In this document: positions 1 through 64,000 of the stretch, piece by piece
Layout: every line of letters begins with the position of its first letter
Position numbering within the stretch: the stretch's first letter is position 1
Virus record (IMG/VR): IMGVR_UViG_3300018411_000639
Coordinates: 48,617-112,616 of that record
Direction: 5' to 3' (one strand)
Source of the DNA: a virus
Length of the DNA: 64,000 nt
The notes under the pieces: generated by a model
What the model was told of the DNA's origin: nothing
Database searches by the model: none
The model's input: the letters and a program-made list of their open reading frames with translations, nothing else
Translations under genes and position numbers: made by a program

Positions 1-2060
1 TAGTTGCCTGCAATCTTCGGTGTCAGGTTGCTTGGCACTTGTGTCAGGGCTGCGTTCGTGCCGATGGTATTGATAGCTGTCTCCATAGTGATATTGGTGT
101 CTTTCAGGACATTGTAGAGTTCCTTGAATGTCGTCTTCTGTTGCGGAGATTTCAGTCTGCCTAGCACTTGATCCGCATTCAAGGTCTTGTCCAATTCACT
201 GACAGAGCCGTTCTTCACAAGGAACGCGATATCTTCCATTCGGGCCGGTCTGCCGAAGGTTTCTCTGAAGGCGATGTTTACGTCCGAGTAAGTGCCGTAC
301 ATCGTTTCAGCGTAACTGAATCCTCGCCCGTTCCCTAGTTGAAACATTCCCTCAAAGTTCCGTCGCGCGCTATCGGAAATCGTGCGGCCTACTTGTTGGT
401 CCACCATGGCAGAAGTCACCTCTCCGGGGTTCAACGGAATGCGGTTCACAGCTTGATTGGACTCCAAAGCGCTTCGCAGTTCCGCTTTCCGTCGGTACTT
501 GCTTCGACCCTGCAAACCAACTTGAGTGGCGTAAGAGCGCAAGCCTTTGAGTGGCATCTGGCTGAAGTCTGTCAGTTCCTCGGCTTCAACGACTGTATGG
601 ATGGAGAGGTCATTCTGGAACAAGGCTTGAATGTCGTCCGGGTTCGATCTGAAAATCGTACCTGTCACATTCTGATTTCCTTCGCCTGCTCCTCGGAACC
701 GAAGAGCGAACAACCCTTCTGCTCCCGGTTGGTTCTTCGCGACTCGACTTGCGATGCTCCCGTCAAGTTCTGCTGTTGGGATGAATTTCATCTCATCCAC
801 CTGATAGAACTGATTGCGGTTCAATGCGTAATCAAGGTGCGGCTGAATCTCTCCGTCAATCGCCATGAAGTCGTATCCGTCTTTGTCGATCTTAACCGCT
901 TTGTTGGCGAACACCACGCTCTCGCCCGCATTGTCTGGTGTGACGGTTCGGTTGTTTGGGTTGGAGCGAATAGCTTCCACACCTTCGAGGACGTCTTGGT
1001 AACTTTTCTGAGCAAGAGTCATGGTCGCTTTCGTATCGGATTCCGCAAGATGGGCGTCAATGTCGATACCGAAGGCCGAAGCCCACGAACCCAGACTACC
1101 CGGACTGCTTCCTGCACTAAAGCTTTCGATGCCTTGGTTGCTGGCGATACCGCTTAACGAAGACAACATTCTTCCTTGATTGGTTGCGCTCAGACCGGTT
1201 CTGGCATCATAGTGGTTCAGCGCCTTGACGGCAGGGATGCCTTGCTCCTGCAGCACGGCGTTCAGGAAAGGAATGTCATAGTTTGTGCCATTGTAGCTGA
1301 GAAGGGCTTTCCCCGGATTGTTGGTTTCGGTGATGGCGTTCCGTAAGGAAATAAGTTGCTGTCTTCCGACGTCTGTCTGGAGTCCTTGCTTGCGGCCTAC
1401 TTTAGCAAGATTGGACAAACCTGACCTTGCCCGACGAAGATCCGTTGGGTCAGGGTCGAGCAGTTTGCCCAGAGCGAAACGTTTGGAACGAGGATTCATC
1501 ACAAAGGCGTTGGGGTCAGAATAGACTGTCAGCCGTTTAATGGTGGACTGCTCAGCTGCACTCAACGTATCCCACCCATCTCCCTCTGCGCGGGCTATCA
1601 ACTCTAGGAAGCCTCTTCGTTGCCGTTCTTCTACACCAAAGGTAAGGACTTCGCTGATTGGCTTATTTGCCTGAATCATACCCGAAGCATTCTTCGTTAC
1701 CTGTTGCCGCACAAGAGCGACTTCCGTCATGGCCAGCAATCCTTTTTCGGACTCCGTTGCGTTTGGTCCGAAGTTCCCAAGGGTTTCCAAGTCGAAACCT
1801 GTAACGTCGCCTCCGTCCACCTCGAAGATGTTGCGGATGTTCTCTGCCTGCTTCTGGATTTCATTGAGGTCAAAACCTTTTGCTGCTTCAGGGTAAGTGG
1901 TGAACGCAAACGGCACACGGGATTGTCTGGCGAGAAGTTGGTTCAGCGTATCTCTTTGTTTCTGGTAAAGCTCCTGTGCGTCGGGATTATCCCACATTGT
2001 CCCAAGGTTGCTGTTGAAACTGCTTCTTGTTGTGTCTCGGTTGATGTCAGCTAAATACAT
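1..2060 (-). CDS. Giant tail-locus (tape-measure-like) protein, 5' part only, with an N-terminal DEDDh 3'-5' exonuclease domain
   Basis: Absent from the ORF track because it runs off the window. ATG at 2060 after an AAGGAGGG RBS. Manual translation: MYLADINRD...GFDLETLG (ExoI)...LSYNGTNYDIPFL (ExoII)...AHLAESD (ExoIII). Confidence 0.8.
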   Translation of the reverse strand, partial: MYLADINRDTTRSSFNSNLGTMWDNPDAQELYQKQRDTLNQLLARQSRVPFAFTTYPEAAKGFDLNEIQKQAENIRNIFEVDGGDVTGFDLETLGNFGPNATESEKGLLAMTEVALVRQQVTKNASGMIQANKPISEVLTFGVEERQRRGFLELIARAEGDGWDTLSAAEQSTIKRLTVYSDPNAFVMNPRSKRFALGKLLDPDPTDLRRARSGLSNLAKVGRKQGLQTDVGRQQLISLRNAITETNNPGKALLSYNGTNYDIPFLNAVLQEQGIPAVKALNHYDARTGLSATNQGRMLSSLSGIASNQGIESFSAGSSPGSLGSWASAFGIDIDAHLAESDTKATMTLAQKSYQDVLEGVEAIRSNPNNRTVTPDNAGESVVFANKAVKIDKDGYDFMAIDGEIQPHLDYALNRNQFYQVDEMKFIPTAELDGSIASRVAKNQPGAEGLFALRFRGAGEGNQNVTGTIFRSNPDDIQALFQNDLSIHTVVEAEELTDFSQMPLKGLRSYATQVGLQGRSKYRRKAELRSALESNQAVNRIPLNPGEVTSAMVDQQVGRTISDSARRNFEGMFQLGNGRGFSYAETMYGTYSDVNIAFRETFGRPARMEDIAFLVKNGSVSELDKTLNADQVLGRLKSPQQKTTFKELYNVLKDTNITMETAINTIGTNAALTQVPSNLTPKIAGN

Positions 2061-2079
2061 GCCAACCCTCCTTCATTCG

Positions 2080-5000
2080 TTATACGAGTTTGGATGTGCG
2101 AATCTTCTCTTCGATTTCCTGTCGCTTATCCTTCTTCATTTTTACATCTACACCCACATCGCGGGTGCTGTAGCGGTAATCTACCTCTATATCTTCTAAG
2201 CCCATCTCGGTAAGGACATCCATAAGTTTGTTTCTCACCGTCAGGGCATTACTGCGGACATTCATTTTCGGAAGAGGGATTTCTCCTTCTGCATTGGCTT
2301 GGTCGATTTGATCCTGCCAAACATCGAACTCCCCGAAGTCCAGTCCCTGCTGCTTAATCATCTTGATTTTCACACTGTCGAGGTCTGTCTCCTCGTTCCA
2401 CCCTTCCCACTCTGCATCGGGCAGAACGTTCTCCTGGAAGTACGCATCCAGAGAAGGCTTATCTTCGACAGGCATTCCCCATGTACTCTCTAAAGCTCGT
2501 CGCAGGTACTTTGGAGCCAGACTCAGAATCTTGCCCTTCTCTTCTTCCGGAGCCTTCATAAAGTACTTCATGTACTGGCGGTCTGTCTTTGGTAACGCAG
2601 CTAGAATGTTGGCCAGAGGATCTCCACGATCATAACCGTACATCGTCTTCTCCGATTTGTTGTAGTAGTCGATGGCTTTGGTGGCATCTGAGGACAGGCG
2701 AGTGACGCTTCTGTCGCTTTGGATCTCGGTCAGCTCCTTATTGATTTGACCGACAATGAGTGACTGAGAGGCTTGCATGTCAACGTACTTTGGCGCACCT
2801 GTCTTGAACTCGAACTGATCTCTGTCTGCGTAGTTCATCTTGATGAATTTCTTGAAGTCCATCAGATCCCGTTTGCGGGCTTTCTTGTCCTGTCCGTTGA
2901 ACTCGGCACTCTTCATGAAGGCTTTCACGTCGAAGCCTTCTTCTTTGAGCGTCTTTTGTGCGTACTCCTCGTAGAGTCCGCGGTACTTCACGTATTTCAA
3001 GGTGTCGATGTATTCGTTCAGATTGCGTTCCTTCTGGCGTGTTTCTGGTATCCAGCGTTCGCCTGTCGTAGCTTCTTTTGTTCCGACAATAGCTTTCCCG
3101 ATGGCGGTGACAGAGAAACCTGTCAAGGCTCCCAATATCTTTCCGTAACGGGTAGATCCGAACGCTGACCCGAGCAACGTCCCCCAAATCAAACCACTTG
3201 GTCGGTTGATGCTTTCCCGAATGGCAGGAATCAGGAAGTCACGTACAGGATGCGTCCAGTTCTGGAAATCCTTGCCGTACACTTCTCGTTGCTCGTAACT
3301 CTCTGCCGCACTTCTTACCTGAAGGACTTTCGTATGAAACGGTGTGTTCAGATGGGACACAGCCTCCCATGCTTTCCCGAAGGCGATCTCCATCGGATTG
3401 TAGCGGGCATGGATGGATGCAGGAGTGAAGTCATCCTCTTTCTCCGTAGCAAGGCCGCGCTTCACCATGGTCTTGTTTACATTCAATCCGTTGCTGTAGA
3501 CCACGGCCCGAATACTGTTGACGGTATCTTTTGTGACCTGATTGGCTTCATCCATATCGTAACCGATTCTCACGGATCGACCGGGTTTCAGCAGCTGAGC
3601 CAGTTGCTTGCTCGCTTCCTCTCCCGTTCCATCTGCCATCGCTTCGCTTACGTGTACTCCGGCTAGTTTGATTGGATTGTCGGGCATCTCGTTCGCGATA
3701 AAGGTGTTGTTGCTCAGCATCTTTTTGACGGTCACAGTCTTCATTTCAAGGTTCGCCGTTTTGAATCGGTACGGATAAATCCGCATCGGCTCTTTGGCTT
3801 CGGTGACGCGATTGTCGATGGCAGACACTTCTTCTTGCTCTTCTGTTGTGATCTTCATCTTGGACAGCATAGCCTTTGTTTCTGCATATTCTCGCGAGTA
3901 CGGAGCCACATCGCCTAATATCCTCAGGCGGTCAATCGGATCGTAAAGTTCTCCTCTGCCAATCGACCCATCCGCTATACCGTTCCGGATGTAATCACGG
4001 GCTGTCCGAAGGTTATTCAAGGACTCCTGAAGCAAATCATCGCTATATTTGAATTTTGCTGTATACGTCTGATTTGGGTCGTCCCGGTTTATATATTGAA
4101 CATACCCGTTCCCCTTTTCTTGTCCTAGCGCCCACATATAATAATTCACTTGTTTGTGGTGGTCTGCTCGAGCCTCTCCTGTTTTGAGGACCTCTCTAAA
4201 GCCTTTGTCACTAATTGTCTTGATGTCGACTACACCTATCTTTGTTCTCGAAGATTCGTCATGAATGACGGCATCGTAGAAACCGAGGACGCCGTTCTCT
4301 TCGTCTTCGATCTTCCCTTCTGTATCAAGGGCGAGGCCGGACTTCAACCACATATCTTCTATTTTTTTGTGGTACTCCGTTCCTTCATCAACGATACTCT
4401 GCAAGCCTTCGTCCGTAATCGGGTCTTGGTTCAGCAAGTGCTTGATGATTTCCTCGGGTTCTTTTCCTAGAGTGGACGAACCGACACGAAGCGCCGTAGG
4501 GTCTTTGATGTTCCACGTTCGCTCGTAGCCTTCTCCAGGTAGTCGCATCTCTCCCTTGGCTACTTTCGTATAAGGGTCACCTGTTTGGAAGTTGGTAAAG
4601 TAATCCTCGCCCGGCATCCATTCTGGCATCGTGTTCTTGATTGGGTTGATGTACGCAACATCATTCCTTCTTTTCGGCAAGAAGCGTCGGAAGATTTCCG
4701 AGAACTCTCCTCCGAGCCCGCCAGCGTTCTGATCCCAGAACTGGCGATTGAACGACATAGACCAACCCGGGGTGTCTATAACTTCTTTTTCAGCTTGCGC
4801 TTCACCGGTAACGAATCCTTGGATTGCAAAGCCGTAAATACCAGCTATATCGCCCCACTGGTTCGCCTGTTCGCTCAAGCTATGCCCTACACTGTTTGGT
4901 GAAGCAACATCCCCTATTGTAGGTTCAGGCGTTACTGGTGGAGTCGTGTCCACTCGCGTGTCCGCACTTACAGCTTTGCTTAGCGCATACTTCCTTAGAT

Positions 5001-7812
5001 CGAAGTTGACTTCGGATAGGCCTAAGCTATTGTCTATGTTGATGACCTGCATTCCGCCGCTCGGCGTCTGGTAAACTTCGTAGGATTCATCCTTCGGTCG
5101 TGCGCCTGCAGTTGTGCCAATATCGACACCCAGTTCCTGTAGTTTTGGGGTCAGCAGATCGCCTGCGACAGCCGCATCGTCGGGCATCGCTCGTGATGGA
5201 GAACCTCCCGATGAAACTTGGGCTGCAGCTTCCTCTCCGCCTTCGGTAGAAGGAGCCGAACCCTGTTGCCCAGGAATCGCCGCTTGCAGACTCGGATCGA
5301 CAAGTGGTTCCGTGTAAGAGGTTGCTCCGCCCTTCTGCCAATACTCTTCATGCATCCGAAGACGCGGCTTGAGGATACGACCGATAGTAGCGCCGAAGGC
5401 CGGCCCGATGACAGGGATATTCTCGCCCTCTGGGGAAGTCATGAGGTATGGTCTGTCGTTGTAGTGCTTGCGGTCATAATAATACTTGTCGGTGACGAAG
5501 TGACGAATCGGAGCCAATGGCTGCGTGAGTGTCGGGAACCATGCGTTCTTGAAGTATTCTTCACGGCTTCCGAACTTACTGTCGGAGAATTCTGCGTCAC
5601 CCATGATTCTTCTGTAAAGGTTGGGTTGGAAGTATTGGATCTTTCCACCTGTCAAAGGCGTATTACCCATGTCCCAATAGCGTCCCTTTCTTACTTCCGT
5701 CATACCGCTCTCGTAATATTCTTCCCGTTCCTCTGTGGTGCTGGTCCAGTCTACGACGTTGATGCCGGGAATGTCTGCGATCTGTTCCGATCCTGGAGTC
5801 AGGTCGGCAATCTCTTTGGCGACTTTGGTGATGCCCAAGGAGTCCTTTACGCGATGCCAGCCGAGGTCAAAGTTCTTAACGTTCCTTGCGGTTCGCATCG
5901 TGATGTTGTCAGGGCTTCCGTTCTCGTCCTCGTCTCCGCCCTCGGTCAGGTAGTTCAGGTATTGATACCCCTGATAGGCTCCGTAGACAGGAAGGAATCG
6001 TTTCAGGACGAGGTTCGCTGCGATGTGTCCGACAGAGGCTTTGCTTTCGTTACTCATGCCCGGACCGAACATCCCGATAGCTTGATCCATTCGGTCAAAC
6101 ATGAAGTACGGCAAACTCGTTCTGGATGTGACGTTATCTCCGATGGTGTCCGGCCCGCCCTCTACCTTCTTGCGTCCGGCAACGAATTGGTGCGCCCAAT
6201 CTTTCAGGTCATACCCTTTGTCTTCTTTGAAGGCATCACGGAGGTTGTGGCTGTCACGGAAGGCGACAATCAGATCCTCTCCTTCTGGTGCGTTACCGAA
6301 AGCCCCCGATAGGTCGTGCTGAGATGTGACGGACTTGGACGCATGGAACATGTTCGTCTTGCCCAACTTGCGTCCCATCTCTTCGATGTAATGGTCCGGC
6401 TTGAAGATGTCAGCAAGACCTGTTTCTTGTTGATAGAGGTGCTCAACGGCCTTATCTTGAAAGCCGAGGTCAAGTGTTTCCATCATCTTGCCGTAAAGCC
6501 GTTGGTAGGTTTTACTTTTCTCATCGTGATGCTCGTAGTCCACCAAGTTCAGGTTTGCCATCTTCCGCATCTGATCGACTTCCCGAGGCAGCCCATACGG
6601 GCCCTGTTTCTCTTTGGGTATCTTCCAGACATGGTAGTTGCTCCCGACTTTCTCAAGACCACCCATATCATCGTTGATCCTGAACACATTCCCGTCCGAG
6701 AAGAGGAGAGGTTTGTCACCAAAGACATCCTTTATTTTGCTGTCTGTTCTGCCTGCGAGCTTGGTAACGTGAGGTTGGTACGTGTTGGCGTGCAGAAGTC
6801 CTGAAGATAGCTTGGTCCGGTTCATCTGATCGACGTCGAACAAGCGGAGCGGATTGATGCCTACAGCCGGAATCTTGAAGTCTGTTGCAAGGGAGTGGAC
6901 GAGATTATTCTTCGCCTTATCTGCCTTCCGGACGTCAATGAACTCCCCGAACTCGTCCACCATGATGTTTTTATCAAGCACGATGTTCTTGTACTTGTTA
7001 GATGAAAGCAGTGTTTCGGTTACGCCTTCCTCTGTGGTGTAGGCTGTGTTGATAAACTGATTGATCCTGTCAAGCGTCCCATCTTTGTCATCCAGACGGA
7101 TGCGGTCGGTACGGGATTGCACGCCCCCGTTCTTCGCTACATGGATAAGGTCTTCCAGTGTGGCAGAACGGTAGCCTGACCGTTTCATCTTCTTCTGCCC
7201 CTCTTCGGCTGCCTGCGTCATCTTTCTGCTGACATCCTGCATGAGTTGCGACTGGACAGGTTTCCTCGCCTGAGCGACCCCTGCTTTGTTCAGTCCATCT
7301 AAAGTTGACTTCATGCGGCCCATCTCGTACCCAAGGTCAGTGTCCGAGTAAGTATGGAGCGTAACGTCTTTTGCTGCCTCGGATAGCTTTTTGTTTTTGC
7401 TGATGACTTCCTTGTTCAGGTTCTTGATGTCGCGTCGTGTTTCTGACATCATCTCATTGAAGTTCCGGGGATTCGTCATGCGCTTCAGGTTGGCTTTCGT
7501 AGGCTCCATCCGCAACAGACTTGCCTTCGGAGCTTCGGTATTGTTCTTGCTCCAACGACGCATGGTCTGCATCGTAGTGTCCCCGTACCCCTGAAAGTCA
7601 TCTGCGTAGCGGAGCAGCTCTTTGATACCGCCTTTCAGCAAGCCCGATCGGTAAGCGGCGATACCCGCGATGCCGATAGCGGAAGCGATGAGTGTACGCT
7701 TTAGTGAGCTATTCTCTCGGGCCATACCTGTCGTATCGTCTTCCGTATAATCGCTATCTCTCGATCTGACTCTCTGTGTTCTTCGCTTTTCCCATTTGCG
7801 TTCGGATTGCAT
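2080..7812 (-). CDS. 1910-aa tape-measure-like/ejected virion protein with a PD-(D/E)XK (Cas4-like) nuclease domain and a degenerate SNase domain
   Basis: Directly follows the tail chaperones. Hydrophobic Gly-rich segments. Motifs GTEYH / GFYDAV / VDIKT / QVNYY; SNase-like VTVKKMLSNNTF..IKLAGVHVSE..NVNKTMVKRGLA. Confidence 0.75.
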   Translation of the reverse strand: MQSERKWEKRRTQRVRSRDSDYTEDDTTGMARENSSLKRTLIASAIGIAGIAAYRSGLLKGGIKELLRYADDFQGYGDTTMQTMRRWSKNNTEAPKASLLRMEPTKANLKRMTNPRNFNEMMSETRRDIKNLNKEVISKNKKLSEAAKDVTLHTYSDTDLGYEMGRMKSTLDGLNKAGVAQARKPVQSQLMQDVSRKMTQAAEEGQKKMKRSGYRSATLEDLIHVAKNGGVQSRTDRIRLDDKDGTLDRINQFINTAYTTEEGVTETLLSSNKYKNIVLDKNIMVDEFGEFIDVRKADKAKNNLVHSLATDFKIPAVGINPLRLFDVDQMNRTKLSSGLLHANTYQPHVTKLAGRTDSKIKDVFGDKPLLFSDGNVFRINDDMGGLEKVGSNYHVWKIPKEKQGPYGLPREVDQMRKMANLNLVDYEHHDEKSKTYQRLYGKMMETLDLGFQDKAVEHLYQQETGLADIFKPDHYIEEMGRKLGKTNMFHASKSVTSQHDLSGAFGNAPEGEDLIVAFRDSHNLRDAFKEDKGYDLKDWAHQFVAGRKKVEGGPDTIGDNVTSRTSLPYFMFDRMDQAIGMFGPGMSNESKASVGHIAANLVLKRFLPVYGAYQGYQYLNYLTEGGDEDENGSPDNITMRTARNVKNFDLGWHRVKDSLGITKVAKEIADLTPGSEQIADIPGINVVDWTSTTEEREEYYESGMTEVRKGRYWDMGNTPLTGGKIQYFQPNLYRRIMGDAEFSDSKFGSREEYFKNAWFPTLTQPLAPIRHFVTDKYYYDRKHYNDRPYLMTSPEGENIPVIGPAFGATIGRILKPRLRMHEEYWQKGGATSYTEPLVDPSLQAAIPGQQGSAPSTEGGEEAAAQVSSGGSPSRAMPDDAAVAGDLLTPKLQELGVDIGTTAGARPKDESYEVYQTPSGGMQVINIDNSLGLSEVNFDLRKYALSKAVSADTRVDTTPPVTPEPTIGDVASPNSVGHSLSEQANQWGDIAGIYGFAIQGFVTGEAQAEKEVIDTPGWSMSFNRQFWDQNAGGLGGEFSEIFRRFLPKRRNDVAYINPIKNTMPEWMPGEDYFTNFQTGDPYTKVAKGEMRLPGEGYERTWNIKDPTALRVGSSTLGKEPEEIIKHLLNQDPITDEGLQSIVDEGTEYHKKIEDMWLKSGLALDTEGKIEDEENGVLGFYDAVIHDESSRTKIGVVDIKTISDKGFREVLKTGEARADHHKQVNYYMWALGQEKGNGYVQYINRDDPNQTYTAKFKYSDDLLQESLNNLRTARDYIRNGIADGSIGRGELYDPIDRLRILGDVAPYSREYAETKAMLSKMKITTEEQEEVSAIDNRVTEAKEPMRIYPYRFKTANLEMKTVTVKKMLSNNTFIANEMPDNPIKLAGVHVSEAMADGTGEEASKQLAQLLKPGRSVRIGYDMDEANQVTKDTVNSIRAVVYSNGLNVNKTMVKRGLATEKEDDFTPASIHARYNPMEIAFGKAWEAVSHLNTPFHTKVLQVRSAAESYEQREVYGKDFQNWTHPVRDFLIPAIRESINRPSGLIWGTLLGSAFGSTRYGKILGALTGFSVTAIGKAIVGTKEATTGERWIPETRQKERNLNEYIDTLKYVKYRGLYEEYAQKTLKEEGFDVKAFMKSAEFNGQDKKARKRDLMDFKKFIKMNYADRDQFEFKTGAPKYVDMQASQSLIVGQINKELTEIQSDRSVTRLSSDATKAIDYYNKSEKTMYGYDRGDPLANILAALPKTDRQYMKYFMKAPEEEKGKILSLAPKYLRRALESTWGMPVEDKPSLDAYFQENVLPDAEWEGWNEETDLDSVKIKMIKQQGLDFGEFDVWQDQIDQANAEGEIPLPKMNVRSNALTVRNKLMDVLTEMGLEDIEVDYRYSTRDVGVDVKMKKDKRQEIEEKIRTSKLV

Positions 7813-8479
7813 TCATCACACCCTCATTCTGCCAATGGACGCCTCCGATGAGAGGGAAGTCCATGAAGTCTTTCTTCTGGTTAAATTCGTCTTTGAAGTA
7901 TATCATCGGATCCATTCCGTTAGCCCTCAGTTCATCCACAAACGCTTTGTTGTCAGAACCCGAGTTCTCGGCGTACTCCTCTACTTCTTGTTGGTTGGTG
8001 GTGAGTTGGATGTTATGACCTTTCAGGTTCAGGATTCTCTCTGCCCTTGCTACCGCCAGCATCAAGCGATCCCATGTCCAGTCTTCCATCTGCTCGTAGG
8101 AGTATTCCGGCATAGCCGCCTTGACGACAGCCATACACTCCTGGTCGAATTGCTTGGTCTTTCTCTTCCCTTTCTCGTAGGCATCCAGAACGGAACCCAA
8201 ACTGGTGAAGTTTGAAGCCTCGACGATCATCGGGCACGCATACGCCGACACCCCCGCAAGAGGGTAGTTCTCGAAGTCAATGTCTGCGGGCTCAAGGATG
8301 GCCGCTTGGCAGATGGCATCTTCCATGTCGTGGTCATCCTGCGTCAAGTTGGTGATGTCCCGATACTCTTTTCGCGTCAGGGTCCGAAAGACGAATTCTT
8401 TATTCTGAAAAAGGACATAAATCACTTTATGTCCTTCATGTGCTTCTTTGTGGTAAAACAAATCATAGATGGAGATCAT
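7754..8479 (-). CDS. Tail assembly chaperone-like protein (paralog 2)
   Basis: FVFRTLTRKEY..EDAICQ motif shared with the upstream gene; lies between tube and tape-measure genes. Confidence 0.6.
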   Translation of the reverse strand: MISIYDLFYHKEAHEGHKVIYVLFQNKEFVFRTLTRKEYRDITNLTQDDHDMEDAICQAAILEPADIDFENYPLAGVSAYACPMIVEASNFTSLGSVLDAYEKGKRKTKQFDQECMAVVKAAMPEYSYEQMEDWTWDRLMLAVARAERILNLKGHNIQLTTNQQEVEEYAENSGSDNKAFVDELRANGMDPMIYFKDEFNQKKDFMDFPLIGGVHWQNEGVMNAIRTQMGKAKNTESQIER

Positions 8480-8490
8480 TGCATTGCCCC

Positions 8491-9096
8491 CTATAATATC
8501 TGGATGGAGTAGTCTTTTGTGAATCCGCTATTCTCCATGACGATCTGTGCATAGGTTGACGGGATGCCCGCTTTTCCGATAGCCATCTTACGGAAGTCGT
8601 ACTTGCTTGGCCAAAGCGTACAGGTCTCACAAATGATTTCTTCTCTCTGCAGAGGGTCAAGGTTTGGGATAGCTGCGAGCTGTTTGTACTCGAAGCGGTT
8701 CAGAGTGCGGAAGACGAAGTACTGTCCCATGATTTCGATAGCCATAAGGTTGTAGTCTTCCCATTGGCGCTTCCACGTTTCGACTTGTGTGATGGTAGGT
8801 CCACCCACAAAGAGGGGTTCGTCATAAGCGTAGAGTTCAGGGTTGTCGCCGAGTTCTCCTTCTTCCGGCTCGCTTCTCAGCGTAGGTAGGTCTTCCCACT
8901 CTTCCGGTTCGTTCTGCAGATGAACACTTTCCTCGGTTTCTTCGCTTGTGTCGGAATTGACACCTTCAACTACTTCATTGTCATCTCGGAACGATGCGTA
9001 CAGGTCTTCGTTTGCTGCAGGTTCCTCACTGATTTGCTTGGATAGTTTTTCTTTGGCTTGCTTTGCTAATTGATCTAGGTTTCCTCCGCTGAACAT
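8491..9096 (-). CDS. Tail assembly chaperone-like protein (paralog 1)
   Basis: Acidic N-terminus; FVFRTLNRFEY..EEIICE motif; synteny. Confidence 0.6.
   Translation of the reverse strand: MFSGGNLDQLAKQAKEKLSKQISEEPAANEDLYASFRDDNEVVEGVNSDTSEETEESVHLQNEPEEWEDLPTLRSEPEEGELGDNPELYAYDEPLFVGGPTITQVETWKRQWEDYNLMAIEIMGQYFVFRTLNRFEYKQLAAIPNLDPLQREEIICETCTLWPSKYDFRKMAIGKAGIPSTYAQIVMENSGFTKDYSIQIL
8948..8963 (+). promoter_or_regulatory. 16-bp box (exact consensus), intragenic
   Basis: GTGTCGGAATTGACAC. Confidence 0.75.
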
Positions 9097-9115
9097 TTAC
9101 ATTCCTCACTCTCTC

Positions 9116-9631
9116 TTAGTCCGTGCTTTCCTCAATATCCTGTGCAATGAAATCGTAGGTCTTGAAAAGGGGGTTCCCTGACGCATCCACTTCCACACCT
9201 GAACTACGCAAGAACACGCGCTTTAAGGTTGTGTTCAAGGGATGGTTCGCTCCAAAGTCCACTCGGATCTCCAGATCGTTCCCTCTCAATGCTTCCGTGT
9301 TACCTTCTTTGAAGAAGGGTGTATGTTTGGGTGTCCCATCGTACTTAGGAACGCCGCCCGCTTCCTCTTCTTGTTCATATCCGGCCATAGCGTTCGTAAC
9401 CAGAGCACCGTACTCTTCTTCCAGTTTAGCCTTTGTGTTGGCGTCCAGTCTCCCTGTTGCGGTCAGACCTTTCTTGGTCTGGTAAGCTTTAACGGCTTCC
9501 TCGTAAGCAAGGGTGTACTCTTTCCCGATCGCATACCCGTTCAAAGCCCCGACAGCGTTCAACATAATGCCCACTTCCTGAACCTCATCTGAGATATAAG
9601 GACTTCCGGGGACATACTTTAGTTCTGACAT
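9116..9631 (-). CDS. Peptidoglycan-binding domain fused to the C-terminal half of a tail-tube-like fold
   Basis: PG-binding motif EAVKAYQTKKGLTATGRLDANT; C-terminal LKRVFLRSSGVEVD..TYDFIAQDI resembles the tube C-terminus. Confidence 0.6.
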   Translation of the reverse strand: MSELKYVPGSPYISDEVQEVGIMLNAVGALNGYAIGKEYTLAYEEAVKAYQTKKGLTATGRLDANTKAKLEEEYGALVTNAMAGYEQEEEAGGVPKYDGTPKHTPFFKEGNTEALRGNDLEIRVDFGANHPLNTTLKRVFLRSSGVEVDASGNPLFKTYDFIAQDIEESTD

Positions 9632-9655
9632 AATAGCACCTCTTTTATCTTCTCC

Positions 9656-9684
9656 ATTTTACCATTTAACTTTGACCTTCACAA
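9656..9684 (-). promoter_or_regulatory. SigA-type promoter for 9116..9631 and downstream genes
   Basis: TTGTGA-17 bp-TAAAAT with extended -10 TG, in the intergenic gap. Confidence 0.55.
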
Positions 9685-9685
9685 T

Positions 9686-10549
9686 CTAGGCTTTGGGGAT
9701 ATATACGCCAGGTTCACCTGTTTTGGAGATGTACCCTTTTGTTCCGTTGCTGAGCTGGACATAGTACCAATCCGATACAGTGCGCAGAATCCTTACGTTA
9801 GTGGATTGCTCCAGTGTTGTGATGGTTGGGTAAGTCATACCCGGACCTGTCCGTATCGCCGTATCAGGAGCCACAAATAAGTTTGCGAACGACCCTGTGT
9901 TCAATCCTTGGATGACCGCAAGTGTTTCGGTATCGAGCACGCCGGATTGATTCAAGTTGTAGTCACTCTGGATTTGACGGACGACACCCTTTGTCTTCGT
10001 GTCGTAGAACCCGTTGATCTCGACAGCATAACCCAACTTCAGGAGTTGCGTCTGTGTTTTCCGTAATTCGTCGCTGAACTCTTTGTCCTCCAAAGACTGC
10101 AGGGAATTCAGTCTGCTTTCCTCTGCAGAGCTTGGACGGGATGAAGCTTTCCACGTAGAGCCGGACAAAGGCTGCAGGTGAGATAAGGCGCTCTCCACCC
10201 ATCCGGGGTAATTGTTCTTCTTCGCTTCCTCTGCAACTTCTTCATTCACTGAATCAACAATGGCTTCGATTTCTCTTGTGCTGTTCTCTTCGGGATTGTG
10301 GATCGGCACGCGCAACATCCCCACGACAATCCGATTCCCGATAGCGACATCATCAAAGGTACGAGAAGCGTAGCCAAAGATCGGTTTCAGTTGCTCCTGT
10401 ATCTGATAACTCAAGCCAGAGATATGCGTCAGCTTTTCCCCGTTGACGTAAATAGCGACGTCGGCGCCTGAAAAGTATTCCTCGGTAAAGATGTTATGCT
10501 CCCGCGTATCGCCAGAGTTGTACTTTAAGGTAAGGCGGTCATCTGCCAT
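9686..10549 (-). CDS. N-terminal half of a tail-tube-like fold + PG-binding + SH3b domain protein
   Basis: YFSGADV..LSYQIQEQLKPIFGYAS..GNRIVVG matches the tube N-terminus; VRQIQSDYNLNQSGVLD (PG-binding); IRTGPGMTY..WYYVQL..GYI (SH3b). Confidence 0.7.
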   Translation of the reverse strand: MADDRLTLKYNSGDTREHNIFTEEYFSGADVAIYVNGEKLTHISGLSYQIQEQLKPIFGYASRTFDDVAIGNRIVVGMLRVPIHNPEENSTREIEAIVDSVNEEVAEEAKKNNYPGWVESALSHLQPLSGSTWKASSRPSSAEESRLNSLQSLEDKEFSDELRKTQTQLLKLGYAVEINGFYDTKTKGVVRQIQSDYNLNQSGVLDTETLAVIQGLNTGSFANLFVAPDTAIRTGPGMTYPTITTLEQSTNVRILRTVSDWYYVQLSNGTKGYISKTGEPGVYIPKA

Positions 10550-12207
10550 CAGTTATTCCTCCTTGTTTCAATGGTCCACTTCCACGGCGTTTCTCCTTGA
10601 GGGTAAACAATCAGCTCCACTTGAGTCGGTTCGCTTCCTTGGTCGGGATTGTAGAGGAGCGCATCCTGTACGTCCTGCAGCGTCATCGAACGCGAGGAGT
10701 TGGCCGGAATGATGATAGTCTTCGTAAAGACCTCCTTCTTGCCGTTAGCGTACTTGGCGATGGCGGAAACCTTCACCACTTGCGGTACGTCTTGGGTTAC
10801 GCAGTCCATACCGAAAGTCTGACTGACCTCTTGCATGTTGTCCTGATAGATCAAAGTAGACTTACCTGGTTGCTTTAAGAAGAGGTACTGTGTGCCGTTC
10901 ACCTGCTCTTGTTTCTCTAGTCCGGCTTCGCTTTCCAATGTCTGCCACAACTCCCGATCGACAACGCCATCAGCAGTCAGGCCGCTTTGTCGCTGAGCCT
11001 CTTTTACTGTGAGGATGGTAGCTTCATCCATTAGACCATTCACGACCACACGCCCTGCGATATACTCACGGTCAGCTAGGCTGTTGAGTGCCTTCTGTAG
11101 GACGGAAACCAAGGCCCCTTTATCGCCTTCCCTGAGTTCAGGGTAAGTACTCTCTTCTCTCTGATTCCTGTAAGCATAGACATCATATTTGGACACGTAG
11201 CCCATCCTTGTTTCGTACCAGTCGCCTTCTTCTCCTGCTATAACCAGATCCTCTTTGTACGGATAGACAGTCAATGGTACAGACAGAACCGAAGGACTCT
11301 CGTAAACGAGTGCGCCGCTTTTATTTGTCACGACAGCTGACGGATTGATTGGCGCGCCCCCGGCCTCATAAGACTGTAGCAACAGATAGGTTTCATCGTC
11401 CACACCGCCACTGACGCGCAAGCCCTGGCTGGATTGGAAGGCACGAACCGCATCATAAGTACGGGTGTCGTAAATGCCAGTAGAGACCAAACTGTCGTGC
11501 CCTGCAGCCCGCAGAAGGTCTTGCACTCTTCTGACATCCTGGCCACTCAAGGTGTTGGCCGGGTCCAGTGAGAGGTTTCGCTTCAAGTCCGTGCGGTAAG
11601 AGCGAAGATTCTCTGCATTCAAATCTTTGTCATAACGGATATCGAAGTCCGTCAAGGTTCGGATTGTGGCAGACCCTTGCCCCTCTGTACTGTTTCCGAA
11701 CGCTTCTCCTGTGAAATTCGTCAGATCCCTTGCAACAAAGCTGAAGGTGTTCTCTGTGAAGATATCCTCTATGGAAAGAACTTGTCCTTCGTCTGTAATA
11801 TCCACACCGTAAATGAACATCTGGACAGCTGAACCGTACTCATTAGCGCAGATGATCATGAGATCAAACAGAGGAAGTTCATCCGCCTTCAGTTTCCCGA
11901 ACTTCTTGAGCCATGGTGCTTGGTCCAGTAACTCGTTTACCCAATGCTGATTGATAAGTGTAAAGACCATCGTGCCTGCATAGATTCGCGTCCCACGGGT
12001 AAACCCGCCAACGTTGACCTTTCCGATCAATGGAACAGGCTTCTTGTCTCGGAACATGGAATAGGAGAAGGTAGTCAGAGAACCCAGTACGATTGGCTTT
12101 GTTTGTGGCAGTAAGGCAAACACCAGAGCATCCGTACCAGAGAAGGTTCGGTAGTATTTCGGAATAGATGAATCGGTCATTCGGCTCGCTTCGTTGTATT
12201 CTGGCAA
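10549..12207 (-). CDS. Tail-tube paralog (baseplate/tube initiator-like) with two PG-binding domains and an SH3-like domain
   Basis: TFSGTD..GTRIYAGTMVF..LPLFD..NEYG..FSFVARD is a complete tube-like domain; AVRAFQSSQGLRVSGGVD. Likely TTG start at 12207 after AAAGGAG (ORF open to 12231). Confidence 0.7.
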   Translation of the reverse strand: MPEYNEASRMTDSSIPKYYRTFSGTDALVFALLPQTKPIVLGSLTTFSYSMFRDKKPVPLIGKVNVGGFTRGTRIYAGTMVFTLINQHWVNELLDQAPWLKKFGKLKADELPLFDLMIICANEYGSAVQMFIYGVDITDEGQVLSIEDIFTENTFSFVARDLTNFTGEAFGNSTEGQGSATIRTLTDFDIRYDKDLNAENLRSYRTDLKRNLSLDPANTLSGQDVRRVQDLLRAAGHDSLVSTGIYDTRTYDAVRAFQSSQGLRVSGGVDDETYLLLQSYEAGGAPINPSAVVTNKSGALVYESPSVLSVPLTVYPYKEDLVIAGEEGDWYETRMGYVSKYDVYAYRNQREESTYPELREGDKGALVSVLQKALNSLADREYIAGRVVVNGLMDEATILTVKEAQRQSGLTADGVVDRELWQTLESEAGLEKQEQVNGTQYLFLKQPGKSTLIYQDNMQEVSQTFGMDCVTQDVPQVVKVSAIAKYANGKKEVFTKTIIIPANSSRSMTLQDVQDALLYNPDQGSEPTQVELIVYPQGETPWKWTIETRRNN

Positions 12208-12235
12208 AGCATAACACTCCTTTCGTATCATATAG

Positions 12236-12260
12236 AAAAAGGCCGACCAAATGGCCGGCC
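12236..12260 (-). terminator. Intrinsic terminator after the tail tube gene
   Basis: GGCCGGCCA-TT-TGGTCGGCC hairpin followed by TTTTT on the minus strand. Confidence 0.75.
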
Positions 12261-12271
12261 CTGTTCTATGT

Positions 12272-13069
12272 CTATAAGCTTGCGCTTGTAGGTTGAACGC
12301 CTTTCAGCGAGCCACCCATTTCGCGACTGTAAACGCCACGAACTAGCGGAGACAATCGTCTAGCGATGTAAGTCATCTGTCTTTCCATCACTACCGTATC
12401 TACAGACACACCGGAACTTTCGTTCAAGATGTCGATGTCATAGATTTTTTGGAATGCGGTTTGACCGTACTCATTCGCAAAAGTCAGCGTTGCATCGAAC
12501 GGAGGCAATGTATCAGCGTACAAGATGTTTTCTCCACGAATCGGAGAGAACCCAGCCGGAACGTATACGTCCGCAGCGTCTTCATAGCTTTCAACAAAGT
12601 AACCTGTGTCGTCGAAGTTCGGTTTGCCGTTACTTCCGGGTTGAGCGTTCGCCACGATTTGGCTTGTTCCGCTGAATCCGTATCCTGGGTTGTTCAGGTT
12701 AGCAGCAGCACTAGCGTTCACATTCCATTTCAGCATATTTAAAGCATCCGTAAATGCTTCGGATTTTGCTTGCACCGCGTTGCCGGCAGCTGTAAACATT
12801 GCAGCAGGAGCCACTTTGTCCCAGATAGATTGCATAGCAGTGATCAAGGAATCGTGATCGAAGACTGCGAAGACCATAGAGCCAGCAATTCCGCGTTTTC
12901 CGCGAGAAAACGAACGAGCATCAGCAGATCCCAATGTGAATACCGGAGCTTTTTCACGCTGGATCGCATAAGAGATTTGTTGCAATTCACCTACGACTTG
13001 GTTTGCGAAGCTGACAACTAGGTCGGCACCACTGAAAGACGTTAAAGTGTTAATGGTTGGGCTTGCCAT
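12272..13069 (-). CDS. Major tail tube protein
   Basis: Directly downstream of the sheath; SFSGAD..RGKRGIAGSMVF..PPFD..NEYG..TYIAR; followed by a terminator. Confidence 0.8.
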   Translation of the reverse strand: MASPTINTLTSFSGADLVVSFANQVVGELQQISYAIQREKAPVFTLGSADARSFSRGKRGIAGSMVFAVFDHDSLITAMQSIWDKVAPAAMFTAAGNAVQAKSEAFTDALNMLKWNVNASAAANLNNPGYGFSGTSQIVANAQPGSNGKPNFDDTGYFVESYEDAADVYVPAGFSPIRGENILYADTLPPFDATLTFANEYGQTAFQKIYDIDILNESSGVSVDTVVMERQMTYIARRLSPLVRGVYSREMGGSLKGVQPTSASL

Positions 13070-13144
13070 TGAGATTCCTCCTTTGTTTATGTGGCCTGAC
13101 TATTGCCGGGGCTTTTACACCCCGGATTGGTCGGCGTTGCTAGA

Positions 13145-15508
13145 TTAAGAAGCTTTTAATCCTACAACAGTTGTGATGCGACGCAATTCTTGAGGAGGAA
13201 CGATCGTTAATTCGATACGAGCCTGACCTAAGACTTGGTCTTGGACGCTTGATGTTACGATGAAGTCGTAATCTAAGATCACGCCTTTTTCTTTCAAGAG
13301 ACCTAATCGTTTGCTGATAGCAGCAGACAATGCGTTCATTTGTTCAGTTGTGTTCGCTTCACCGATGTAAGGCTCGGATACGTCGCGGATTTGGTCAACG
13401 GTTTCACGGATTACTTTCGTTGTCGTCAAGCGCGCGTAGTCGGAACCAGCTGCGGCAGAGGTGATGCCATCTACAACGTAAGCAGCCCCTGCGTTTGCAC
13501 CTTGTTGGTCAAACTTAGTTTTGAACACTACGATTCGGTTGCCCAAGATAGCGTTCATTTGTGGGTTAGACAAGCGGTAACGCAAGCCTCTTACACCCGC
13601 AAGGCGTTTGTTCGCTGGAGCAGAATGAACCGGGATAACAGCGTTCAAGCCAACGTAAGCGACAGCAGGAGATCCGTAAGAACGTCCCAATGCTCTGCTT
13701 TGGTAAACTGGCTCAGGAGAACCGACTACTGTCAGGAAGCTACCCAAGTCGATTGGCTTACCATCGTTGTCGATGATGATGTTACCCACTTCATCGCGCA
13801 TCAGGTACGTGTTTGGCATGTTCGCCAATTTGTTCGCGTGAGCCTGAATGCCTGCCAAAGAAGTGTCTGTTGCAGGACGAACGTCGATTGCGCCCAAGGT
13901 AATCTTGCTGCGGTACGAAAGCACCGTGCAGAACAAACCTAGTTCGTAAGCGAAGTTCTGGTAGCGGCCAGGAAGAACGTCGTCAGCGTAAACGCCTAGA
14001 GGAACAACCCAATCCGTTTGGTAATCTTCTAGCAACTGGTAAGCCCCTTGTACGCTGACAAAGCCTTCACTATCACGGACACCAGATAGCGCCTCGAACA
14101 ATTTAGTCTTGTCTGTCGTAATGCCGTTGTCGCCACCGATGAAGTTTACGCCATCAGCGCCGCCCTCTGCCAAGTTAGAAACCAATTCTGATACCAAAGC
14201 GTCAGGGAAGACTGTTTTCGCGCGGTAGACGCTGTTGCTGTAGTCGCCGTTGATTGCTTCTACTAACTGACCGAAAGTAGGGTAGTCGATTGAAGTGAAC
14301 ACCATTGGTTGCTCAGCGACTTGTTTTCTCTTCGACAACGGTTTGATGATTTTCACAGTTTTACCTGCGACATCTCCGTTCGCGTCCAAGATATCCTCGA
14401 CGATGACCGTACTCTGGTTGTAGACTTCACCTGCGAAGTAAGAGGAGATTTCGATGTTGCGCTCTACCAACTGTACATCTTCGTAGCTGTACGTTACGGC
14501 AACTTGAGACCCTAGTGGGTAGAATTTCTTCTCCAATTTTACGGTTTTCGCTGTAGCGTCTACGATGAAAGCAATCGGGTTTGTCATCTCAACGCCATTC
14601 ACGTAAACATGAACCGATCCGCTAACTGGTGTGTGTGCGATGGTTTTGCTTTGCAAGCTAGTTGCAGCTGTGTAAGGTGTTACGCCGTCGCCTGTTTCAG
14701 TCGCATGGAATACGTCGGTTGTGATACCTGTGTAGTCCACTTTGATTTCGTCGCCCGCTTGTGCTGGGTTTCCGACTGCGTAAGTTGTGATTTTCACTGT
14801 GCGGTCTGTGACTTGGTAGCCGCCTTCAGCAATTTCCAATCCGCCGACAAACACATGGATAGCACCCTTTGGCTTGTAAGCTAACTCTAAGCTAGTTTCT
14901 TCATCCAACAAGTGCGTTTCCTTTACAACTTCGGTAGTACGGTAGTGATCGTATTGCACTTGCAAGGAAGCCCCTGCGTCGCACACATTAGGAGCCAAGA
15001 TGACTTGACCATCCGTTTCGTTTACGGTCACACCACCAGTGATCAATACACCTTTAGCGTAAACTTTAGTAGAAGCCTGTACGATGGTACCGTTTTGCAA
15101 CTGGATAGTAGTCAGGTCGTTACCCTCTGCATAGCCTAATTCTTCCGTTGACGTTTCTACGGTAGTAAGTGTTTCTGGCGTCTTCTTCAAAGACGTTTTT
15201 GCACGTGTACCAGTTACACGCATCAAGCGAATATCTCGTACCCCGTTCTCGTATAACTCTTTTGCAGCCTTAACTAAGGTTGATCCGTTAGGGGCTCCGT
15301 TTGCGTTGATCTCTTTACCGAAGACTGTCTCCAGTGTGTTGATGTCAATCGCGACAGGTTCCATTACGGGACCGTCTACTGCTGTTCCCAGCAATAGCAC
15401 GCTATCTGTCTGAGCTGCAGAGATGTCACTGCGTAGAGCCAACCCACCATCTTTAAATTCAACCAGATGGCCCGGTAAGTTCGGGTATTGGTTCGTCATG
15501 CCAGCCAT
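13145..15508 (-). CDS. Tail sheath protein
   Basis: N-terminal YPNLPG..LLGTAVDGP; C-terminal sheath domain (SDYARLTT..PYIGE..IVPPQELRRI); beta-rich insertion domains. Confidence 0.9.
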   Translation of the reverse strand: MAGMTNQYPNLPGHLVEFKDGGLALRSDISAAQTDSVLLLGTAVDGPVMEPVAIDINTLETVFGKEINANGAPNGSTLVKAAKELYENGVRDIRLMRVTGTRAKTSLKKTPETLTTVETSTEELGYAEGNDLTTIQLQNGTIVQASTKVYAKGVLITGGVTVNETDGQVILAPNVCDAGASLQVQYDHYRTTEVVKETHLLDEETSLELAYKPKGAIHVFVGGLEIAEGGYQVTDRTVKITTYAVGNPAQAGDEIKVDYTGITTDVFHATETGDGVTPYTAATSLQSKTIAHTPVSGSVHVYVNGVEMTNPIAFIVDATAKTVKLEKKFYPLGSQVAVTYSYEDVQLVERNIEISSYFAGEVYNQSTVIVEDILDANGDVAGKTVKIIKPLSKRKQVAEQPMVFTSIDYPTFGQLVEAINGDYSNSVYRAKTVFPDALVSELVSNLAEGGADGVNFIGGDNGITTDKTKLFEALSGVRDSEGFVSVQGAYQLLEDYQTDWVVPLGVYADDVLPGRYQNFAYELGLFCTVLSYRSKITLGAIDVRPATDTSLAGIQAHANKLANMPNTYLMRDEVGNIIIDNDGKPIDLGSFLTVVGSPEPVYQSRALGRSYGSPAVAYVGLNAVIPVHSAPANKRLAGVRGLRYRLSNPQMNAILGNRIVVFKTKFDQQGANAGAAYVVDGITSAAAGSDYARLTTTKVIRETVDQIRDVSEPYIGEANTTEQMNALSAAISKRLGLLKEKGVILDYDFIVTSSVQDQVLGQARIELTIVPPQELRRITTVVGLKAS

Positions 15509-15525
15509 TATGTTTCCTCCTGTCT

Positions 15526-16293
15526 CTATAAATCATAAGTAATGTCTGAAGCTTTATAAATATCGGGTTCAGCCCCTATATCTACCGTAGGTTCGGCATT
15601 GACCTCTAAGTCAATGCGCTTGATGGTACTGAGTCGCACGGCACTAATCCGTTCCAGACGGATGTAGTACATCAGACTTCGCATCGGGATACCATCTAAG
15701 AAGTGCATGGATTGACGAGGATTTACTTCCTTGAGGAAGAAGATCTCGCTGATGCCCTGTCTTTTCAGATATCCTGCGTAAGCTCCGATTAGTCCTTCGA
15801 ACCGAGCCATCAGCTTGCGGGTCTCTAGGTTGGTCCTGCCCCAAAAGTTGAACTCCACAATGCAATCGAACCACTGTCGGTATAGATTGAATGCGTCACC
15901 CGTCTTCTGTCCGGCCACCACTTCGAAAACCGTATCTGTTAGCGTGGGCTTGATGGATGTTTTTTCAGCAACCTCTCTGCTGTTCACATCGAAGGTAATC
16001 TGAGGAAGAACCAGTTTGTCCGGATCTTCCCCTCTCGGATAGTCCAGTGAGAGGACCCCCCACCCGTCACCCCATGCTGCGTTGAGAACTCTACGCAACA
16101 AAATCCCAAGCTGTTCGATATCGTCGATGTTTTCATCGGCTGCCATGCGAGCCTTCTCGCTCTCAACCGAACTTTCATCCGACTGAATGTAAGAGATGGC
16201 TTCCGGAGCCTTCTTTCGTGTCGGAATTGACACATCTGACGAAGGCTTTCCGAAATAGCTATCGTAAGCTACCTGATCTATCCCACTGGACAT
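15526..16293 (-). CDS. Tail terminator/completion-like protein
   Basis: Located before the sheath; RQWFDCIVEFNFWG..RSLMYYIR. Confidence 0.5.
   Translation of the reverse strand: MSSGIDQVAYDSYFGKPSSDVSIPTRKKAPEAISYIQSDESSVESEKARMAADENIDDIEQLGILLRRVLNAAWGDGWGVLSLDYPRGEDPDKLVLPQITFDVNSREVAEKTSIKPTLTDTVFEVVAGQKTGDAFNLYRQWFDCIVEFNFWGRTNLETRKLMARFEGLIGAYAGYLKRQGISEIFFLKEVNPRQSMHFLDGIPMRSLMYYIRLERISAVRLSTIKRIDLEVNAEPTVDIGAEPDIYKASDITYDL
16218..16233 (+). promoter_or_regulatory. 16-bp box (exact consensus), intragenic
   Basis: GTGTCGGAATTGACAC. Confidence 0.75.
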
Positions 16294-16310
16294 TCCTTTC
16301 CCTCCTTGCT

Positions 16311-17876
16311 TTATGTGGTCTGGATGGCGAAGCCACCCTCCACTTTTACGCCCTCAATCATGTATTGCGTCTGCAACACGAGAATGAAGCGCAATTCTCC
16401 TTCTTCCCAGTTGACACGAAAATCCACTTCAAAAGAGAGGAGGACATCTTTCGTAGCCAAGATGTTCAGAATGTACTCAACGTCTTTCCGCAAGACACCG
16501 TTTTCGATGACGCCCGTGATATCTTCCCCGATGTAACCCTCTAATGTTTTTCGGACATAAGAGATCACCAGTTGCACCATCCGCACATTGCACAAAAGAT
16601 GCAAATCCGTCTTGGCACTCTCGGCAGGCGTTACACCGCTAAAGACCACGACCCGCTCAAAGAACGGGCTATGACGAAAAGAGACAACACCCATATCCGC
16701 CAACCGGCGAAGCGTACCCTCTTCCATTTCGTTGAAGAGAAGAATGCTTTCCGGTAATGGGACGTTGGTTGTATTGCTCGGAACGCTCAGACTGGCTATC
16801 AATCCGGCATAAGCGGTGCACCCATTGGATACGCTCTGCCCGTACCGATACCCTAGGTCCCCTGCCACAATCGAGACCAAGAAACGCAGGTCTTCGTATG
16901 TAGTGTCCTGGAAGTTCAGAGCAAGACTTGCCTCGACCACGCGGAAGGTGTACTCGTCTTCCTGTCCGAAAAGGCTCGGGTCATACGTGGGATTGAATCC
17001 CATTACACCATGTGTGATCAGACCGAAGCGCATCTGCCTTGCACAGAAGTCAAGCAGCTGACCATAGTAGGTCAACAGTGGGCTCCCGTCCTTCGTTGTC
17101 AGGTAATCTCGGTCATCCTGATAAAACAAAGTGCCGTATTCCGCTTGACCGTAAGAGTACCTTTCCGGTGCAACGTCATCCATGTACGCTTCGACTGGCA
17201 CAATCACGTCAACATCCGAACCCTCCAGTAAATCATAGCTCTGTTGGAGTGCATGATAGTATTGGTTCTTCTTGTAACTCAGACCGCTATCCCCTCCGTA
17301 GAGGAAGACCTCTTCTGGATTACAAGGAGCAAGGCTCCCCAACAAGGGGGTGGATGGATCGACCAGGCACTGTGCGTGAATCAGGTTCAATCCATTTTCG
17401 GTGTCGGTATTGATTGCGGAGACCAGTTGCCCGAACAGTTCGTATTCCTCGAAACGGTAGATTCGGACTTGTGACCCGAACTCTACTGGAAAGTGGAACG
17501 TCAGCTCTTCTTCGTGAAGCGTGATCTTCACGTTATTATATGCCTCATTGGACTCACTGGCCTTCAGTACGAATCCGTCCTCCATGATGCCACCGTCGCT
17601 GATGTTTACGTTGAAGTACGTGATCGCATGAGTCCCGGTAGTCTTTACAACATATACGTCATTTTCTTGAGAAGCCTCTTTTACAGATTGGAAGGCGTCA
17701 ATCAAGCTCCCTTTCAACCCGAAGCGCTTTTGCAGCTGCCCTAAACTCTTGATCAGAACAGGTCGGTTAGTGGGTCCAAACTCGGAAGAGCCTAGCAGGT
17801 AAATTTTACGCCCATGAAGTTCACTGTTCAGTATCTCCTGAGCAATCTCTTCTGTTAGCTTTTTTGTGCCGGCCAT
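16311..17876 (-). CDS. Second, shorter tail-sheath-like protein
   Basis: LLGSSEFGP, YDLLE..DVIVP..YMDD and YIGE motifs colinear with 13145..15508. Confidence 0.7.
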   Translation of the reverse strand: MAGTKKLTEEIAQEILNSELHGRKIYLLGSSEFGPTNRPVLIKSLGQLQKRFGLKGSLIDAFQSVKEASQENDVYVVKTTGTHAITYFNVNISDGGIMEDGFVLKASESNEAYNNVKITLHEEELTFHFPVEFGSQVRIYRFEEYELFGQLVSAINTDTENGLNLIHAQCLVDPSTPLLGSLAPCNPEEVFLYGGDSGLSYKKNQYYHALQQSYDLLEGSDVDVIVPVEAYMDDVAPERYSYGQAEYGTLFYQDDRDYLTTKDGSPLLTYYGQLLDFCARQMRFGLITHGVMGFNPTYDPSLFGQEDEYTFRVVEASLALNFQDTTYEDLRFLVSIVAGDLGYRYGQSVSNGCTAYAGLIASLSVPSNTTNVPLPESILLFNEMEEGTLRRLADMGVVSFRHSPFFERVVVFSGVTPAESAKTDLHLLCNVRMVQLVISYVRKTLEGYIGEDITGVIENGVLRKDVEYILNILATKDVLLSFEVDFRVNWEEGELRFILVLQTQYMIEGVKVEGGFAIQTT

Positions 17877-18418
17877 ACATACCGCTTCCTCTCTGCCAAG
17901 ATGCGTTTCGCTTTCAACGGCAGCCTCTGGATGGTAGTCCTTACTTGCCCCAATAGATCCGGCTTCATTTTGACAGAAGCGTCATAGAACTCCACCCGTC
18001 CATCGTCCCCCCGAACTTCGTTGATCCCGGAAATCTCGTAGACCCGTTTCACATCAGCAGGTCTGCCGTCCTTGTCCCACCCCACCACGATAATGATGTC
18101 CCGGCTTTTCGGCCGGATTTGGTAGTCAAGAAAAAACTGCTCGATTGATTGTGATACGGCTCCGACATCCGTGATGCGAAGCTTATTGGAGGAACTGGCT
18201 GAGGATGGCTTCGTTTGAATGCCCCTGATCTTTTCGATGCTGGACAAATGACCGTTTCCGAAACAGACGGGACAGCTTGCATCGCCCGAATTGTAGAGGG
18301 GAGAGAAACACCTACAACGAATGTATCTCGTCGCCCTCACATACAATATATCCATCGAAAAGGCGTTTTGTAATACGTTGAACTCTTTTCTTAGGTCAAT
18401 TCCACGATCGCCCAGCAT
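17855..18418 (-). CDS. Head closure/neck protein with Cys motif
   Basis: CRC..CPVCFGNG and GDDGRVEFY; neck position. Confidence 0.55.
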   Translation of the reverse strand: MLGDRGIDLRKEFNVLQNAFSMDILYVRATRYIRCRCFSPLYNSGDASCPVCFGNGHLSSIEKIRGIQTKPSSASSSNKLRITDVGAVSQSIEQFFLDYQIRPKSRDIIIVVGWDKDGRPADVKRVYEISGINEVRGDDGRVEFYDASVKMKPDLLGQVRTTIQRLPLKAKRILAERKRYVWPAQKS

Positions 18419-19260
18419 TAGAAGCTATCCCTTGTGGCTCGAGGGTACGCATAACTCGTCCCCGCCTTCACAAAACTAAGGGACAATGCGGGCGCCGCTT
18501 GAAACATTCCTTCCAGTGGAGCAAAGAGCGCCTTGAATCGGGCAAGCATCTCACCCAACTTCGGAAGGGTGACCTCGTCTTCGATTTGAATCTCGCTGAT
18601 GCGTTTGGAACGTGATCCGGAAAGACCTGCCAACGAGAGATAGATGGCATTGATAAGATCAAGGTTCGTCTTGTAGCGCACCCATTTCTTCAACCTTCTT
18701 TCGAAAGATACTTCGTTGTCGATGGTATTCTCTTCCAAGAACTCATCCTTGTTCTCGTCGGCTTCCTTGCTGTTGAAGTAGATGACGCGCCCGATCTCTT
18801 CGTCCGTCGCGCCGTTCAGAAGGTCGCCTGTATCGGATCGGATCTTGCTGATGCTTGCGTGGAAGGGATCGCACTTGGACACGAAGCTCCACGAAACATC
18901 GCCACGTCTTGTAGCGATGAAAACCTGAAACACGCTGTTAGGTGCTAACTTTTCCACTGACCCATACTTCGTGTAAATCGCATGGATGTTTTTCGGATTG
19001 CTAGAGATAACATCCACCACCAGTTGATCACTGGCAAACATGGACGCAATGATGAGTCGGTCGCCTTCCTCCAGTTCGTAATTGAACAGGATGGTCCGGC
19101 TGTCCACCTCGATGTAATCTGATTCTTCCCCACCCACAACCAGAATCCCGTTAAGGTAGACCATCAGTGTTCCTCCGATGTAAGGCTTGGATGTCCGGAA
19201 AACTCTTTGGCCGACTGTTGCGGTTAAGTGGTCATAGATGAAATATCCTTCTTCTGTCAT
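18418..19260 (-). CDS. Head-tail adaptor-like protein with an N-terminal repeated beta module
   Basis: N-terminal GQRVF..LMVYLNG..DYIEVD module; helical C-terminal part; neck position. Confidence 0.5.
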   Translation of the reverse strand: MTEEGYFIYDHLTATVGQRVFRTSKPYIGGTLMVYLNGILVVGGEESDYIEVDSRTILFNYELEEGDRLIIASMFASDQLVVDVISSNPKNIHAIYTKYGSVEKLAPNSVFQVFIATRRGDVSWSFVSKCDPFHASISKIRSDTGDLLNGATDEEIGRVIYFNSKEADENKDEFLEENTIDNEVSFERRLKKWVRYKTNLDLINAIYLSLAGLSGSRSKRISEIQIEDEVTLPKLGEMLARFKALFAPLEGMFQAAPALSLSFVKAGTSYAYPRATRDSF

Positions 19261-19277
19261 GTTTTCACCTCGGCTTC

Positions 19278-19306
19278 ATTATACTATAGGGTGTCGGAAT
19301 TGACAA
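19278..19306 (-). promoter_or_regulatory. SigA-type promoter of the neck/tail genes, overlapped by a 16-bp box (19291-19306)
   Basis: TTGTCA-17 bp-TATAAT; the box GTGTCGGAATTGACAA covers the -35 element and part of the spacer. Confidence 0.8.
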
Positions 19307-19355
19307 ACACCCTATTGAACTCACTTGCTCAGAAAGAGCGACACGCCAACCAATT

Positions 19356-19586
19356 TCAGTGGGTCGGCACAACGGCCTTCCACTCCAAGGGGAGTGTCCT
19401 CGGTTTCGAGATGGGTACCTTCTCTACTTCTTTTGTGGACAGACTGTAACCGTAACTTACCTTCGCAACTCTGCCTCCCCCGACAGATCCCGGAAAGAGG
19501 TTCACCACTCCGGGTCTAGGCACTACAGGTTTGACGCCCACTTTTACGTCTGGTGCGGACCTTGTTAGTCCCTGATAAATTGCCAT
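19356..19586 (-). CDS. Small hypothetical virion-associated protein
   Basis: AAGAAGG RBS; co-oriented; 76 aa. Confidence 0.6.
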   Translation of the reverse strand: MAIYQGLTRSAPDVKVGVKPVVPRPGVVNLFPGSVGGGRVAKVSYGYSLSTKEVEKVPISKPRTLPLEWKAVVPTH

Positions 19587-19601
19587 CTTTAAACCTTCTT
19601 T

Positions 19602-20750
19602 CTAAGCTATCTGGATTGCAAACGCACTCGTAGAGAATGATGTAGTCAAATAGGACTGAGCAAAGAAAACTTGAAACTGCTTAGCCCCCTCCTGAATGAT
19701 GTCTCCGCTCAATATGTTCTGGGTGGGCAAAGTAAAGATACCCGTAAGCTTCCCTCTCATTCCACTAAAGGCGCTTCCGTAATACATCTCGGAAAGAATG
19801 TACTTGCCTGCGGCGTTGGGGTTTTTTGGGGTAAGAGAGGATTGAACGGTCTCTGCGACAGAGACCGAGGAAGGCGTGTACTCGCTAGGGAAGTCCGTGA
19901 CAGCCACGGAAGTTGCGCCTGGCCCTGCGCAAGAGACCGCAAACAGCAGCCCGTTCGACCCTCCTTCTGCGCTATAGACTTCATCAGGTATTCCGATATA
20001 GTACAGCGCCCGACCTAAATTCAACTCCGAGGGGTACTCTAACATCAAGATGAGACGATTAGCATTAACGTGGTATTTGTAATTGATAACGACAGTCTCT
20101 CTGTTGAGGACTGTGGTTGCAGCGGCGGGGACGAGGTGTACGACCCTCCAAGCTTCGCCCGTCCTTCTTGGCGAAGTCCCGGCGCTGGTTACGGGCTCCA
20201 CCCGTGTCGTAACGCTTGCTCCTGTACCTGTGACTGTCGGAGTGGTTGCTCCTTCGTAGGTCGGCCTTTGTGTCAAACTTATCTTCGTCGCGTCTACGAC
20301 CGCCGCCGTGTACTGGAGACCTAGAGTGGCGCTATGGATAACGTTAATGAGATTGACCAGATGTTCCGCCGTCCTCCAGTTAGACGTTCCATTCCCACTT
20401 GCAGAATAAGTGAGGGAGAGGTTGTTGAGTGTAACAGTTGCAGCTCCAAAAGTAAGCTCGTAAACGCCCGCAGTGATGTTGGTCGCAGGCACGTATTCTT
20501 TTATCAGGCGCAGCCCCATGATGTGGCCGTCCGTAGTTCTGACGTCCGTAGCGACGTCCCCTCCGTTGTTAGGTCTTAGTTGCAAGATGAGATTTCGATT
20601 CCCTTCCGTGCCAGGAGACGACAGAACAACCGAATCGAGCCTCTCGTTCGTGGAGATGTTTGTCCAACCGTTATTCGTAAACAGGTTCAGTATGGTGTCG
20701 TACAAGTTCTTTTTCAGGCAAGAGCCTGATGAAAAAATATAGTCAGTCAC
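19602..20750 (-). CDS. Virion fibre/appendage structural protein
   Basis: Beta-rich; C-terminal RLIL..YIG..GKY..GMRGKL pattern loosely resembles 41953..44490. Confidence 0.5.
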   Translation of the reverse strand: MTDYIFSSGSCLKKNLYDTILNLFTNNGWTNISTNERLDSVVLSSPGTEGNRNLILQLRPNNGGDVATDVRTTDGHIMGLRLIKEYVPATNITAGVYELTFGAATVTLNNLSLTYSASGNGTSNWRTAEHLVNLINVIHSATLGLQYTAAVVDATKISLTQRPTYEGATTPTVTGTGASVTTRVEPVTSAGTSPRRTGEAWRVVHLVPAAATTVLNRETVVINYKYHVNANRLILMLEYPSELNLGRALYYIGIPDEVYSAEGGSNGLLFAVSCAGPGATSVAVTDFPSEYTPSSVSVAETVQSSLTPKNPNAAGKYILSEMYYGSAFSGMRGKLTGIFTLPTQNILSGDIIQEGAKQFQVFFAQSYLTTSFSTSAFAIQIA

Positions 20751-20764
20751 TGTAAATTCCTCCT

Positions 20765-21010
20765 TTACCCGATTCCGTATCTAAATTTTAATTGCTTGAC
20801 AACGCTCGTCTCTGTTACGGCGAACAGTTGCTCTTTGATGTTTTCAATCGTGGCTTCGTTTACTACCTTCTTTTCGTTTTCGGAGATGCCATCCAGATAT
20901 AGCCCTGCGGAAAAATAATCCTTAAACGCATTGAGCTCTTCTTCTGTTATTGCATCCACGCTAACCCCATATATCTTTCCAACGAAAGATAGTACTAGCT
21001 CTTTATTCAT
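20765..21010 (-). CDS. Hypothetical protein
   Basis: GGAGG RBS; 81 aa; co-oriented. Confidence 0.7.
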   Translation of the reverse strand: MNKELVLSFVGKIYGVSVDAITEEELNAFKDYFSAGLYLDGISENEKKVVNEATIENIKEQLFAVTETSVVKQLKFRYGIG

Positions 21011-21020
21011 GTGAACCCTC

Positions 21021-21680
21021 CTACGCCAGACTGGTCAACTTGATACTTAGATCCAAGTTAACTGTGCCGGCCCCGTTGTTTTCGATTGTGATATGTATCT
21101 TGTCTGTTGCATCCTTGTCTTCGCACGGTGCGTTTACGATGTCATACGCGCTCACTGCGTCCAGACTTTGGTAAACCGTGAAGCCACCGGTCGATTGGTC
21201 CTTAATTTTAAGAGTAACCAGTCCCGTCGAACCGAAGTACACGGTTCGGATGTCGTACTTGCTGAATCCTACATCCAGATGCACTTCTTTAGATGTTCTC
21301 GCCAGCAATGTGTCTGTGTGATTCACTTCTTTTAATTTCGGCACCCCTAGCTCTCCCTCCATGAGTCCAGTCATCAACTCTTTCAGTATGTTCTCGACGC
21401 TCTTTGTTTCGGAAGAGAATAGATTACCTGCATCCGCAACGATGATACTGCTCGCGTCACTGATAGCTATCTCCGTTCCGTTATACAGCAAGGCCCCTGT
21501 TCCAGAGACGGTCAAGCCGTCGAGTGTAGCGAGGTTCCCGTGATCATGAGTCGTGCCGGCAATTTGAAGAGCCTGTTCTATTTTCGTCATGTCGGCAGGA
21601 GCCACAAACTGCCTGTCCTGCGTTTCGACGATCATGTCAGCCGGAATGGCGTCCAGCATCTTAGGGGGTATCTTGCTCAC
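21021..21680 (-). CDS. Fibre-associated structural protein
   Basis: IVETQDRQFV and HDHGNLATLD motifs shared with neighbouring fibre genes. Confidence 0.55.
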   Translation of the reverse strand: MSKIPPKMLDAIPADMIVETQDRQFVAPADMTKIEQALQIAGTTHDHGNLATLDGLTVSGTGALLYNGTEIAISDASSIIVADAGNLFSSETKSVENILKELMTGLMEGELGVPKLKEVNHTDTLLARTSKEVHLDVGFSKYDIRTVYFGSTGLVTLKIKDQSTGGFTVYQSLDAVSAYDIVNAPCEDKDATDKIHITIENNGAGTVNLDLSIKLTSLA

Positions 21681-21701
21681 TTCAACCCCTCCTTCGTATT
21701 T

Positions 21702-21735
21702 AAAAAGAGGAAAGGAGTTACCCCTCCCTCTCTTC
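21702..21735 (-). terminator. Intrinsic terminator
   Basis: AGAGGGAGGGG-TAA-CTCCTTTCCTCT hairpin followed by a T run on the minus strand. Confidence 0.6.
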
Positions 21736-21768
21736 TGATGGATGAAACTCTAGATCAATACGTGTAGC

Positions 21769-22572
21769 TTATCCGATCTGTGTGAATGCGATGGTGATTT
21801 CGTCAGTGGCTTCCAATGCGAAGCTACGGTCTGTCCAAGTCACGATCAATTCATTTGCAACAAAGGCTATTGTGTAGTCTTTGTCTGCGCCCACTTGTTG
21901 GATGAAACCATTGACGGCCAAAATAATATCCGTGAAAGTGGAGAAGTGTGCGCCCGTGCCATCGTTCTTGATTCCTGTGCTGATGGTTGTTGCGTTGTCC
22001 AACACATTAACCGCAATGGTTTTAGAGTACGCCTGAGGGGCTGTGATAGGGAATTCAACCCAAGAAGTCGTAGTCAGGTCGTAGCGGAAGACTTTGTTCG
22101 TGTCAGCGATGGTTACCATCCAACCTTCCTCTGGTGTCGGGTAAGCCGTCACAATATCAGCGAAAGTTGCTACAGGTGTCTTCCATGTCAGGCCCGCGAT
22201 AGCATTCGTGATTTGAGAAGACAATGTTGTTTGGATCGAGTCAGCGTAAGCCTTAGCCGCCGTTTCAGCTGCCCCCGCTTTTGTCGCTGCATCCGAAGCC
22301 GCCGCCGCGATAGCTGCCGCCTCTGCCGCTGTTGCTTTTGCTTCCGCGTCTGCCGCCGCTGTTGCGATAGCCTCTGCTTCAGCTGTATTAGCGTAGCCTT
22401 TAGCGGTAGTCAGCGCAGTAGAGATGCTTGTGTCTGCCTCCGCTTTCGTGTACTTGTCCGCCAGAGACGCTTTTTCTGCATCAGTGACGAAGCGCTTCTC
22501 AGTTGTTTCAACGATTTTAGCTGCTGCTACGTTCTGGAGTTGCTTGGATTTGATTAAGGCCATAATGTACAA
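21769..22572 (-). CDS. Fibre protein with Ala-rich coiled coil
   Basis: AKATAAEAAAIAAAA repeats; WKTPVATFADI..YP.PEEGW fibre motif; start may be ATG 22563. Confidence 0.65.
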   Translation of the reverse strand: MYIMALIKSKQLQNVAAAKIVETTEKRFVTDAEKASLADKYTKAEADTSISTALTTAKGYANTAEAEAIATAAADAEAKATAAEAAAIAAAASDAATKAGAAETAAKAYADSIQTTLSSQITNAIAGLTWKTPVATFADIVTAYPTPEEGWMVTIADTNKVFRYDLTTTSWVEFPITAPQAYSKTIAVNVLDNATTISTGIKNDGTGAHFSTFTDIILAVNGFIQQVGADKDYTIAFVANELIVTWTDRSFALEATDEITIAFTQIG

Positions 22573-22582
22573 TTCCCCTTTG

Positions 22583-23092
22583 CTATCTGAATTTTAGTAT
22601 GTCGTAAATGACATAGATTGTGTCATCCGCTTCAAGAGCGAAATCTTTTGACACCCACCGGATCTGCATCTTGCCTATGTCGGTTGGGTTTTCTTCTGGG
22701 ATGTAATCGGCGGTTGGGTACTGCCATTGTCCGTTGATCACAATACCAACCGACTTCAGGTCAACCACGCCTCCGTCAATCCCGATACCGATAGGAGTCA
22801 GCAATACGCCCAGATGTTCGTCCGATGAAGTCAGAAGCGTCATACGGCGCTCTGCCGTGGCGATCTGTTTTCTCCTCCACCCCGCCACTAGTTCGTCCCA
22901 GACATAGATGGTAGCCTCATCAAGCACTACCCGCATCTGTCCGTTGACATCCCCTCGGACTGGAAGAAGTGACCGCGTCGCAACCGGGGCTTCGAGGTGC
23001 TTGGCTCCCGCAAGCAGGACCTCCAATTCTTTTTGGAGGTTTTCTTGGGTGATGCCGGAGACCTGACGAGCCTTCAGTAATTGTTGTCTCAT
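22583..23092 (-). CDS. Fibre-associated protein (short paralog of 21769..22572)
   Basis: LLKARQV N-terminus and NG..DY..FALEADD C-terminus match the neighbour. Confidence 0.6.
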   Translation of the reverse strand: MRQQLLKARQVSGITQENLQKELEVLLAGAKHLEAPVATRSLLPVRGDVNGQMRVVLDEATIYVWDELVAGWRRKQIATAERRMTLLTSSDEHLGVLLTPIGIGIDGGVVDLKSVGIVINGQWQYPTADYIPEENPTDIGKMQIRWVSKDFALEADDTIYVIYDILKFR

Positions 23093-23112
23093 GGTCGATC
23101 CTACTTTCTTAC

Positions 23113-23382
23113 TTAGGCGACGCTAACCGTCACCCTTGTTACGTTTTTCGTTGCCGGGTCATAGGTGTAAGTCTTTGTGGTTGTACGTCCACCTTCCACG
23201 GTTGTTTCCGTTTCGATGTTATCGTCAACATCGTAAGTGTATGCCGTGTTTCGTTCGATTGCGCCAGTCAGGGTTTCTGTGATGATGTGACCCTGTACGT
23301 CGTATTCGTAATCTACAGCATACGCGCCTTCGGTTACGCCGGCAAAGATTTCCAATGACCGCAGTCGTTTAAGTGCTCTCAT
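23113..23382 (-). CDS. Small YD/RHS-like repeat protein
   Basis: YEYDVQGHI, YTYDVDDNI and YTYDPATKNV repeats. Confidence 0.65.
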   Translation of the reverse strand: MRALKRLRSLEIFAGVTEGAYAVDYEYDVQGHIITETLTGAIERNTAYTYDVDDNIETETTVEGGRTTTKTYTYDPATKNVTRVTVSVA

Positions 23383-23473
23383 ACTGTCACGCTCCTATTG
23401 TGTTTGATGGGACTTGCTTACGTTAGTGAGCCAGGAGCCGAAGCCCCTATTCCACTAAACGAGAGTGCTGTCC

Positions 23474-24814
23474 TTACGGTGCCACTACGGTCAAGCTAAC
23501 TGAAGCTGTTTTAGTTTCTCCGTCCAACTCAGCCGTTACAGTTACTTCAACCGTTCCTTCAGCTAAAGCCGTGAATAGACCTGATGCATCGACTGAGCCG
23601 ATAGAAGCATTGTCTACGCCGAACGAGAAGCTTGCAGGGGCGACTGTTGTATCCTGGTACTCTGCCGAAGCTGTCAGCTGTTCTGTTGCTCCGATCAAGA
23701 TAGTCCCTGATCCTGCGCGACTAAGAAGTACCGTCTGAAGGAATCGAATCAACTCAGCAATCAAGCTGCCACTCGTCACCTTTAGGTTGTACTCCCACCC
23801 TGTAACAGTGTCCACTAGGGGGGCGAATGCCGGAGCGGGCGCTTCCTCTAGAACAGTTACACGGCCACTCAAGTCAGTCACGCTCTGTGTGCTTGCTTTG
23901 GCTGCTACCTCTGTTTCGACTGTTCCCACTCTTCCAGAAAGAGCTGTCAAATCAGCTTCTTCGGCTTTGTTCTTTACATCTCCACTCAAGGCCGTCAGTG
24001 TTGCTCCGAGAGCGTCCACTACAGACTGTTCAGCCTTGTTTGTGATCAGCGTTGTCAAGCCTCCGTCTGCCAATTCCCATTGCGCCTTCAAGTCAGTCAG
24101 CGCATCAAGGATCTGACCGTCGGCATCTGCATCCAGGACGGCAAGGATGTTCGTTACCTTTGTTTGCAGGCCAGTGATGTCGGTTCTGGCTAACCCCAAG
24201 GTTTCCTCTATCGCCGTGATACTGGCTTGAACCTCTGTGTCACTGTACGCTGCAGGAATCAAAGCAACAATCGCATCCAGACGAGCTTGCAGGCTTTCGC
24301 TTGCACCTCTTGCTCCTGTCAACTCAGCGATGACCGCATCCACCACAGCCTGCTCCACCTTGTTGTTGATCAAAGTAGCTAGGCTTCCGTCTGCGCCTTC
24401 CCATTGCGCCTTGATGTTTGCGATGGTATCAAGGATAGAGCCGTCTCCATCTTCATCCATTGCAGCTACGATGCCCGCCACTTTGTCACGCAACTCCGTG
24501 TCGTCGTAAGCGGGGTTGTTCACCGTAAAGCGCGGGATGCCGACAACTTCTGTCGTAGCAAGAACAATATCCCCACTGGTCAAACCTTTCGTAAACACGA
24601 TAGTCTGCCCGTCTTGCAGTGTGTAATCCGTCCCATGGATTGCAAGGACTCCGTCCACGAACACTTTGAGAAGGTGGCCGGTTGTACTGAATACGCCAGA
24701 TGTAATAAAAGTGGTCTGACCACTTGTTGCCGTAAATGTTTCATAGATACCACCGTACTCGGTATCCATTCGTTTACGGACTTTGTTTGCGATTTGCATA
24801 GATAATACGTCCAT
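23474..24814 (-). CDS. Coiled-coil fibre protein with C-terminal Ig-like (Big_2-type) domain
   Basis: Internal duplication (D.D.DG.ILD....KAQWE.ADG.L.TLI.NK); C-terminal SVDASGLFTALAEGTVEVTVT. Confidence 0.65.
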   Translation of the reverse strand: MDVLSMQIANKVRKRMDTEYGGIYETFTATSGQTTFITSGVFSTTGHLLKVFVDGVLAIHGTDYTLQDGQTIVFTKGLTSGDIVLATTEVVGIPRFTVNNPAYDDTELRDKVAGIVAAMDEDGDGSILDTIANIKAQWEGADGSLATLINNKVEQAVVDAVIAELTGARGASESLQARLDAIVALIPAAYSDTEVQASITAIEETLGLARTDITGLQTKVTNILAVLDADADGQILDALTDLKAQWELADGGLTTLITNKAEQSVVDALGATLTALSGDVKNKAEEADLTALSGRVGTVETEVAAKASTQSVTDLSGRVTVLEEAPAPAFAPLVDTVTGWEYNLKVTSGSLIAELIRFLQTVLLSRAGSGTILIGATEQLTASAEYQDTTVAPASFSFGVDNASIGSVDASGLFTALAEGTVEVTVTAELDGETKTASVSLTVVAP

Positions 24815-24932
24815 AAAATCACCTCACTCTTTTACTAGAACAATCCTATTGCAGGACTACCCTGCATTAACCATATACCAGAAGACGAGCTGCATTTGTA
24901 GCAACCCGTCCATGGCTCTTCTTGGTTTCCCT

Positions 24933-27900
24933 CTAAAGAAGGATGACTTTGAAGCGTTTCTTTGTTCCTGATTTATTTTGGAGAATCATCCGCTTGTCGT
25001 TCTCGTAATAACGAAGTCCCGCCGTAGAGGGGTCAATGATATCGAAGTGACGAGTGGATTCGGACTCGGTATGAAGAAACGACACGCTTCTCAGTACCGG
25101 TGTCTTGAATATGTCCGTCGTCTCAAAGATGGCACGAATATATAGCGTCCCTTTGTTCAGCAGATCTAGTTGCGTTTTAGTCAGGGAGAGCAGTGTTTCG
25201 ATGCTCATGGAACTCGCTATGGTTGGGTTCGCCGTGGTGACCCATGTCGCGCCGCTCCAATACTTCCATGCGCTTGCGTTAGGAGAGTCAGATAGAGCAA
25301 AGCGCATTTCAGCGGGATTGTGGTCGATAAAGCGATCAACTTGGATTTGGCTGAATTCGCTCCAATTGGAGGTGTCGATCCCGGTTTTGTTCTGGATGTA
25401 CCCCTCTGAGTTGTGAACGTAACGAACGGGGCAGTAGAGGATGTTCACGTTCTTGAACGTAACTATCCCCTTACCTTTGCTGCTCGAGTACGGTCGCTCT
25501 AACCGAATCCGGACAAACCTAAGTTCTTTCTTGAAATCTACATTTATCCCCAGTTTCGAGTAGGCAGAAGTCCCGTTTTGCGTATAGAGTGTCTCATATT
25601 CTTTTCCATCCAAGGACCACGCAAAAGACGTAATCTGCTGAGCTATCACATAGGCATCCGTGAAGCTGCCCTCATTTCTCCTGAAACCGAACTGAACATT
25701 GGACAACTTATCAATGTAGACGTTGTTCCTGAAGTCGATAACGATATCAACCCATCTCTGGTCCTCTCCAGGGAGATCCCAGTATACGGTGTCATGCTTA
25801 GTAACGTACCACATCTCATCACGATCGCCTGTCGTCGATCCGTGCTCACCTTGGTTATCCAGGATTCTCTGGAACGGGGCAGTGCCGAAACGTGGATCTA
25901 CCGTGTTACTGGGAGCTAGAGTGGAGGATACGTCAAACATGTGTGTAGAAAATGACAACGTAGAATATGACAGAATGTCCTCGGGCGCCATGTACGGGTT
26001 GTCTCTGTCGTAGTCTGACGCCAGTAAACCTCCGTCATTTTCAATTACCGTCTGGTAGGCGAGAAAACGATCCTTTGTGCTTTCGTTCAAGAGCAGGTGC
26101 TCGCTATAAGGGACATAGGCGTCTTTTGACTCCCACACTTGTACACCTCTAAGTTTCTCTACGCTCTCAATGGCGAAGGTGTCGTCCGGCTCCACCCAGT
26201 CGCTCTCGAACTCCTTTATGTCCGGAAGAAGTACCGTAGGAAGGTCAACTGGAACAGATCCTGTATTGACGAAGGATTCGTGGAGGAGGCCCACGTTCTG
26301 CTGAAGCAGTTTAGCGAAGCCCAGCGTTTCTTTTTGCTGTTCTGTCAGGCTCAAGACTTCGTCCTTCAGGCTGTCTGTTGTGTCGATTACACCTGTCCGG
26401 TTTTCAATCAGAGTCCGAACGACACGAAGAATGACCGGCTCGGTCGTCAGGTTTTCGTACGAGAGCGCGCGATAGCCTACGTCATACTCCTTGATTGTCA
26501 CGTTATCTATTTCCTGCCAACGCACATCTCGCCAGTTCAAGACATCGTGACCGCTCACGGCGTATCGCTCGCTTGGGATGTAGTTGCTCATGGATGTCGC
26601 AAGATAAAAGAACCTCGTTTGAGACAGAACGTCGGCTCGGAGCGTGCCAGGTTTCATTCTTTGGAGAGAAGGGAGCGTCATGCCCTTCGACTGAACCTCA
26701 CCCTCTTCGATCACAACGAAAGCGTCCGACTGCATCTGTACATCAATTTGGGACACCTCGGAGTTGACCTCGTAGAAGATAATCTTCAGATAAAGCCATT
26801 CGCTCCCGTGACGGATCTTTTCGAAGGCTCCTTCGGGAATGGACGTGAGTGCCTGGGATGTCATTTGAGCTACCGCAAAAGGAACCCATGTGTCGGTTTC
26901 TACATCAAACACGTAGTAGGCATCCCCATCAAAAGATAGCGCGTAACGAATAGCATCCGGAGTCAGAGCAACCTCTCTTGGGGAGATGTTGCTGATTTTT
27001 TGGTTTGCGATATAGGTCTTCGTCTCATAGGTCTTCGTCGGAGAAAAGACGGGATTGCGGCTCTCTGAGAAGAAAGCTTGCAGATGAGAATCCACAGCAT
27101 CCTCTAAGTGAGAAGTGTCGGTTGCCAGAAAGACAGTTGCGGGCAGACCGCAGTTCTTCTTTGTGCCGTACCTCTTTTGCAATCGGACGGCGTTCGTGAT
27201 GTCTTCGTTGTCGTAAGCCGAAGAATAACGGCCTGCGTATACATCTTTTCCGATGATAGTTCCGGCAAACCCAGAGACACTTCGATTGAACGGAGAGTAA
27301 TTGTAAATGGCTTGCCCTTGTTCGTTCTCGTGATAATCATAGGTCCGGTAATCCGACCCGAACGCGAAAGTCTGGATGGAGCGATCTTTGGTGTCGATCG
27401 TCTTGTAACTTACGGATGTACTGCTGTCGGTCTGCGTATAGATGGTCGTCTCTTCTTGACGCAACGGAGCATGGAAGACAATGCTGATGTCTTCCGCTAT
27501 GATGTCTTGACCTGTTTGTATGGGCAGGATGTCAACTCGCAGAGATTGTTCTCCGGACACAAGGATTCGGACCTTGAGTTCCACTCCTCCGACAGTCACA
27601 ATGTAAGACCCATTCAGGTTCGCCTCGCTGATAGCAACGACATGCCTTGTCCCGTTCAGCTTGAACTCCACGCCCATCGCAACTTGATCGTCTGTTTGCC
27701 AAGCGTTCGCCACATCTTCAGCATAAGTAGCTCGGTCGATTGAGACAGTTCCAACTTCCCCCGATAAAGTTAGACCGGTGGACTCCACGTCAAGGAATCG
27801 CGCGCACAGTTTCGCGTTGAGGTCACGCAAGTGCCGACTGGACAAAGTGTTCTCGCTTGGACTCATACCACTCTCGTCCCTGAAAAGATTAGGTGTGACA

Positions 27901-29087
27901 GCGATAATCTCAGGGATGTAAGACAGGGTCTCTCTTTCGTCGCGCTCGCTGCTCCATACAGAAAGAGCGTAGCGCGCATCCGAATGAAGAGAAGGCATTA
28001 CATCTGCTCTCGGTTGGATCAGGATATCCTCTTCCGAGTGTGTTGCAATGACGGGCTTTGTTGAGACAATCAAACCCGACTTGCTTTCGTACTGAAGGGT
28101 TTTAATTTGAAGGTTGCTCAAGGTGATCGTCTTGCCGGTCTCTCCTGCTGCTGTCGTGAGCTCTATCCTAAGATACGACATTTTTAGGGCGTTGAAGAAA
28201 GAGGCGACCAAATTCCCTGTCCCTGTTTTTGCTTCCGTCCAAAGAGCGCCGTCTTGGGAGTACTGAACCTTGTACTGTAAAGTGCTGGAGGTTGAGGTGA
28301 TATTCAAGAGAACCTCCTTCACCTGAACAGACCCTTGGAAGGAGAAGTCCAGACGAATATTGCCATTCGCAACAACCCAAGCGAGATTGCTGTTGAAGAT
28401 GTTTGCGAGATGACCAGCGCCCGCCTTTGATGTGTAGTTCGCCACTGCGCTCAGGTGACCGGGTACGGCGACAGCGTCCATGGAACTAACCTCTGACCGT
28501 ATTCGCTCGGCTGTCTCGAGAGGTATCGAGAAGAGATCTGACGCAATCCTTGCACGAACAGCGCCATCCACGACTTGCGATTTGTTTTCGTCAAAAGCAG
28601 CTTTTTCAGTGCTGTCAAAAAGAATAGAGCTCACGGGAACAATGCTGTCGGTTGTTTTCACGTAGGCTTTCGAAATGTAATCCATTCCCAATCCCGGAAG
28701 CAGAGCTGTCTGGTTAGGTCCGACGCTGAGGAAGTCTTCCCTTGTTCGGACTTTGTTTTCCAGAGAAATCAACATCTCTTTGGATGCATCCCGGATGACC
28801 TCGGTAACGTTCTCCGGCATCCGAGCCAAGATCTCTAGTTTTGTCTGCTCAACGTTTTCCAGAACCATGTTCGTATCTACGGCGTGCGTGTTGACGATGC
28901 TCTCCATTGAACGAAGACGGTCATCAATGCTCTGATGACCGCCCCTTGCTCCAATGATTTCGCCGTTTCCGCCAACTTGCTGAAGAACAGTCTCCTCGAT
29001 CGCGTCTTGGAGCGTCGCCCGTTCCCCTTTGAAGTTCTTGATCTCGTTATAGATATTTGCGATGATCGTGTATAGCTTATTCTGCAC
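24933..29087 (-). CDS. Large fibre/receptor-binding protein with discoidin-like beta-sandwich domains
   Basis: N-terminal GARG..DRL coiled-coil motif; YKVQYSQDGALW and WSLDGKEY..RFVRI motifs. Confidence 0.55.
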   Translation of the reverse strand: MQNKLYTIIANIYNEIKNFKGERATLQDAIEETVLQQVGGNGEIIGARGGHQSIDDRLRSMESIVNTHAVDTNMVLENVEQTKLEILARMPENVTEVIRDASKEMLISLENKVRTREDFLSVGPNQTALLPGLGMDYISKAYVKTTDSIVPVSSILFDSTEKAAFDENKSQVVDGAVRARIASDLFSIPLETAERIRSEVSSMDAVAVPGHLSAVANYTSKAGAGHLANIFNSNLAWVVANGNIRLDFSFQGSVQVKEVLLNITSTSSTLQYKVQYSQDGALWTEAKTGTGNLVASFFNALKMSYLRIELTTAAGETGKTITLSNLQIKTLQYESKSGLIVSTKPVIATHSEEDILIQPRADVMPSLHSDARYALSVWSSERDERETLSYIPEIIAVTPNLFRDESGMSPSENTLSSRHLRDLNAKLCARFLDVESTGLTLSGEVGTVSIDRATYAEDVANAWQTDDQVAMGVEFKLNGTRHVVAISEANLNGSYIVTVGGVELKVRILVSGEQSLRVDILPIQTGQDIIAEDISIVFHAPLRQEETTIYTQTDSSTSVSYKTIDTKDRSIQTFAFGSDYRTYDYHENEQGQAIYNYSPFNRSVSGFAGTIIGKDVYAGRYSSAYDNEDITNAVRLQKRYGTKKNCGLPATVFLATDTSHLEDAVDSHLQAFFSESRNPVFSPTKTYETKTYIANQKISNISPREVALTPDAIRYALSFDGDAYYVFDVETDTWVPFAVAQMTSQALTSIPEGAFEKIRHGSEWLYLKIIFYEVNSEVSQIDVQMQSDAFVVIEEGEVQSKGMTLPSLQRMKPGTLRADVLSQTRFFYLATSMSNYIPSERYAVSGHDVLNWRDVRWQEIDNVTIKEYDVGYRALSYENLTTEPVILRVVRTLIENRTGVIDTTDSLKDEVLSLTEQQKETLGFAKLLQQNVGLLHESFVNTGSVPVDLPTVLLPDIKEFESDWVEPDDTFAIESVEKLRGVQVWESKDAYVPYSEHLLLNESTKDRFLAYQTVIENDGGLLASDYDRDNPYMAPEDILSYSTLSFSTHMFDVSSTLAPSNTVDPRFGTAPFQRILDNQGEHGSTTGDRDEMWYVTKHDTVYWDLPGEDQRWVDIVIDFRNNVYIDKLSNVQFGFRRNEGSFTDAYVIAQQITSFAWSLDGKEYETLYTQNGTSAYSKLGINVDFKKELRFVRIRLERPYSSSKGKGIVTFKNVNILYCPVRYVHNSEGYIQNKTGIDTSNWSEFSQIQVDRFIDHNPAEMRFALSDSPNASAWKYWSGATWVTTANPTIASSMSIETLLSLTKTQLDLLNKGTLYIRAIFETTDIFKTPVLRSVSFLHTESESTRHFDIIDPSTAGLRYYENDKRMILQNKSGTKKRFKVILL

Positions 29088-29106
29088 GGTATCACTTTCT
29101 TTCTGC

Positions 29107-30072
29107 TTAGTATTTGACTGTTATAGAGAATCCGTCGATCAGCGGAATAAGGAAGACAATCTTCCCGTTCGTGATCAGGTAATCATTTCCATGCTCGAGC
29201 ATCAAGCCATCAATGTAGACGACCGAGTTACTCGTAACACTTTCCGGAAGATAGTAAGTGTCCTCCGAAGACGTCACATCAAACTCATGCTCTTTATAGG
29301 AGAGAGTTATCCGGTTCTCCAATTCCTGAAGTTTGTCTGTGATGTAAGGCAGGGTAATCAGGTTCGGAAGGTTAGCCGGCAATAGCTGCTCCAGATTCCC
29401 GACACGAGAGGACATTTCCTGAACAAAAGCCATCAGAGTTTCTGCTGTTGCGCTTTCCAGAATCCCTGCAGTCTTTACAAAATCAAGGGCTTCGATCTTG
29501 GCCAGACGAAAAGCCAACTCGTTCGTAATACCTGAGTTCGTCACAACCTGAAGGACTTCGCCACCTGAAGAACTTGACCGCAATAACTGGCCAAGCCCGT
29601 CGTACTCGTACTCCTTCTGTCCGATCAAAAGTCCCTCGGTATCGTAGAAGGCTTCTTTTGTGATATTTCCTTGTCCATCGTAGGTGTAGTGGGTGTCATA
29701 ATTCAGCTCACCACGAACCGTCTCCTTGGTTATGTCTCCGTTGGGATTGTATTCGTAGGTGCGAGCAACCGTCAACCTCTCCAATACCTCGGTAGCACGG
29801 AACAGATCCATGTTCGTCAGTCGTTCATTCAGCGAAGCATTGAACCCTCTCGCGTCAGCAATCTCTTGCTCGAGCGCCTCTGTGGAAAGGGCCGCTCCGT
29901 CGATTGTTTCCTGTACGGCAGCTTGCACGGTAGCCATCCGGCCTTCCAGTTCGATGACTTTTCCTGCGTTCGCCTCCGTCTCGACATGGAGACCTCGAAT
30001 TTCTTCTCCGAGGTCTTTGTACTGAGGATCGGTAGCTTTGATGTACTTTAGCTTATTCGTTGTAGCGGGCAA
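29107..30072 (-). CDS. Fibre-associated protein with YD repeats and a C-terminal beta module
   Basis: DARG..NERL; YEYNPNGDI / YTYDGQGNI / YEYDGLGQL; VYIDGL..GNDY. Confidence 0.6.
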   Translation of the reverse strand: MPATTNKLKYIKATDPQYKDLGEEIRGLHVETEANAGKVIELEGRMATVQAAVQETIDGAALSTEALEQEIADARGFNASLNERLTNMDLFRATEVLERLTVARTYEYNPNGDITKETVRGELNYDTHYTYDGQGNITKEAFYDTEGLLIGQKEYEYDGLGQLLRSSSSGGEVLQVVTNSGITNELAFRLAKIEALDFVKTAGILESATAETLMAFVQEMSSRVGNLEQLLPANLPNLITLPYITDKLQELENRITLSYKEHEFDVTSSEDTYYLPESVTSNSVVYIDGLMLEHGNDYLITNGKIVFLIPLIDGFSITVKY

Positions 30073-30082
30073 TTACGCTCAC

Positions 30083-30232
30083 CTACCTCTCGCTCGATTT
30101 AACAGACTTTGTAGCCCTTTTCTGTTTGGGGGAGGTTGCTGCCTTCAAGGATTCATTCTCTTTCCTGAGGGCCTCGTTTTCTTTCTTGAGAGCGACTGAC
30201 ACGCTCTCTATGGTTTCGAACTTAAATCCCAT
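30083..30232 (-). CDS. 49-aa coiled-coil hypothetical protein
   Basis: Below the ORF-track cutoff; AGAGGTG RBS; MGFKFETIESVSVALKKENEALRKENESLK...; fills the gap between two genes. Confidence 0.65.
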   Translation of the reverse strand: MGFKFETIESVSVALKKENEALRKENESLKAATSPKQKRATKSVKSSER

Positions 30233-30247
30233 ATCTTCTCACCTCTC

Positions 30248-33238
30248 TTATAGACTATACAGGAACGCCATAGCGCTTAGTGCTGCATCTGGAGACAGTA
30301 ACTCTGCTTTCAGGATAAGCTCGGTGCTTTGGTTCCCGAATGTGTGCAGACTGTCTGCGTTAACCGGATCAAAGTCCTCTCCACCATCGCCGTTATCGAC
30401 GTAGAAACTTACATCGCCGATGGTCTGTGCCGTAAGGATGATGTGTTGGTACATCTCCAGCGTCAGCTCACGGAAAACCACGGCTCCCGGCTTGGACTTG
30501 TCAATCAATCGCATCAAGTGAAGGTTCCCGTCGTAGTAGACATTGTGGCTTCCGGTTGTATTAAATTCAGGCGGAGAGATATCCGATGCCGCCTTTCCGT
30601 CATCCAGAATGACCTGACCCTCTGTGACGAAAGTAGGAGTTTCGTAAATCTTCTTGAAATCGCCCAGGTTCTCGGACGTCATGAGTTTGATGTTGGTGAC
30701 TTCGATACGTTCGCCGTTGGAACTGGAGAAGAAGATCACGCGGAACTTCAGTGCGTTGACCTCATCGAAAGTAAGGGCAATGTGATTATTCCACACATTG
30801 TTGTCGTAAACGACATTGCTCACGATTGATCCCGTAAAGTCTGAGGGAATACCTTGCTCTCCTATCCGCAGATCTGTAACAGGTAACCACAGAGGGTTTG
30901 CGTAGGCGTCGTTGACTTTCGCTAACGGGTCGCTTGCATACTGCAAGGCAAAACTCTTGCCCGCCGTTCTTTGCTTCCCAAAGAACAACAGTACCTTGTT
31001 TAGCGACTCAACTGTAGGCGTTGCAATCAGGAGAGACTTCGGTTGTGTCACGGTAGGCGCAACGTCGGAATGCCCGAAGGTGGCTGTGTTCGCGATTATG
31101 TTGGAGGCTCCTTGCCCGCCTGTTGACCACTCAATCGTCGTCCCTGCTACTTGGCCAAAAACATTCTTCGTCTTCGACATCACGATGTTGTCGATATAGA
31201 GTTCCTGATCTACCAAGAGATTATCAAACCTCATCAGGATATTCTGGATACTTTCTGCGTTTGTCCCTCCTGGAATCGGCAGATAGTGTCGATGCCAACG
31301 GTCGAGGGCTTCGTCATCGAAGTAGTCCAAATCGAACCCGCTCGCATCGCTCTTACCTAACTGCAAGGCACTCACGAGGTAAGCTGTATTGTCTAGGCTC
31401 ACGATGTCCGTTGTTGCAATACTACCCAACCAGTCTTCGCCTTCAAGCCCTCTCCCCAGATTACTGTCAACGTGCCAACTGAAAGCAACACTGGTACCCG
31501 AGAGGAGATGCATTACTCTCCCGAAAGCCACAGTGAAGGTGATGACGTAACTGCCGAACGCATCAGGAGGGAACGTTATAGGTATCCAGTCACTCGTTTG
31601 GACTGCCGTGGTCGGCGTACCCTCGTAGCCGTTCTTCCCGCCAAATGTAATCGGGACCGGCCTGTTGAACGCAGGATAAGCGGAATCCACGGCACCTACT
31701 CCCGCAGATACGTTGTCTAGGTGCAAATGAAAGTTCTCAATCTTCACATACTCCCCGACAGGAAGGCTAATGGAGATCCTGAAGCGATCGTGTTCCGGTC
31801 TTACTGTCGGAGTCGCCTCACGGACACGTGTTCGAATCGTCCTCCCTGTCATGTCGATAGCTGTTGGCAGATTTGTTGCCCATTCTGAGAGGACGGAAGC
31901 CACGGCTTCGTTCGAGCGCATCAGAGCCATTTTGGCTTTTTGGTGGTTCTGGTTGGACTTCACATCAACCTTTAACGTGCCGTAACTGGACATGTTTAAT
32001 GGTGAGGCAAATTCTTTCCGGACAGTAGCGTGCACAGAACTGCGTTCGCTCCATAAGCGCAGGTTTACCAGATTACAGAATTGAGGCGTTCTGTTGATGA
32101 CGACTTTGATGCCGGTGATGTTTGCGACAGCGCTGAACAAGAATACGTTGGTTGGGCGGGTGTTGTCTGTGATTGCGCCGTCAGATGACACTTGACCATC
32201 TGTAGCGATGTTCAGTTCCTCACCTCTTAGCGTCTTCGGTTTGACCAGTGATTCGAATCGCTTCCAGCCCAGTCCGGTGTACTCTGTTACGAAAGTATCG
32301 GTTGTATAGAAGATCTCGTAGTCAGCAGGCACGTTCGCAGGGCTCTTATCCCAAACAAGGTCCAGTCTGTTCGTGTTGCCTTTGTTGTTGATGCCGATCA
32401 CATAAGCGATGGCGTTGCTGTTCGGAATAGCCGTGCTGAGCGGAGATGAACCTGTCACGACTCGTTTGCCGATACCGGCAGCCAAGTCTCTTCGTCCAAT
32501 GAAAGTCGAGCCACTGATAGGCCGACCTTTAAGGTTCAGCTTCAGGGATCCGTGACCGGATGTTTTGTCCGAGCCTTCGACTGTTATCTTCATGTTCTCC
32601 GGGTTCTGCCATTCCGTCAGGCTTTCGTTCTCGACAAGCAGGCGTTCCGCATCCCCTTCGGTACGGTAGATGACAGCCCCCTCGTTTCCTGCAGGGATAT
32701 TCTTCAGCTTCAATTCAACCGAGTTGTTCGCGCCTGCGCCAGTTGTGATTGTTTCAGCGTTTGCGATGTTCGTCTCTCCGTACTTACTCTTGTACGTTAC
32801 GCCATAGGAGTAGCGTTTATTGGGTTGGAGCGTGCCTAGTTCGGGCCCATTCGTGATGTTCGTCAGTTCCGGAACCGATCCTGATCGCATTCCGTAGTCG
32901 ATGGAACTGTCGTCGTCAAACTCCTCTTTGACGGATTTATCTAAGCCGTATTTTGTAGAGTTGACCAACATGCCTAGCTTCAGCAACTGAACGTCGCGCT
33001 CTTCGTTTGTGTAGATACCTTGCGGGCCGCCACCACCTCCCGTATGGAAGTGCAGGTGGTCAGCGTTCCCCATCTGCGTTAATGTGTTTCGTTGCGAAAG
33101 AGTTAGGTCCGCCTCGTTGCTGTGAGTCGGATGGTCTAGCACCATCTTGTCTTCGTTTAAGCGGAAGCTCGGATGCAAGTGTTTTTCTTCTACCTGCCCG
33201 TCACCGATACGATGTCCTTTTACTTTTGACGATACCAT
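30248..33238 (-). CDS. Large fibre/receptor-binding protein with carbohydrate-binding-like domains
   Basis: 996 aa, beta-rich; N-terminus similar to 33244..34239; LYIDNI-type motif. Confidence 0.55.
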   Translation of the reverse strand: MVSSKVKGHRIGDGQVEEKHLHPSFRLNEDKMVLDHPTHSNEADLTLSQRNTLTQMGNADHLHFHTGGGGGPQGIYTNEERDVQLLKLGMLVNSTKYGLDKSVKEEFDDDSSIDYGMRSGSVPELTNITNGPELGTLQPNKRYSYGVTYKSKYGETNIANAETITTGAGANNSVELKLKNIPAGNEGAVIYRTEGDAERLLVENESLTEWQNPENMKITVEGSDKTSGHGSLKLNLKGRPISGSTFIGRRDLAAGIGKRVVTGSSPLSTAIPNSNAIAYVIGINNKGNTNRLDLVWDKSPANVPADYEIFYTTDTFVTEYTGLGWKRFESLVKPKTLRGEELNIATDGQVSSDGAITDNTRPTNVFLFSAVANITGIKVVINRTPQFCNLVNLRLWSERSSVHATVRKEFASPLNMSSYGTLKVDVKSNQNHQKAKMALMRSNEAVASVLSEWATNLPTAIDMTGRTIRTRVREATPTVRPEHDRFRISISLPVGEYVKIENFHLHLDNVSAGVGAVDSAYPAFNRPVPITFGGKNGYEGTPTTAVQTSDWIPITFPPDAFGSYVITFTVAFGRVMHLLSGTSVAFSWHVDSNLGRGLEGEDWLGSIATTDIVSLDNTAYLVSALQLGKSDASGFDLDYFDDEALDRWHRHYLPIPGGTNAESIQNILMRFDNLLVDQELYIDNIVMSKTKNVFGQVAGTTIEWSTGGQGASNIIANTATFGHSDVAPTVTQPKSLLIATPTVESLNKVLLFFGKQRTAGKSFALQYASDPLAKVNDAYANPLWLPVTDLRIGEQGIPSDFTGSIVSNVVYDNNVWNNHIALTFDEVNALKFRVIFFSSSNGERIEVTNIKLMTSENLGDFKKIYETPTFVTEGQVILDDGKAASDISPPEFNTTGSHNVYYDGNLHLMRLIDKSKPGAVVFRELTLEMYQHIILTAQTIGDVSFYVDNGDGGEDFDPVNADSLHTFGNQSTELILKAELLSPDAALSAMAFLYSL

Positions 33239-33243
33239 TTTAA

Positions 33244-34239
33244 TCAGTACCTCCTCTTACATATAGTCAGATTGCAGTTAGCGGGCATTGGTAACACCAT
33301 TTGGATCTGATGTTCGCCTACTTCCAAAAAGTCTTCCCCGGCTTGAAGCAACAGCCCATCTTCGTAGACAACCAGTTCATCAAGCCCTGGTGTGTACGAG
33401 AAGACAGTGTCAACTGCCGTCTGGTCTGCCACACTCTTCATCCGGTAAATCCAGTCGTAAAGTCTGCCGGCATTTGTTCCGATGACACGAAGTTTCGTTC
33501 CCGCAGGGAGAACTTCGTTCAAGAGAACACTGGTGCCATTTACCTCTGTGTAGTCGTTATCTGCTCCTGGCATAAGGAGCAAAGGTCCTTCATAAATCAT
33601 AAGCGAGCCATCTCCTAAGCGATAAGGGTTCGGCAGAATAATCTCTTGTTGGTTCTCCTGCAGTTCAATAGTGGTTTCCCACGTGCTCATCGCCTGAATG
33701 GTGATGTCACCCGTTCCGATCTCACCCGTTCCGCTTCCGGCGCTAGCTAGACTGTTCAGCTTGGATGTCAGCGTAGTGAAGTCCCCTTTGGCGTTACTAA
33801 TGTCTTCGTAAAGAATGTCGAGGTCTTTATGGCCTCTTACCCCTGCGTGACTGTTGATCTTGTCGTCAAGGCTTATCTGGATGGCATCCAGTGCCGCCTT
33901 TAAAGAGACCTCGTCCCCGACAGCTTCTCCGACAAGATCAACCAACTCGTCCACGGCAGTCTTGCTGGCTTTGCCTTTCAGTGTGTTCTGGAGAGTCAAG
34001 CCCTCTTCTCGCGCATTGGCGATTTCCATGATGGCGAGAACAACGTCTTTCAAGTCGAGTTCCTTCACTAGCTGCGGGTTCGTGTTCTTGATCAGATCCA
34101 ACGTCGCTTTGTTCTCGTGGTTGTGTGTCCCGTGATTCAACTGAATATTTCTTTCCGGAATGCGGAGGTCATTACTTAGATGCTCCGTCTTGATGGACTT
34201 GTGCGCCAAGCGATTGCCACCCAATTTCGTTCTGGACAT
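33244..34239 (-). CDS. Fibre-associated protein with two C-terminal beta modules
   Basis: HNHENKATLD; two copies of Y..G...L..YE.G.L...G..D(Y/F).E. Confidence 0.6.
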   Translation of the reverse strand: MSRTKLGGNRLAHKSIKTEHLSNDLRIPERNIQLNHGTHNHENKATLDLIKNTNPQLVKELDLKDVVLAIMEIANAREEGLTLQNTLKGKASKTAVDELVDLVGEAVGDEVSLKAALDAIQISLDDKINSHAGVRGHKDLDILYEDISNAKGDFTTLTSKLNSLASAGSGTGEIGTGDITIQAMSTWETTIELQENQQEIILPNPYRLGDGSLMIYEGPLLLMPGADNDYTEVNGTSVLLNEVLPAGTKLRVIGTNAGRLYDWIYRMKSVADQTAVDTVFSYTPGLDELVVYEDGLLLQAGEDFLEVGEHQIQMVLPMPANCNLTICKRRY

Positions 34240-34243
34240 TCCG

Positions 34244-35524
34244 TCACCTCCTCTTGTAAACTGTGATCCTTGAGCCGAATGGCGGCTCTTCCAAAAGTTG
34301 GATAACGCGGTTGCTTAGTTCTGCATAGTCTTCGTCTACCGTTAGTTGCAGTCCGTTTTCGTAGACGAGAATATCGTTTCTGCCGGTATAGAACACGTTC
34401 GTCAGATTGAAGACCGTCTGACCTTCCACACTGACGAATCGCTCATTCCAGTTAAGAAGAGCAGCGATACAAGTAACCTTGATTTGTTCCCCTTCTTCCA
34501 GAGGATAATTGAAGCGGATCTGCTTCTCGTCCACTTCCATGTAATCGAAGCCTTTCCCTAGCCACTGCACAAGGCCGCTTGCGCTAACCAGAAGCATATT
34601 GGCGCCGGGGATATAGGTTTCCGAAAGATCGAAGATGGTCTGACCTTCTGTCGCCACAAAGTCTAGCGACCAGGACTGTTGCTGATAGTCGTGTCCGTGA
34701 TAAAGGACTTGTCCGGCCGCCTGCACTCCTTCTTGTCGAAAGACGAACTTCGTTGCTGCGGGATAAGGGGCTCTCAGTAATCTGACGCGATAAGCATCCA
34801 GTTCTTCGTAGTCATCTCCTTCGGTCAACCGCAAGCCATTTACAAAGACAGAGAGGGAGTGATCACCCCTCATGTATTTGTTCTGAACAATGAAATCGGT
34901 TTGACCATCCGAGCTGATAACTTCTTCATGAAGCGGAGAGAAGACAGTGTGCGTTGTTTCTGTCAAGAAAGACAGGTACACTTCCGGCTCCAGAGGATAG
35001 AGCATCCTCACGTGCGTATCTGATACTTCCGTGTAATCCAGATCAGGCGTCAAGAGTTCTCCATCACGGAATACGCGCAGGTGCTGATTGTCAGCCACAA
35101 ATGTATGCAGGAGATGGAAGTCCACCTCTTCGCCTTCCGTCAGGAACTCTTCACGGAAACCGGAACGGTAAGCGAAGCTGATTGTCGCATCCCCTTCTGT
35201 CCCTTCCATTCCCTCCCCGCTAGCGCTCAACGCATCCTTTATCGCCTGTACGTCTGCAGCAATCTGAGTAATATCTCCGTCGATAACGAGGATCTTTTCA
35301 TCTGTGCTGCTGACGACTTCAGACAGGTCGTCCTGCGTAACCACCGAGAAACTCAAGTCCGAGGAAGGGATCCCTGTCATCGGTTTTGTATACTTCTCAC
35401 TTAACGCTTCCTGTAGTCCTGTGATGGATTCAATAGGATGCTGATTAGCCAATCCTCTATTGAAGAGGAGATTATGATCGTTATTGATGTTGGTATTGCC
35501 TTTTCGCACAATGCGGATTGCCAT
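34244..35524 (-). CDS. Fibre-associated protein with four tandem beta modules
   Basis: QHPIESITGL motif; four GQT.F..Y..G..L.V..NG..DY.E-type repeats. Confidence 0.65.
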   Translation of the reverse strand: MAIRIVRKGNTNINNDHNLLFNRGLANQHPIESITGLQEALSEKYTKPMTGIPSSDLSFSVVTQDDLSEVVSSTDEKILVIDGDITQIAADVQAIKDALSASGEGMEGTEGDATISFAYRSGFREEFLTEGEEVDFHLLHTFVADNQHLRVFRDGELLTPDLDYTEVSDTHVRMLYPLEPEVYLSFLTETTHTVFSPLHEEVISSDGQTDFIVQNKYMRGDHSLSVFVNGLRLTEGDDYEELDAYRVRLLRAPYPAATKFVFRQEGVQAAGQVLYHGHDYQQQSWSLDFVATEGQTIFDLSETYIPGANMLLVSASGLVQWLGKGFDYMEVDEKQIRFNYPLEEGEQIKVTCIAALLNWNERFVSVEGQTVFNLTNVFYTGRNDILVYENGLQLTVDEDYAELSNRVIQLLEEPPFGSRITVYKRR

Positions 35525-35535
35525 AGCTTCTCCTC

Positions 35536-36627
35536 CTATTCGAGAATGATTTTAAATCGGTAACTGTCTGCGAAGGCCGGTCCGAACTGCGTGATGTCTC
35601 TGTCTATCTTAATCAGGAAATCGTAGCTGACATTAGGGAGCAAGTCAGGTAGTTCCAGTTTCGTCTGGTACGTCGGCGTGTCGCTCGCAAAGGCCAGCGT
35701 AACTTGATCGCCTCCGCGATAATAAGACACAGGCGCCACAGACAAAGCGATACCTCTAAGTGGTTCCGCTTCTCTGCTGATGATGGTTACAGGAAGAACT
35801 GTTTCCTTGCCGGTAACCCTGCCGAGATCAAAGATATTGGCGTTAAGTACCGCTTGCTCTGCTATCAGGACTTCGACGTTGTACGCGTAATCGTACACAT
35901 CCCCTCCGCACAACGTAACGTCTTCAAGTCCACCAATCTCAATTCCGTCTGCACCCACAACCGACAATCTTGCGCTCGTCAGAGGGAGTAGTACTGTAGT
36001 CAGATCAACCAGTGCTTTCCCGTTGGAGTTCTTTACGGCGTCCTGATTCGCAAGGACATTTACGCCATTTTGGTCATAGATGCGAACGGTCGCATCGCTC
36101 GGAACGTTATTGACCGACAGTAGGTTAGATTTGTAGAAAGATACACCCAAGACTCGCAGCATATCTGAAACATAGGTCTGGACTCCATCAATGAAGAATC
36201 CGACTTCGTTCGCATCGTTCATTTCGGAATTACCTGCGTTCACCCAAGTCAGTCCGTCGCGCGAGATACAGAAAGTATGTACGCCCTTTTCTACGCACAG
36301 TTTGATGTAACGAAAGAGACTAAGCTCTTTCGCTCCTGTAAAGTAGTGTTGGCATTCAATCTGGTTCCCTGTATTCGACAAAACCACAAGACCCGAAACG
36401 TCAGATAACGTCTCGGGGTTGTGGTAGATCTGGGCTTGCATGACATAATCGTGAGAAGGTGTCGGAATTGACATGGTGAGACGTTCTTCTCCATGCTCCA
36501 ACCCAACATACCCCGCCTCAAAGACCACCCGACTGTAATCGTTGGGCGACAGGTTCCATAGCAAATTGCTGCTCGCAAAGTCATCTTCGAACAGGTATCC
36601 ACTGGAAACTTTCGTCAAAGTAGCCAT
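35536..36627 (-). CDS. Virion protein with ConA-like lectin/glucanase fold
   Basis: FEDDF N-terminus; YIKL..GVHTFCISRDGLTW resembles a ConA-like sandwich. Confidence 0.5.
   Translation of the reverse strand: MATLTKVSSGYLFEDDFASSNLLWNLSPNDYSRVVFEAGYVGLEHGEERLTMSIPTPSHDYVMQAQIYHNPETLSDVSGLVVLSNTGNQIECQHYFTGAKELSLFRYIKLCVEKGVHTFCISRDGLTWVNAGNSEMNDANEVGFFIDGVQTYVSDMLRVLGVSFYKSNLLSVNNVPSDATVRIYDQNGVNVLANQDAVKNSNGKALVDLTTVLLPLTSARLSVVGADGIEIGGLEDVTLCGGDVYDYAYNVEVLIAEQAVLNANIFDLGRVTGKETVLPVTIISREAEPLRGIALSVAPVSYYRGGDQVTLAFASDTPTYQTKLELPDLLPNVSYDFLIKIDRDITQFGPAFADSYRFKIILE
36459..36474 (+). promoter_or_regulatory. 16-bp box (15/16), intragenic
   Basis: GTGTCGGAATTGACAT. Confidence 0.7.
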
Positions 36628-36637
36628 GTTGCACTCC

Positions 36638-37072
36638 TTACTCTAGGCCAACAGTGATATCCATTGGAACGTTCTTGACAACTTTAACGTTCTCTTTCCC
36701 TAACGAACGGATCAACGGCTCTGCTGACTTCATTGCGGATTGTAGAGAAGCGTGGGAAGAACTAGAGAACCAGCACTCGCCTTTTGCACGAGCATATTTC
36801 TCTACGATGATATGGGAAGTCAGGGTACCGGATGTCTCTGCAATCAGAGAGTTGATTTCCTCTACTCCGTCAAACAGGAAGACCATGTCGTATTTTGGAT
36901 TGGATGCTTGTTGCTCAACGAGCATCTCAGCAGAATCGACCCCCGCCGTTTTTCCGTATGCGCGGATGAATTTCGAGTTGAAGTCGTAGACCGACGTTGC
37001 GGTATTGGATACCGGTTTCTTTGTTGTTGGGTGAATGTAACGGTAAAGCACGTTGTATTGTACTGATGCCAT
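36638..37072 (-). CDS. Hypothetical virion-associated protein
   Basis: 144 aa; RBS present; co-oriented. Confidence 0.7.
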   Translation of the reverse strand: MASVQYNVLYRYIHPTTKKPVSNTATSVYDFNSKFIRAYGKTAGVDSAEMLVEQQASNPKYDMVFLFDGVEEINSLIAETSGTLTSHIIVEKYARAKGECWFSSSSHASLQSAMKSAEPLIRSLGKENVKVVKNVPMDITVGLE

Positions 37073-37090
37073 GAATGTTCACTTTCCTTC

Positions 37091-40000
37091 CTAGGTTTGT
37101 CTGATGGTCTTTCTTTTGCCTTTCGACTTCTTGTTGTGGTGCAAGTCGAAGTAATCCTCGAGGCGCTGAATAAGATCCGTGATCGCCAGATTTCCGTGAA
37201 CCGCATCTTCAAAGAACGATTCATTGTTCTGGTAAAGGTCTTCGTAGATAGCAAGTTTCTTTATCAGTTCGTCTAGGACTCGGTTTCCACTCCCCACCAC
37301 GGGGTGATACTCTGTAATGATGTCCGCCTTAACCATGTCGGAAATGACAACGTTGGCTATGTTTATTATACCACTGCCTTCGCCATGGTAAAGCAATTTC
37401 AATTCGTTTTTCAGTCCATCTCCGGGCTTCAGCAAATCAAAGCTCAGATCCAGAGGAGAACCTTGGAATGCACCCTGTTGTTCTCCGTTCAAGAAGACCT
37501 CAAAAGCCCCTCCTGTCTGATAGGCTTTCATCTTGATAGACGTATTGGCCGGGTTCTCGATGAAGAAGGTAACGGAGCTTTCTTCGGTTACTACCGTATT
37601 CGTTAGGGTGTATTTAGATGTGTCGATGTGCATATTGGTTTTCTCGCAAGGGATAGCACTCTCTCCAGTATGGAAGCCCCCTTGAAGAGGTTCGTAGATA
37701 TAGCTGACACGGTACCGCGAGTTCTTCAGGATAGAAGCCTCTCCGTACCACCTAATCAAGCGTAAGACACGATAGGCTTGTTGCTGTAGGCCTGGCGGAA
37801 TCTCTAGCTGAATGTAGGCGTCCATGAACTCGAGCATCTTAGCGACCGAGTCCCGCATATCCATTGCTCCGAACTTGAAGATGTTCTCCTGCCACGTTTT
37901 GTTGTAAATCAAAATCATGTGACGGAGCAGGCTGACGTTTACATCCAGATACTCTCTGGCGATACCCTTGTACTCCGGCAAAGGGTGTGAGATCGGTCGC
38001 TCAACCAAGAAGGAGCCATCGGCCAATGTGTTGACAAGTTTCAGCGGCTTCAACGTATCCGGATCAATCAGACCTTCTTTATAAGAGGAATAGTCGTAAT
38101 CCAACTGAGGAAGCAGTAGTTCATCGACACCTCCCGCTGTCAAGTTGAGCAAGTCATCATGATCGCTTGCGTTGTACACCCATTCGGTCTTGGGCGTGTA
38201 GCGGAGATCTTTCAGCACTTTAGCTAGGCCGACGTACTTCTCAAGTTCTGGATGCGTCTCAATAGATCTCTTGTCGACCAAGTACCTGCTCGAATTCCGG
38301 TCATAATTGGTGGCGCGGTCTTTCTGCTCAAGTAAGAGGCTACCACCTTCGTCAAGGATACGATAAAGTTTGACCAAAGGAACGTCGCTTTGATGTCTGA
38401 AGATATTCTTCTCAATCTTGAGCGACAGAGAGGCTTGGGTCAGCGTTGTGCTTTTCTCGGCCTTGACCTCCAAGCCGACATCTTCTGGCTTGGGAACTTC
38501 AACGGTCCCCGACACGACCTTAGCTGCTCTCGTGCCATCCTGAAAAACATCCGTACTCTTTTGAGGTGACCCCAAGCGAAGCCCATCCTCTTTGTCTCGA
38601 GCATCGTTGACGACACCATCAAAGCGGGTATCGAGGTCAGCTTCCGTTGTTTCTTTGGAATAACGTCCGAGGCTGATGTCGCTCTCATGGATGCCTGTCG
38701 TCTTGAAAATCGCATCCACTGATGTATCTTTTGTTTCGAATACGGACCGGCCTCTCTGATCTACTTCGATATACAGTCCTTCACAGTTTAGCCCGTTTAC
38801 GGTCGCATCAATCGCAACCATCTCTTTGGCCAGAGCAATAACGTACTCTCTTTTGTCCAGGAAAGAACCGTTGAGTGAGACAGGGTTCATCTTTCGACCT
38901 CTCGCCTGAAGAGTAATTATTCCTTCTTGAATCCCGACAGCCAGTAGCTTCGACAAGTTCTTCTGCTGACTCTCTGTCCAAGCCGCGCCCATCCCTCGAC
39001 CAAAAGAGATATCCTGGAACGGAACATCTATGTCGACTTCCAGTTTTTGGTAGCGAAGACTGAACAGCTCGGAGATGCCCGCTGACAAAGAACTTTTCCC
39101 AGCCGAGACATTTTCCTCCAAGCCGAAGGTCGGCAAGTCTTTCGACAGGAACTGGCCTTCTTCTCCGTACATGAATTGATGTTCAGACCGGGAGGCGGAT
39201 TGCACAGCATCTCTGGAAACACCATAAGACTCCTTCCAGAGAGATGTCATCGCGTCAGATGGATCGTTCTGGAATGTTTTCCTGTCTCGGGATGCACTCT
39301 GGAATGGCCGGCCTTCGTAGAGATCCATGAGGCGACCGAACCAATTCTCCTCTGGTGACAACAGGTCTGCTTGATAGGCGTCTTTCGATAGAATCTGCAC
39401 GCCTTCGATTGACTGCACGCCGTAGGCTTCCTTTTCCAGTATCCAGTCGATAGCACTTACAAGAGCCTGCTTTTCAGGAGAGGACAACCCAACGAAGTTC
39501 AGGTCGTAGAAGTCTTTCGGATCTTTTGTAATCTTCGAGATAAAACTGGCAGCATTGGCAGCATAGACTTCTTTGACGTTACTGTCGCTTGCTATCTGGT
39601 TTTCTTGTACGAGAGCTGACTTGCTTTCTCCTGACGTGAATCGGACAGTTTCCGAACCCAAGTCTTTGTACTCCTTGGACGCACTGTCTTTGTCCGTCAT
39701 GTCTGTGACGTTCTCGCTCATCTCTTTTTTGTTCGCATCCATTTGACAGTCGGAGGAAGATTCAACGCCTTTTGTTCCTGACCCCGCAGAGATTTCATCC
39801 CACTCGAGGAAGAGAGAGAGAAAGAACTTCTCCAGGGCTAGACTTTCCCGAACCAGAGCTGATAATTCCCGAGTGTCCCAAAAAGTAGCCTCAGAGCTTG
39901 ACGCTTCTTTTGGTCTCCCGGGTTCTAGGCTTTGAGGGCCGGAGGAAAAAGCTTCGGGTACGTCTTTTTCGAGGATATGAGTTTCTTCGACACGAGACCC

Positions 40001-40843
40001 CTGTGAGTCCTTCCCTCCGAACAGAGAGGCAGATTCGCCGATCTCAAGGTCGCTCTTTGAAAGAGATGTAGGTGACCCATTGAGAAGAATGCCTTCTCTT
40101 CTCTTTTCTGCTCCGTCTGAGCTTAACTCTCTCAACAGGAGATCCTCTCTGCGTACCTGAAGACCTTCCTCTACCCTCATGTTTCTTTTGTGGTCAATCT
40201 CTGCGCTCTTTAGGTGACTGCTCGGTAGCGAGGTGTTTTTTAAAACCTCCACGAAGACAGCGTAGGCCCATTCACGGAAGTCAGAAGAAGATATCCGTTG
40301 AACAAGTTTTTCGCTCTCTGGTCTGGAGAGATTTATCTGTCTGCCGAGAAACGCCCCCGAGCTTCTTCTTATGCTTTTTGTGTTTTCTTTTGATAAAGAT
40401 TTCCCTCCATCCTCGCCCGGGAAGCGAGTCTCCCGGTACAGGATAGCAGGAAGAGAGGAAGGAAACGGATCTGATGGAATCCATCGACCAGAAGAGAAAC
40501 TCTTCGGTTTACCAACCGAGACCCCTTTCTCTCTACTGTTGTCTGCACCAGACAACACACCCTCCGGAACATGCACAGAAGCCCCTGCGCCAAAAGAAGC
40601 GAAGGCTGTCTCGTTCTGCGCCTTCGCTTCTTTTAACGACTTATGAAAAGGGGTGTGCGCATCATGCAGCTGATAGGAGCTCTTTCCCAGTGATGCGAAC
40701 AAACCTGTCTTGAACAACTCGGTCTGAAAGATCAAATTGTTCAAGTAAGAGAATGTTCTCTCGTAGGGGTGTTGGAGCTCTTCGTACTTTACGTCGTAAG
40801 CGGCGAATCGGTCTAGCAAGTAATTGATAACCACCTCTGCCAT
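37091..40843 (-). CDS. 1250-aa structural protein with a long degenerate 14-16-aa periodic central region
   Basis: Recurring (L/A)-x-(K/R) units in the centre; globular-looking N- and C-termini. Confidence 0.55.
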   Translation of the reverse strand: MAEVVINYLLDRFAAYDVKYEELQHPYERTFSYLNNLIFQTELFKTGLFASLGKSSYQLHDAHTPFHKSLKEAKAQNETAFASFGAGASVHVPEGVLSGADNSREKGVSVGKPKSFSSGRWIPSDPFPSSLPAILYRETRFPGEDGGKSLSKENTKSIRRSSGAFLGRQINLSRPESEKLVQRISSSDFREWAYAVFVEVLKNTSLPSSHLKSAEIDHKRNMRVEEGLQVRREDLLLRELSSDGAEKRREGILLNGSPTSLSKSDLEIGESASLFGGKDSQGSRVEETHILEKDVPEAFSSGPQSLEPGRPKEASSSEATFWDTRELSALVRESLALEKFFLSLFLEWDEISAGSGTKGVESSSDCQMDANKKEMSENVTDMTDKDSASKEYKDLGSETVRFTSGESKSALVQENQIASDSNVKEVYAANAASFISKITKDPKDFYDLNFVGLSSPEKQALVSAIDWILEKEAYGVQSIEGVQILSKDAYQADLLSPEENWFGRLMDLYEGRPFQSASRDRKTFQNDPSDAMTSLWKESYGVSRDAVQSASRSEHQFMYGEEGQFLSKDLPTFGLEENVSAGKSSLSAGISELFSLRYQKLEVDIDVPFQDISFGRGMGAAWTESQQKNLSKLLAVGIQEGIITLQARGRKMNPVSLNGSFLDKREYVIALAKEMVAIDATVNGLNCEGLYIEVDQRGRSVFETKDTSVDAIFKTTGIHESDISLGRYSKETTEADLDTRFDGVVNDARDKEDGLRLGSPQKSTDVFQDGTRAAKVVSGTVEVPKPEDVGLEVKAEKSTTLTQASLSLKIEKNIFRHQSDVPLVKLYRILDEGGSLLLEQKDRATNYDRNSSRYLVDKRSIETHPELEKYVGLAKVLKDLRYTPKTEWVYNASDHDDLLNLTAGGVDELLLPQLDYDYSSYKEGLIDPDTLKPLKLVNTLADGSFLVERPISHPLPEYKGIAREYLDVNVSLLRHMILIYNKTWQENIFKFGAMDMRDSVAKMLEFMDAYIQLEIPPGLQQQAYRVLRLIRWYGEASILKNSRYRVSYIYEPLQGGFHTGESAIPCEKTNMHIDTSKYTLTNTVVTEESSVTFFIENPANTSIKMKAYQTGGAFEVFLNGEQQGAFQGSPLDLSFDLLKPGDGLKNELKLLYHGEGSGIINIANVVISDMVKADIITEYHPVVGSGNRVLDELIKKLAIYEDLYQNNESFFEDAVHGNLAITDLIQRLEDYFDLHHNKKSKGKRKTIRQT
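37335..37350 (+). promoter_or_regulatory. 16-bp box (degenerate), intragenic
   Basis: ATGTCGGAAATGACAA; 14-bp core identical to the 54026 copy. Confidence 0.5.
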
Positions 40844-40861
40844 AGCTTACACCCCTTTCCG

Positions 40862-41935
40862 CTACGCTTGTTTGATGATTGTCATCGGGAATGACTTGTT
40901 CTGAGAATACTCTGGCCCTGCTGATGCATTCGAGCTTGCTACCAACTGAAGAACTGTCTCTGCGTTGGTCTCGCCAACGGCTGGACGTGTAACTTGCGCT
41001 ACGAAGTGAGTCCCCGCATCCACAACCTTCAGGTTCGGGTTGGTTGGGTCTGCCGCTCCGCCGGCCGTCATAACTGCCCATGCGAGTGACACAGTAGCTG
41101 CCTCTGGTGAGATAGATACTACATTCTTCGGCAAGATCATGTTTTCCACGACTTGATTCAAGGAAACGTTGTCGCCTTTAATCACAGATGCATCAACCAC
41201 AGAGATAGAGCGGACTACAGCTTCTAAGTTTGTGATAGGAAGTTTCATGACCTTGTTTGCCATAAAGTAGACTGTCTTGGTGACGTCTCCTTTTGACACG
41301 AAACCGGTTAGTGACACTGTACGATCTCCCTCAGAGAAGGATGGGCGCACGACTTTACCAGTAGCAGAGATAGCATCGGCTGCTGTACTTGTCCACGCGA
41401 TCAGGGAGCCGTGAGCTCCTTTGGTAGGAAGCGTCAAGTCTGTGTTGATTTCAGTCCGGATCGCGTTTAGTCCTTTGATGGACTCCCACGAGATTGCTGT
41501 AAGGTCCAAGTCAACCTCTTCTTCGTTCGTCCACGCAACGACGCTCAGCGGGATAACTTTTGTTTCAGTGATGATGCCCTTTTTGATAGTTGCTGTCATC
41601 GTTACTGCGGTAGCTGCCGATCCATTTGCCGGACGTACCACTGTACCGATGTTGTCAACCGTAAGAGGGGCGCTCGATACCCATGTAATGACTGACCCAT
41701 TTGGTCCGACCGATTGCAAGAATAGATTGCGGCGTACCGCTTCTTTTCCTGCAATATCTAGCCAAGTTTTGTCTGCCATGACGACCTGTGTGTCTGTCAT
41801 ACCGGCTTGCTTTACGCTAGCTGGGTATGTTTTGCTTTTTGTTACTGTACCTTTGGTTACAGTAGCGGTGAGGGATAAAACCCCGTCACCGTTACCATAA
41901 GCAGGTCTTGTCACTTTGCCTTTAACCATCGTCAC
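40862..41935 (-). CDS. Ig-like repeat protein (atrophied bacterial Ig type), starting with a half domain
   Basis: Three repeats of L.LP..G..GS.I.W.S..G.V.RP....V.LT; GTG start after GGAGG. Confidence 0.75.
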   Translation of the reverse strand: MTMVKGKVTRPAYGNGDGVLSLTATVTKGTVTKSKTYPASVKQAGMTDTQVVMADKTWLDIAGKEAVRRNLFLQSVGPNGSVITWVSSAPLTVDNIGTVVRPANGSAATAVTMTATIKKGIITETKVIPLSVVAWTNEEEVDLDLTAISWESIKGLNAIRTEINTDLTLPTKGAHGSLIAWTSTAADAISATGKVVRPSFSEGDRTVSLTGFVSKGDVTKTVYFMANKVMKLPITNLEAVVRSISVVDASVIKGDNVSLNQVVENMILPKNVVSISPEAATVSLAWAVMTAGGAADPTNPNLKVVDAGTHFVAQVTRPAVGETNAETVLQLVASSNASAGPEYSQNKSFPMTIIKQA

Positions 41936-41952
41936 AAACCTCCGTTAGTGTT

Positions 41953-44490
41953 TTAAATTTCTGTAATCAGGATCAATTCTTCGCTTGAAGATGTCCAGTT
42001 AACAGCTAAGTTATTTGTCGAAGTAGCTGGAAGAACAACGTCTGTTGTTAAACTATGCAAACTACCCACCAGGATATCCAGTCCGTCTATCGCCTCATTG
42101 ACAGCTTCTTCATCCGTGATTGCTTTCGGTCTACGAACAGCCTTCTTGACAGCAAAGCCATACGTCGCATTAGGAGAGCCTGCAAACGGAGAGAAAGGAG
42201 CTGTGATCGGGAAGAAGATGTAAGTTTCCTCTTCTTTTGTCGCATCTTTCTTGAAGTCACGGTTTACGATCAATTCGTCAAACGCGTACAAGGAAGATGT
42301 GTCGATTGCCAAGCAATCTGCCAAGACTCCACGAGGGCCGTCATTTCCGTGAGTAATCTTCAGTTTATCTGCGTAGTACTCGCCAGTGTAAGCTGACTTA
42401 CCGTACTGCTCTTTGGACATGTACTCTTCCGTGCTTGTGAACATCAGGTGATGCTTCTGGAAGTACGCCTTAGAACGCGTATGCAGCATAGAGATGTCAA
42501 CCACGCCAGTCGCAGTGTTCTTGCCGTAGGTGTCCGGTAGGACGATGTCGATTACGTTACCAAATCCATCGCGCGTGATACCTTTTACGGTTTCATACTT
42601 TTCAGTATAGTAATCGTAATTTAGTGTCAGTTGGACCGTTTCAGAAGGAGCGGAGAACAGAGTTACATCTGCCGTCTTTCTGTCAGCAGAGATGGAAACG
42701 ATACAACTTGTCCCATTTGGTAATTCGCTGACAACACCTGTCTGTAAGTCTTCGTGTGTGACGCTGAACGCTCCTAGCGGATCAAACAACTTGCCGCCCT
42801 CCTGGATGACATAAGAGAATTGTGTGGTCTCCCCTGTCCCCATTGCCATCGGCACACTGTCGCTCATCGTGATGCGCTTCTTCTCGGTGGAGGCTGCGCA
42901 CGGCGTTGTAGAGGACGAAGTGAACAACGCAAAGTTGCCGGCAGTGTCGTTGATCGAGTTTTCAAACGATTCGATCTGCCCTAAGTAAGCCGCTGAAATC
43001 AGGTGGCGGTTTCTTCCGAAGTCCAATGAGGGGTTCCCCATGACAACTAACGCCATGCGGTCGTTGTTCGTGTTGATCCAGAAGCGGATACGCGTATCCC
43101 CGTTCAAGCCCGGAGTTTCTACCGGCAGCCACAGCATGCCATCCGTTAGATCGCTTTCGCCGACATCTCCATCCAGTTCGTCAATGCGAACTTCTTCAAA
43201 ATCTTGATACCAGGACAGCTTCGACCATTCTGATATATGGGATTTGAGTTGAAGGATATCGCCCGTGTTTTCGTCGATGACGTTTGGCATAGGTCCGTTG
43301 CCGTCCGAGTTGATCGCATCATACATGCGTGCGTAGATATAATGATTATTGTAAAGCAGTTTCTTGGCTGCAATTACACTTTGCTCTTTTTCGTACGTGT
43401 AAGTTAACACAGGCTGACCAATGGACGCCACTGATCCTGATACGGTTTTCAGTATTTTCAACGTAAAAGTAGAGCGATCATAAGACCACGAGTCGCCAGA
43501 CAGAGGTGTTGATGATCCGCTGTTGTTCAATGACAAGGTTACGGACTCCGCATTGACTTTATCCAGTTCAGGGAGTTGATATTCGAACCCGACATCTATG
43601 ATATAGGATTCATTTATCGCTTTAAGTGTGACGTCAATGCAGAGCGTACTATTTCTGCTAACGTACATGAATACGGTCATGCTGTCCTGCAATAGAACAG
43701 CTTCCTCTGACATGGCCAACTCTTCTGCTGCCATCTTCAGAAACAAAGACCCTTTTAGTTTGAGCATGCTCTCTTTTGACGTAATCCTCTCTGTGATATT
43801 CCAGAGTCCTGTCGGAGTGATGGCAGGGTAAGAAATACCGAGAGCTGTTGCCAGAGAGTTAGTTAGAGATTTGTACGCAGTGTAATCCGACCTATAGAAC
43901 TCCTTGGTCATCACCTTTGTTGTTACAGGGTACTGTGTCGTGTTTTTCGGATGAGATATCGTACGAAGGCTGATTTCTTTTTCCGCCGTGCGATTGGCGA
44001 ACTCTTGGTAAATCCCTCGAGTGATAACGTAAGGCATGATACCTTTTCTCTCGCTCTCAGGATGGTACTGCTCAGGGTCAGCCAAATATTTTGGCTTATA
44101 CAGTTCCACATACATCTCAACAGACTCTTTGTTTAAGTCGTTTTCGATGCCGATATCATCTACTTGGAAGACGCCACTTAGATCTTTGGTTGAGGTCGTT
44201 GTCTTCAGAATGATAGTATTTCCCGATTGAGAAAGTTGGTTCTCGATCTTCGTAGCAAATTCTGCCGGAGTAAGAGCTGACCAGTCCATTACATTCAGAA
44301 GCTCACGCTGAGGTTTTGGATATACGATATCCCAGTTCTTGTCAATGATGATTTCACGGTCACGAATGACCTGCCCATTCGTATCTAGGACCGCTTCCGT
44401 CTTAACCGCAGTAGATAGGACTTTTGCAAGGTCTTTGATAAAGGTGTTGGCCGAAGATGTACCTTCGTAATAGCGCCAAGCGTTACTCAT
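41953..44490 (-). CDS. Major fibre/appendage structural protein ending in a half Ig domain
   Basis: 845 aa; SAYTGEYY..HGNDGPRG; C-terminal TDEEAV..LP..VNWTSS. Confidence 0.6.
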   Translation of the reverse strand: MSNAWRYYEGTSSANTFIKDLAKVLSTAVKTEAVLDTNGQVIRDREIIIDKNWDIVYPKPQRELLNVMDWSALTPAEFATKIENQLSQSGNTIILKTTTSTKDLSGVFQVDDIGIENDLNKESVEMYVELYKPKYLADPEQYHPESERKGIMPYVITRGIYQEFANRTAEKEISLRTISHPKNTTQYPVTTKVMTKEFYRSDYTAYKSLTNSLATALGISYPAITPTGLWNITERITSKESMLKLKGSLFLKMAAEELAMSEEAVLLQDSMTVFMYVSRNSTLCIDVTLKAINESYIIDVGFEYQLPELDKVNAESVTLSLNNSGSSTPLSGDSWSYDRSTFTLKILKTVSGSVASIGQPVLTYTYEKEQSVIAAKKLLYNNHYIYARMYDAINSDGNGPMPNVIDENTGDILQLKSHISEWSKLSWYQDFEEVRIDELDGDVGESDLTDGMLWLPVETPGLNGDTRIRFWINTNNDRMALVVMGNPSLDFGRNRHLISAAYLGQIESFENSINDTAGNFALFTSSSTTPCAASTEKKRITMSDSVPMAMGTGETTQFSYVIQEGGKLFDPLGAFSVTHEDLQTGVVSELPNGTSCIVSISADRKTADVTLFSAPSETVQLTLNYDYYTEKYETVKGITRDGFGNVIDIVLPDTYGKNTATGVVDISMLHTRSKAYFQKHHLMFTSTEEYMSKEQYGKSAYTGEYYADKLKITHGNDGPRGVLADCLAIDTSSLYAFDELIVNRDFKKDATKEEETYIFFPITAPFSPFAGSPNATYGFAVKKAVRRPKAITDEEAVNEAIDGLDILVGSLHSLTTDVVLPATSTNNLAVNWTSSSEELILITEI

Positions 44491-45232
44491 TAGTGTTGCC
44501 TCCTTCTAGTAAACTTTCTTTTTCTGTCAACATTCGGATGCCGAGCCAGAGGATCTTGCTTGTCCCGCTGTCGTTAAAAAACTCCAACTTGAGGCGCGTT
44601 CCCGGTGCGGCCCGATAAACATAAGTGGAGGAGCCTAAGAATAGACCTTCCTTCACCTCTTGCAAGTACCAGTTCTTGAACCAGAGCTGATCATCACAGT
44701 AAAGATCGTACTTGTCACTTTCGCCGTAGCCGGTGGCTGTGACCGTAAGCCCGAGGATTTCAACGGGTTTGTCTAAGGGGGTGACGTATTCAACGGAGTA
44801 CATCCCTGCTATTGCGGGGACAGCCAGTTGAACCATTTCGTTATAAGGCTGAGTGAATTGCGCGAACCCGTCAATAGAGCCGATACGCTCGACTTCGTTC
44901 ACGGTGTTCAGTGTTCCGCCTGCCAGATTTCCGACATTATCAACCTGTTTTACGAGGTCAATCGTACCGCCTTGGATGTTCCCAATTTCTTCTACGAGCC
45001 TTACATTCTCAATATTCTGAACATTCTCTAGGTTTGTAACATTGTCAACTTGGCCCAGCTTTTCCAACATCTCAATCCGCTTGACCAACTCAACAACGGT
45101 TACTTCGTCAATGACGCCACCAAGGATGGTATCGACTTGCTTCACTCTATCTAGGACACCGCCGAGGATTGCTTTGAGGCTTTTTACCTCATCAATGACA
45201 CCGCCGGCATTGTAGTTTACATTAAAGCCCAT
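44483..45232 (-). CDS. Structural protein with short beta-helix-like repeats
   Basis: GGVIDEV / GGVLDRV / GGTIDLV / GGTLNTV repeats. Confidence 0.55.
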   Translation of the reverse strand: MGFNVNYNAGGVIDEVKSLKAILGGVLDRVKQVDTILGGVIDEVTVVELVKRIEMLEKLGQVDNVTNLENVQNIENVRLVEEIGNIQGGTIDLVKQVDNVGNLAGGTLNTVNEVERIGSIDGFAQFTQPYNEMVQLAVPAIAGMYSVEYVTPLDKPVEILGLTVTATGYGESDKYDLYCDDQLWFKNWYLQEVKEGLFLGSSTYVYRAAPGTRLKLEFFNDSGTSKILWLGIRMLTEKESLLEGGNTNE

Positions 45233-45235
45233 CTG

Positions 45236-46240
45236 CTAGACACCTCTCTCAACTGGAGAGAATACAAGGTAGCTGACATCACGTGCTTCGTCGTAGATAA
45301 GAGTCCACTCGCCCGCTACAGGTCCTTGTGGTTCGTCCTCGTCTTCTTCGTCAAAGGGACTCCCATATAGGTAGGAGTTCTCGAAGTCAACGTCCGAAGT
45401 CCCTATCCTTCCTACCATCTTGATATAGACGACATTCGTCTTCAAGCTGACACCAAAGCTTTTGTCATCCGGGAACATTTCCAAAACCTCAATCGGAGCC
45501 ACGAAGCTCGCATCCAGATCGCCTAAAAATAGGTCCTCATAGGCGTCTTCTCGGCTGACGACCTCTTGGACTTCCCTCTTGATAAAGAACTGAATAGGGT
45601 CGCTCCAGTGACCATTCACGGCCTTCACCCTTGCGTAGTACAATCCTTCTGTCAGGTTCAACGAGGGGAGGTATTCACTTTTCGCGTATTCACCTACGTT
45701 GTTGATCAGAAGTTCGTCACACAAGAGCGTCTCGAAAGTTTCCTCTCGCGACAACTGGAAGGTGTATGCCTTCGTTTGCTCGTCACCCCACGTGAAGACA
45801 GGAATCTCTGACGAGATCGTGCCGAAGCGAGGTGAGAGGAATGTCGGCTTAGCCCCTGTTGCGCTGCTCTCCGTATAGAAGATGCCCACAAAATCAGTTG
45901 CCAACCCTCTCCCAAGAACATCCGTTAGCCCTCCTGCCCGAATGAACACAAGGTATCGCCTATTCTCCGCTAAAGGATTCGTAGGACTGAAGATGATTGT
46001 CCGATCATCATACGAGGCTTTCCCTTGTACCGTTTCGTACTGAGAACGGTCCATCGAAGCGAGGTTCACAAAATGCAAACCCGGATCGGAGAGGACAACA
46101 AGATTGCCAATGATGGAACCTGTGTCTAGGTCAGAGTTAAAGCGGATGCGAATGTCCTCATGTACATCCACGCCAATCGACTGCATTGCCGGGGTCATTG
46201 ACTCCACCCGAAGGCCCATCGTTTCGACAGAACTCTTCAT
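45236..46240 (-). CDS. Ig-like (Big_5-type) + Fn3-like domain virion protein
   Basis: IRIRFNSDLD..IIFSP..L....Y.V.I..GLTD..G; YTFQLS..F..YYARVKA. Confidence 0.65.
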   Translation of the reverse strand: MKSSVETMGLRVESMTPAMQSIGVDVHEDIRIRFNSDLDTGSIIGNLVVLSDPGLHFVNLASMDRSQYETVQGKASYDDRTIIFSPTNPLAENRRYLVFIRAGGLTDVLGRGLATDFVGIFYTESSATGAKPTFLSPRFGTISSEIPVFTWGDEQTKAYTFQLSREETFETLLCDELLINNVGEYAKSEYLPSLNLTEGLYYARVKAVNGHWSDPIQFFIKREVQEVVSREDAYEDLFLGDLDASFVAPIEVLEMFPDDKSFGVSLKTNVVYIKMVGRIGTSDVDFENSYLYGSPFDEEDEDEPQGPVAGEWTLIYDEARDVSYLVFSPVERGV

Positions 46241-46268
46241 GCAATATCACCTACTTCCGAGGTTATTC

Positions 46269-46718
46269 TTATTCCTTTTTAGCAGCAGCTTTTTTGGCCG
46301 GAGCTTTCTTTGCAGGAGCGGCTTCAACTACTTCTTCTGTAGTTTCAACTACTTCTTCAACTACTTCTTCTGTAGTTTCTTCCGCAGTTTCAACCGTTTC
46401 AATGGTCTCTTCAACTTTTTCTTCTGCAATTTCAACTACTTCCACTTCTTCAACTACTTCTAGTTCTTTCAGTGCTTCAGCCATAGCTGCTTGTTTCTCT
46501 GCAGTCTCAGCTGTTTCGGTTTTCAGTTCACCGGCTTTGATGTCTACAACACCATTCACGTCAATCAATGTCTTTCCTCTTAGTCCTCTCAGAATAGAAG
46601 CGCTAAGCCGAGGGGAAGACCCCCTCGGCTTGAGTACGCTTAAATGGAGAGGAGCCTCTGGACAAAAGAACACGTAATTATCTCGAACCGCTGGGTTCAG
46701 TTGTAATACAATACTCAT
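46269..46718 (-). CDS. Small head-associated protein with acidic low-complexity tail
   Basis: Directly after the capsid gene; VEETTEEVVEE repeats and a basic AKKA terminus. Confidence 0.6.
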   Translation of the reverse strand: MSIVLQLNPAVRDNYVFFCPEAPLHLSVLKPRGSSPRLSASILRGLRGKTLIDVNGVVDIKAGELKTETAETAEKQAAMAEALKELEVVEEVEVVEIAEEKVEETIETVETAEETTEEVVEEVVETTEEVVEAAPAKKAPAKKAAAKKE

Positions 46719-46753
46719 CGTCTAGGCCTCCATTCCTTTAGTCTTGTTTGTGA

Positions 46754-47935
46754 TTATTGTGTGATGTTGATAGAACGTTCTGCTTGAGGGTAACCTTTCG
46801 CCATGGAAATGTTTCTACCTACACAGATTGCGCGTCCTTCGTTGTAAGTACCGAAGCCGTAACGTTCGATGACTTTCAGGTTACGCAAGTCGCGTGATGG
46901 GTCACGGAACTCTTCAGTTGTCAGGTCATCTTTCACGATGTTTACGCCGACGTTGTTTGCATCTACAGAGAAGATGTCGAATGTTTTGTTCACTTTGTCG
47001 ATTGGTGCGAATGGTGACAAGTTAACGTTGAATCCGAATGGAATACGTCCTTGGATGCTTTCTGGTCCCAATTTGAATTGAGCATTCGGCATGTCGCGTT
47101 TTGCTTCGCGATCGAAAGGAGCGCTTAAAGCACCAGTTAGGCCATTCTTGGCGAATGTCGTCCAAGCAAGTGGATGCATTACCAAATCTGTGGGAGTGTA
47201 CTCGTTGTTGTAGACTGCGATCAGCAAGTCCAACAAGTCGTCGATTGACATTGTGTCATTCAAGTTATTGTAGAAATCGACACCAGTCGTTCCTGCATCC
47301 TTGAAGCGGATTGGGTCTTGTTTGCGCAAGTTGTTATCGAAGACAACCCATCCATGAGTCAAGAACTCGTTGAAGGCTTTTTGTTCTTTGTGGCGAGCCA
47401 TAGCGCGGCCTGCCTCAGAAGTCATGATGCCTACAAGGTCAAACTCAACTTCTTTCAATAACTCGTCAGAGAATTGAATACGAACCCCTGATTTACCAAC
47501 TTGGATCAAGGAGTTCTTGTGTGTTTGCCAGTCTAAGGATTCCTGTGGAATTTCTTGACCTTCAGCCACATCGTGTGCACGCATTACGCCGATAGATGGG
47601 AACATAACCGCTTGGCCTGACTTCAAGCGTAATTTTTTGTAGAAGTTAGAAGCTAAGTACAACGGATCAGCTGCTTTACGCATTGCGCCTACGACTACGC
47701 GAGGGATCAATACTTTAGCTTGAGGAGTTGACAAGAAATCTTGAAGAGTGAAGCCCGGTACGTTTTCGCCGTCTACGACACGTTGGAAGACATTCATTAC
47801 CTCTTTGTCTTTGTCTGTAAGTTTATACAGTTTTACTTCTGAATCGCTCAACATGTCACCGCGATCTAATTTACCTGCGATGGAGTCTTGGATTTTTGTT
47901 TCTTGCTCTTGAATTTTGTCCAAAATCGTTAACAT
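46754..47935 (-). CDS. Major capsid protein (HK97 fold)
   Basis: 393 aa; VAEGQEIP..KSGVRIQFSDE..PTDLVMHP..ERYG; canonical position. Confidence 0.9.
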   Translation of the reverse strand: MLTILDKIQEQETKIQDSIAGKLDRGDMLSDSEVKLYKLTDKDKEVMNVFQRVVDGENVPGFTLQDFLSTPQAKVLIPRVVVGAMRKAADPLYLASNFYKKLRLKSGQAVMFPSIGVMRAHDVAEGQEIPQESLDWQTHKNSLIQVGKSGVRIQFSDELLKEVEFDLVGIMTSEAGRAMARHKEQKAFNEFLTHGWVVFDNNLRKQDPIRFKDAGTTGVDFYNNLNDTMSIDDLLDLLIAVYNNEYTPTDLVMHPLAWTTFAKNGLTGALSAPFDREAKRDMPNAQFKLGPESIQGRIPFGFNVNLSPFAPIDKVNKTFDIFSVDANNVGVNIVKDDLTTEEFRDPSRDLRNLKVIERYGFGTYNEGRAICVGRNISMAKGYPQAERSINITQ

Positions 47936-47994
47936 GGGTGTGTTCCTCCTCAGTGGGGTTTAAATATTGGGGGAGAAGCCTCCCCCACCTGTTA

Positions 47995-49194
47995 TTAGCG
48001 TTTCAACAATACGTGTACAGAACCAACCACGCCTTTGAAGTCCATGTATGTTGGAGTTCCGTAGTGGAAGGCTTTGAAGTCAGCTGTTACTTCTTTAGTA
48101 GCATCTAACTCTTCCAAGTTCACTGTGATGATACCTTTACCATAGTCGATTGTTACGCGCTCAGCTGCAACAACCACGCCTGCGATCTTAACAACGACGC
48201 CTTCTTGCAAGTTCTTCATTACGCCGCCTGCGTAATCTTTCGCTTGGAACGCCATCAAAGTGCCTGCTTGAACAGTGTCACCTACAGTACCCAGAGCCAT
48301 GTCTGTGTATTGCGTGTCGTTCTTGCCGTAGCCTAAGAAGTTACCTGTTCCGTCGTGTAAACCAGGAATACCAGTTGGGTTGTTGATCAACGAAGACTGG
48401 TACTGTTGGAACGTAGTGTTTCCTTCAGCATAAGCTGGGTCGTAAGGGTAGCCACCGTCTGAAGGCAGGTTTGAAGCGCCTGAACGGTTTAAGAATGCGT
48501 CGTCTTCTTTACGAGCTGACTCATCCCATAGCATCCACTGCATCCAGCCCCAAGGCTCAGAGTTCATGTCAGAAGCAAGTACCTGACCCACGATGTCGAT
48601 TGGGTTGTCAGTGTCTTTGATCCACTTAGTCAAACGACCAGATGGAGTCGCTTTAACGTAGTCGCCATCTTGTACGCCGGCACCGATAACAGAACCCCAA
48701 GGCATTTTCAGGTCAACTGTTAATGCTTGTTCTTCTGCCAGGACACCTTGTTTCGTGAAGCGAGCATCCGCTTCTACGCCTGGGATGTACGGCAATGTGA
48801 TGTAGTCTTGTGTGATGATAGAAGGTTGATTTCCACCAAAACGGTCTGACTGCAAGTAGTCTTTTGTAATGTTGTAAGGAACAACCCCGATTGGGTTCTT
48901 CGTTAAGGACATACCCGGTAATGTTAAAGTTGAACGGAACTTCTTAGTGACAAAGCTCTTAGAAGCTTTACCGTTGGCAACCACACGGCCTTTAGGGATA
49001 ACAACGTCTGTCATACCTGCGCCACCGTATTCGTAGTTCATCAGAACGCCGTTACGGAAAACACCTGACATATCTTGGTCTTGGAAGCTAGGGTCCAGTA
49101 ACCATTCTTCAGCTGGGGAAGCATGTCCACTCTTCACTAGGTGGGTATTGCTTCTTGAGCCTTCTACTCTATTAAAGCCTTCGTATAATGCCAT
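47995..49194 (-). CDS. Abundant head protein (decoration/cement-like)
   Basis: Between protease and capsid genes; VVIPKGRVV..PIGVVPY; GDYVK...GRL. Confidence 0.6.
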   Translation of the reverse strand: MALYEGFNRVEGSRSNTHLVKSGHASPAEEWLLDPSFQDQDMSGVFRNGVLMNYEYGGAGMTDVVIPKGRVVANGKASKSFVTKKFRSTLTLPGMSLTKNPIGVVPYNITKDYLQSDRFGGNQPSIITQDYITLPYIPGVEADARFTKQGVLAEEQALTVDLKMPWGSVIGAGVQDGDYVKATPSGRLTKWIKDTDNPIDIVGQVLASDMNSEPWGWMQWMLWDESARKEDDAFLNRSGASNLPSDGGYPYDPAYAEGNTTFQQYQSSLINNPTGIPGLHDGTGNFLGYGKNDTQYTDMALGTVGDTVQAGTLMAFQAKDYAGGVMKNLQEGVVVKIAGVVVAAERVTIDYGKGIITVNLEELDATKEVTADFKAFHYGTPTYMDFKGVVGSVHVLLKR

Positions 49195-49216
49195 TTTTTA
49201 GTCCTCCTCGACTGGT

Positions 49217-50728
49217 TTATCTTGAGATAAGGTTGATGATGGTGTCTTCAAAATCTTTCATTGTCGCAACAGGTTCCTTCTTAGCTTTAGCAGCCTCGTT
49301 GTCCCCAATTACGACAGCGTTTGGATCTTCATGGTCCACAAGGCCCGGGTTCGCAATGCTGCCCACTACCGTAGTGGTAGAGGTAGTCTTAACAGAACTC
49401 CAGTCCAATCCGTCAACCAATGCCGTCAGATCCTTTGCACTCATGCCGACAAGTTCGCTTGCGCGAGTTTCTCTCTCGTCGTCTGCTAGAGCACCAGATA
49501 AACGCTCAAAGTCCATTGCGCGTTCCGCCAACACCTTCTTGCTCAGAAGAGCTAGTTTGATGTTTTGTTGACGCACGTTTTGAGCGTCAGAGGTAGAAGA
49601 GCTGCTTTCTTGCTTCAATGTCTCGATCTCTTCCGACAGGTCTTCGACTTGTTGGGTGAAATCCGCCACACGTTGCTCCAAAGCTTCCTTATCCGCCGTT
49701 AACTGAGCCACTTCGTCTTTTAGTTCGTCGCGCTCTGCGATCGCCCGGTCCAGAACTCCTTGATCTCCGTCTTCATCCGATGTATCTGAAGTAGTGTCGC
49801 CACTATCGTCGGAACCATCTTCGGAACCATCTTCTGCAGCAAGACCTTCTTGAGTGCCTTCATTCGCTTCCCCTCCTTCTGGCTGACCATCTGTTGCGTC
49901 AGTCAAAGAGTCCATGATGGAAAGGATGTCGTCTTCTTCGTCTTTGATTGACGTTGAACCTGCTTGACCCTCTTCATCTTTCGTGGCCGCTTTTTCGGTC
50001 ACGACGGTAATCTTTTTGACTTGCGCCCAATCATCAGCAGGAGCGTTCACAACAGACCCTTCTTTGTACTCGATGTCCCGCGCGTTCCAGAAAGCTTTCT
50101 GGCCGTCGTAGGTTTCACCGCGCCAATGTCCGCAGAACTTCAAGACGCCATCTTTCACGATATCCTTGTTGCAGATGCTACAAGAAACATGTCCGACAGA
50201 GCCTCCGATACTCATCGTCTGGTAGCGACCGTCGAGAAACTTCTCGATTGCGTCACTGTCCGTAATCCGATAGGTGACATTGATCGTGTCGCGGTCTGCG
50301 ACAAATTGAGACGGACCATGTTCAAAGTCCACTACCCGACCCATCGGTTCTGCGTACATGTTGTGGTTCTTTAGGAAGGGTTTGGCGAATGGTGCTTTCC
50401 AACTGGCCGCATCTGCCTCCATGCTGTCGGAATGGTAGATGAATGAATTTCGATTTCGTCCGGAGTGCGTCGCTTCAAACTGTACGTCGATCGCTTTTGG
50501 CAAGCGGCCCGCATTGGACCCCGCTTCGTCCGAGAGCGTCGTCAAGTCGAATGCTGCGCCGGACGAGTCTACGATACTGGGTTTAAAGTCAGCCATGAAC
50601 GCTTTGTCTTCGTCAGACAACCCGGTATCAGCCGCGTCGCCATCTAAGTCTGTCGTCATGTCGGTAATGTCGCTCAAAGAAACTTCGAACTCTTTCCCGT
50701 TTGCGTCTGTAATCTTAATCTTTTTCAA
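49217..50728 (-). CDS. Prohead protease/scaffold fusion
   Basis: ATHSG.N.N..FLKNH..PMGR..DGRYQTMSIG..CSIC..CGH..E.S.VN.PAD, followed by an acidic coiled coil. Confidence 0.85.
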   Translation of the reverse strand: MKKIKITDANGKEFEVSLSDITDMTTDLDGDAADTGLSDEDKAFMADFKPSIVDSSGAAFDLTTLSDEAGSNAGRLPKAIDVQFEATHSGRNRNSFIYHSDSMEADAASWKAPFAKPFLKNHNMYAEPMGRVVDFEHGPSQFVADRDTINVTYRITDSDAIEKFLDGRYQTMSIGGSVGHVSCSICNKDIVKDGVLKFCGHWRGETYDGQKAFWNARDIEYKEGSVVNAPADDWAQVKKITVVTEKAATKDEEGQAGSTSIKDEEDDILSIMDSLTDATDGQPEGGEANEGTQEGLAAEDGSEDGSDDSGDTTSDTSDEDGDQGVLDRAIAERDELKDEVAQLTADKEALEQRVADFTQQVEDLSEEIETLKQESSSSTSDAQNVRQQNIKLALLSKKVLAERAMDFERLSGALADDERETRASELVGMSAKDLTALVDGLDWSSVKTTSTTTVVGSIANPGLVDHEDPNAVVIGDNEAAKAKKEPVATMKDFEDTIINLISR

Positions 50729-52551
50729 ACTCTCACTTCTCCTTTCTCTATCGTCTCGACCAACTCTGACTCTGTGAGATCAAGAATCGCTCCAATCAAA
50801 TTCGTCGCTTCCGTATAGTCTGCGAGAGAGATGAAGGAATCGTGAATGTCACTCCGGAAGCGATCTAGGATGGCTTGTGACCGGCTAGTAAGAGCTGCGA
50901 CATCATAGCTTTCTGCATCAAGGTTGACCTGAATAACGGTTAGGATATCCTGAAGTGCTCCGTGAGCATAACTATCTATTTTGTCTTTCTCGATAACTGT
51001 TTGTTTGGCTGAGCAATCCTGCAGGTACGCTTTGACTCGGTCGCTCATGTCATTCATCGCATCCCTTAACAGGCCGACGGTGATTTGTTCTGAGTTGGTC
51101 ACTTTCTTGGGTGACGTCTTGGTTCCATGCTGATTGCTCGGCTTTTGCTTGTTGTCGGTTTCCTTCGTGCCACTCGCTGCTTCCGAAGAAGAGGAGCCAC
51201 CTGAACCGACACTTGCGAGATGGGTTGCGTTAGCTTGCGTGATAAGCATCTGATGCATCTTCGCACGATCCGTAATTGGGTCTTGTCCAAGTTCGCCGCG
51301 CATTTCGTCTTCGGAAGTGGCGTTGTGTTCGAACTTGTAGATAGCGTGCGTCTCCGCTTTGATTTTCGCATCCAGGTCATTCTCTCTAAACTTGAACTCG
51401 ACTTTGTGTTCGAGGTTCAGGATTGGATCGAAGCCACCCTCCATCAAGATCTCCTTGACGATGAAGTGGTTGATGAACATTTCGATGGTCCGCTGCATCG
51501 CTTTGATGCGGTCAGACATCTCGGATGCCATGTTGTCGCCTGTACTTCTGTTGGCTGTGTTGCCACGACCAAACATGATAGCGGGGATACCCATACCACT
51601 GAAGACACGTTCCTCCAAATAGTTCAGGTAAGGCTCAGCGTTGATGACCTGATCGGTTGCGATCGGTTTGATCGTCACGCGACTGCTTGTCACAATACCG
51701 CCTTCGACTTCCATGTTATCTGCTACACCTTGCAACTCCGCGATCTCTGCCGGTGTTCCGGGAGCATCCTTGTCCCCTACTGCCATGTGGTAGAACGGGT
51801 AGATGTTGCGGTACATCATTCGGAGGACATTTTCCTCCGCTTGTCGGAGAGCGCGCACGTCGTCCAATACGGGGATCAAGAATCCCGTACCGAAAGCCGC
51901 ACCTTTCTCCCTTTTGTAATAGATGTGGACGATGTCCTCTGACTTGAAGCCGACAGTTGCGTCACTTCCCGAAACTTCTTGCTGCCAACGTTTGACTGTG
52001 CCATTCTTGTCCCTTTGGACGCTCATGGAAGTCACGTTAAGGCAGAAGTAACCTGCGACGGGATTTGAGCCGTTCAGTCCGGTCACCTTAGAGGAAGGAG
52101 GAAGCACGGATGCATCTTTGGCTCTAGCCTTTGCGATAATAGCGTTACCGTACTTCACAACGTCCTCTGCAATGTCGATCAGCAACTGACTGGTTGGGAC
52201 GCCGGTAGCTTCCGCCATGTATTCCATACGCAAACGCAAGTAGTCCACGACATTCGTGTCTTTGCCAAAGAAGTCGTATCCTTCTTTAAAGATCTGATCC
52301 ACATACTTGTCAATCCCTTGACGGATATAGGAGTCAGTGTTGTAACCGTTGTAAACAGCTGTCAGGTCGAAATCGGGGGGCTCAAACTCCGTAGTGTTTG
52401 TTGTGTCCCCCATTCGCAACCCGATCTTTTTGACTAAGCCGGTGACAAGCTGACGAGAACCCGATGCATCGCGCACCTGCGACGGCGTGTCTTCTCCGGT
52501 TAGAAAGTCACTGAAGAATGTCCGCGCAGCCCAAAGCTTGATTCGATTCAC
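50725..52551 (-). CDS. Portal protein
   Basis: YGNAII..DIVHI..FGTG.L.P..; position before the protease. Confidence 0.85.
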   Translation of the reverse strand: MNRIKLWAARTFFSDFLTGEDTPSQVRDASGSRQLVTGLVKKIGLRMGDTTNTTEFEPPDFDLTAVYNGYNTDSYIRQGIDKYVDQIFKEGYDFFGKDTNVVDYLRLRMEYMAEATGVPTSQLLIDIAEDVVKYGNAIIAKARAKDASVLPPSSKVTGLNGSNPVAGYFCLNVTSMSVQRDKNGTVKRWQQEVSGSDATVGFKSEDIVHIYYKREKGAAFGTGFLIPVLDDVRALRQAEENVLRMMYRNIYPFYHMAVGDKDAPGTPAEIAELQGVADNMEVEGGIVTSSRVTIKPIATDQVINAEPYLNYLEERVFSGMGIPAIMFGRGNTANRSTGDNMASEMSDRIKAMQRTIEMFINHFIVKEILMEGGFDPILNLEHKVEFKFRENDLDAKIKAETHAIYKFEHNATSEDEMRGELGQDPITDRAKMHQMLITQANATHLASVGSGGSSSSEAASGTKETDNKQKPSNQHGTKTSPKKVTNSEQITVGLLRDAMNDMSDRVKAYLQDCSAKQTVIEKDKIDSYAHGALQDILTVIQVNLDAESYDVAALTSRSQAILDRFRSDIHDSFISLADYTEATNLIGAILDLTESELVETIEKGEVRV

Positions 52552-52600
52552 TGGTTCACCTTGCCTTTGTCATGTTTGCCTGTTTTTACAGGCAGCCATC

Positions 52601-52816
52601 TTAGTTCGTAGTGTCTTCATCCATAAAGCCGGTTCCGGCAGTTGGGTTGTTCACGATACCCGCAGCCACAAGGACTGCTAGGAACGCGTTGGCCAACTGA
52701 TCAAAGTCGTCCTGAACAAGTTCCACACCGAATGCCTTCGCTACGAGAGGAGCAAGAGCAATGAGGGATATCCAGAATGCTTTGTTCTTCATTCTTTTTT
52801 TCAGCACATTTTTCAT
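52601..52816 (-). CDS. Holin
   Basis: RMKNKAFW, two hydrophobic helices, GIVNNPT..G..D; ATG 52816 after AAGGAG. Confidence 0.85.
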   Translation of the reverse strand: MKNVLKKRMKNKAFWISLIALAPLVAKAFGVELVQDDFDQLANAFLAVLVAAGIVNNPTAGTGFMDEDTTN

Positions 52817-52833
52817 AAGATCTCTCCTTTTCA

Positions 52834-53997
52834 CTAGACGTTCAGGTAGTCGCTATGGACAAACCCGCCGTTATCTCCAAAGTAGATATTCCACCAAGTG
52901 CCAATCTTCTTACCAAGACGAACTTTCTCGCCCTTCTTGAGTTGACCGACGATCTTAGCTGATGTATTGCCTCTGGCACGAACATTCAAGACGTCCGCGT
53001 TCACCGTGCCCCACACCTCTTTCTCTGCCGCTTTCACGGGAGAAACCGATGCAGTTCCCACTTTCAGGTATGAACCGTGAACGAATCCACCGCTATCCCC
53101 GAAGTAGATGTTCCACCAGTCACCATGTTTGCTACCAAGCTGAATTTTCTGTTCGCCTTGTAACTGACCGATGACAGCGTAGCTTGTGGAAGGACCTTGA
53201 CGGACGTTAAGATTCTCGCCTTTCGGCAGATTCACGACCGCATAGCCGCTTCCTACAGTTGCTGCCGAAACTACTTTGACTTCTTCTTTCAGCTTCAAGA
53301 TCTGTCCTGCTTTGATGAGGTTTCCGGTCAAGCCGTTGATCAACCGTAGAGAACCTACAGAGACCTTCGTTTTGGTTGCTATCCCGAAAAGCGTGTCACC
53401 TTGCTGAACCGTGTATGTGCTGCCAGATGGTGTCGGAGTTGACACATTAGAAGCTCCCGTACTGCCGGATTGAAGTTCTTTGATACGAGCTTTCAATCGC
53501 TTCTTGAAGGCGGCCCACTTTGCTTCGTCAATGTACATGATCGGACAAATCTTGCCCGTCACGTCGAAGTGACGAATGAGTGCAACGTCTGGCGCTCCCA
53601 TTTCAATAGCTTTCTTGGCTGCGAAATCAATCGTATTCTCGACAGTCTGCTCCCAGTCATTGTCTGTGTTAACGCACATCTCGAATCCGACTGTAAAATC
53701 ATTCGGACGCGTTGCGCCGCTAAGTGCGAAGGTGGACTTGGCATAAGCTGTGTACTTCGTACCGCCTGCGTGCCAAGATACCCAGCCTGCTTCAATGCAC
53801 TCCACTACTTCAGAGTCGTCAATGTTGTAATTGGCGGAAGCTCCGATTGCGGGGTGGTTCTGGAAGTAGTTCCGGTTTGCGCGGGCATTTGCGCCTTTGC
53901 TGTAGTTCGCGGTGTAGTGGAAGACGAACGCTTTCAGTGACTTGATTTTGCGCTTTGGATTGTTGTTGGTGATAGGCATTTTGATAATTGCATACAT
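52834..53997 (-). CDS. Endolysin: N-acetylmuramoyl-L-alanine amidase (Amidase_2) + LysM + two SH3b domains
   Basis: VFHYTA..SWHAG..GFEMC..RHFDVTGKICP; YTVQQGDTL (LysM); LNVR..WWNI twice. Confidence 0.92.
   Translation of the reverse strand: MYAIIKMPITNNNPKRKIKSLKAFVFHYTANYSKGANARANRNYFQNHPAIGASANYNIDDSEVVECIEAGWVSWHAGGTKYTAYAKSTFALSGATRPNDFTVGFEMCVNTDNDWEQTVENTIDFAAKKAIEMGAPDVALIRHFDVTGKICPIMYIDEAKWAAFKKRLKARIKELQSGSTGASNVSTPTPSGSTYTVQQGDTLFGIATKTKVSVGSLRLINGLTGNLIKAGQILKLKEEVKVVSAATVGSGYAVVNLPKGENLNVRQGPSTSYAVIGQLQGEQKIQLGSKHGDWWNIYFGDSGGFVHGSYLKVGTASVSPVKAAEKEVWGTVNADVLNVRARGNTSAKIVGQLKKGEKVRLGKKIGTWWNIYFGDNGGFVHSDYLNV
53430..53445 (+). promoter_or_regulatory. 16-bp box (15/16) inside the endolysin linker
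   Basis: GTGTCGGAGTTGACAC. Confidence 0.7.
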
Positions 53998-54025
53998 GTA
54001 CCTGGACCCCTTTCCTCGGCCAAAG

Positions 54026-54041
54026 GTGTCGGAAATGACAC
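54026..54041 (+). promoter_or_regulatory. 16-bp box just downstream of the predicted endolysin transcription start
   Basis: GTGTCGGAAATGACAC within AAAGGTGTC-N6-GACACCTTT. Confidence 0.8.
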
Positions 54042-54050
54042 CTTTCAGCC

Positions 54051-54079
54051 ATTATAGCATACTGCTTTTTGCAGTGCAA
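54051..54079 (-). promoter_or_regulatory. SigA-type promoter of endolysin-holin
   Basis: TTGCAC-17 bp-TATAAT with extended -10 TG. Confidence 0.75.
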
Positions 54080-54199
54080 AACAGCCTCCGTTGAGCGAAT
54101 GATCGCCCTTCCGCTCTGACCCCTCTAAGAGAGAGCATAAGCGAATAGGAGGCGTCCAACTCCCTACAACTTCAATATACGCAAAGTTCATTCGGATTG

Positions 54200-55222
54200 T
54201 TACACAAGCGATCCATAAATCTTCCTGTAATAATCCTTCTCCTCTAACGTCTTCAGGTAACTGTCACGGTATATCGTCTGGGAAATGGATGCTTTCGTAA
54301 GTTCCACCATCTCAGTCAGCAGCCCTTCTCTTGCGACAGAAACGGCCTTGCTTAGGATACCGGAGCGTTGCAGAGAGGCGTGATCGAGCGTGTCCTTCGC
54401 AAGCAACATGCGGTTTACTTCGTTTCGTTTTTCGACCAGCTGATAGATGGACCGAGGTAAAACTTGCTGCTTCGTCTGGCGGGCGACACCCTCTTGGTCG
54501 GACAAGTTCTTTTCGTTCACATCCCGGAAGAGCGTAACGATTGTATCATCCACGGCCAGAGTCTTTGTTACGGGCGAGTAAAACGAGGCGTCCGTTACAA
54601 GAGAAGCTAGCTCCTTCGTGTAACTGGAGAGAACTTGACTGTATCCGGTTATCGTCTTACCTAGAACCGCATCCACGCTCAACGCAAGATAGTTAACCTT
54701 GGGGCTGTCTTCTTCTTTCTCGAACTCCAGGAGGCGACTCTCGTATGCCTGATCCTTTGCTACCGCCTGCTCCTTGGTGATGTTCTCGTCACCATAAAAG
54801 AGCGTTGACTGGATTCGTTTCAACTCCCGCAATTCCTTTACGGCTCCAAAAATCGCTTGATGGGCTTCAACTGCCGTCTTGCCTTCGATGTTGTCCCTGT
54901 GCGCTTCCACGTAAGGGATGGCTGATGCGAGATCACCTTGCGAAAGAGCTGTTTTGTAGGATTCAAAGGACATCCCTTCAATCGAATCGTCTGCTAAAGT
55001 TTTGGCCAGAAAGGAGAGGATCGTTTCAGCGTCATCGAGCGTGCTCATCAGAGCCATCAATGTACTGGACGGTTTGTTCTGTAAAAAGGATGCCAGAGCG
55101 CTTGTTGCTTTGGATGCAACTTCTTCCGGAGAAGATGCCGTGTCCGTTCTCACGCTCTTTTGCTGTTCCAGTGACGGCCTGTAGGCGATCACCTCAGCAT
55201 CTTGAAATAATTGTCTGTCCAC
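54200..55222 (-). CDS. Hypothetical helical protein
   Basis: 340 aa; GTG start after GGAGAGG; follows the terminase. Confidence 0.7.
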   Translation of the reverse strand: MDRQLFQDAEVIAYRPSLEQQKSVRTDTASSPEEVASKATSALASFLQNKPSSTLMALMSTLDDAETILSFLAKTLADDSIEGMSFESYKTALSQGDLASAIPYVEAHRDNIEGKTAVEAHQAIFGAVKELRELKRIQSTLFYGDENITKEQAVAKDQAYESRLLEFEKEEDSPKVNYLALSVDAVLGKTITGYSQVLSSYTKELASLVTDASFYSPVTKTLAVDDTIVTLFRDVNEKNLSDQEGVARQTKQQVLPRSIYQLVEKRNEVNRMLLAKDTLDHASLQRSGILSKAVSVAREGLLTEMVELTKASISQTIYRDSYLKTLEEKDYYRKIYGSLV

Positions 55223-55233
55223 AGTACCTCTCC

Positions 55234-57129
55234 TTAGAAGCTTGCACGGGCAAACCCGCGAGCCTGTCTTTGTTCTCTTGCGACATGATTCTTACCTCTT
55301 CCCGCGATCGTTCCAACATAAGCGTCTTGCCCACCTGCTTTAAACATCTGGGCCGGTTTTTGCTTGGTTTCGATTGACCTTGTTCGGATGTTATCTTGCT
55401 GTGCCAGTCCATCGAAGAACATGACTTTTGTCGCAATCACCTGACGCAAGAGTTCGCCGTACTTCTGTTCGAAGATCAACAGGCATAGGTTCATGGCGTC
55501 AATGGCGTGTTCGTTGTCGGATGAGAATGTCGGCAGCCCGTTTGTCGAGATGGACTGGATGCGGTAGCCTTCTAACTGCTCCGTCATCGTGCGGTCATTC
55601 GGATTCAGGATGATCTTGTTCTTCTCGAACAGGTTGACGGAATTGTTTACCATGAACGGCTTCATGGCTTTCTTGTCTTTCTTCATCGTGTAAGGGTCAC
55701 GAACCTCGATCTTTTCAGAGAACTGATAGCCGACAACCTTCTCGGCCAGACCTGTGTTCGGGTTCTCGATCCCGTGCTTATGAAGCAATTCCAGTTGTGT
55801 CTCTCCGTACCCTCGGTCAACCGCAATCCAGTCAAAGTCGAACTGTTGGTTCAGCTCAATGATCTTGTTGATGGCATTGACGTAAGTGAACTCGGAACGG
55901 GGAATCTCAACCCTAAAGAGCACCTTGAACGTAGGCATTAGGCGGCCTTCTTTATCTCGATGATACTTGTCCAACTGAACACAGACCATATTGGTAGCGG
56001 CCGAGTACTTGTCCCAGTCCACGCCCAGAATTCTTGGACCTGTACGAGGAAGGCGAATGAATTCGTCAATCTCATTAGGTGTTAAGTCAAGGATGTATTT
56101 GTGATCAATACGACGACCCTCTTCGATAGCAGCCTCGATGTATTTCTTCTGATAAACGCCCATCTCTTCTTCACCGAACTCTGCCATAACCTCTTGCAGG
56201 TATCTCATTTCCGATAACTCGTCCTTGATGTCCTGTAGGTAAGTCTGCTCTGTATCCGGGTTCTGTTTCAGCAACTCTCTGTTTACGACAGAAGGCGCGC
56301 AGATCTCTATCCAACCATTTCCACGCTTGTTCTCTTGTATCTGGTAGCCATTGAACTCGAAGTTGTCGATGTCCTTTTTCAGAGGAGCATACTTAACCGA
56401 GGCATTCGTACACCAACGATAATACTCTTCGTGTTTCCCTGAAGGCGTGGATGCGGCGATAACTTTGATTCGCTCCGGTGCCTCGTTTCGGATATTGATG
56501 ATGTTGGTCAGGTTTGCGGATCCGATATAGTCGGCTTCGTCAAAGATAATGACATCGGCACGAAGTCCACGGGTATTAGCTGCACCTGAACCGGAACCTG
56601 CTCCTGCTGTGATACCTGTAATCTTGGCACCATTGGAAAGCTGAATGCGGTGATACACGTTACGGGACACCATGTCTTGCAACAAAGGTGAGCCGGCAAT
56701 CAGTTGTTTGAGGCGGTCGAAAATCAGATCCACCTGTGTTTCGTATGGCCCGATAACCAGAACGTCGTACTGCTCATTGGGTCCTTTGTTGATTTGAGTG
56801 TAAGCATACCAGAGCATCAGCACGCACATCGTATCTGTCTTCCCAAGACGCCGACCCAAACGAAGAACAATCTTCTTCCCCTTTTTCGCATTGGCCATGA
56901 TCGACAGCTGATAATCCCGCGCTTCCCAATCCAGATAGACTTTCGCCCATAGCGTCGGATTGTTGACGACAATGAACTCCAGAGCCTCTGCTCGAGAAAC
57001 ACCTGTCTGCGTAACGACATGGCACAGGCGAGGGATGATACTCTTGTCGAGATGCTGAATCTCCTTGATTACTACATCAATCTGCTTGTCATCCAGTTGA
57101 CTAATACTATAGGCAGCTTTTACGGCCAT
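55234..57129 (-). CDS. terL: Terminase large subunit
   Basis: Walker A GRRLGKT, Walker B IIFDE, motif III ASTP, nuclease GVDW..AVD..HAIDA. Confidence 0.93.
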   Translation of the reverse strand: MAVKAAYSISQLDDKQIDVVIKEIQHLDKSIIPRLCHVVTQTGVSRAEALEFIVVNNPTLWAKVYLDWEARDYQLSIMANAKKGKKIVLRLGRRLGKTDTMCVLMLWYAYTQINKGPNEQYDVLVIGPYETQVDLIFDRLKQLIAGSPLLQDMVSRNVYHRIQLSNGAKITGITAGAGSGSGAANTRGLRADVIIFDEADYIGSANLTNIINIRNEAPERIKVIAASTPSGKHEEYYRWCTNASVKYAPLKKDIDNFEFNGYQIQENKRGNGWIEICAPSVVNRELLKQNPDTEQTYLQDIKDELSEMRYLQEVMAEFGEEEMGVYQKKYIEAAIEEGRRIDHKYILDLTPNEIDEFIRLPRTGPRILGVDWDKYSAATNMVCVQLDKYHRDKEGRLMPTFKVLFRVEIPRSEFTYVNAINKIIELNQQFDFDWIAVDRGYGETQLELLHKHGIENPNTGLAEKVVGYQFSEKIEVRDPYTMKKDKKAMKPFMVNNSVNLFEKNKIILNPNDRTMTEQLEGYRIQSISTNGLPTFSSDNEHAIDAMNLCLLIFEQKYGELLRQVIATKVMFFDGLAQQDNIRTRSIETKQKPAQMFKAGGQDAYVGTIAGRGKNHVAREQRQARGFARASF

Positions 57130-57527
57130 TAACCTAGCCCCCTATAGTAGGAACGCGCTTCGCTCCCCAACACAGAGCGAGCATTCATCCCATTCTGTTG
57201 GATTGCCTGAAGTCCTCGTTGCCTCATCGTTGCAGCGTTACTGGAGTCACGGAAGTTTCCACCGAAATTAGCCTTGTAATGTCTGGACTGTGTGGCGGCT
57301 GTTTCTCTTCCTGCTGCATTTACGGCACCAAAAGCGGCACCGGCAATATCTTTCGCCATAAAAGCGAATCCTACCGGGCCGGGGAGAAGCTCAAATAGAG
57401 CATACTCTCCGACTGCTTTTCCGATAGAATAGGCGGCCCCGTGTCCTTGGCTCTTGGAGTCCTTGTAGGATGCGACTCCGCCGAGTATATTCCCTCCTTC
57501 AAAGAGGGCTGTTTTTACAAAACCCAT
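57129..57527 (-). CDS. Small Gly/Ala-rich protein (possible internal virion protein)
   Basis: 132 aa; hydrophobic centre; AATMRQRGLQAIQ. Confidence 0.6.
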   Translation of the reverse strand: MGFVKTALFEGGNILGGVASYKDSKSQGHGAAYSIGKAVGEYALFELLPGPVGFAFMAKDIAGAAFGAVNAAGRETAATQSRHYKANFGGNFRDSSNAATMRQRGLQAIQQNGMNARSVLGSEARSYYRGLG

Positions 57528-57541
57528 CGGGCGTCACCTCG

Positions 57542-57949
57542 TTATCTTAGATTATGCAGAGCAAAGACCAAGTCTCCCTCTGCTCCGTATGTGTTTCGTG
57601 TTACTTTTTTGAACATCCGATCCTGTTCCTCTTGAAAGGCTTTCGGGTCCGTCTCGGCTAGTTGCATCGTTTTGTCCAACAGAGGGGAACGCGTGAAGCT
57701 GACCATGTTCGCAAGTTCGTCCGACTGAATCGTTCCAAGCTTGTTCCTGTTCTGGGTACGGAGCGCTTCAGGGATCACCGTCGCGGCAGTAGATACACCA
57801 ATCGCCGTAGCTGCGACGGGAGTCGAGAAGCGGTACGGAATGACCTTCTGAAAGACGCTCTCGGCTCCGTCCATCGCCTCGTCATCGAGTTTAGTGAACG
57901 CCTTTCCGAGAACCTTTTTAGCAAACCTGCCTGTACTTTTAACACTCAT
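57542..57949 (-). CDS. Small protein with hydrophobic Ala-rich segment
   Basis: 135 aa; ends GAEGDLVFALHNLR. Confidence 0.65.
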   Translation of the reverse strand: MSVKSTGRFAKKVLGKAFTKLDDEAMDGAESVFQKVIPYRFSTPVAATAIGVSTAATVIPEALRTQNRNKLGTIQSDELANMVSFTRSPLLDKTMQLAETDPKAFQEEQDRMFKKVTRNTYGAEGDLVFALHNLR

Positions 57950-57960
57950 TCCTTAGCCTC

Positions 57961-58548
57961 CTAAAAGAACGGAAGTCCTGCGATATCCCGCTCACCTTGA
58001 TTGTTGTAACCTACCGATCCGCCAGTAAGAGATCGACCGATAAAGTTAGCCCCCATATAAGCTCCGGCGGTAGCTCCTGCGCGGATGGCGTTCGTCTTTT
58101 TGCTGCCACTGCGGTAGTACCCTGCCGTAGCACTACCGAACGTCGCAAGGTTTCCCCCAAGTGTGTCGTCTTTACCCTTTATGTCGCGCAAAGCCCCGAA
58201 GTTTTCTCCGACTCCTTTGCCTTTCATGTTCTCGACAGCTGCCTTTTGCCTAGTCCAATCGCCGTCGTACATTTCTTTGTTGTCCTGATACCAGTTGCTG
58301 ACAGATTGAGCTTTGTCGATGTCTTTCTTGGCTTTGCCTTCGAACTGCTTAGCGAAGCCCTCATCGTCCATCAGATTCTTGAATTGTCTACTGACATCGC
58401 TTTTGCTTGCCTTTCCTTCGGCGATGGAGCTGGCTGTTTTTATGAAGCTGTCCGTCTGGTTGAATATTTTCTGACCTCCGCGCTGAATCGCCTCATTGCT
58501 ACCTAAGACCGTGCGGCCTAAGCCTTTCATACTTTTCATAAAGCTCAT
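57961..58548 (-). CDS. Gly/Ala-rich protein (possible internal virion protein)
   Basis: 195 aa; AGATAGAYMGANFIGR..DIAGLPFF. Confidence 0.65.
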   Translation of the reverse strand: MSFMKSMKGLGRTVLGSNEAIQRGGQKIFNQTDSFIKTASSIAEGKASKSDVSRQFKNLMDDEGFAKQFEGKAKKDIDKAQSVSNWYQDNKEMYDGDWTRQKAAVENMKGKGVGENFGALRDIKGKDDTLGGNLATFGSATAGYYRSGSKKTNAIRAGATAGAYMGANFIGRSLTGGSVGYNNQGERDIAGLPFF

Positions 58549-58550
58549 TT

Positions 58551-59333
58551 TTATTCTTCCCCTTTCGTTGGTCCTAAGTTTTCGTCCGGTTCCATCTCGA
58601 TAATCTCTCCATCAAAGGTGAGTTCGTCGATGTCCGGCATAAGCTCGGCCACTTTCTTGAATATACTTACGGCTCTCTCGGACGGATTCATTGCTCCGCC
58701 TGACCCACTTCTGTCTTTGCGGGTCGAGTTCAACAGGTTGAAGATCTTGTACCTCTTTTCCTGCAGGTGATTCTTATACTCTGCTTCAGGGGATACCGTG
58801 TCCTCGTAATACACCTTGCCGCGGTTGTCTATCTCTGCGATTGTCTTAGAGATGAATCCGGCATTGATGGCTACAAGGTTCTCTGCACGAAGCATCATGA
58901 TTTCGTTCTCGACCAGATCCCGTATCAAAGAAGCATCAACCAAGTCTTCGTCCAGGATCGCTTCTCCGGTTATGTCAATCTCAAAGTGACGGCACCAAGA
59001 TTCGTAGCGCGCAATAACGGCACCGGCCTCCATCGGACAACGCTGACCGACAATGCGGAACGCTGGGTTGATGATACACACCTCTGCGAAAGGACAGTCC
59101 GGACCTTTACAGATGATCGGAACCCCTGCGAACATACCGTGCTTGATCTTGTAAACCTGCGAAGCCTCTTGCGCTACTTGAATCATGGCCGGATGCATCC
59201 CCCACATCCGTTCCATGATATTGCCCGAGTTGACTGTCGGAGCGTTCCCTGTCGTCAGGTGAGAAGATGGACCTGCAGGCGACAGCTCACTTACTTCATT
59301 TCCGTCTATTTCTTCATTCATATTTTTCACCAC
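58551..59333 (-). CDS. Cys-motif protein, candidate terminase small subunit
   Basis: C-x4-C-x5-C..C cluster; upstream of terL; function inferred from position only; start may be ATG 59321. Confidence 0.4.
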   Translation of the reverse strand: MVKNMNEEIDGNEVSELSPAGPSSHLTTGNAPTVNSGNIMERMWGMHPAMIQVAQEASQVYKIKHGMFAGVPIICKGPDCPFAEVCIINPAFRIVGQRCPMEAGAVIARYESWCRHFEIDITGEAILDEDLVDASLIRDLVENEIMMLRAENLVAINAGFISKTIAEIDNRGKVYYEDTVSPEAEYKNHLQEKRYKIFNLLNSTRKDRSGSGGAMNPSERAVSIFKKVAELMPDIDELTFDGEIIEMEPDENLGPTKGEE

Positions 59334-59524
59334 CCTTCGATGCTCTTGGCGCCTTTGTTCGTAAATTCTTTGGATGAATCGAAGCCGTAAGCGATCTTGC
59401 TCTTCATACGCTGATAGAGAGCGTCGTTCGTCTGTACGCCTTGATTGCCTGTCATGATAACCTTGCCGTAAATACTATGTTCGTTTGCTTCTGCGTTGGC
59501 TCGAAGCCCTGCCGGAGTTCGCAT
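59327..59524 (-). CDS. 65-aa hypothetical protein, first gene of the packaging run
   Basis: AAAGAGGTG RBS; its stop overlaps the next gene's start region. Confidence 0.6.
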   Translation of the reverse strand: MRTPAGLRANAEANEHSIYGKVIMTGNQGVQTNDALYQRMKSKIAYGFDSSKEFTNKGAKSIEGW

Positions 59525-59565
59525 CGAAACACCTCTTTCTGTTGTACTGTCTGTGCTGACTCCAA

Positions 59566-59635
59566 TCCAAACCCATCGAATTCGAGGGGGTTAAACAGGC
59601 CCCACTCCAAACTGGTCGAATTCGACCAGTTTAAA
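59566..59635. repeat. Two palindromic direct repeats with a 40-bp period
   Basis: TCCAAACCCA-TCGAATTCGA-GGGGGTTAAA and TCCAAACTGG-TCGAATTCGA-CCAGTTTAAA. Confidence 0.8.
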
Positions 59636-59659
59636 AACTTCCTGTTATTTTTGTCTATA

Positions 59660-59800
59660 CGAAAACCGGGCCACACAAGGGAGATGGGGTGTGGCCCGGT
59701 TTAGGTGAGAGGAATGTAGGTAGTCGTATTGCGGGTACGACTTCCGGGATAAGGAGGTAAAGAGTTGGAATTGAAAGGTGAATTTCCATTCGACCCTTCA
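59660..59800 (-). ncRNA. Candidate sRNA with C-rich anti-SD segments
   Basis: Weak promoter TTACAA-17-TATATC; three hairpins, the last a 14-bp terminator-like stem; single-stranded ACCUCCUU. Confidence 0.4.
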
Positions 59801-59835
59801 CTTACGATATACGGTTCAACCTCTGCCTTTGTAAC

Positions 59836-60096
59836 TTACTTGCGCTTGCTCTCGCAGTCAGGACAGGTGGTCTTCCTGCGTTCTTTACGGCGGATCGTAA
59901 TAGACTTCAAGCACGTATTGCACTCATAGACTTTGTCTTTCTTATTTTGCAGATTAGCTCGAGGGATGTCGTGCTCCAAACGGGTACGATTAACCGTTGC
60001 GCGCGAGCAGCCGATGATGTCTGCGATTTCGTTGTCGTTCAGTCCTTCTTCAGAACTCAACCGTTCAATCTCTTTTACTATAAAGCTGATAGCCAT
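59836..60096 (-). CDS. HTH + zinc-ribbon transcription regulator
   Basis: GLNDNEIADIIGCSRATVNR helix-turn-helix; CNTC..CPDC. Confidence 0.8.
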   Translation of the reverse strand: MAISFIVKEIERLSSEEGLNDNEIADIIGCSRATVNRTRLEHDIPRANLQNKKDKVYECNTCLKSITIRRKERRKTTCPDCESKRK

Positions 60097-60132
60097 TTGC
60101 GGGGGACTCTCCTTCTGTGCGTGGATGTGATG

Positions 60133-60148
60133 GTGTCGGAATTGATAC
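60133..60148 (+). promoter_or_regulatory. 16-bp box (15/16) directly upstream of the HTH gene
   Basis: GTGTCGGAATTGATAC. Confidence 0.75.
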
Positions 60149-60417
60149 TATTGAGCCTTCTCTGGTTTGCGAGCTGACGACATGCGATACATGTTCTTCG
60201 TTAGCTTAGTGAGGCCCTTGTCGAATGCCTTGCGTAGACGGGACTTCTCTGCGGGAGCGGTAGCTTGCTCTTCCAACTCCTGAAGACGCTTGAGTTTTGT
60301 AGTCAATCGCATCGCCTCTCGCTGTAGTTCTTCTGCCGCTTCCCTCTTCTTAGTGGGTGTCTGCTTAGCCTTGTTTGTTTCCCATGATTTTAGTTGACGC
60401 TTGCTCTTTGTGTTCAT
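60148..60417 (-). CDS. Small basic coiled-coil protein
   Basis: 89 aa, Lys/Arg-rich; AAAGGA RBS. Confidence 0.7.
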   Translation of the reverse strand: MNTKSKRQLKSWETNKAKQTPTKKREAAEELQREAMRLTTKLKRLQELEEQATAPAEKSRLRKAFDKGLTKLTKNMYRMSSARKPEKAQ

Positions 60418-60437
60418 AATAGGCCGTCCTTTCTATG

Positions 60438-60453
60438 GTGTCAATTCCGACAC
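60438..60453 (-). promoter_or_regulatory. 16-bp box (exact, inverted orientation); its TTGACA also forms a TTGACA-17-TATTAT promoter (60416-60444)
   Basis: Plus strand reads GTGTCAATTCCGACAC. Confidence 0.8.
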
Positions 60454-60467
60454 GTTATCTTTCTGTC

Positions 60468-60497
60468 ATTATACCCTTTCTGCTTCATCTGTGTCAA
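60468..60497 (-). promoter_or_regulatory. Consensus SigA promoter of the regulator operon
   Basis: TTGACA-18 bp-TATAAT. Confidence 0.8.
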
Positions 60498-61002
60498 TCT
60501 GCTACAAAACCTATTAGGGGTAAAAATTGGAGCAAATATTTTTAGAGGTCGTGCTCAGCGTCCAATACTAGCCTTCTAAGGTTCTGCCCCACCCCTCCCG
60601 CACAAGTCTTTGAGAGCGAAGCGAACGCGCTCCAGTGAGCATTTACGCCCCTTTTCCTGATGATAGCGTTCGTTTGGCTCTGTCTTGGTCTTGGCGTCCG
60701 CAAGGACGATGGATACTCCGCCTCTCTGCCTTGTCTGCTGTTCCCCCCCCTTTCCGCTTCTGTGATCCTCTCGCTCTCTCTTGTGGTTCTCTGCCGTGAC
60801 TGCCCGCTCTCACACCGCCGGCCATAGGTGTGTAAAAATAGAGATATTTTTGCTGGGTACCAGGTCCTATATATGTGAGTGTTTTCTTTAGATTAATGCC
60901 CCACCCTATCTGAGCGAGCACATCACATACTAGGAGGAGTTCATCACCAAGAATACACTGTCGCACTGTCACTCAAGCACCCATCCTGAGGAGGAAACCA
61001 TC

Positions 61003-61968
61003 ATGAATAACACACAATTAGCATCAAGAATCGCAGCAACTTTATCAGACGGAACACGCATCGACGTAACACCAACAGAAGCTATCTCTCTATCTAGCGT
61101 AGTAGAGCTACACTCTGTAATCAGATCCATCGTTCCATCTAACAAGAAAGGTCTTGCTATCACTTCCGCTACTGCATACGGATCAGACAACAAGGTCATC
61201 TCTTTGCCAATCGTCGCTGTCACTGAAGCCAACACATCCAAGGAGGATACAAACATGAACAAGAAGACAAGAGCAGAACTAGAAGAAGAACTGAAAGCAG
61301 CTAGAGCATGTGGCGTAAAGATAGCCGATAAGATGTTCAGAACCGAAGACGAAGCAGCCAGAGATGTACTAAACGAAGAACTGAATACCATCGCGGGCCG
61401 CCTTGTGGAGCTAACTGATGAGCTATCCGGAGAGGCTGACATCGAACCTGAGACTGAGAGTAACGAGTCATTCTTCGACAAAGAGTTTGATGCAACAGTA
61501 GAAGAGCTAGAGGCAGCCGTAGAAGAAGCTGTAAAAGACTTGAAAGGAGCTAAAGCTAAACAGTACATCAAAGCCCTGTTCTCTGCTGACGACAAAGACG
61601 TATACGACACACTGTTGCGTTCTATCAATGGAGCCGTACATAACTCTAGTATTGCCATGTCTACACGCCGTAAACTGAAAGATAACTTCAGCAAGATCGA
61701 CGCTAAGTCTTTCCTTATCCTTGACGGTGTAGATGTGTCTAAGAAGGCTGAGGTACTTGCTAAATTGAAACTGATGATCACTTTGGTTGTCCGTAAAACA
61801 CTGGCTCTACTAGAAGGAACTGCATTCTTTGTATTTGATGCGACTTCTATCCTTGGTGTAATGGTCTCTCGTATTGCCTACACAACTGCACGTGAAGTGG
61901 TCTACGCTTCTAGCTCTCTTATCTCTGCATTCAAAGGGGATATCCTTGAGCATGTCAAACAAGCCTAA
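61003..61968 (+). CDS. Hypothetical early-type protein with an internal in-frame start at 61255
   Basis: GAGGAGG RBS; acidic coiled coil and hydrophobic C-terminus. Confidence 0.75.
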   Translation: MNNTQLASRIAATLSDGTRIDVTPTEAISLSSVVELHSVIRSIVPSNKKGLAITSATAYGSDNKVISLPIVAVTEANTSKEDTNMNKKTRAELEEELKAARACGVKIADKMFRTEDEAARDVLNEELNTIAGRLVELTDELSGEADIEPETESNESFFDKEFDATVEELEAAVEEAVKDLKGAKAKQYIKALFSADDKDVYDTLLRSINGAVHNSSIAMSTRRKLKDNFSKIDAKSFLILDGVDVSKKAEVLAKLKLMITLVVRKTLALLEGTAFFVFDATSILGVMVSRIAYTTAREVVYASSSLISAFKGDILEHVKQA

Positions 61969-61988
61969 CAACTAACTGAATACAACTC

Positions 61989-62019
61989 AGGGTATAGGGG
62001 TAACTCTATGCCCTTTTTT
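61989..62019 (+). terminator. Intrinsic terminator
   Basis: AGGGTATAGGG-GTAA-CTCTATGCCCT hairpin followed by TTTTT. Confidence 0.8.
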
Positions 62020-62084
62020 ATATTGTCCACTTGCATACAGGACATTAACTATGTATGACTACTAACCTACTGGAGGAAACAACA

Positions 62085-62456
62085 ATGAACACAACTACTA
62101 CTAACACAACTACTCGCAACGAAATGGTAAGACGCAACCGACGTAACCTAGCATGGATCGCAGTGGGCTTGATTGCTGCTATCGGGGTATTCCTTTGTTG
62201 GGATGCGATTACCTACATGGTTCAGTATAACTGGTCTCCTGTACCTCATTCTCATAATCGTGATGTTATGGCTTATGAAGTAACAGATGCCCTTACTACG
62301 CAGGCAGGGATACTGAATATGTTCACATTGCCTCTATTCCTTGTGATCGCTGTAAATACTGTATCTCTTGTTGTTCGTATCTATGTCAACCGTAACAAAT
62401 ACTCTGCACAGGTAGTCAACACAGAGTCCGTCGTTACTGCTAAGAAAGCTGCTTAA
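62085..62456 (+). CDS. Small membrane protein (two predicted TM helices)
   Basis: GGAGG RBS before ATG 62085 (ORF open from 62055); two hydrophobic stretches. Confidence 0.75.
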   Translation: MNTTTTNTTTRNEMVRRNRRNLAWIAVGLIAAIGVFLCWDAITYMVQYNWSPVPHSHNRDVMAYEVTDALTTQAGILNMFTLPLFLVIAVNTVSLVVRIYVNRNKYSAQVVNTESVVTAKKAA

Positions 62457-62491
62457 TCTTTACCCATACAAACATATTAGGAGGAATTATC

Positions 62492-63058
62492 ATGCAAACA
62501 ACTAACCTTAACACTATCAGCCGCATCAAGAACAATCTAAGACTACACGTTCGTATCGTCACATCAGCTAGTGACATCATCAGAACGATGAAGGACGAGA
62601 GTCTGAACCTCGTGGAGTACCAAGTGATGGAGTCCTTCGAGGGAATCACTGTAGTCAAGTCCGAGCAAACGCTAGGTGTATTGGGCGCCGCTGTTGCTTG
62701 CGTCACTTATGACATGTTTGGTGATCGGATCATCTACGTGGACAGCTTCTTTGAAGCCTTATCCCCTGACGCGCAGGAGTTCGTCTTATGGCATGAGGTA
62801 GGTCACACCAAGGATGCAGAGCTTGTTCCGGCCCATCTCCTTGTAGGTCAAGTCAGGCGCAGAGTTTCTCTGTTGAGAGGTGAGGTTTCTCGAGAGGAAG
62901 CTTTCGCAGACGACTACGCTGCTTCAAAGATGGGATCTGATCGAGCAGTTTATGCACTAAATGAGCTGCTTCTCTTTTCATCATCTCTCAAGGTTTTGGG
63001 TACGGATGCTGAGGTGAAGCTCAGAATTGATCGCATCCAAGCAGGACGCAGAATCTAA
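62492..63058 (+). CDS. HExxH zinc metallopeptidase-like protein (M48/ImmA-like)
   Basis: FVLWHEVGH..EEAFADDYA..RIDRI. Confidence 0.7.
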   Translation: MQTTNLNTISRIKNNLRLHVRIVTSASDIIRTMKDESLNLVEYQVMESFEGITVVKSEQTLGVLGAAVACVTYDMFGDRIIYVDSFFEALSPDAQEFVLWHEVGHTKDAELVPAHLLVGQVRRRVSLLRGEVSREEAFADDYAASKMGSDRAVYALNELLLFSSSLKVLGTDAEVKLRIDRIQAGRRI

Positions 63059-63072
63059 ACACCCTGTATCAA

Positions 63073-63142
63073 ACTCGTTAGGGCGAGTATAAACAGACTT
63101 TAAGCCCTAAGCGTCTAGCCTCTCTATGGGGGCTAGGGTAGT
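63073..63142 (+). ncRNA. Pistol self-cleaving ribozyme
   Basis: P1 ACUCG/CGAGU; loop UUAGGG pseudoknots with CCCUAA; AUAAACAG linker; P2 ACU/AGU; GCG; 10-bp P3; GU cleavage dinucleotide at 63138-63139. Confidence 0.92.
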
Positions 63143-63209
63143 AACTAGATTTACTAGCAGAGCACACTGCAAACAAAGCCGTGCATTTGCACAAAGAAAG
63201 GACTCTATC

Positions 63210-64000
63210 ATGACTACATCTACTACTCAATTCAACACAATGACTAAGGCAGCTCTATTCGCTTTTGCTGCAGAAAAAGGCATCAAAGTCTTGAAGAAGA
63301 TGGACAAAGCAACTCTTATCCAAACGATCGTGACAGCTCTTGCTCAACAGCCTGCTGAGGCGCCAGCCGAAGCACCTACTGAACAAGTAGAGGAGATTGT
63401 TGTCCTTGGCTCTATCCTTGGCGGTGTGAACTACGACGATCTAGCGGAGATTGTTGAGATCGCAGAGGAAGAAGAAGTCGTAGAAGAGGAAGTTGTTGCC
63501 CCTACACAAGAACCAGTTCAACCCGTAGCTGTCGGTAGCTATGTGAAATGGGTGAAAGGTCCTTCTTACTTCAAGGTGAACCGCTATGGCTACAAGGACT
63601 CTGTCTACACTGCTGAACTTGTATCCAAGAAGAACGCTACAGACAAAGAGCTGTCTTTCCACTATGTACCTGCTGACTTCATCGGTACAGTCCAAGGGGT
63701 TACGTTCGTACCTGTTACTCGTCAAGAGGTCGCTCTGGCATACAAAGCGAAGTCAGCCCCTAAGTCACCCATCAAGTCAGCCCCTAAGTCTGCACCTGCT
63801 GTTCGTGAAACGACTCATGCGAACTCTAAGCGTTTCGTTGTGAACGTGACAGAGAACAGATTCGGCTACCGTAACTGGTCCATCACAGACAAAGTGACTA
63901 AGAACACCTTCCCTGTAGAAGAAGGCAAGTCTGTTACTCGCATGGTGCGCTCTTACCAAGCCCGCGTTAAAGGTGTGGCTGCTAAGGTGACGATCACAGA
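63210..64000 (+). CDS. Hypothetical protein (5' part) with an N-terminal Rho-N/HeH-like helical domain
   Basis: Absent from the ORF track (runs off the window). AAAGGA RBS; MTKAALFAFAAEKGIKVLKKMDKATLIQTI; acidic linker; KSAP repeats. Confidence 0.7.
   Translation, partial: MTTSTTQFNTMTKAALFAFAAEKGIKVLKKMDKATLIQTIVTALAQQPAEAPAEAPTEQVEEIVVLGSILGGVNYDDLAEIVEIAEEEEVVEEEVVAPTQEPVQPVAVGSYVKWVKGPSYFKVNRYGYKDSVYTAELVSKKNATDKELSFHYVPADFIGTVQGVTFVPVTRQEVALAYKAKSAPKSPIKSAPKSAPAVRETTHANSKRFVVNVTENRFGYRNWSITDKVTKNTFPVEEGKSVTRMVRSYQARVKGVAAKVTIT

Follow-up and report, generated by a model that had tools for sequence, protein, structure and literature searches.

A tail-module protein of a 0305phi8-36-like jumbo phage combines a predicted nuclease cassette with a degenerate SNase-like fold

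The window analysed here, a stretch of 64,000 nucleotides from the IMG/VR virus record IMGVR_UViG_3300018411_000639, encodes a tail-module protein of 1910 aa (P0001; positions 2080..7812) in which a predicted working nuclease stands beside a dead staphylococcal nuclease (SNase) fold. Since this pair occurs in a tail protein, a DNA-cutting enzyme probably enters the cell along with the phage genome. Our main reading, to which we assign a probability of roughly 0.6, is that a DNA-end nuclease joined to a DNA-binding module would be delivered from the virion and would act at the site of genome entry. The new elements are the position of the gene in the tape-measure slot, the nature of the nuclease as an optional cassette, and its non-membership of the Cas4 family. 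All features given with coordinates below lie on the minus strand, and coordinates are those of the window.

The gene was defined by its open reading frame, translation, and tblastn; no phage record matched the gene in a megablast search. It is located directly after a pair of tail assembly chaperone genes (7754..9096; PHROG 29368 and 29362), one gp144-like (7754–8479) and one gp143-like (8491–9096). The gp144-like chaperone also matches PHROG 29362 through its N-terminal part, and a gp143/gp144 relation of the same kind was described for phage 0305phi8-36 (PMC2147016). The order of sheath, tube, chaperone pair, and gp145-like gene was found here and in approximately 40 related loci from IMG/VR, and in every related locus a gp145-like protein fills the slot behind the chaperones. 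In the gp146 position, the next gene encodes a giant protein of 3024 aa, the first 686 aa of which lie in the window (3..2060). An earlier sequence-only reading had placed a DEDDh protein next to the tail protein, and conserved DEDDh motifs were indeed found in this giant (aa 88–342; 1035–1799), along with a DxDGD motif. A single-sequence PDB search with its aa 1200–2300, run to test for an RNA polymerase, gave no match. In some clades the backbone protein is followed directly by a protein of approximately 1100–2000 aa, and the giant of approximately 2900 aa is absent. A hub gene nearby carries cell-wall hydrolases.

The protein is a full-length homologue of gp145 of Bacillus phage 0305phi8-36 (ORF145, ABS83703.1) and aligned with it at 34% identity over 87% of its 1910 aa by tblastn and at 32% over aa 12–1904 by blastp. 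Both share the gene position, the nuclease cassette (H, D, DxK, and QxxxY), and the SNase-like domain. In gp145, however, an insert of about 67 aa separates motifs II and III of the cassette, and gp146 of that phage lacks the DEDDh and DxDGD motifs of the neighbour seen here. The GenBank label of gp145 is 'virion structural protein, identified by mass spectrometry', and the comparative paper on 0305phi8-36 does not mention this protein. The sequence-only reading had called our protein tape-measure-like. The slot after the chaperones agrees with that description; on the other hand, no tape-measure family from Pfam, PHROGs, or NCBIfam matched the protein, and the tape measure annotated in 0305phi8-36 is gp146, the gene after gp145, to which the role was given from tail length (PMC2147016). 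The two modelled parts of the protein were globular or mixed, not a long helical ruler. Judging from these comparisons, the protein is most likely a virion protein that occupies the tape-measure slot of a 0305phi8-36-like jumbo myophage.

Several unrelated domains are combined in this one virion-module polypeptide: the nuclease, the SNase-derived OB fold, and a backbone without a fold match. Near the N-terminus lies a Gly/Ala-rich hydrophobic segment (aa 37–60; 7633..7704), which exceeded our criterion, a Kyte–Doolittle 19-residue mean above 1.5, from aa 41. Homologue alignments delimited a conserved backbone core A (aa 560–830; 5323..6135), common also to distant backbone proteins, and a conserved core B (aa 961–1104; 4501..4932) with a C-terminal RLPGEGYER motif. 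Between them is a variable low-complexity linker (aa 831–960; 4933..5322; pLDDT below 50) that does not align in relatives. The nuclease cassette (aa 1105–1284; 3961..4500), with boundaries set by cassette-less homologues, is followed by a helical linker with an invariant DVAPYS motif (aa 1285–1353; 3754..3960), delimited by the same alignments and a universal part of the backbone, and then by the SNase-like domain (aa 1354–1475; 3388..3753), located by profiles and fold match. Two Gly-zipper hydrophobic helices (aa 1541–1580; 3073..3192), recognized by a hydrophobicity peak from aa 1559 and a G-rich consensus, precede a conserved C-terminal backbone domain (aa 1581–1910; 2083..3072) that aligned in all backbone relatives. 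Hydrophobic segments flank both modules, and the membrane-like segments noticed earlier correspond to these Gly-rich stretches. The AlphaFold2 model of aa 560–1100 matched no solved PDB fold above Z 4.4, and the ESM Atlas gave nothing usable for aa 560–1095. Matches of the backbone core in BFVD were homologues only, one of which bears the label 'large polyvalent protein associated domain'. Homologues carry inteins at two sites, between N717 and T718 in core A and between Y1081 and T1082 in core B. Optional domains differ among backbone proteins. In one distant relative (L020) a DUF559/MTES_1575 domain, another nuclease fold, lies within the corresponding core region, probably in the linker matching aa 831–960. 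This domain had no splicing-domain match and added little length, which does not point to a part of an intein.

The motifs quoted in the sequence-only reading were all recovered in the translation: SSTLGKEP (aa 1112–1119), GTEYH (aa 1144–1148), GFYD (aa 1177–1180), VDIK (aa 1195–1198), and QVNYY (aa 1221–1225), as well as SNNT and KLAGVH of the SNase-like domain. The codons of the catalytic residues are at 4369–4371 (H1148), 4273–4275 (D1180), 4225–4227 (D1196), 4219–4221 (K1198), 4150–4152 (Q1221), and 4138–4140 (Y1225). All six residues were invariant in 120 of 120 close homologues (44–56% identity), so that the proposed check of the D..DxK residues in homologues came out positive; among 235 cassette-bearing proteins the catalytic residues were retained in about 90–97%. 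Profiles matching the domain were PHROG 1706 (CRISPR/Cas-associated; E 4.3e-14) and PHROG 1990 (Cas4-domain exonuclease; E 1.3e-6). No Pfam Cas4 or PDDEXK family matched at E up to 1, and a single-sequence PDB search with aa 1080–1504 returned nothing meaningful. With the family profile, D, DxK, and QxxxY landed on their counterparts in Cas4 SSO0001 (GRAD, EIK, and QxxxY), and D and DxK on LLD and IDWK of MGME1. The nuclease call is well above chance.

In the AlphaFold2 model of the nuclease (mean pLDDT 81.6), the His (motif I) is predicted to lie in the first long helix, and the helix after strand 3 carries QxxxY, both typical of RecB-like nucleases; strand 2 ends with the motif II Asp, and the adjacent strand 3 holds DxK (motif III). 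The core fold is alpha-beta-beta-beta-alpha-beta. The best structural match of the model was LHK-Exo (3syy; Z 13.9, 161 aligned, rmsd 3.5), followed by Cas4 SSO0001 (4ic1; Z 13.8), MGME1 (Z 12.4), lambda exonuclease (Z 12.2), and RecE (Z 10.2). Besides Cas4, its nearest kin on the RecB side are MGME1 and the nuclease domains of AddB and AdnAB. Structure prediction and profile search, which had been suggested as checks for both domains, thus recovered a PD-(D/E)XK fold here and an SNase OB fold in the following domain. The domain apparently is a PD-(D/E)XK nuclease of the RecB/Cas4/lambda-exonuclease branch, with a complete catalytic and metal-binding set and predicted to be working, as the sequence-only reading had proposed for an intact RecB/Cas4-type active site.

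The name Cas4-like is appropriate to the fold and the motifs, as motifs II, III, and QxxxY match SSO0001 residue for residue, but it does not extend to family membership. TIGR00372 (cas4) scored 25.1 bits (E 1.3e-5), below the family cut-off of 65. The Fe–S cysteines, already reported as missing, are absent to the extent that the whole 1910-aa protein contains no cysteine. The domain is situated within a tail protein between chaperones and hub; the surroundings of the gene are a tail operon, with no cas1/cas2 or CRISPR neighbourhood. By these sequence criteria, the nuclease is not a member of the Cas4 family. Lambda exonuclease, LHK-Exo, RecE, and YqaJ resemble it in providing the best fold match and in lacking an Fe–S cluster, and a G-S-S-x-I-G stretch at its N-terminus may resemble the N-terminus of YqaJ. 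Profile matches to this group were sub-threshold (PHROG 434, RecE-like, E 0.0036; TIGR03033, E 0.16 in the relative L019), and no Pfam or NCBIfam model of the lambda-exonuclease/YqaJ family matched the 1910-aa protein. In contrast to that group, the nuclease here does not have an early gene of its own, and no annealing-protein gene was noticed beside it.

The second module matched SNase in fold (1sta, Z 10.4; Tudor-SN, Z 10.2), and the family profile found staphylococcal nuclease structures at E 4.6e-4; Pfam SNase (PF00565) scored 18.3 bits (E 0.003), below its gathering score of 21. SNNT occupies aa 1367–1370 (3703–3714) and KLAGVH aa 1382–1387 (3652–3669). In staphylococcal nuclease D21, D40, and T41 are the Ca2+ ligands and R35, E43, and R87 are catalytic; the positions corresponding to D21, D40, T41, R35, E43, and R87 are N, H, V, K, E, and N here. 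Such replacements are family-wide, as in non-catalytic Tudor-SN-like domains: N takes the place of D21 in 173 of the 233 cassette-bearing proteins, K that of R35, and N, R, or H that of D40; R87 is variable. The dead site that had been described for the domain following the nuclease is thereby borne out for the whole family. The domain is kept in 265 of 267 proteins. Its pattern of degeneracy is identical with and without the nuclease cassette, and we rejected the idea that an active SNase compensates in cassette-less proteins, as the site is degenerate in both groups. To judge by its residues, this SNase-derived OB fold has lost catalysis, and it probably serves only in nucleic-acid binding.

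The nuclease is a clean optional cassette of about 190 aa. Of 137 representatives, 86 have it intact, 21 have it in catalytically decayed form (nuclease fold kept, with substitutions at two or more catalytic residues, as in L013 and L016), and 30 lack it, with at least 22 changes of state on the tree. The cassette is therefore dispensable in many lineages. Cassette divergence correlated with that of the flanks (Pearson 0.37; the highest value in 300 permutations was 0.15), which shows that it is mostly inherited with the gene; repeated loss is the most parsimonious history. Stand-alone relatives of the cassette were limited to two fragments on tiny contigs, which point to no donor family. A stand-alone copy in cassette-less genomes was also considered and rejected: a single weak match of 288 aa (E 2e-4) in one of five nearly complete genomes indicates no consistent compensation.

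We propose that the backbone, with its hydrophobic Gly-rich segments and the two modules inserted into it, rides in the tail and would leave it when the phage infects, much as tape measure proteins do. An active DNA-end nuclease and a DNA-binding domain would in this way be placed at the genome entry site before phage genes are expressed. The mass-spectrometry-annotated gp145 homologue with the same cassette links the protein to the virion, and the neighbouring DEDDh/DxDGD giant and the hydrolase-bearing hub are consistent with a set of delivered proteins. As to the target, the leading end of the phage genome is our tentative candidate, with roughly one chance in three. Limited 5' resection, a polarity not readable from sequence, could leave a 3' tail that AddAB/RecBCD-type enzymes would handle poorly and through which terminal repeats could anneal or recombine. 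The circularisation role suggested in the sequence-only reading is unlikely as an obligatory step: frequent loss and inactivation of the cassette in relatives argue against any indispensable role of that kind and rather for an accessory, host-dependent advantage. Further points weigh against the proposal. Tail lumens are not known to house folded domains of 20 kDa, and the protein might be located elsewhere in the virion; moreover, a nuclease left unchecked where the genome enters would put the phage DNA itself at risk.

Known systems offer partial parallels. Polyvalent proteins, described from phages and conjugative elements by Iyer et al. (2017, PMC5512222), are injected multidomain proteins. 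The protein would resemble them as a giant multidomain product among virion genes, with swappable enzymatic modules and presumably injected, but the phage examples are mostly head-packaged and the gp145-like gene belongs to the tail module; the main text of PMC5512222 includes no tape measure proteins and no RecB, Cas4, or SNase domains. A scaffold related to tape measure proteins with swappable functional domains was described for Sle1-type CIS effectors, where the Sle1 domain acts on ribosome-associated fractions (bioRxiv 10.1101/2025.11.06.686954), and a nuclease acts on phage DNA at the tape-measure conduit in another system (PMC13190303). In the same phage lineage, the BtI1 prophage carries an SNase domain on a tail-tip/tail-lumen protein, but there it is the hub protein (PMC2147016). 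In T5 pb2 and Sle1-type proteins, as in the proposed arrangement, the gene behind the tail chaperone genes encodes a lumen protein that has membrane-active segments and a modular functional domain and is ejected. The domains embedded in known tape measure proteins such as T5 pb2 are muralytic or fusogenic; the work on pb2 is cited in PMC4870245. In the literature searched we found no description of a DNA nuclease embedded in a tape measure protein.

Several other explanations were weighed against delivery of an end-processing nuclease. The delivered domain could instead attack host, plasmid, prophage, or competing-phage DNA, as an immediate means of host takeover or exclusion. Patchy gain, loss, and decay are typical of conflict modules, the distant relative with a DUF559/MTES_1575 domain carries a different nuclease fold on the same backbone, the exonuclease and RNA-polymerase-like motifs of the neighbouring giant suggest an autonomous early programme, and the polyvalent-protein concept (PMC5512222) fits as well. 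However, enzymes of the RecB/lambda-exonuclease type require DNA ends, which a circular chromosome does not have; few copies would be delivered per virion, no self-protection mechanism is evident, and no adjacent immunity gene was noticed. We consider this offensive role unlikely. Alternatively, the protein might act inside the infected cell, in tail assembly or DNA metabolism, with its presence in the virion being incidental. A backbone without a solved-fold match leaves room for this, but the conserved position between tail chaperones and hub, the annotation of the 0305phi8-36 homologue as a virion protein, and hydrophobic segments resembling those of tape measure proteins make it extremely improbable.

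The remaining explanations concern the cassette itself. Retention of the dead SNase domain in nearly all proteins, and of the nuclease fold in the 21 decayed representatives, would suit a non-catalytic use in which the conserved residues bind metal or DNA without cutting and the fold serves as a DNA- or protein-binding element or a structural plug, such as one that secures the end of the genome in the tail or at the channel. Against it, the Lys and the other five catalytic and metal residues do not vary among the 120 nearest homologues, a pattern that catalysis predicts and simple binding does not, and we regard such a use as very unlikely. We give almost no weight to the idea that an in-frame mobile, homing-type nuclease element spreads among tail genes with no benefit to the phage. 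The clean insertion/deletion boundaries, the patchy distribution, and the two intein sites of gp145-like genes are what one would expect of it; yet cassette divergence follows the flanks, repeated loss is the simpler pattern, no close relatives were found as complete stand-alone genes or placed elsewhere, the cassette has no flanking splicing motifs, and the RecB/lambda-exonuclease branch is not among the known homing-endonuclease types.

The first seconds of infection are decided by phage proteins that arrive in the cell before the DNA or with it; polymerases, anti-restriction proteins, end-protecting proteins, and wall hydrolases are the known examples. If the active nuclease is real, DNA cutting or end processing would join this list of virion-delivered functions through a large group of jumbo phages. 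A much more specific version of end-nuclease delivery is a long shot: a trimer could leave the tail such that three lambda-exonuclease-like domains ring the cytoplasmic mouth of the channel, the SNase folds guide the DNA, and its leading end is resected. Were this true, a structural protein would process DNA in step with injection, and loss or decay of the cassette would switch this activity on and off between lineages. The gp145-like group comprises hundreds of clusters at 50% identity, many on contigs of about 210 kb, and a single backbone that occurs with the cassette intact, decayed, or deleted offers a natural comparative experiment on the purpose of the nuclease. As 0305phi8-36 is a cultured phage with the same cassette, the proposal is testable there. 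The label 'endonuclease YncB (thermonuclease family)' found on such proteins marks the dead domain and misses the predicted live one.

The nuclease cassette of the 1910-aa protein (window 2080–7812, minus strand) occupies aa 1105–1284. Its RecB/Cas4/lambda-exo active site is complete and strongly conserved and has no Fe-S cluster. The cassette is a modular insert in a tail-operon protein and is followed by a catalytically dead SNase OB fold. The nuclease and SNase motifs quoted in the sequence-only reading were each found in the translation where it had placed them, and its observation that the Fe-S cysteines are missing extends to the entire protein, which contains no cysteine. In profile searches, the protein matched PHROG 1706 (E 4e-14), PHROG 1990 (Cas4-domain exonuclease, E 1e-6) and PHROG 434 (RecE-like, E 0.004). 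The match to TIGR00372 cas4 had an E-value of 1e-5, yet its score, 25 bits, fell well short of the family cut-off (65). In the AlphaFold2 model of aa 1080–1504 (26-sequence input, mean pLDDT 81.6), the closest matches of aa 1105–1284 were LHK-Exo (Z 13.9), Cas4 SSO0001 (Z 13.8) and the DinG N-terminal nuclease (Z 13.0), followed by MGME1 (Z 12.4) and lambda exonuclease (Z 12.2); other Cas4, RecE, Dna2, Exo5 and AdnAB nuclease domains were also matched. In the model, the first long helix carries H1148 and D1180 lies at a strand end; D1196-x-K1198 is in the strand after it and Q1221-xxx-Y1225 in the helix after that. All of them sit on the canonical nuclease elements. A 13-sequence cassette profile aligned the D and DxK motifs to their counterparts in both SSO0001 and MGME1, and QxxxY to its counterpart in SSO0001. 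By predicted fold and motifs, the domain belongs to the RecB-like branch of PD-(D/E)XK nucleases. The description "intact Cas4-like nuclease" thus holds for the RecB/Cas4/lambda-exo fold and motifs. Cas4 proper was ruled out by the subthreshold TIGR00372 score and the lack of cysteines.

The family is large, with no fewer than 246 proteins when clustered at 90% and 683 cluster representatives at 50% (E up to 0.001); many members were on contigs of ~210 kb. G1144, H1148, D1180, D1196, K1198, Q1221 and Y1225 were invariant in the 120 closest homologues (44–56% identity), among which the Glu of GTEYH varied. The nuclease was undetectable in 32 of 145 representatives. In pairwise alignments, the backbone of cassette-less proteins aligned to ~aa 1097 (RLPGEGYER) and again from ~aa 1275–1290 (helical DVAPYS linker), with a clean junction of about a dozen residues between. 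Some lineages kept the nuclease fold with two or more catalytic residues replaced; in two related loci (L013 and L016) the His was gone, DxK had become NxR and QxxxY had become ExxxD. Among 137 representatives, the cassette was intact in 86, decayed in 21 and absent in 30, and at least 22 state changes were needed on a FastTree tree of the flanking sequence; these counts are approximate, being derived from FastTree and automatic alignment. Cassette divergence correlated with flank divergence (Pearson 0.37, compared with at most 0.15 in 300 permutations), a pattern that speaks for mostly vertical transmission and repeated loss. No close stand-alone relatives of the cassette, and no donor family, were found in a collection of 5.8 billion proteins. 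A separate 288-aa ORF with weak cassette similarity (E 2e-4; G001:C1:50416-50976, L047/L048) was present in the nearly complete 251-kb genome of L018, whose gp145-like protein has no cassette; no such stand-alone ORF was found in four other nearly complete cassette-less genomes.

The SNase-like domain matched Pfam SNase with an E-value of 0.003, slightly below the gathering score, and the model of aa 1354–1475 matched staphylococcal nuclease (Z 10.4) and Tudor-SN-type domains. Of the 267 proteins examined, 265 retained the fold. At the positions of D21, R35 and D40 the family has N, K and N/R/H, and the residues matching E43 and R87 vary. Since the site was degenerate alike in proteins with and without the cassette, the loss of catalytic residues read from the window is family-wide. 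Homologues in some JGI records are labelled 'endonuclease YncB (thermonuclease family)', so automatic annotation sees the dead domain.

The window comprises the final 64 kb of an IMG/VR viral contig of 112.6 kb, whose completeness is estimated at about half. All large genes around the 1910-aa ORF are on the minus strand and make up a tail module of myophage type, with two sheath-type proteins, the tube and tube paralogues, two chaperone-like genes (8491–9096 and 7754–8479), the 1910-aa ORF, a 3024-aa ORF extending beyond the window start (G000:C1:41602-50676) and a 1756-aa hub with NlpC/P60 and glucosaminidase domains. By tblastn, the 1910-aa protein is the homologue of ORF145 from 0305phi8-36, a jumbo phage of Bacillus thuringiensis; identity is 34% across 87% of its length. 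The record lists ORF145 as a virion structural protein detected by mass spectrometry. In that phage the gene order is the 'hypothetical tail chaperonins' gp143/gp144, gp145 and the 'hypothetical tape measure protein' gp146. The tape-measure role was given to orf146 chiefly on tail length, the chaperones being one gene away, and gp145 is nowhere discussed in that comparative analysis (PMC2147016). The gp145 of this cultured phage carries the cassette with all motifs plus a ~67-aa insert.

No tape-measure profile of Pfam or PHROGs matched the 1910-aa protein. Nevertheless, 'tape-measure-slot protein' is a fair description because its gene comes immediately after those of the tube and chaperone homologues, in distant phages as well. 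These distant IMG/VR backbone proteins, ~1400 to 2300 aa long and sometimes split into shorter ORFs, have in common cores A and B, the DVAPYS linker, the Gly-zipper region and the C-terminal domain. Neither the nuclease nor the SNase-like domain is present in some of them; one (L018) has only the SNase and one (L019) only the nuclease. A 1415-aa homologue (L020:7463-11710; IMG/VR 3300036893_000002) lacks the RecB-type cassette, partly keeps the SNase-like domain and has a Vsr-like REase_MTES_1575/DUF559 domain inside the core region (Pfam E 1e-18, aa 579–672 of the stop-to-stop frame), probably in place of the variable linker. A model of aa 560–1100 (pLDDT 72) had no relative among solved structures. 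The membrane-like segments reported earlier correspond to Gly-rich hydrophobic stretches at aa 37–60 and 1541–1580.

The neighbouring 3024-aa giant (window part 3–2060) does carry the proposed DEDDh exonuclease motifs, at aa 88–342; of 11 related loci, 9 keep them. A second motif, the RNA-polymerase-like N-A-D-V-D-G-D, lies at aa 2097, and in most related loci the corresponding giant has its D-x-D-G-D core; a PDB sequence search for the RNA-polymerase reading returned nothing. Both motifs are absent from 0305phi8-36 gp146 and from L011, and resemblance to gp146 is limited to the last ~130 aa.

The 1910-aa protein is probably expelled at infection like tape measure proteins, and would thereby place a DNA-binding domain and a nuclease acting on DNA ends where the genome enters. 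The 0305phi8-36 tail is 486 nm long; with an assumed 4-nm lumen, a rough estimate puts its volume at several thousand cubic nanometres. Both gp145 and gp146 would fit in a few copies each, which proves nothing. We favour the entering genome end as the target, where the nuclease may resect 5' strands, protect the end from AddAB/RecBCD-type attack and ready it for terminal-repeat annealing. Almost as probable is an attack on the DNA of the host or of competitors. Frequent loss or decay shows that the cassette function is accessory and lineage-dependent. This is closer to what conflict-type modules (PMC5512222) would show than to circularisation, one of the roles initially proposed, as an obligatory step. 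The architecture resembles that of polyvalent injected proteins, of tape measure proteins with embedded enzymatic domains and of Sle1 effectors, which are tape-measure-related with swappable modules (bioRxiv 10.1101/2025.11.06.686954). A full-text literature search of incomplete coverage brought up no account of a tape-measure-slot protein that contains a nuclease, nor of the gp145 domains.

The end of the second chaperone gene and the annotated start of the 1910-aa ORF overlap by 59 nt (window 7754–7812). A comparable overlap of 40–76 nt occurs in 0305phi8-36 and many related loci (L005-L007, L010, L013, L015); use of the Met at aa 30 as start would abolish it. The 1910-aa protein itself has no intein; several homologues (e.g., P0010, P0011, P0016, P0019, P0101) contain LAGLIDADG-type inteins at two sites, between N717 and T718 (GN/TP..TGGK, window 5661/5662) and between Y1081 and T1082 (GDPY/TK, window 4569/4570), ~25 aa ahead of the cassette. 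Each of these insertion points falls within the best-conserved motifs of the backbone. Repeats in two tail-tube paralogues (10549–12231 and 9686–10549) and a 171-aa protein (9116–9631) matched endolysin cell-wall-binding regions in PHROGs, which suggests that the tail proteins of window 9116–12231 may bear wall-binding decorations.

Follow-up and report, generated by a model that had tools for sequence, protein, structure and literature searches.

The locus raises a simple question: what is the role of a 16-bp word that recurs at promoters and inside genes of a jumbo phage, nearly always in the direction of transcription? The phage, a relative of Bacillus phage 0305phi8-36, is represented by a 112.6-kb contig, of which we analysed a window of 64,000 nt (contig positions 48617-112616); coordinates refer to this window unless genome positions are stated. 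To our knowledge, nothing is known experimentally about transcription scheduling in 0305phi8-36-like jumbo phages. Based on sequence comparisons, we propose that the box is most likely the docking site of one regulator, which would gate transcription across the phage genome.

An earlier note had listed nine copies of the box. In a motif search of the window that allowed mismatches, GTGTCGGAATTGACAC was found at all nine positions and with the same mismatch numbers: the copies at 8948, 16218 and 60438 are exact, those at 19291, 36459, 53430, 54026 and 60133 carry one mismatch and the copy at 37335 carries three. Eight of the nine share one orientation and the copy at 60438 is inverted. A tenth match at 5114, inverted and with three mismatches, is probably due to chance. 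Ten matches in the window compare with 0.59 expected, a number reached in none of 100 shuffles, and k-mer statistics identified the box word as by far the most over-represented 9- to 11-mer in the genome. The entire contig holds about 20 copies: 19 sense copies with at most two mismatches in the 14-nt core, together with the perfect inverted copy at 60438; at genome position 573, an exact 12-nt core runs in the same direction as the plus-strand ORFs there. Because the genes lie on the minus strand, the box reads (G)TGTCAATTCCGACA(C) in the sense direction. Among the 21 good copies, 20 are oriented with transcription, 60438 being the sole exception. Both reversed copies are located where gene direction switches, 60438 lying 550 nt before the first plus-strand gene and genome position 573 inside the plus-strand block. 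A weak sense copy with two core mismatches, ATGTCATTTACGACAT, is found at 22600..22615 (minus strand) at the 3' end of a 169-aa gene, with a TAAAAT hexamer 2 nt downstream; it may be real or a chance match.

Analysis of the information content revealed that conservation ends sharply at the 16-nt borders and that the flanks up to 40 nt on either side are at background level. There is no second conserved block at promoter spacing, and no conserved initiation bases follow 3' of the box. A bipartite sigma-70-type promoter of a phage sigma factor was rejected, as the information sits in a single 16-nt block. A mobile MITE- or REP-like repeat was also dismissed: nothing is conserved beyond the 16 nt, and the intragenic copies are in frame and arise from codon choice within homologous residues.

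The copies are spread over 105 kb of coding and non-coding DNA. About three quarters of them are intragenic, and five are intergenic in a genome with 3% non-coding DNA (p = 4e-4). Within genes, 9 of 17 copies lie at most 300 nt from the start codon (p = 0.005); nine are positioned 60-270 nt into the 5' part of genes and eight end 21-70 nt upstream of a start codon. In the series of boxes that follow promoters, the copies are 111-876 bp apart. By analogy with known systems, these series, together with the clustering near gene starts, are the pattern of roadblock sites. The note's second suggestion, centromere-like or genome-organising sites, found no support: no par genes were found among the proteins scanned or near the boxes, and the copies are promoter-tied, co-oriented and not grouped as in a parS array.

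Four intragenic copies illustrate how the word is accommodated by proteins, all on the minus strand. The exact copy at 8948..8963 lies in a 201-aa gene, 134 nt from its start, and reads GVNSDT; the exact copy at 16218..16233 lies 61 nt into a 255-aa gene and reads VSIPT; the copy at 36459..36474 lies 154 nt into a 363-aa gene and reads MSIPT; and the copy at 53430..53445 encodes VSTPT in the interdomain linker of the endolysin, upstream of the holin and portal genes. The use of two reading frames (VNSDT and VISD versus VSIPT, MSIPT and VSTPT), described earlier, is thus correct on the minus strand.

Comparison with other phages was informative about the level at which the box is maintained. 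It is kept in the closest relatives despite a GC content of 37-38% there versus 50% here, where it follows the lysis-cassette promoter and also forms a conserved island, written in rare codons, in an otherwise unalignable endolysin linker. This island, at the place matching 53430, is kept in the relatives L061, L063 and L079, hence in four phages including the present one, and its flanking residues cannot be aligned. The peptide FEMCVNSD is encoded with the box spelling in L063 and with other synonymous codons in L061, and two of the four CCG proline codons of L061 fall in boxes. Judging from these alignments, selection on the box acts on nucleotides and not on the protein, as the earlier note had argued from the reading frames.

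The distribution of the box in the family is narrow. G001, a complete relative with similar GC content, lacks the box, and k-mer statistics revealed no comparable repeated word there, although it has homologues of the HTH protein described below (HTH86), of the sigma factor and of a 3024-aa protein. Since the box is lineage-specific while these three genes are kept, an accessory regulator fits better than the core transcription machinery. The 0305phi8-36-like family has more than 1000 portal relatives. An alignment-based portal search of metagenomes added only two short box-bearing contigs (L136 and L141). When 24 kb were compared with 50,697 phage records by megablast, no match was obtained, and portal searches with one query sequence gave no result in either metagenome or GTDB contigs. 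Scanning IMG/VR for exact 15-mer matches returned 57 contigs with a single match each; one (L010) is the same contig as L063, and the others look like chance matches. No prophage relatives were detected by the alignment-based portal search in 185,579 GTDB species genomes, which makes an immunity repressor of the lysogeny type doubtful.

The box shows a strong link to promoters. Of 11 independent sigma-A-like sense promoters, eight carry a box in the interval from -40 to +320, compared with 0.69 expected (p <= 5e-5), and three to four boxes are preceded by a perfect TATAAT whose end lies 9-16 nt upstream (background 0.15% per site, p = 4e-6). Relative to their promoters, boxes overlap the -35, occupy +3 to +25 or follow within a few hundred nt. 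At 19278..19306 (minus strand), a sigma-A-type promoter (TTGTCA-17-TATAAT) precedes by 31 nt the 280-aa gene at the head of the neck/tail block; the -35 and spacer of this promoter are formed by the box at 19291-19306. The box likewise supplies the -35 region of the ORF157 promoter in 0305phi8-36; for this reason, it is absent from the RNA of both promoters. An internal extended -10 promoter (TGgTATAAT; 37335..37392, minus strand) is situated close to the 3' end of a 1250-aa gene; its -10 ends at 37365 and is followed after 14 nt by the degenerate box at 37335-37350. The lysis-cassette promoter (TTTGCA-18-TGcTATAAT, 54080-54051; with its box 54026..54080, minus strand) carries a box at 54026-54041, which begins 9 nt past the -10 and leaves 29 nt to the ATG of the endolysin gene. 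From this promoter, the endolysin (Amidase_2, LysM and SH3_3 domains; 52834-53997) and the holin (Phage_holin_1; 52601-52834), both on the minus strand, are controlled.

The strongest promoter is a perfect sigma-A promoter (TTGACA-18-TATAAT, 12 of 12 positions) at 60468..60497 on the minus strand, whose -35 sits in a degenerate inverted box, GTAGCAGATTGACAC. The letter-perfect inverted copy (60438..60453, plus strand) begins 14 nt after its -10, covers +8 to +23 and ends 21 nt before the ATG of the first gene, which encodes an 89-aa basic coiled-coil protein without a family match (p89; 60148..60417, minus strand). Another box (60133..60148, minus strand) lies between the p89 stop codon and the ribosome binding site of the next gene, encoding HTH86 (59836..60096, minus strand), an 86-aa protein that combines a sigma-region-4-like HTH with a zinc ribbon at its C terminus and is kept across the whole phage family (ORF110 in 0305phi8-36). 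A strong intrinsic terminator, read from the sequence as a GC-rich 12-bp stem with a T run (59661..59702, minus strand), closes this two-gene unit. The intergenic copies at control points had been recognised before, and their placement at the neck/tail -35, near the endolysin start and on both sides of the gene preceding the HTH gene is accurate. Further boxes are found at the SSAP-primase-helicase operon, before RuvC and at the end of a sigma-factor gene. The site itself, its statistics, its orientation, its link to promoters and the selection on its nucleotides are observed.

Two ways in which the box itself could serve as a conventional signal were discarded. The TTGACA it contains, taken earlier for the -35 hexamer, lies on the antisense strand in all copies except 60438 and so cannot be a -35 for the genes; antisense promoters using it were rejected because no -10 is present 17 bp downstream on the plus strand. 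A function as intrinsic (rho-independent) terminator was rejected as well, since no T run follows any sense copy; only the inverted copy at 60438, read on the plus strand, scores weakly in the terminator scan.

We give an even chance to the interpretation that the box, in its dispersed copies, is an operator/roadblock site at which a lineage-specific DNA-binding regulator acts. The box would be a docking site in double-stranded DNA, an operator doubling as a transcription roadblock, and would be read by one sequence-specific regulator peculiar to a sub-lineage of the 0305phi8-36-like jumbo phages. As boxes lie at or after nearly all host-type (sigma-A) promoters of the ~105-kb structural/replication arm, the bound protein would block either the start or the run-on of host RNA polymerase in the lysis cassette and in the head, tail, recombination/replication and regulator operons. 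Timing would then be set by release or bypass of the block, and bypass could come from transcription that the phage sigma factor drives. TGTC and GACA, the two arms, are almost invariant across copies; their centres lie 10 bp apart around an AT-rich middle, the geometry of an operator for an HTH dimer. The operator/roadblock network of the earlier note is retained as the best explanation because of the promoter link, the nucleotide conservation and the orientation, even though no reader protein was found; its focus on the silencing of late and lysis genes is too narrow, as boxes also occur at replication, recombination and regulator operons.

Similar arrangements are known from temperate phages. 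In Cluster A mycobacteriophages (L5 gp71, the TipsytheTRex repressor), over 20 short sites occur both at promoters and inside operons; their orientation is strikingly correlated with transcription direction, and a single reader has been proposed to block both initiation and elongation (PMC9283540). These stoperators are 13-mers without dyad symmetry that lie mostly in short intergenic gaps, and their reader is a known monomeric two-domain repressor (PMC9283540). The box resembles them with about 20 copies in 112.6 kb, at promoters and in operons and co-oriented with transcription. It differs in being a 16-bp quasi-palindrome with about three quarters of the copies inside genes, in a jumbo myovirus of a Gram-positive host for which neither a repressor homologue nor evidence of lysogeny was found. 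That a protein binds the box, that it represses and that the asymmetric centre would make its action direction-dependent is proposed by analogy with the stoperators.

The operators of the phiC31 c repressor (CIRs) and of P1 C1 are likewise many conserved 17-bp copies dispersed over several transcription units, including that of the regulator itself; the CIRs are symmetric and the P1 operators fully asymmetric, and in both temperate phages the reader has been identified. The box shares the high conservation, the dispersal and the presence at several transcription units, and we know of no sequence similarity to either. In Bacillus subtilis, the host global regulators CcpA (at cre sites) and CodY stop elongating RNA polymerase at 14-16-bp pseudo-palindromes located at promoters or a few hundred bp into the first gene, the same positional pattern as that of the box. 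The box is not a cre site, because the cre consensus needs a central CG, which it lacks. More generally, we know of no Firmicute regulator consensus that fits, having considered Spo0A (TGTCGAA), cre, CtsR, Rex/Fnr, TnrA, parS, LexA and WalR; all of these except WalR presumably fail at invariant positions.

One feature argues against a simple operator: the orientation bias of 20:1 and the invariant centre AATTCC, which is asymmetric, are both left unexplained by a symmetric dimer. In 0305phi8-36, a few copies of a variant, TGTCAATTCTGACA, occur in both orientations as a perfect 5-4-5 palindrome, from which all copies here differ by a one-sided T-to-C change; this shared change requires an asymmetric reader or recognition of a single strand or RNA. 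It is conceivable, though we consider it unlikely, that the box acts in RNA, as a small hairpin early in transcripts (5-bp stem, AAUUCC loop, predicted at -5.0 kcal/mol) that a phage RNA-binding protein reads, either in antitermination as with lambda N and boxB/nut or as a processing or stability signal. The strict sense bias, extended by 12 of 12 copies in L061, L063 and G002, would follow, as would the invariant asymmetric loop. The boxes at +3 to about +320 after promoters are placed like nutL and nutR, and the small, very basic p89 is encoded right after the strongest promoter with boxes on both sides; in lambda, too, a small basic protein gene accompanies a hairpin-capable element of ~15 nt soon after early promoters. 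However, lambda has two nut sites, whose RNA-loop recognition needs a boxA partner, whereas here there are about 20 boxes and no boxA-like partner. The perfect inverted copy would give another loop (GGAAUU), the -35-forming copies are missing from their own transcripts, and 0305phi8-36 has both orientations. As for the stem, the few arm variants (GTATC, GAGTC and ATGAC) occur without a compensating change, and of 31 copies only 16 have a Watson-Crick outer pair; pairing at flanking positions is mildly enriched, and there is a single TCTC...GAGA double change in 0305phi8-36, whose true hairpin motif covaries freely. Moreover, the loop measures 4 nt in one lineage and 6 nt in the other, and an Rfam scan assigned no family to any box (a Pistol ribozyme was found elsewhere only).

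The compact, directional 16-nt signal could instead be a promoter, possibly a hairpin promoter of the N4 type, for a phage-encoded transcription enzyme such as the sigma-like factor, a putative giant RNA polymerase or the homologue of 0305phi8-36 gp99. We judge this quite improbable. It would account for the eight copies that end shortly before start codons, for the two reversed copies where gene direction reverses and for the presence, in all box-bearing relatives, of a box no more than 1.5 kb upstream of the portal gene, and the phage does encode a sigma-family protein and the 3024-aa protein with its NADVDGD motif. On the other hand, the nine copies inside genes would yield truncated messages, initiation bases are not conserved, and the tight spacing behind host-type -10 boxes is left unexplained. 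G001, with its sigma and 3024-aa homologues, has no dispersed motif, and searches of Pfam and of PDB sequences found no match to the 3024-aa protein. Furthermore, 0305phi8-36 has another, far more numerous phage-specific promoter candidate, 21-bp sequences that are dispersed, co-oriented and located just upstream of ribosome binding sites (Hardies et al., 2007; PMC2147016). We re-derived this motif as NNNN-CGTTCGCACG-N'N'N'N' followed by TTTTGTA, confined to the right arm and with a freely covarying outer stem. It differs from the box in sequence, architecture and distribution: the box has no downstream block, and the motif is absent from this contig, where the CGTTCGCACG core is at background level (3 and 5 matches at <=1 mismatch).

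Elements of both alternatives are combined if the box is a strand-specific hairpin, in extruded DNA or nascent RNA, that is read by the phage's own transcription apparatus, either the sigma-like factor or, if the 3024-aa protein is one, a virion-borne giant polymerase. We regard this as distinctly improbable. If true, the boxes would be about 20 hand-over points at which units of the host polymerase are taken over, restarted or antiterminated, and a new class of promoter or antitermination signal in a Gram-positive jumbo phage.

A strand-specific DNA transaction other than transcription (programmed nicks as in the phages T5, phiKMV and tf, or an orientation signal for replication or packaging) or a site for a conserved host factor is very unlikely. 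Copies on one strand of the genome arm, in coding and non-coding DNA alike, would suit the former, and a word kept across very different GC contents is what a conserved host reader would require. Nevertheless, the enrichment at promoters and gene starts is not expected of nick or packaging signals, and the element is absent from G001 with its similar GC content.

Returning to the operator/roadblock interpretation, we searched for its reader. Pfam and PHROGs scans of about 60 proteins yielded no candidate reader or repressor and no gp71-like protein, owing to the missing half of the genome, where the reader gene probably lies. HTH86 was rejected as reader, as its recognition helix does not co-vary with the presence of the box: it is nearly identical in the boxless L097/G001 and L067 and differs in the box-bearing L079. 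Two proteins encoded amid boxes, p89 and p220, are found in this phage alone. The former lacks homologues in G001 and 0305phi8-36 and is a coiled-coil hairpin, the latter is a lead for a Sak/Rad52-type annealing protein, and neither resembles a classical regulator. HTH86, the sigma-like protein and the 3024-aa protein gave nothing usable as queries against PDB sequences.

One 16-bp word thus marks nearly every host-type promoter of the 105-kb arm, including those of the lysis cassette and the HTH-protein operon. The design of the site differs from that of stoperators, combining a palindromic frame, a directional centre and a mostly intragenic location. The 16-mer is a ready bait for the regulator and could serve as a portable, probably orientation-dependent transcription gate for Gram-positive hosts. 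Even if the explanation turns out to be ordinary, the box is still a clean case of synonymous-site selection for a regulatory word. Should a single regulator read the box, the logic of stoperators would reach beyond small temperate actinophages and include a jumbo myovirus of Firmicutes, and for the large, mostly uncultured 0305phi8-36-like family the box offers a concrete handle on transcription scheduling.

The window makes up the right-hand end (64 kb) of an IMG/VR virus contig of 112,616 bp (positions on the whole contig are marked "genome"), whose portal protein shares 53 % identity with the portal of 0305phi8-36, a 219-kb jumbo myovirus of Bacillus. Gene order is the same as in the left arm of 0305phi8-36: along transcription, a divergent junction leads to small genes and the terminase, followed by the lysis cassette (holin and an endolysin with Amidase_2, LysM and SH3 domains), portal, head, tail and giant proteins, a recombination/replication block (SSAP lead, AEP primase, DnaB, PD-(D/E)XK nuclease, RuvC) and a sigma-70-family gene. 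As the DNA-polymerase arm is absent, the contig represents about half a genome.

The minus strand carries nearly all genes, and the plus strand has genes only in window 61003-64000 and genome 52-3578. The latter block encodes a XerC/D-like tyrosine recombinase, which adjoins a class-A beta-lactamase-fold gene (Beta-lactamase2; together genome 2547-4594, outside the window) whose product begins with a signal or transmembrane segment. Both lack homologues in 0305phi8-36 and in G001, a complete 200-kb relative. The other block contains a 188-aa protein with an HExxH motif (window 62492-63058, +; weak PHROG metalloprotease match, phrog_87, 9e-4), which may be ImmA/IrrE-like, with no repressor partner recognised beside it. 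Close to the contig end, two plus-strand genes flank a full-length Pistol self-cleaving ribozyme (window 63073-63143, +; 72.1 bits, gathering score 34.5).

All copies of the 16-nt box listed in the earlier note were recovered at their positions and with the same mismatch numbers. The window holds ten matches with up to three mismatches, compared to 0.59 expected, and no shuffled sequence came close. Across the contig we counted 19 sense copies (≤2 mismatches in the 14-nt core), plus one inverted copy without mismatch (60438) and, at genome 573, an exact 12-nt core oriented along the local plus-strand ORFs. No other 9- to 11-mers in the genome come near the box words in over-representation. Read on the coding strand, the box is (G)TGTCAATTCCGACA(C), with positions 2-6 and 9-15 invariant, 7-8 variable (AT, TT, AC, AA) and 1 and 16 looser; right outside the 16 nt, information content is at background. 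The SigA -35 hexamer TTGACA, which the earlier note had pointed out, is indeed present, but given this reading it is antisense in every copy except one, and no -10 element follows it on the antisense strand.

Of the 22 copies of the box, five lie between genes, in a block with 97 % coding sequence (p = 4e-4), and nine of the 17 intragenic copies fall within 300 nt of a start codon (22 % expected; p = 0.005). The sense strand was scanned for strong sigma-A-type promoters, and two with a box-supplied -35 were set aside before counting. Eight of 11 promoters carried a box between -40 and +320 of the -10, whereas random placement yields 0.69 (p ≤ 5e-5). Four arrangements recur. In the first, a perfect or near-perfect -10 is followed after 9-16 nt by the start of the box (54026 at the lysis promoter, 60438, 37335, genome 11832); in the second, the box forms -35 and spacer (19291, TTGTCA-17-TATAAT). 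The third has the box inside the first gene, 120-315 nt downstream (genome 6131, 32129, 42743), and in the fourth, a second or third box follows 111-876 bp after the first (genome 11832/11721/11448 and 32129/31933; window 37335/36459, 54026/53430 and 60438/60133). Box-free intergenic gaps contain mostly terminator-like hairpins and no promoter.

The unit 60497-59661 is a self-contained operon comprising, in order, a perfect consensus promoter, the inverted box, the gene for an 89-aa basic protein (p89), a box, the gene for an 86-aa HTH/zinc-ribbon protein (HTH86) and a strong terminator. About 550 bp between the divergent transcription units (window 60454-61002; minus strand purine-rich) appear non-coding, without an Rfam match and with a spurious-looking 109-aa ORF as the only one. 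Elsewhere, a 12-mer, GAAGTAGTTGAA, is repeated six times at window ~46240-46750 (-), where it codes for the acidic EVVE-type repeat of a small protein whose gene follows the major head region; one more copy adjoins the box at 8948.

Among 39 IMG/VR and 26 metagenome loci collected via portal alignment, the box is confined to the closest relatives: three copies in L061 (76 % portal identity), four in L063 (64 %), five to six in L079/G002 (62 %) and one in L136. All of these are in sense orientation, and these relatives have a GC content of 37-38 % versus 50 % in this contig. L061 and L063 both have a boxed lysis-cassette promoter, with the box of L061 13 nt after TGtTATAAT. In the endolysin interdomain linker, the box is kept in four of four phages, coding for (V/E/M)S(T/N)PT, amid residues that cannot be aligned. 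L063 encodes the conserved amidase motif FEMCVNSD with codons that form a box; L061 uses other codons for the same residues, and two of its only four CCG proline codons fall in boxes. Judged from these sequences, selection acts on the nucleotides of the box, as the earlier note had proposed. Sites also turn over, since a box in a head-decoration-like gene is common to L061 and L063 and not found in this phage.

G001 has neither the box nor a comparable repeated word. That the box serves as promoter of a phage polymerase or sigma factor is quite unlikely: it lacks a counterpart there, copies lie within 5' parts of genes, and 0305phi8-36 has another candidate promoter motif (PMC2147016).

0305phi8-36 contains five exact and several near copies of a variant, TGTCAATTCTGACA, a perfect 5-4-5 palindrome found in both orientations. 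Some occupy sites comparable to those of boxes here: one follows the -10 in front of ORF120, upstream of portal, at a distance of 12 nt, another covers the -35 region of the ORF157 promoter, and further copies precede the major head gene and stand at the beginning of the primase block. Compared to this palindrome, all boxes share a concerted one-sided T-to-C change. A further word one letter off the variant, TGTCAATTCTAACA, occurs as one antisense copy at a common place near the portal gene 3' end, ~130 nt past the portal match, in distant, low-GC relatives (L081, L083, L088, L099, L122, L124, L127, L128, L134), which may reflect coding conservation or a relic site. A separate motif, NNNN-CGTTCGCACG-N'N'N'N' with TTTTGTA behind it, occurs over 20 times in the right arm of 0305phi8-36, in a common orientation and directly before ribosome-binding sites (e.g. 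144270, 164700, 181417, 205126). It evidently corresponds to the 21-bp 'phage-specific promoter' that Hardies et al. described in 2007 (PMC2147016); its outer stem covaries freely, and it looks like a hairpin-dependent signal.

We give about an even chance to the box being a duplex-DNA operator that would also act as a roadblock. Its arms are 10 bp apart around an AT-rich centre, and it occupies both repressor-typical positions (over the -35, +3 to +25) and positions like those of Bacillus roadblocks, which reach as far as a few hundred nt inside the first gene. The same reading is favoured by the exact inverted copy found at a promoter, by the occurrence of both orientations in 0305phi8-36, by the lineage specificity of the whole system, by boxes that supply the -35 of their own promoter and so are missing from its RNA, and by arm variants that are uncompensated, in contrast to the freely covarying motif of 0305phi8-36. 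An RNA hairpin signal of the nut/boxB type is unlikely. The weak points of the operator/roadblock reading are the asymmetry of the box and that no reader was found among ~60 proteins scanned. The 20:1 orientation bias, the invariant, non-palindromic centre and the one-sided T-to-C change call for either an asymmetric reader, like the two-domain monomer that binds stoperators (PMC9283540), or single-strand/RNA recognition; another strand-specific DNA function or a host-factor site is very unlikely.

Among the ~60 scanned proteins, DNA-binding domains were detected only in HTH86, the sigma-like protein and the recombinase. HTH86 (window 59836-60096, -) resembles sigma region 4 and is conserved family-wide, including ORF110 of 0305phi8-36. 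It is unlikely to be the specific reader because its recognition helix does not track box presence, being almost unchanged in box-free L097/G001 and L067 and different in box-bearing L079. The sigma-70-family protein (285 aa; genome 4647-5504, -, outside the window) scores above threshold for Sigma70_r4 and matches phrog_351 (sigma factor, 1.9e-11). Homologues exist in G001 and as 0305phi8-36 ORF193, annotated hypothetical; the 2007 genome paper states that none was recognised as a sigma factor in that phage. The last codons of its gene contain a box. Box-free G001 also has a full-length homologue (25 % identity) of a 3024-aa tail-block protein (window 1-2060, -, and upstream; genome 41602-50676), which has no match to Pfam or PDB sequences; its NADVDGD at residue 2097 is similar to the catalytic motif of multisubunit RNA polymerases. 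Neither p89 nor the 220-aa p220, two proteins found in this phage only, looks like a regulator. First in the primase-helicase operon comes the p220 gene (genome 11147-11809, -, outside the window), with two boxes in one shared frame (VNSDK, VNSDT); for p220, a protein atlas gives a lead to Sak/Rad52-type single-strand annealing proteins, at a score of 0.91 and a structural TM of only 0.37. The reader is probably encoded on the missing genome arm; a host protein is less likely.

By analogy, the box would work like Cluster A stoperators, phiC31 CIRs, P1 C1 operators and CcpA-cre roadblocks. It belongs to none of these families, as their site architecture differs and no homologous reader was among the proteins scanned. 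No prophage relatives were found in 185,579 species genomes; if the box is part of a repressor system, a virulent or episomal phage using it as a temporal switch would be likelier than prophage immunity of the classical kind.

Follow-up and report, generated by a model that had tools for sequence, protein, structure and literature searches.

One aBig_2 Ig-like domain divided between a gp129-like virion protein gene and its neighbour in a phage related to Bacillus phage 0305phi8-36

In the chaperone-usher pili (Fim, Pap), subunits are connected by donor-strand complementation and exchange, and the type V pili are likewise built by strand exchange. Split inteins of natural origin rebuild one small fold from separately made polypeptides, as do engineered split Ig-like domains, SpyTag/SpyCatcher among them. 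Gene fissions usually fall between domains, and our search of the literature turned up no report of phage proteins joined by a split Ig-like domain. The Ig-like domain concerned here, aBig_2 (PF20578), has been solved intact in the arabinanase AbnA of Geobacillus stearothermophilus (PDB 5HO0/5HO9, residues 550-640), where it is a continuous chain in a secreted enzyme, whereas at the phage locus described in this work one copy of it is divided between two genes, designated A and B. The AbnA domain resembles the first complete repeat of B in sequence (E 1e-20) as well as in structure (96 columns, rmsd 2.8 Å, 38% identity).

A described phage protein homologous to A is gp129 of Bacillus phage 0305phi8-36, a major virion protein by mass spectrometry that is annotated as a candidate curly-fibre protein (PMC2147016). 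The gp129 family has been put forward, at the level of a proposal, as the builder of curly or helical tail fibres (PMC2147016, PMC4870245), the assignment of gp129 to the fibre being a candidate one from mass spectrometry and copy number (PMC4870245).

The window, by which we mean the whole stretch of 64,000 nucleotides analysed, is part of a 112.6-kb IMG/VR virus record (IMGVR_UViG_3300018411_000639) that is about half complete. The phage is a myovirus related to 0305phi8-36, a lineage whose host is probably a member of the Firmicutes. The window and 0305phi8-36 (orfs 125-132) have a gene order in common, namely capsid, gp126-128, gp129, gp130, gp131 and gp132, with the major capsid gene of the window at 46754..47935, and all the genes under discussion lie on the minus strand. 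The product of gene A is matched by ORF129 of 0305phi8-36 in tblastn, with 42% identity over a conserved core (residues 381-784), and the gp129 family is also its best fold match in BFVD. Its relatives comprise gp129 itself and virion proteins of BpSp, AR9, PBS1 and two Clostridium tetani phages, and the conserved core and the gene order are common to the A locus and the gp129, BpSp, AR9 and PBS1 homologues. A and B match consecutive parts of the 1106-position profile of PHROG 35367 (A at E 4e-144, B at E 3e-25; Table 1). By profile and synteny, A is thus a member of the gp129-like virion protein family, and it is only through homology to gp129, itself a candidate curly-fibre protein, that A may be placed on curly or helical tail fibres. 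Unlike A, gp129 of 0305phi8-36 ends right after the core, without an Ig half and without a B gene, as does a homologue at a further locus (L002). A Pfam search with A gave no match, and the comparison of its model with PDB folds returned only meaningless low-TM matches. A was also considered as a tail sheath protein, which was rejected because A matches no sheath family and the sheath is encoded by a separate gene (13145..15508; phrog_16991, E 2e-208).

The first-pass annotation of this DNA had suggested that an Ig domain is split across the boundary between the two genes, and the profile searches bear this out. In B, the Pfam aBig_2 model finds three stretches with 161.7 bits against a cut-off of 27, and repeat 1 spans its positions 1-88; where three full repeats had been counted behind the half-domain at the B start, two are canonical and the third is divergent and larger. 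A repeat HMM of 91 positions, which we built from the complete repeat (B residues 43-133) in 20 orthologues, aligns A residues 791-840 with model positions 2-49 and B residues 3-40 with positions 52-89. When PF20578 was run on the DNA, the A frame matched positions 17-47 (19 bits, E 1e-4, below the cut-off by itself) and the B frame positions 49-88 (38.7 bits, E 7e-11, above it). On these alignments, one aBig_2 domain is divided between A and B without overlap or gap, and the complementary half-matches are well beyond chance. The A product ends with VNWTSS and, a little further on, LILITEI, followed by TAA. As read from the secondary structure of the complete repeats, the cut falls in the turn between the strand that follows W-x-S and the G-x-V-x-R-P strand, so placed that the helix and two or three strands fall to A, and a single strand plus a hairpin to B.

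Table 1. Coordinates of the two genes, the spacer between them and the repeats they encode, in window numbering.
Feature	Coordinates	Strand	Description
Gene A	41953..44490	(-)	845 aa; gp129-like predicted major virion structural protein; phrog_35367, profile positions up to 735
A tail, residues 787-845	41956..42132	(-)	First aBig_2 half: helix 793-803, LP motif, W-x-S strand, last strand LILI
Spacer A-B	41930..41952	(-)	23 nt; GGAGG at 41939..41943
Gene B	40862..41929	(-)	355 aa; aBig_2 repeat protein; phrog_35367, profile positions 746-1095
B head, residues 1-42	41804..41929	(-)	Second aBig_2 half: G-K-V-T-R-P strand and beta-hairpin 16-39
B repeat 1, residues 43-133	41531..41803	(-)	Complete aBig_2 domain
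B repeat 2, residues 134-228	41246..41530	(-)	Complete aBig_2 domain
B repeat 3, residues 229-355	40865..41245	(-)	Divergent, larger aBig_2-like domain

As the first-pass annotation had stated, the two genes lie in different frames, stops occur in both frames, and a GGAGG precedes the second gene. The gap of 17 bp given at first counts to a GTG at 41935, whereas the likely start of B is the ATG at 41929, 9 nt after the GGAGG, which leaves a gap of 23 nt and gives a protein beginning MVKGKVTRP; the relatives of B start at the methionine equivalent to this ATG. The A frame is closed a second time by a TGA that overlaps the likely B start (41931..41933), and a TAA lying 18 nt ahead of the ATG, past the stop of A itself, closes the B frame.

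A search with the C-terminal 346 residues of A gave 256 relatives, and in all 21 clusters of A relatives of 832-925 aa (43-90% identical) the protein ends with the same first half of the domain (model positions 2-50), stopping 2-14 residues past the model match. The search with B gave about 20 orthologues of 351-410 aa (29-58% identity), the heads of which match positions 51-89, and a later search added six more, for about 26 in total; all the B orthologues begin within 2-6 residues of the G-x-V-x-R-P motif. Two of the split loci could be compared with the window as DNA, one on a 199.8-kb viral contig (L001, 45% identity) and the other at 54% identity (L003). The spacers of the three loci measure 23, 15 and 45 nt for the window, L001 and L003, are unrelated in sequence and set the two genes in different frame relations, and all three loci have a GGAGG before the ATG of B. 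Three further searches, a DNA search of the phage collection, a tblastn search of the same collection with B and a scan of genome contigs, gave no match to the locus, no match to B and no relative, respectively.

Since the cut is conserved while the spacers and the frames vary, the boundary is neither an error, nor a decaying gene, nor a recoding site, in agreement with the original reading, which had argued against sequencing error, frameshift and readthrough. An artefact of sequencing or assembly, or recent damage to a truly fused gene by a nonsense or frameshift mutation, could be suggested by the existence of fused relatives, described below; this is nevertheless improbable in the extreme, as independent assemblies show the same cut in 21 clusters of A and about 26 of B, and it is found again at two other loci with unrelated spacer sequences.

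Recoding, by which a programmed frameshift or the read-through of a stop codon would make an A-B fusion protein, is reportedly known for the Ig-like extensions of some phage tail proteins (Fraser et al. 2006), and it could be suggested by L001, where the genes are in frame, with one TAA and five sense codons between them and a spacer of 15 nt. In the window, however, the frames differ and a TAA closes the B frame after the stop of A, so that no single frameshift yields a fusion there, and the 45-nt spacer of L003 carries three in-frame TAA stops. Neither the frame relation nor the spacer is conserved, and B has its own GGAGG and ATG at each of the three loci. The programmed frameshift or read-through extension is therefore rejected on the sequence, with the B frame closed and the gaps of 23, 15 and 45 nt in varied frames, and we hold recoding to be very improbable.

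In six relatives of 1221-1281 aa, A and B form a single chain; the domain (model positions 4-89) is intact exactly where the split forms are cut, and the same further repeats follow it. B residues 2-354, for example, align with residues 868-1218 of one of them (P0023; 40% identity, E 7e-76). The first-pass annotation had named relatives with a single fused ORF as evidence that would speak against the split. Such relatives do exist, but the split form is kept in many more lineages, so that the fusions argue for an interaction rather than for an error, and, on these alignments, they are evidence that the products of A and B belong together and not a refutation of the split.

A tree was built from the conserved core (A residues 380-785), with the columns of the trait itself excluded. 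It has two sister groups. The first is a clade with good support, comprising 26 proteins that bear aBig_2, of which 20 are split and 6 fused, the fused ones falling in two groups; the second consists of 46 fused proteins whose C-terminal module is a different one. Within the aBig_2 clade the split and fused forms are interleaved and the internal order is poorly resolved, and the tree would allow either one fission with later re-fusions or several fissions. In P0026 and P0030, the long loops are as long as would be predicted if an in-frame spacer like that of L001 were read through. The fused form is likely the ancestral state, because most members of the family are fused.

Both halves of the domain are under constraint. 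The B head is the most conserved segment of B, with a mean pairwise identity of 0.53 versus 0.45, 0.41 and 0.33 for repeats 1-3, and the A tail, at 0.42-0.46, is similar to the whole of A (0.48) and has twice the identity of the variable regions of A (0.21-0.27). By these measures, each half is at least as well conserved as the rest of its protein. The invariant residues are P788, L820, P821, W832 and S834 in A, and R8, P9, L20, T21, A22 and G27 in B, and they are the hallmarks of the fold (LP, W-x-S, RP, LTA and G). A and B also co-diverge (Spearman 0.61 over 28 non-independent comparisons of eight pairs, five of which were paired only by the equal length of their contigs). That B, a putative adhesin, would be exchangeable is not supported, as B has one architecture throughout and co-diverges with A, and the Pfam model run on the DNA found no other aBig_2 gene in the 112.6-kb record.

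The most serious alternative is that the fission is merely tolerated and that the two halves do not rebuild one domain, with the B hairpin packing on its own next repeat, the A tail being a flexible remnant, and B attaching elsewhere in the virion or not at all. Folded alone, B was predicted with high confidence (mean pLDDT 93) as a string of domains, each made of a helix, a short strand and a hairpin, and residues 16-39 at its N-terminus formed their hairpin at pLDDT 86-91 without A, in keeping with this alternative; on this model, the B hairpin may not strictly need A. In favour of co-folding, A alone was predicted at a mean pLDDT of 71, its tail (residues 787-845) reaching 43-52 and forming only the helix 793-803. 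A functionless remnant should decay, whereas both halves keep the fold-defining residues down to 29-45% identity; moreover, the head is better conserved than any other part of B, the position of the cut stays fixed, and the split and fused forms interleave in one clade.

The complex was predicted from A 770-845 and B 1-135, with alignments of our own, together with three controls. The pair scored 0.82 versus 0.00 for the best control, a score that may owe something to the solved intact domain 5HO0, and the mark applied was reached by 58 of 80 solved complexes and by 2 of 110 mismatched pairs. Between runs, at least 99% of contacts agree, with a partner pLDDT of at least 94. The predicted interface involves only A 792-845 and B 1-40, with the W-x-S strand (A 830-835) against B 18-24 and A 839-841 against B 5-7, and the complete repeat B 43-133, present in the same construct, is not used. 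Because the intact domain has been solved (5HO0), the predictor may have reproduced the known fold, and the pass may then report the likeness of the two halves to one domain and not their binding, a point that again leans toward the alternative without rebuilding. Weighing the constraint, the fixed cut and the interleaved tree against these model results, we judge that alternative to be unlikely.

The reading that we favour is that the two halves fold together into one domain and so clip B onto A, which we judge to be probable. The first-pass annotation had proposed strand-complementation docking of B onto the fibre subunit. The docking itself is supported by the cut conserved in more than 20 diverged lineages, the fused relatives, the constraint and the controlled complex prediction, but what is supplied is half a domain and not one strand.

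We propose that the locus reflects an old and conserved gene fission inside the first aBig_2 domain of a gp129-like protein. Within one clade, an exposed hairpin turn of the first Ig-like domain would have acquired a stop, a ribosome-binding site and a start, so that A would retain the helix, the strands that carry LP and W-x-S, and one more strand, and B, translated from its own ribosome-binding site, would bring the G-x-V-x-R-P strand and the next hairpin. Neither half would form the fold alone; after translation the two would bind in trans and co-fold into one domain, presumably at a 1:1 stoichiometry, and B with its three more Ig-like domains would be held non-covalently as an arm at the C-terminus of each A subunit, possibly on the curly or helical tail fibre. 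The resulting architecture would be that of the fused relatives in one chain. The split could be kept for separate dosage, for the order of assembly or through neutrality. Phage Ig-like domains are often assumed to bind weakly to cell-surface sugars, and B might bind carbohydrate or the cell surface.

The proposed joint can be set against the known ones. Like the pili, A and B are predicted to complete an incomplete Ig-like fold with a segment of another polypeptide and to be joined non-covalently. The pili, however, donate one strand, while B would supply about 40 of 90 residues (a strand and a hairpin, three strands), and, unlike in the pili, the joint would be a one-off between two different proteins, it would drive no polymerisation, and fused relatives exist. 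No chaperone or usher genes were seen in the virion context of this phage. Membership of A/B in the chaperone-usher donor-strand systems is accordingly rejected, as three strands are supplied and chaperone and usher genes are lacking. As with split inteins and SpyTag/SpyCatcher, two polypeptides are predicted to associate by rebuilding a small fold, but, unlike split inteins, A and B show no Hint fold and no splicing residues, and nothing suggests intein-type splicing. The aBig_2 domain is not known to have any isopeptide chemistry, and the A/B joint is presumably non-covalent, unlike that of SpyTag/SpyCatcher.

A cut in the middle of the fold of a 90-residue domain, kept in more than 20 diverged phages, would imply that the halves find each other and co-fold, that is, a natural two-piece protein joint, and it would account for the attachment of accessory Ig-like decorations to a major virion protein in the large phages related to 0305phi8-36. 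On a wider scale, half-domain complementation of small Ig-like folds may be a general and hitherto undescribed way in which tailed phages clip on separately made appendage proteins, with the aBig_2 pair (about 55 and 40 residues) as a self-sufficient and specific non-covalent joint that has long replaced a peptide bond; we regard the chances for and against this generalisation as evenly balanced. If it holds, the joint could be transferred to other proteins and serve there as a natural docking tag. The same split as a docking system across other protein families was looked for with B residues 1-43 among 1.84 billion representatives, and was set aside when no second family with an N-terminal half-domain appeared; N-terminal half-domains were found only in the B orthologues (about 350-380 aa) and in a few truncated-looking ORFs. 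The fused and split relatives offer a ready-made natural experiment. The pair might be of use as a small orthogonal docking pair for protein engineering, and its recognition might help genes in phage structural modules to be called and annotated better, without such pairs being mistaken for pseudogenes. Among solved structures, the B model is matched best by the AbnA arabinanase domain and by S-layer or cadherin-like strings of beads.

In the fused relatives, in which genes A and B form one reading frame with an intact aBig_2 domain (P0026, P0030 and P0023-25), the loop at the cut point, namely the hairpin turn at which the domain is divided in the split forms, exceeds that of ordinary repeats by 6-14 residues. 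In both P0026 and P0030 the W and the R/Q-P motif lie 30 residues apart, exactly the spacing expected for read-through of an in-frame spacer of the type found at L001, another viral locus with split A and B genes. Judged from these sequences, the longer loop of the fused relatives may be a scar of re-fusion.

Another group of fused relatives (P0031-P0121; 1110-1390 aa) carries past the conserved core a helix, a P motif and a C-x-V-Y-W-K-V strand, which together resemble the first half of aBig_2 and give partial HMM matches at positions 10-48, and the C-terminal module that follows is a different one. The first half of aBig_2 may be an old part of the A family, onto which various ends have been grafted. 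Among the split-form relatives, P0008, P0012 and P0022 bear after the half-domain a short and strongly basic tail, with the endings ..ARKR, ..KKGRK and ..LRARK.

Because P0007, a split-form A homologue with 60% identity, belongs to the annotated proteins of a Clostridium felsineum genome (330.6-kb contig), hosts among the Clostridia are suggested, and this genome is possibly a culturable source.

Elsewhere in the window (see table), the 334-aa Big_5 protein occupies the position of gp127 of 0305phi8-36. The 265-aa gene shares an N-terminal module with the three consecutive genes encoding the 560-, 287- and 171-aa proteins, of which the 287-aa protein matches the first half alone of phrog_33096; the match of the 171-aa protein, to a different PHROG, is limited to the final 70 positions of that profile. 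This cluster is a plausible candidate for the other split fold in the window that the first-pass annotation had mentioned.

Further genes of the window and their domain or family matches
Feature	Window position	Strand	Match or location
Three consecutive genes, 560, 287 and 171 aa	9116..12231	-	PG_binding_1 and SH3 domains
265-aa gene	12272..13069		
Tail sheath, 787 aa	13145..15508	-	phrog_16991, E 2e-208
Second sheath-like gene, 521 aa	16311..17876	-	sheath PHROGs, E 3e-15
334-aa protein	45236..46240	-	Big_5 Ig-like domain; between capsid gene and gene A
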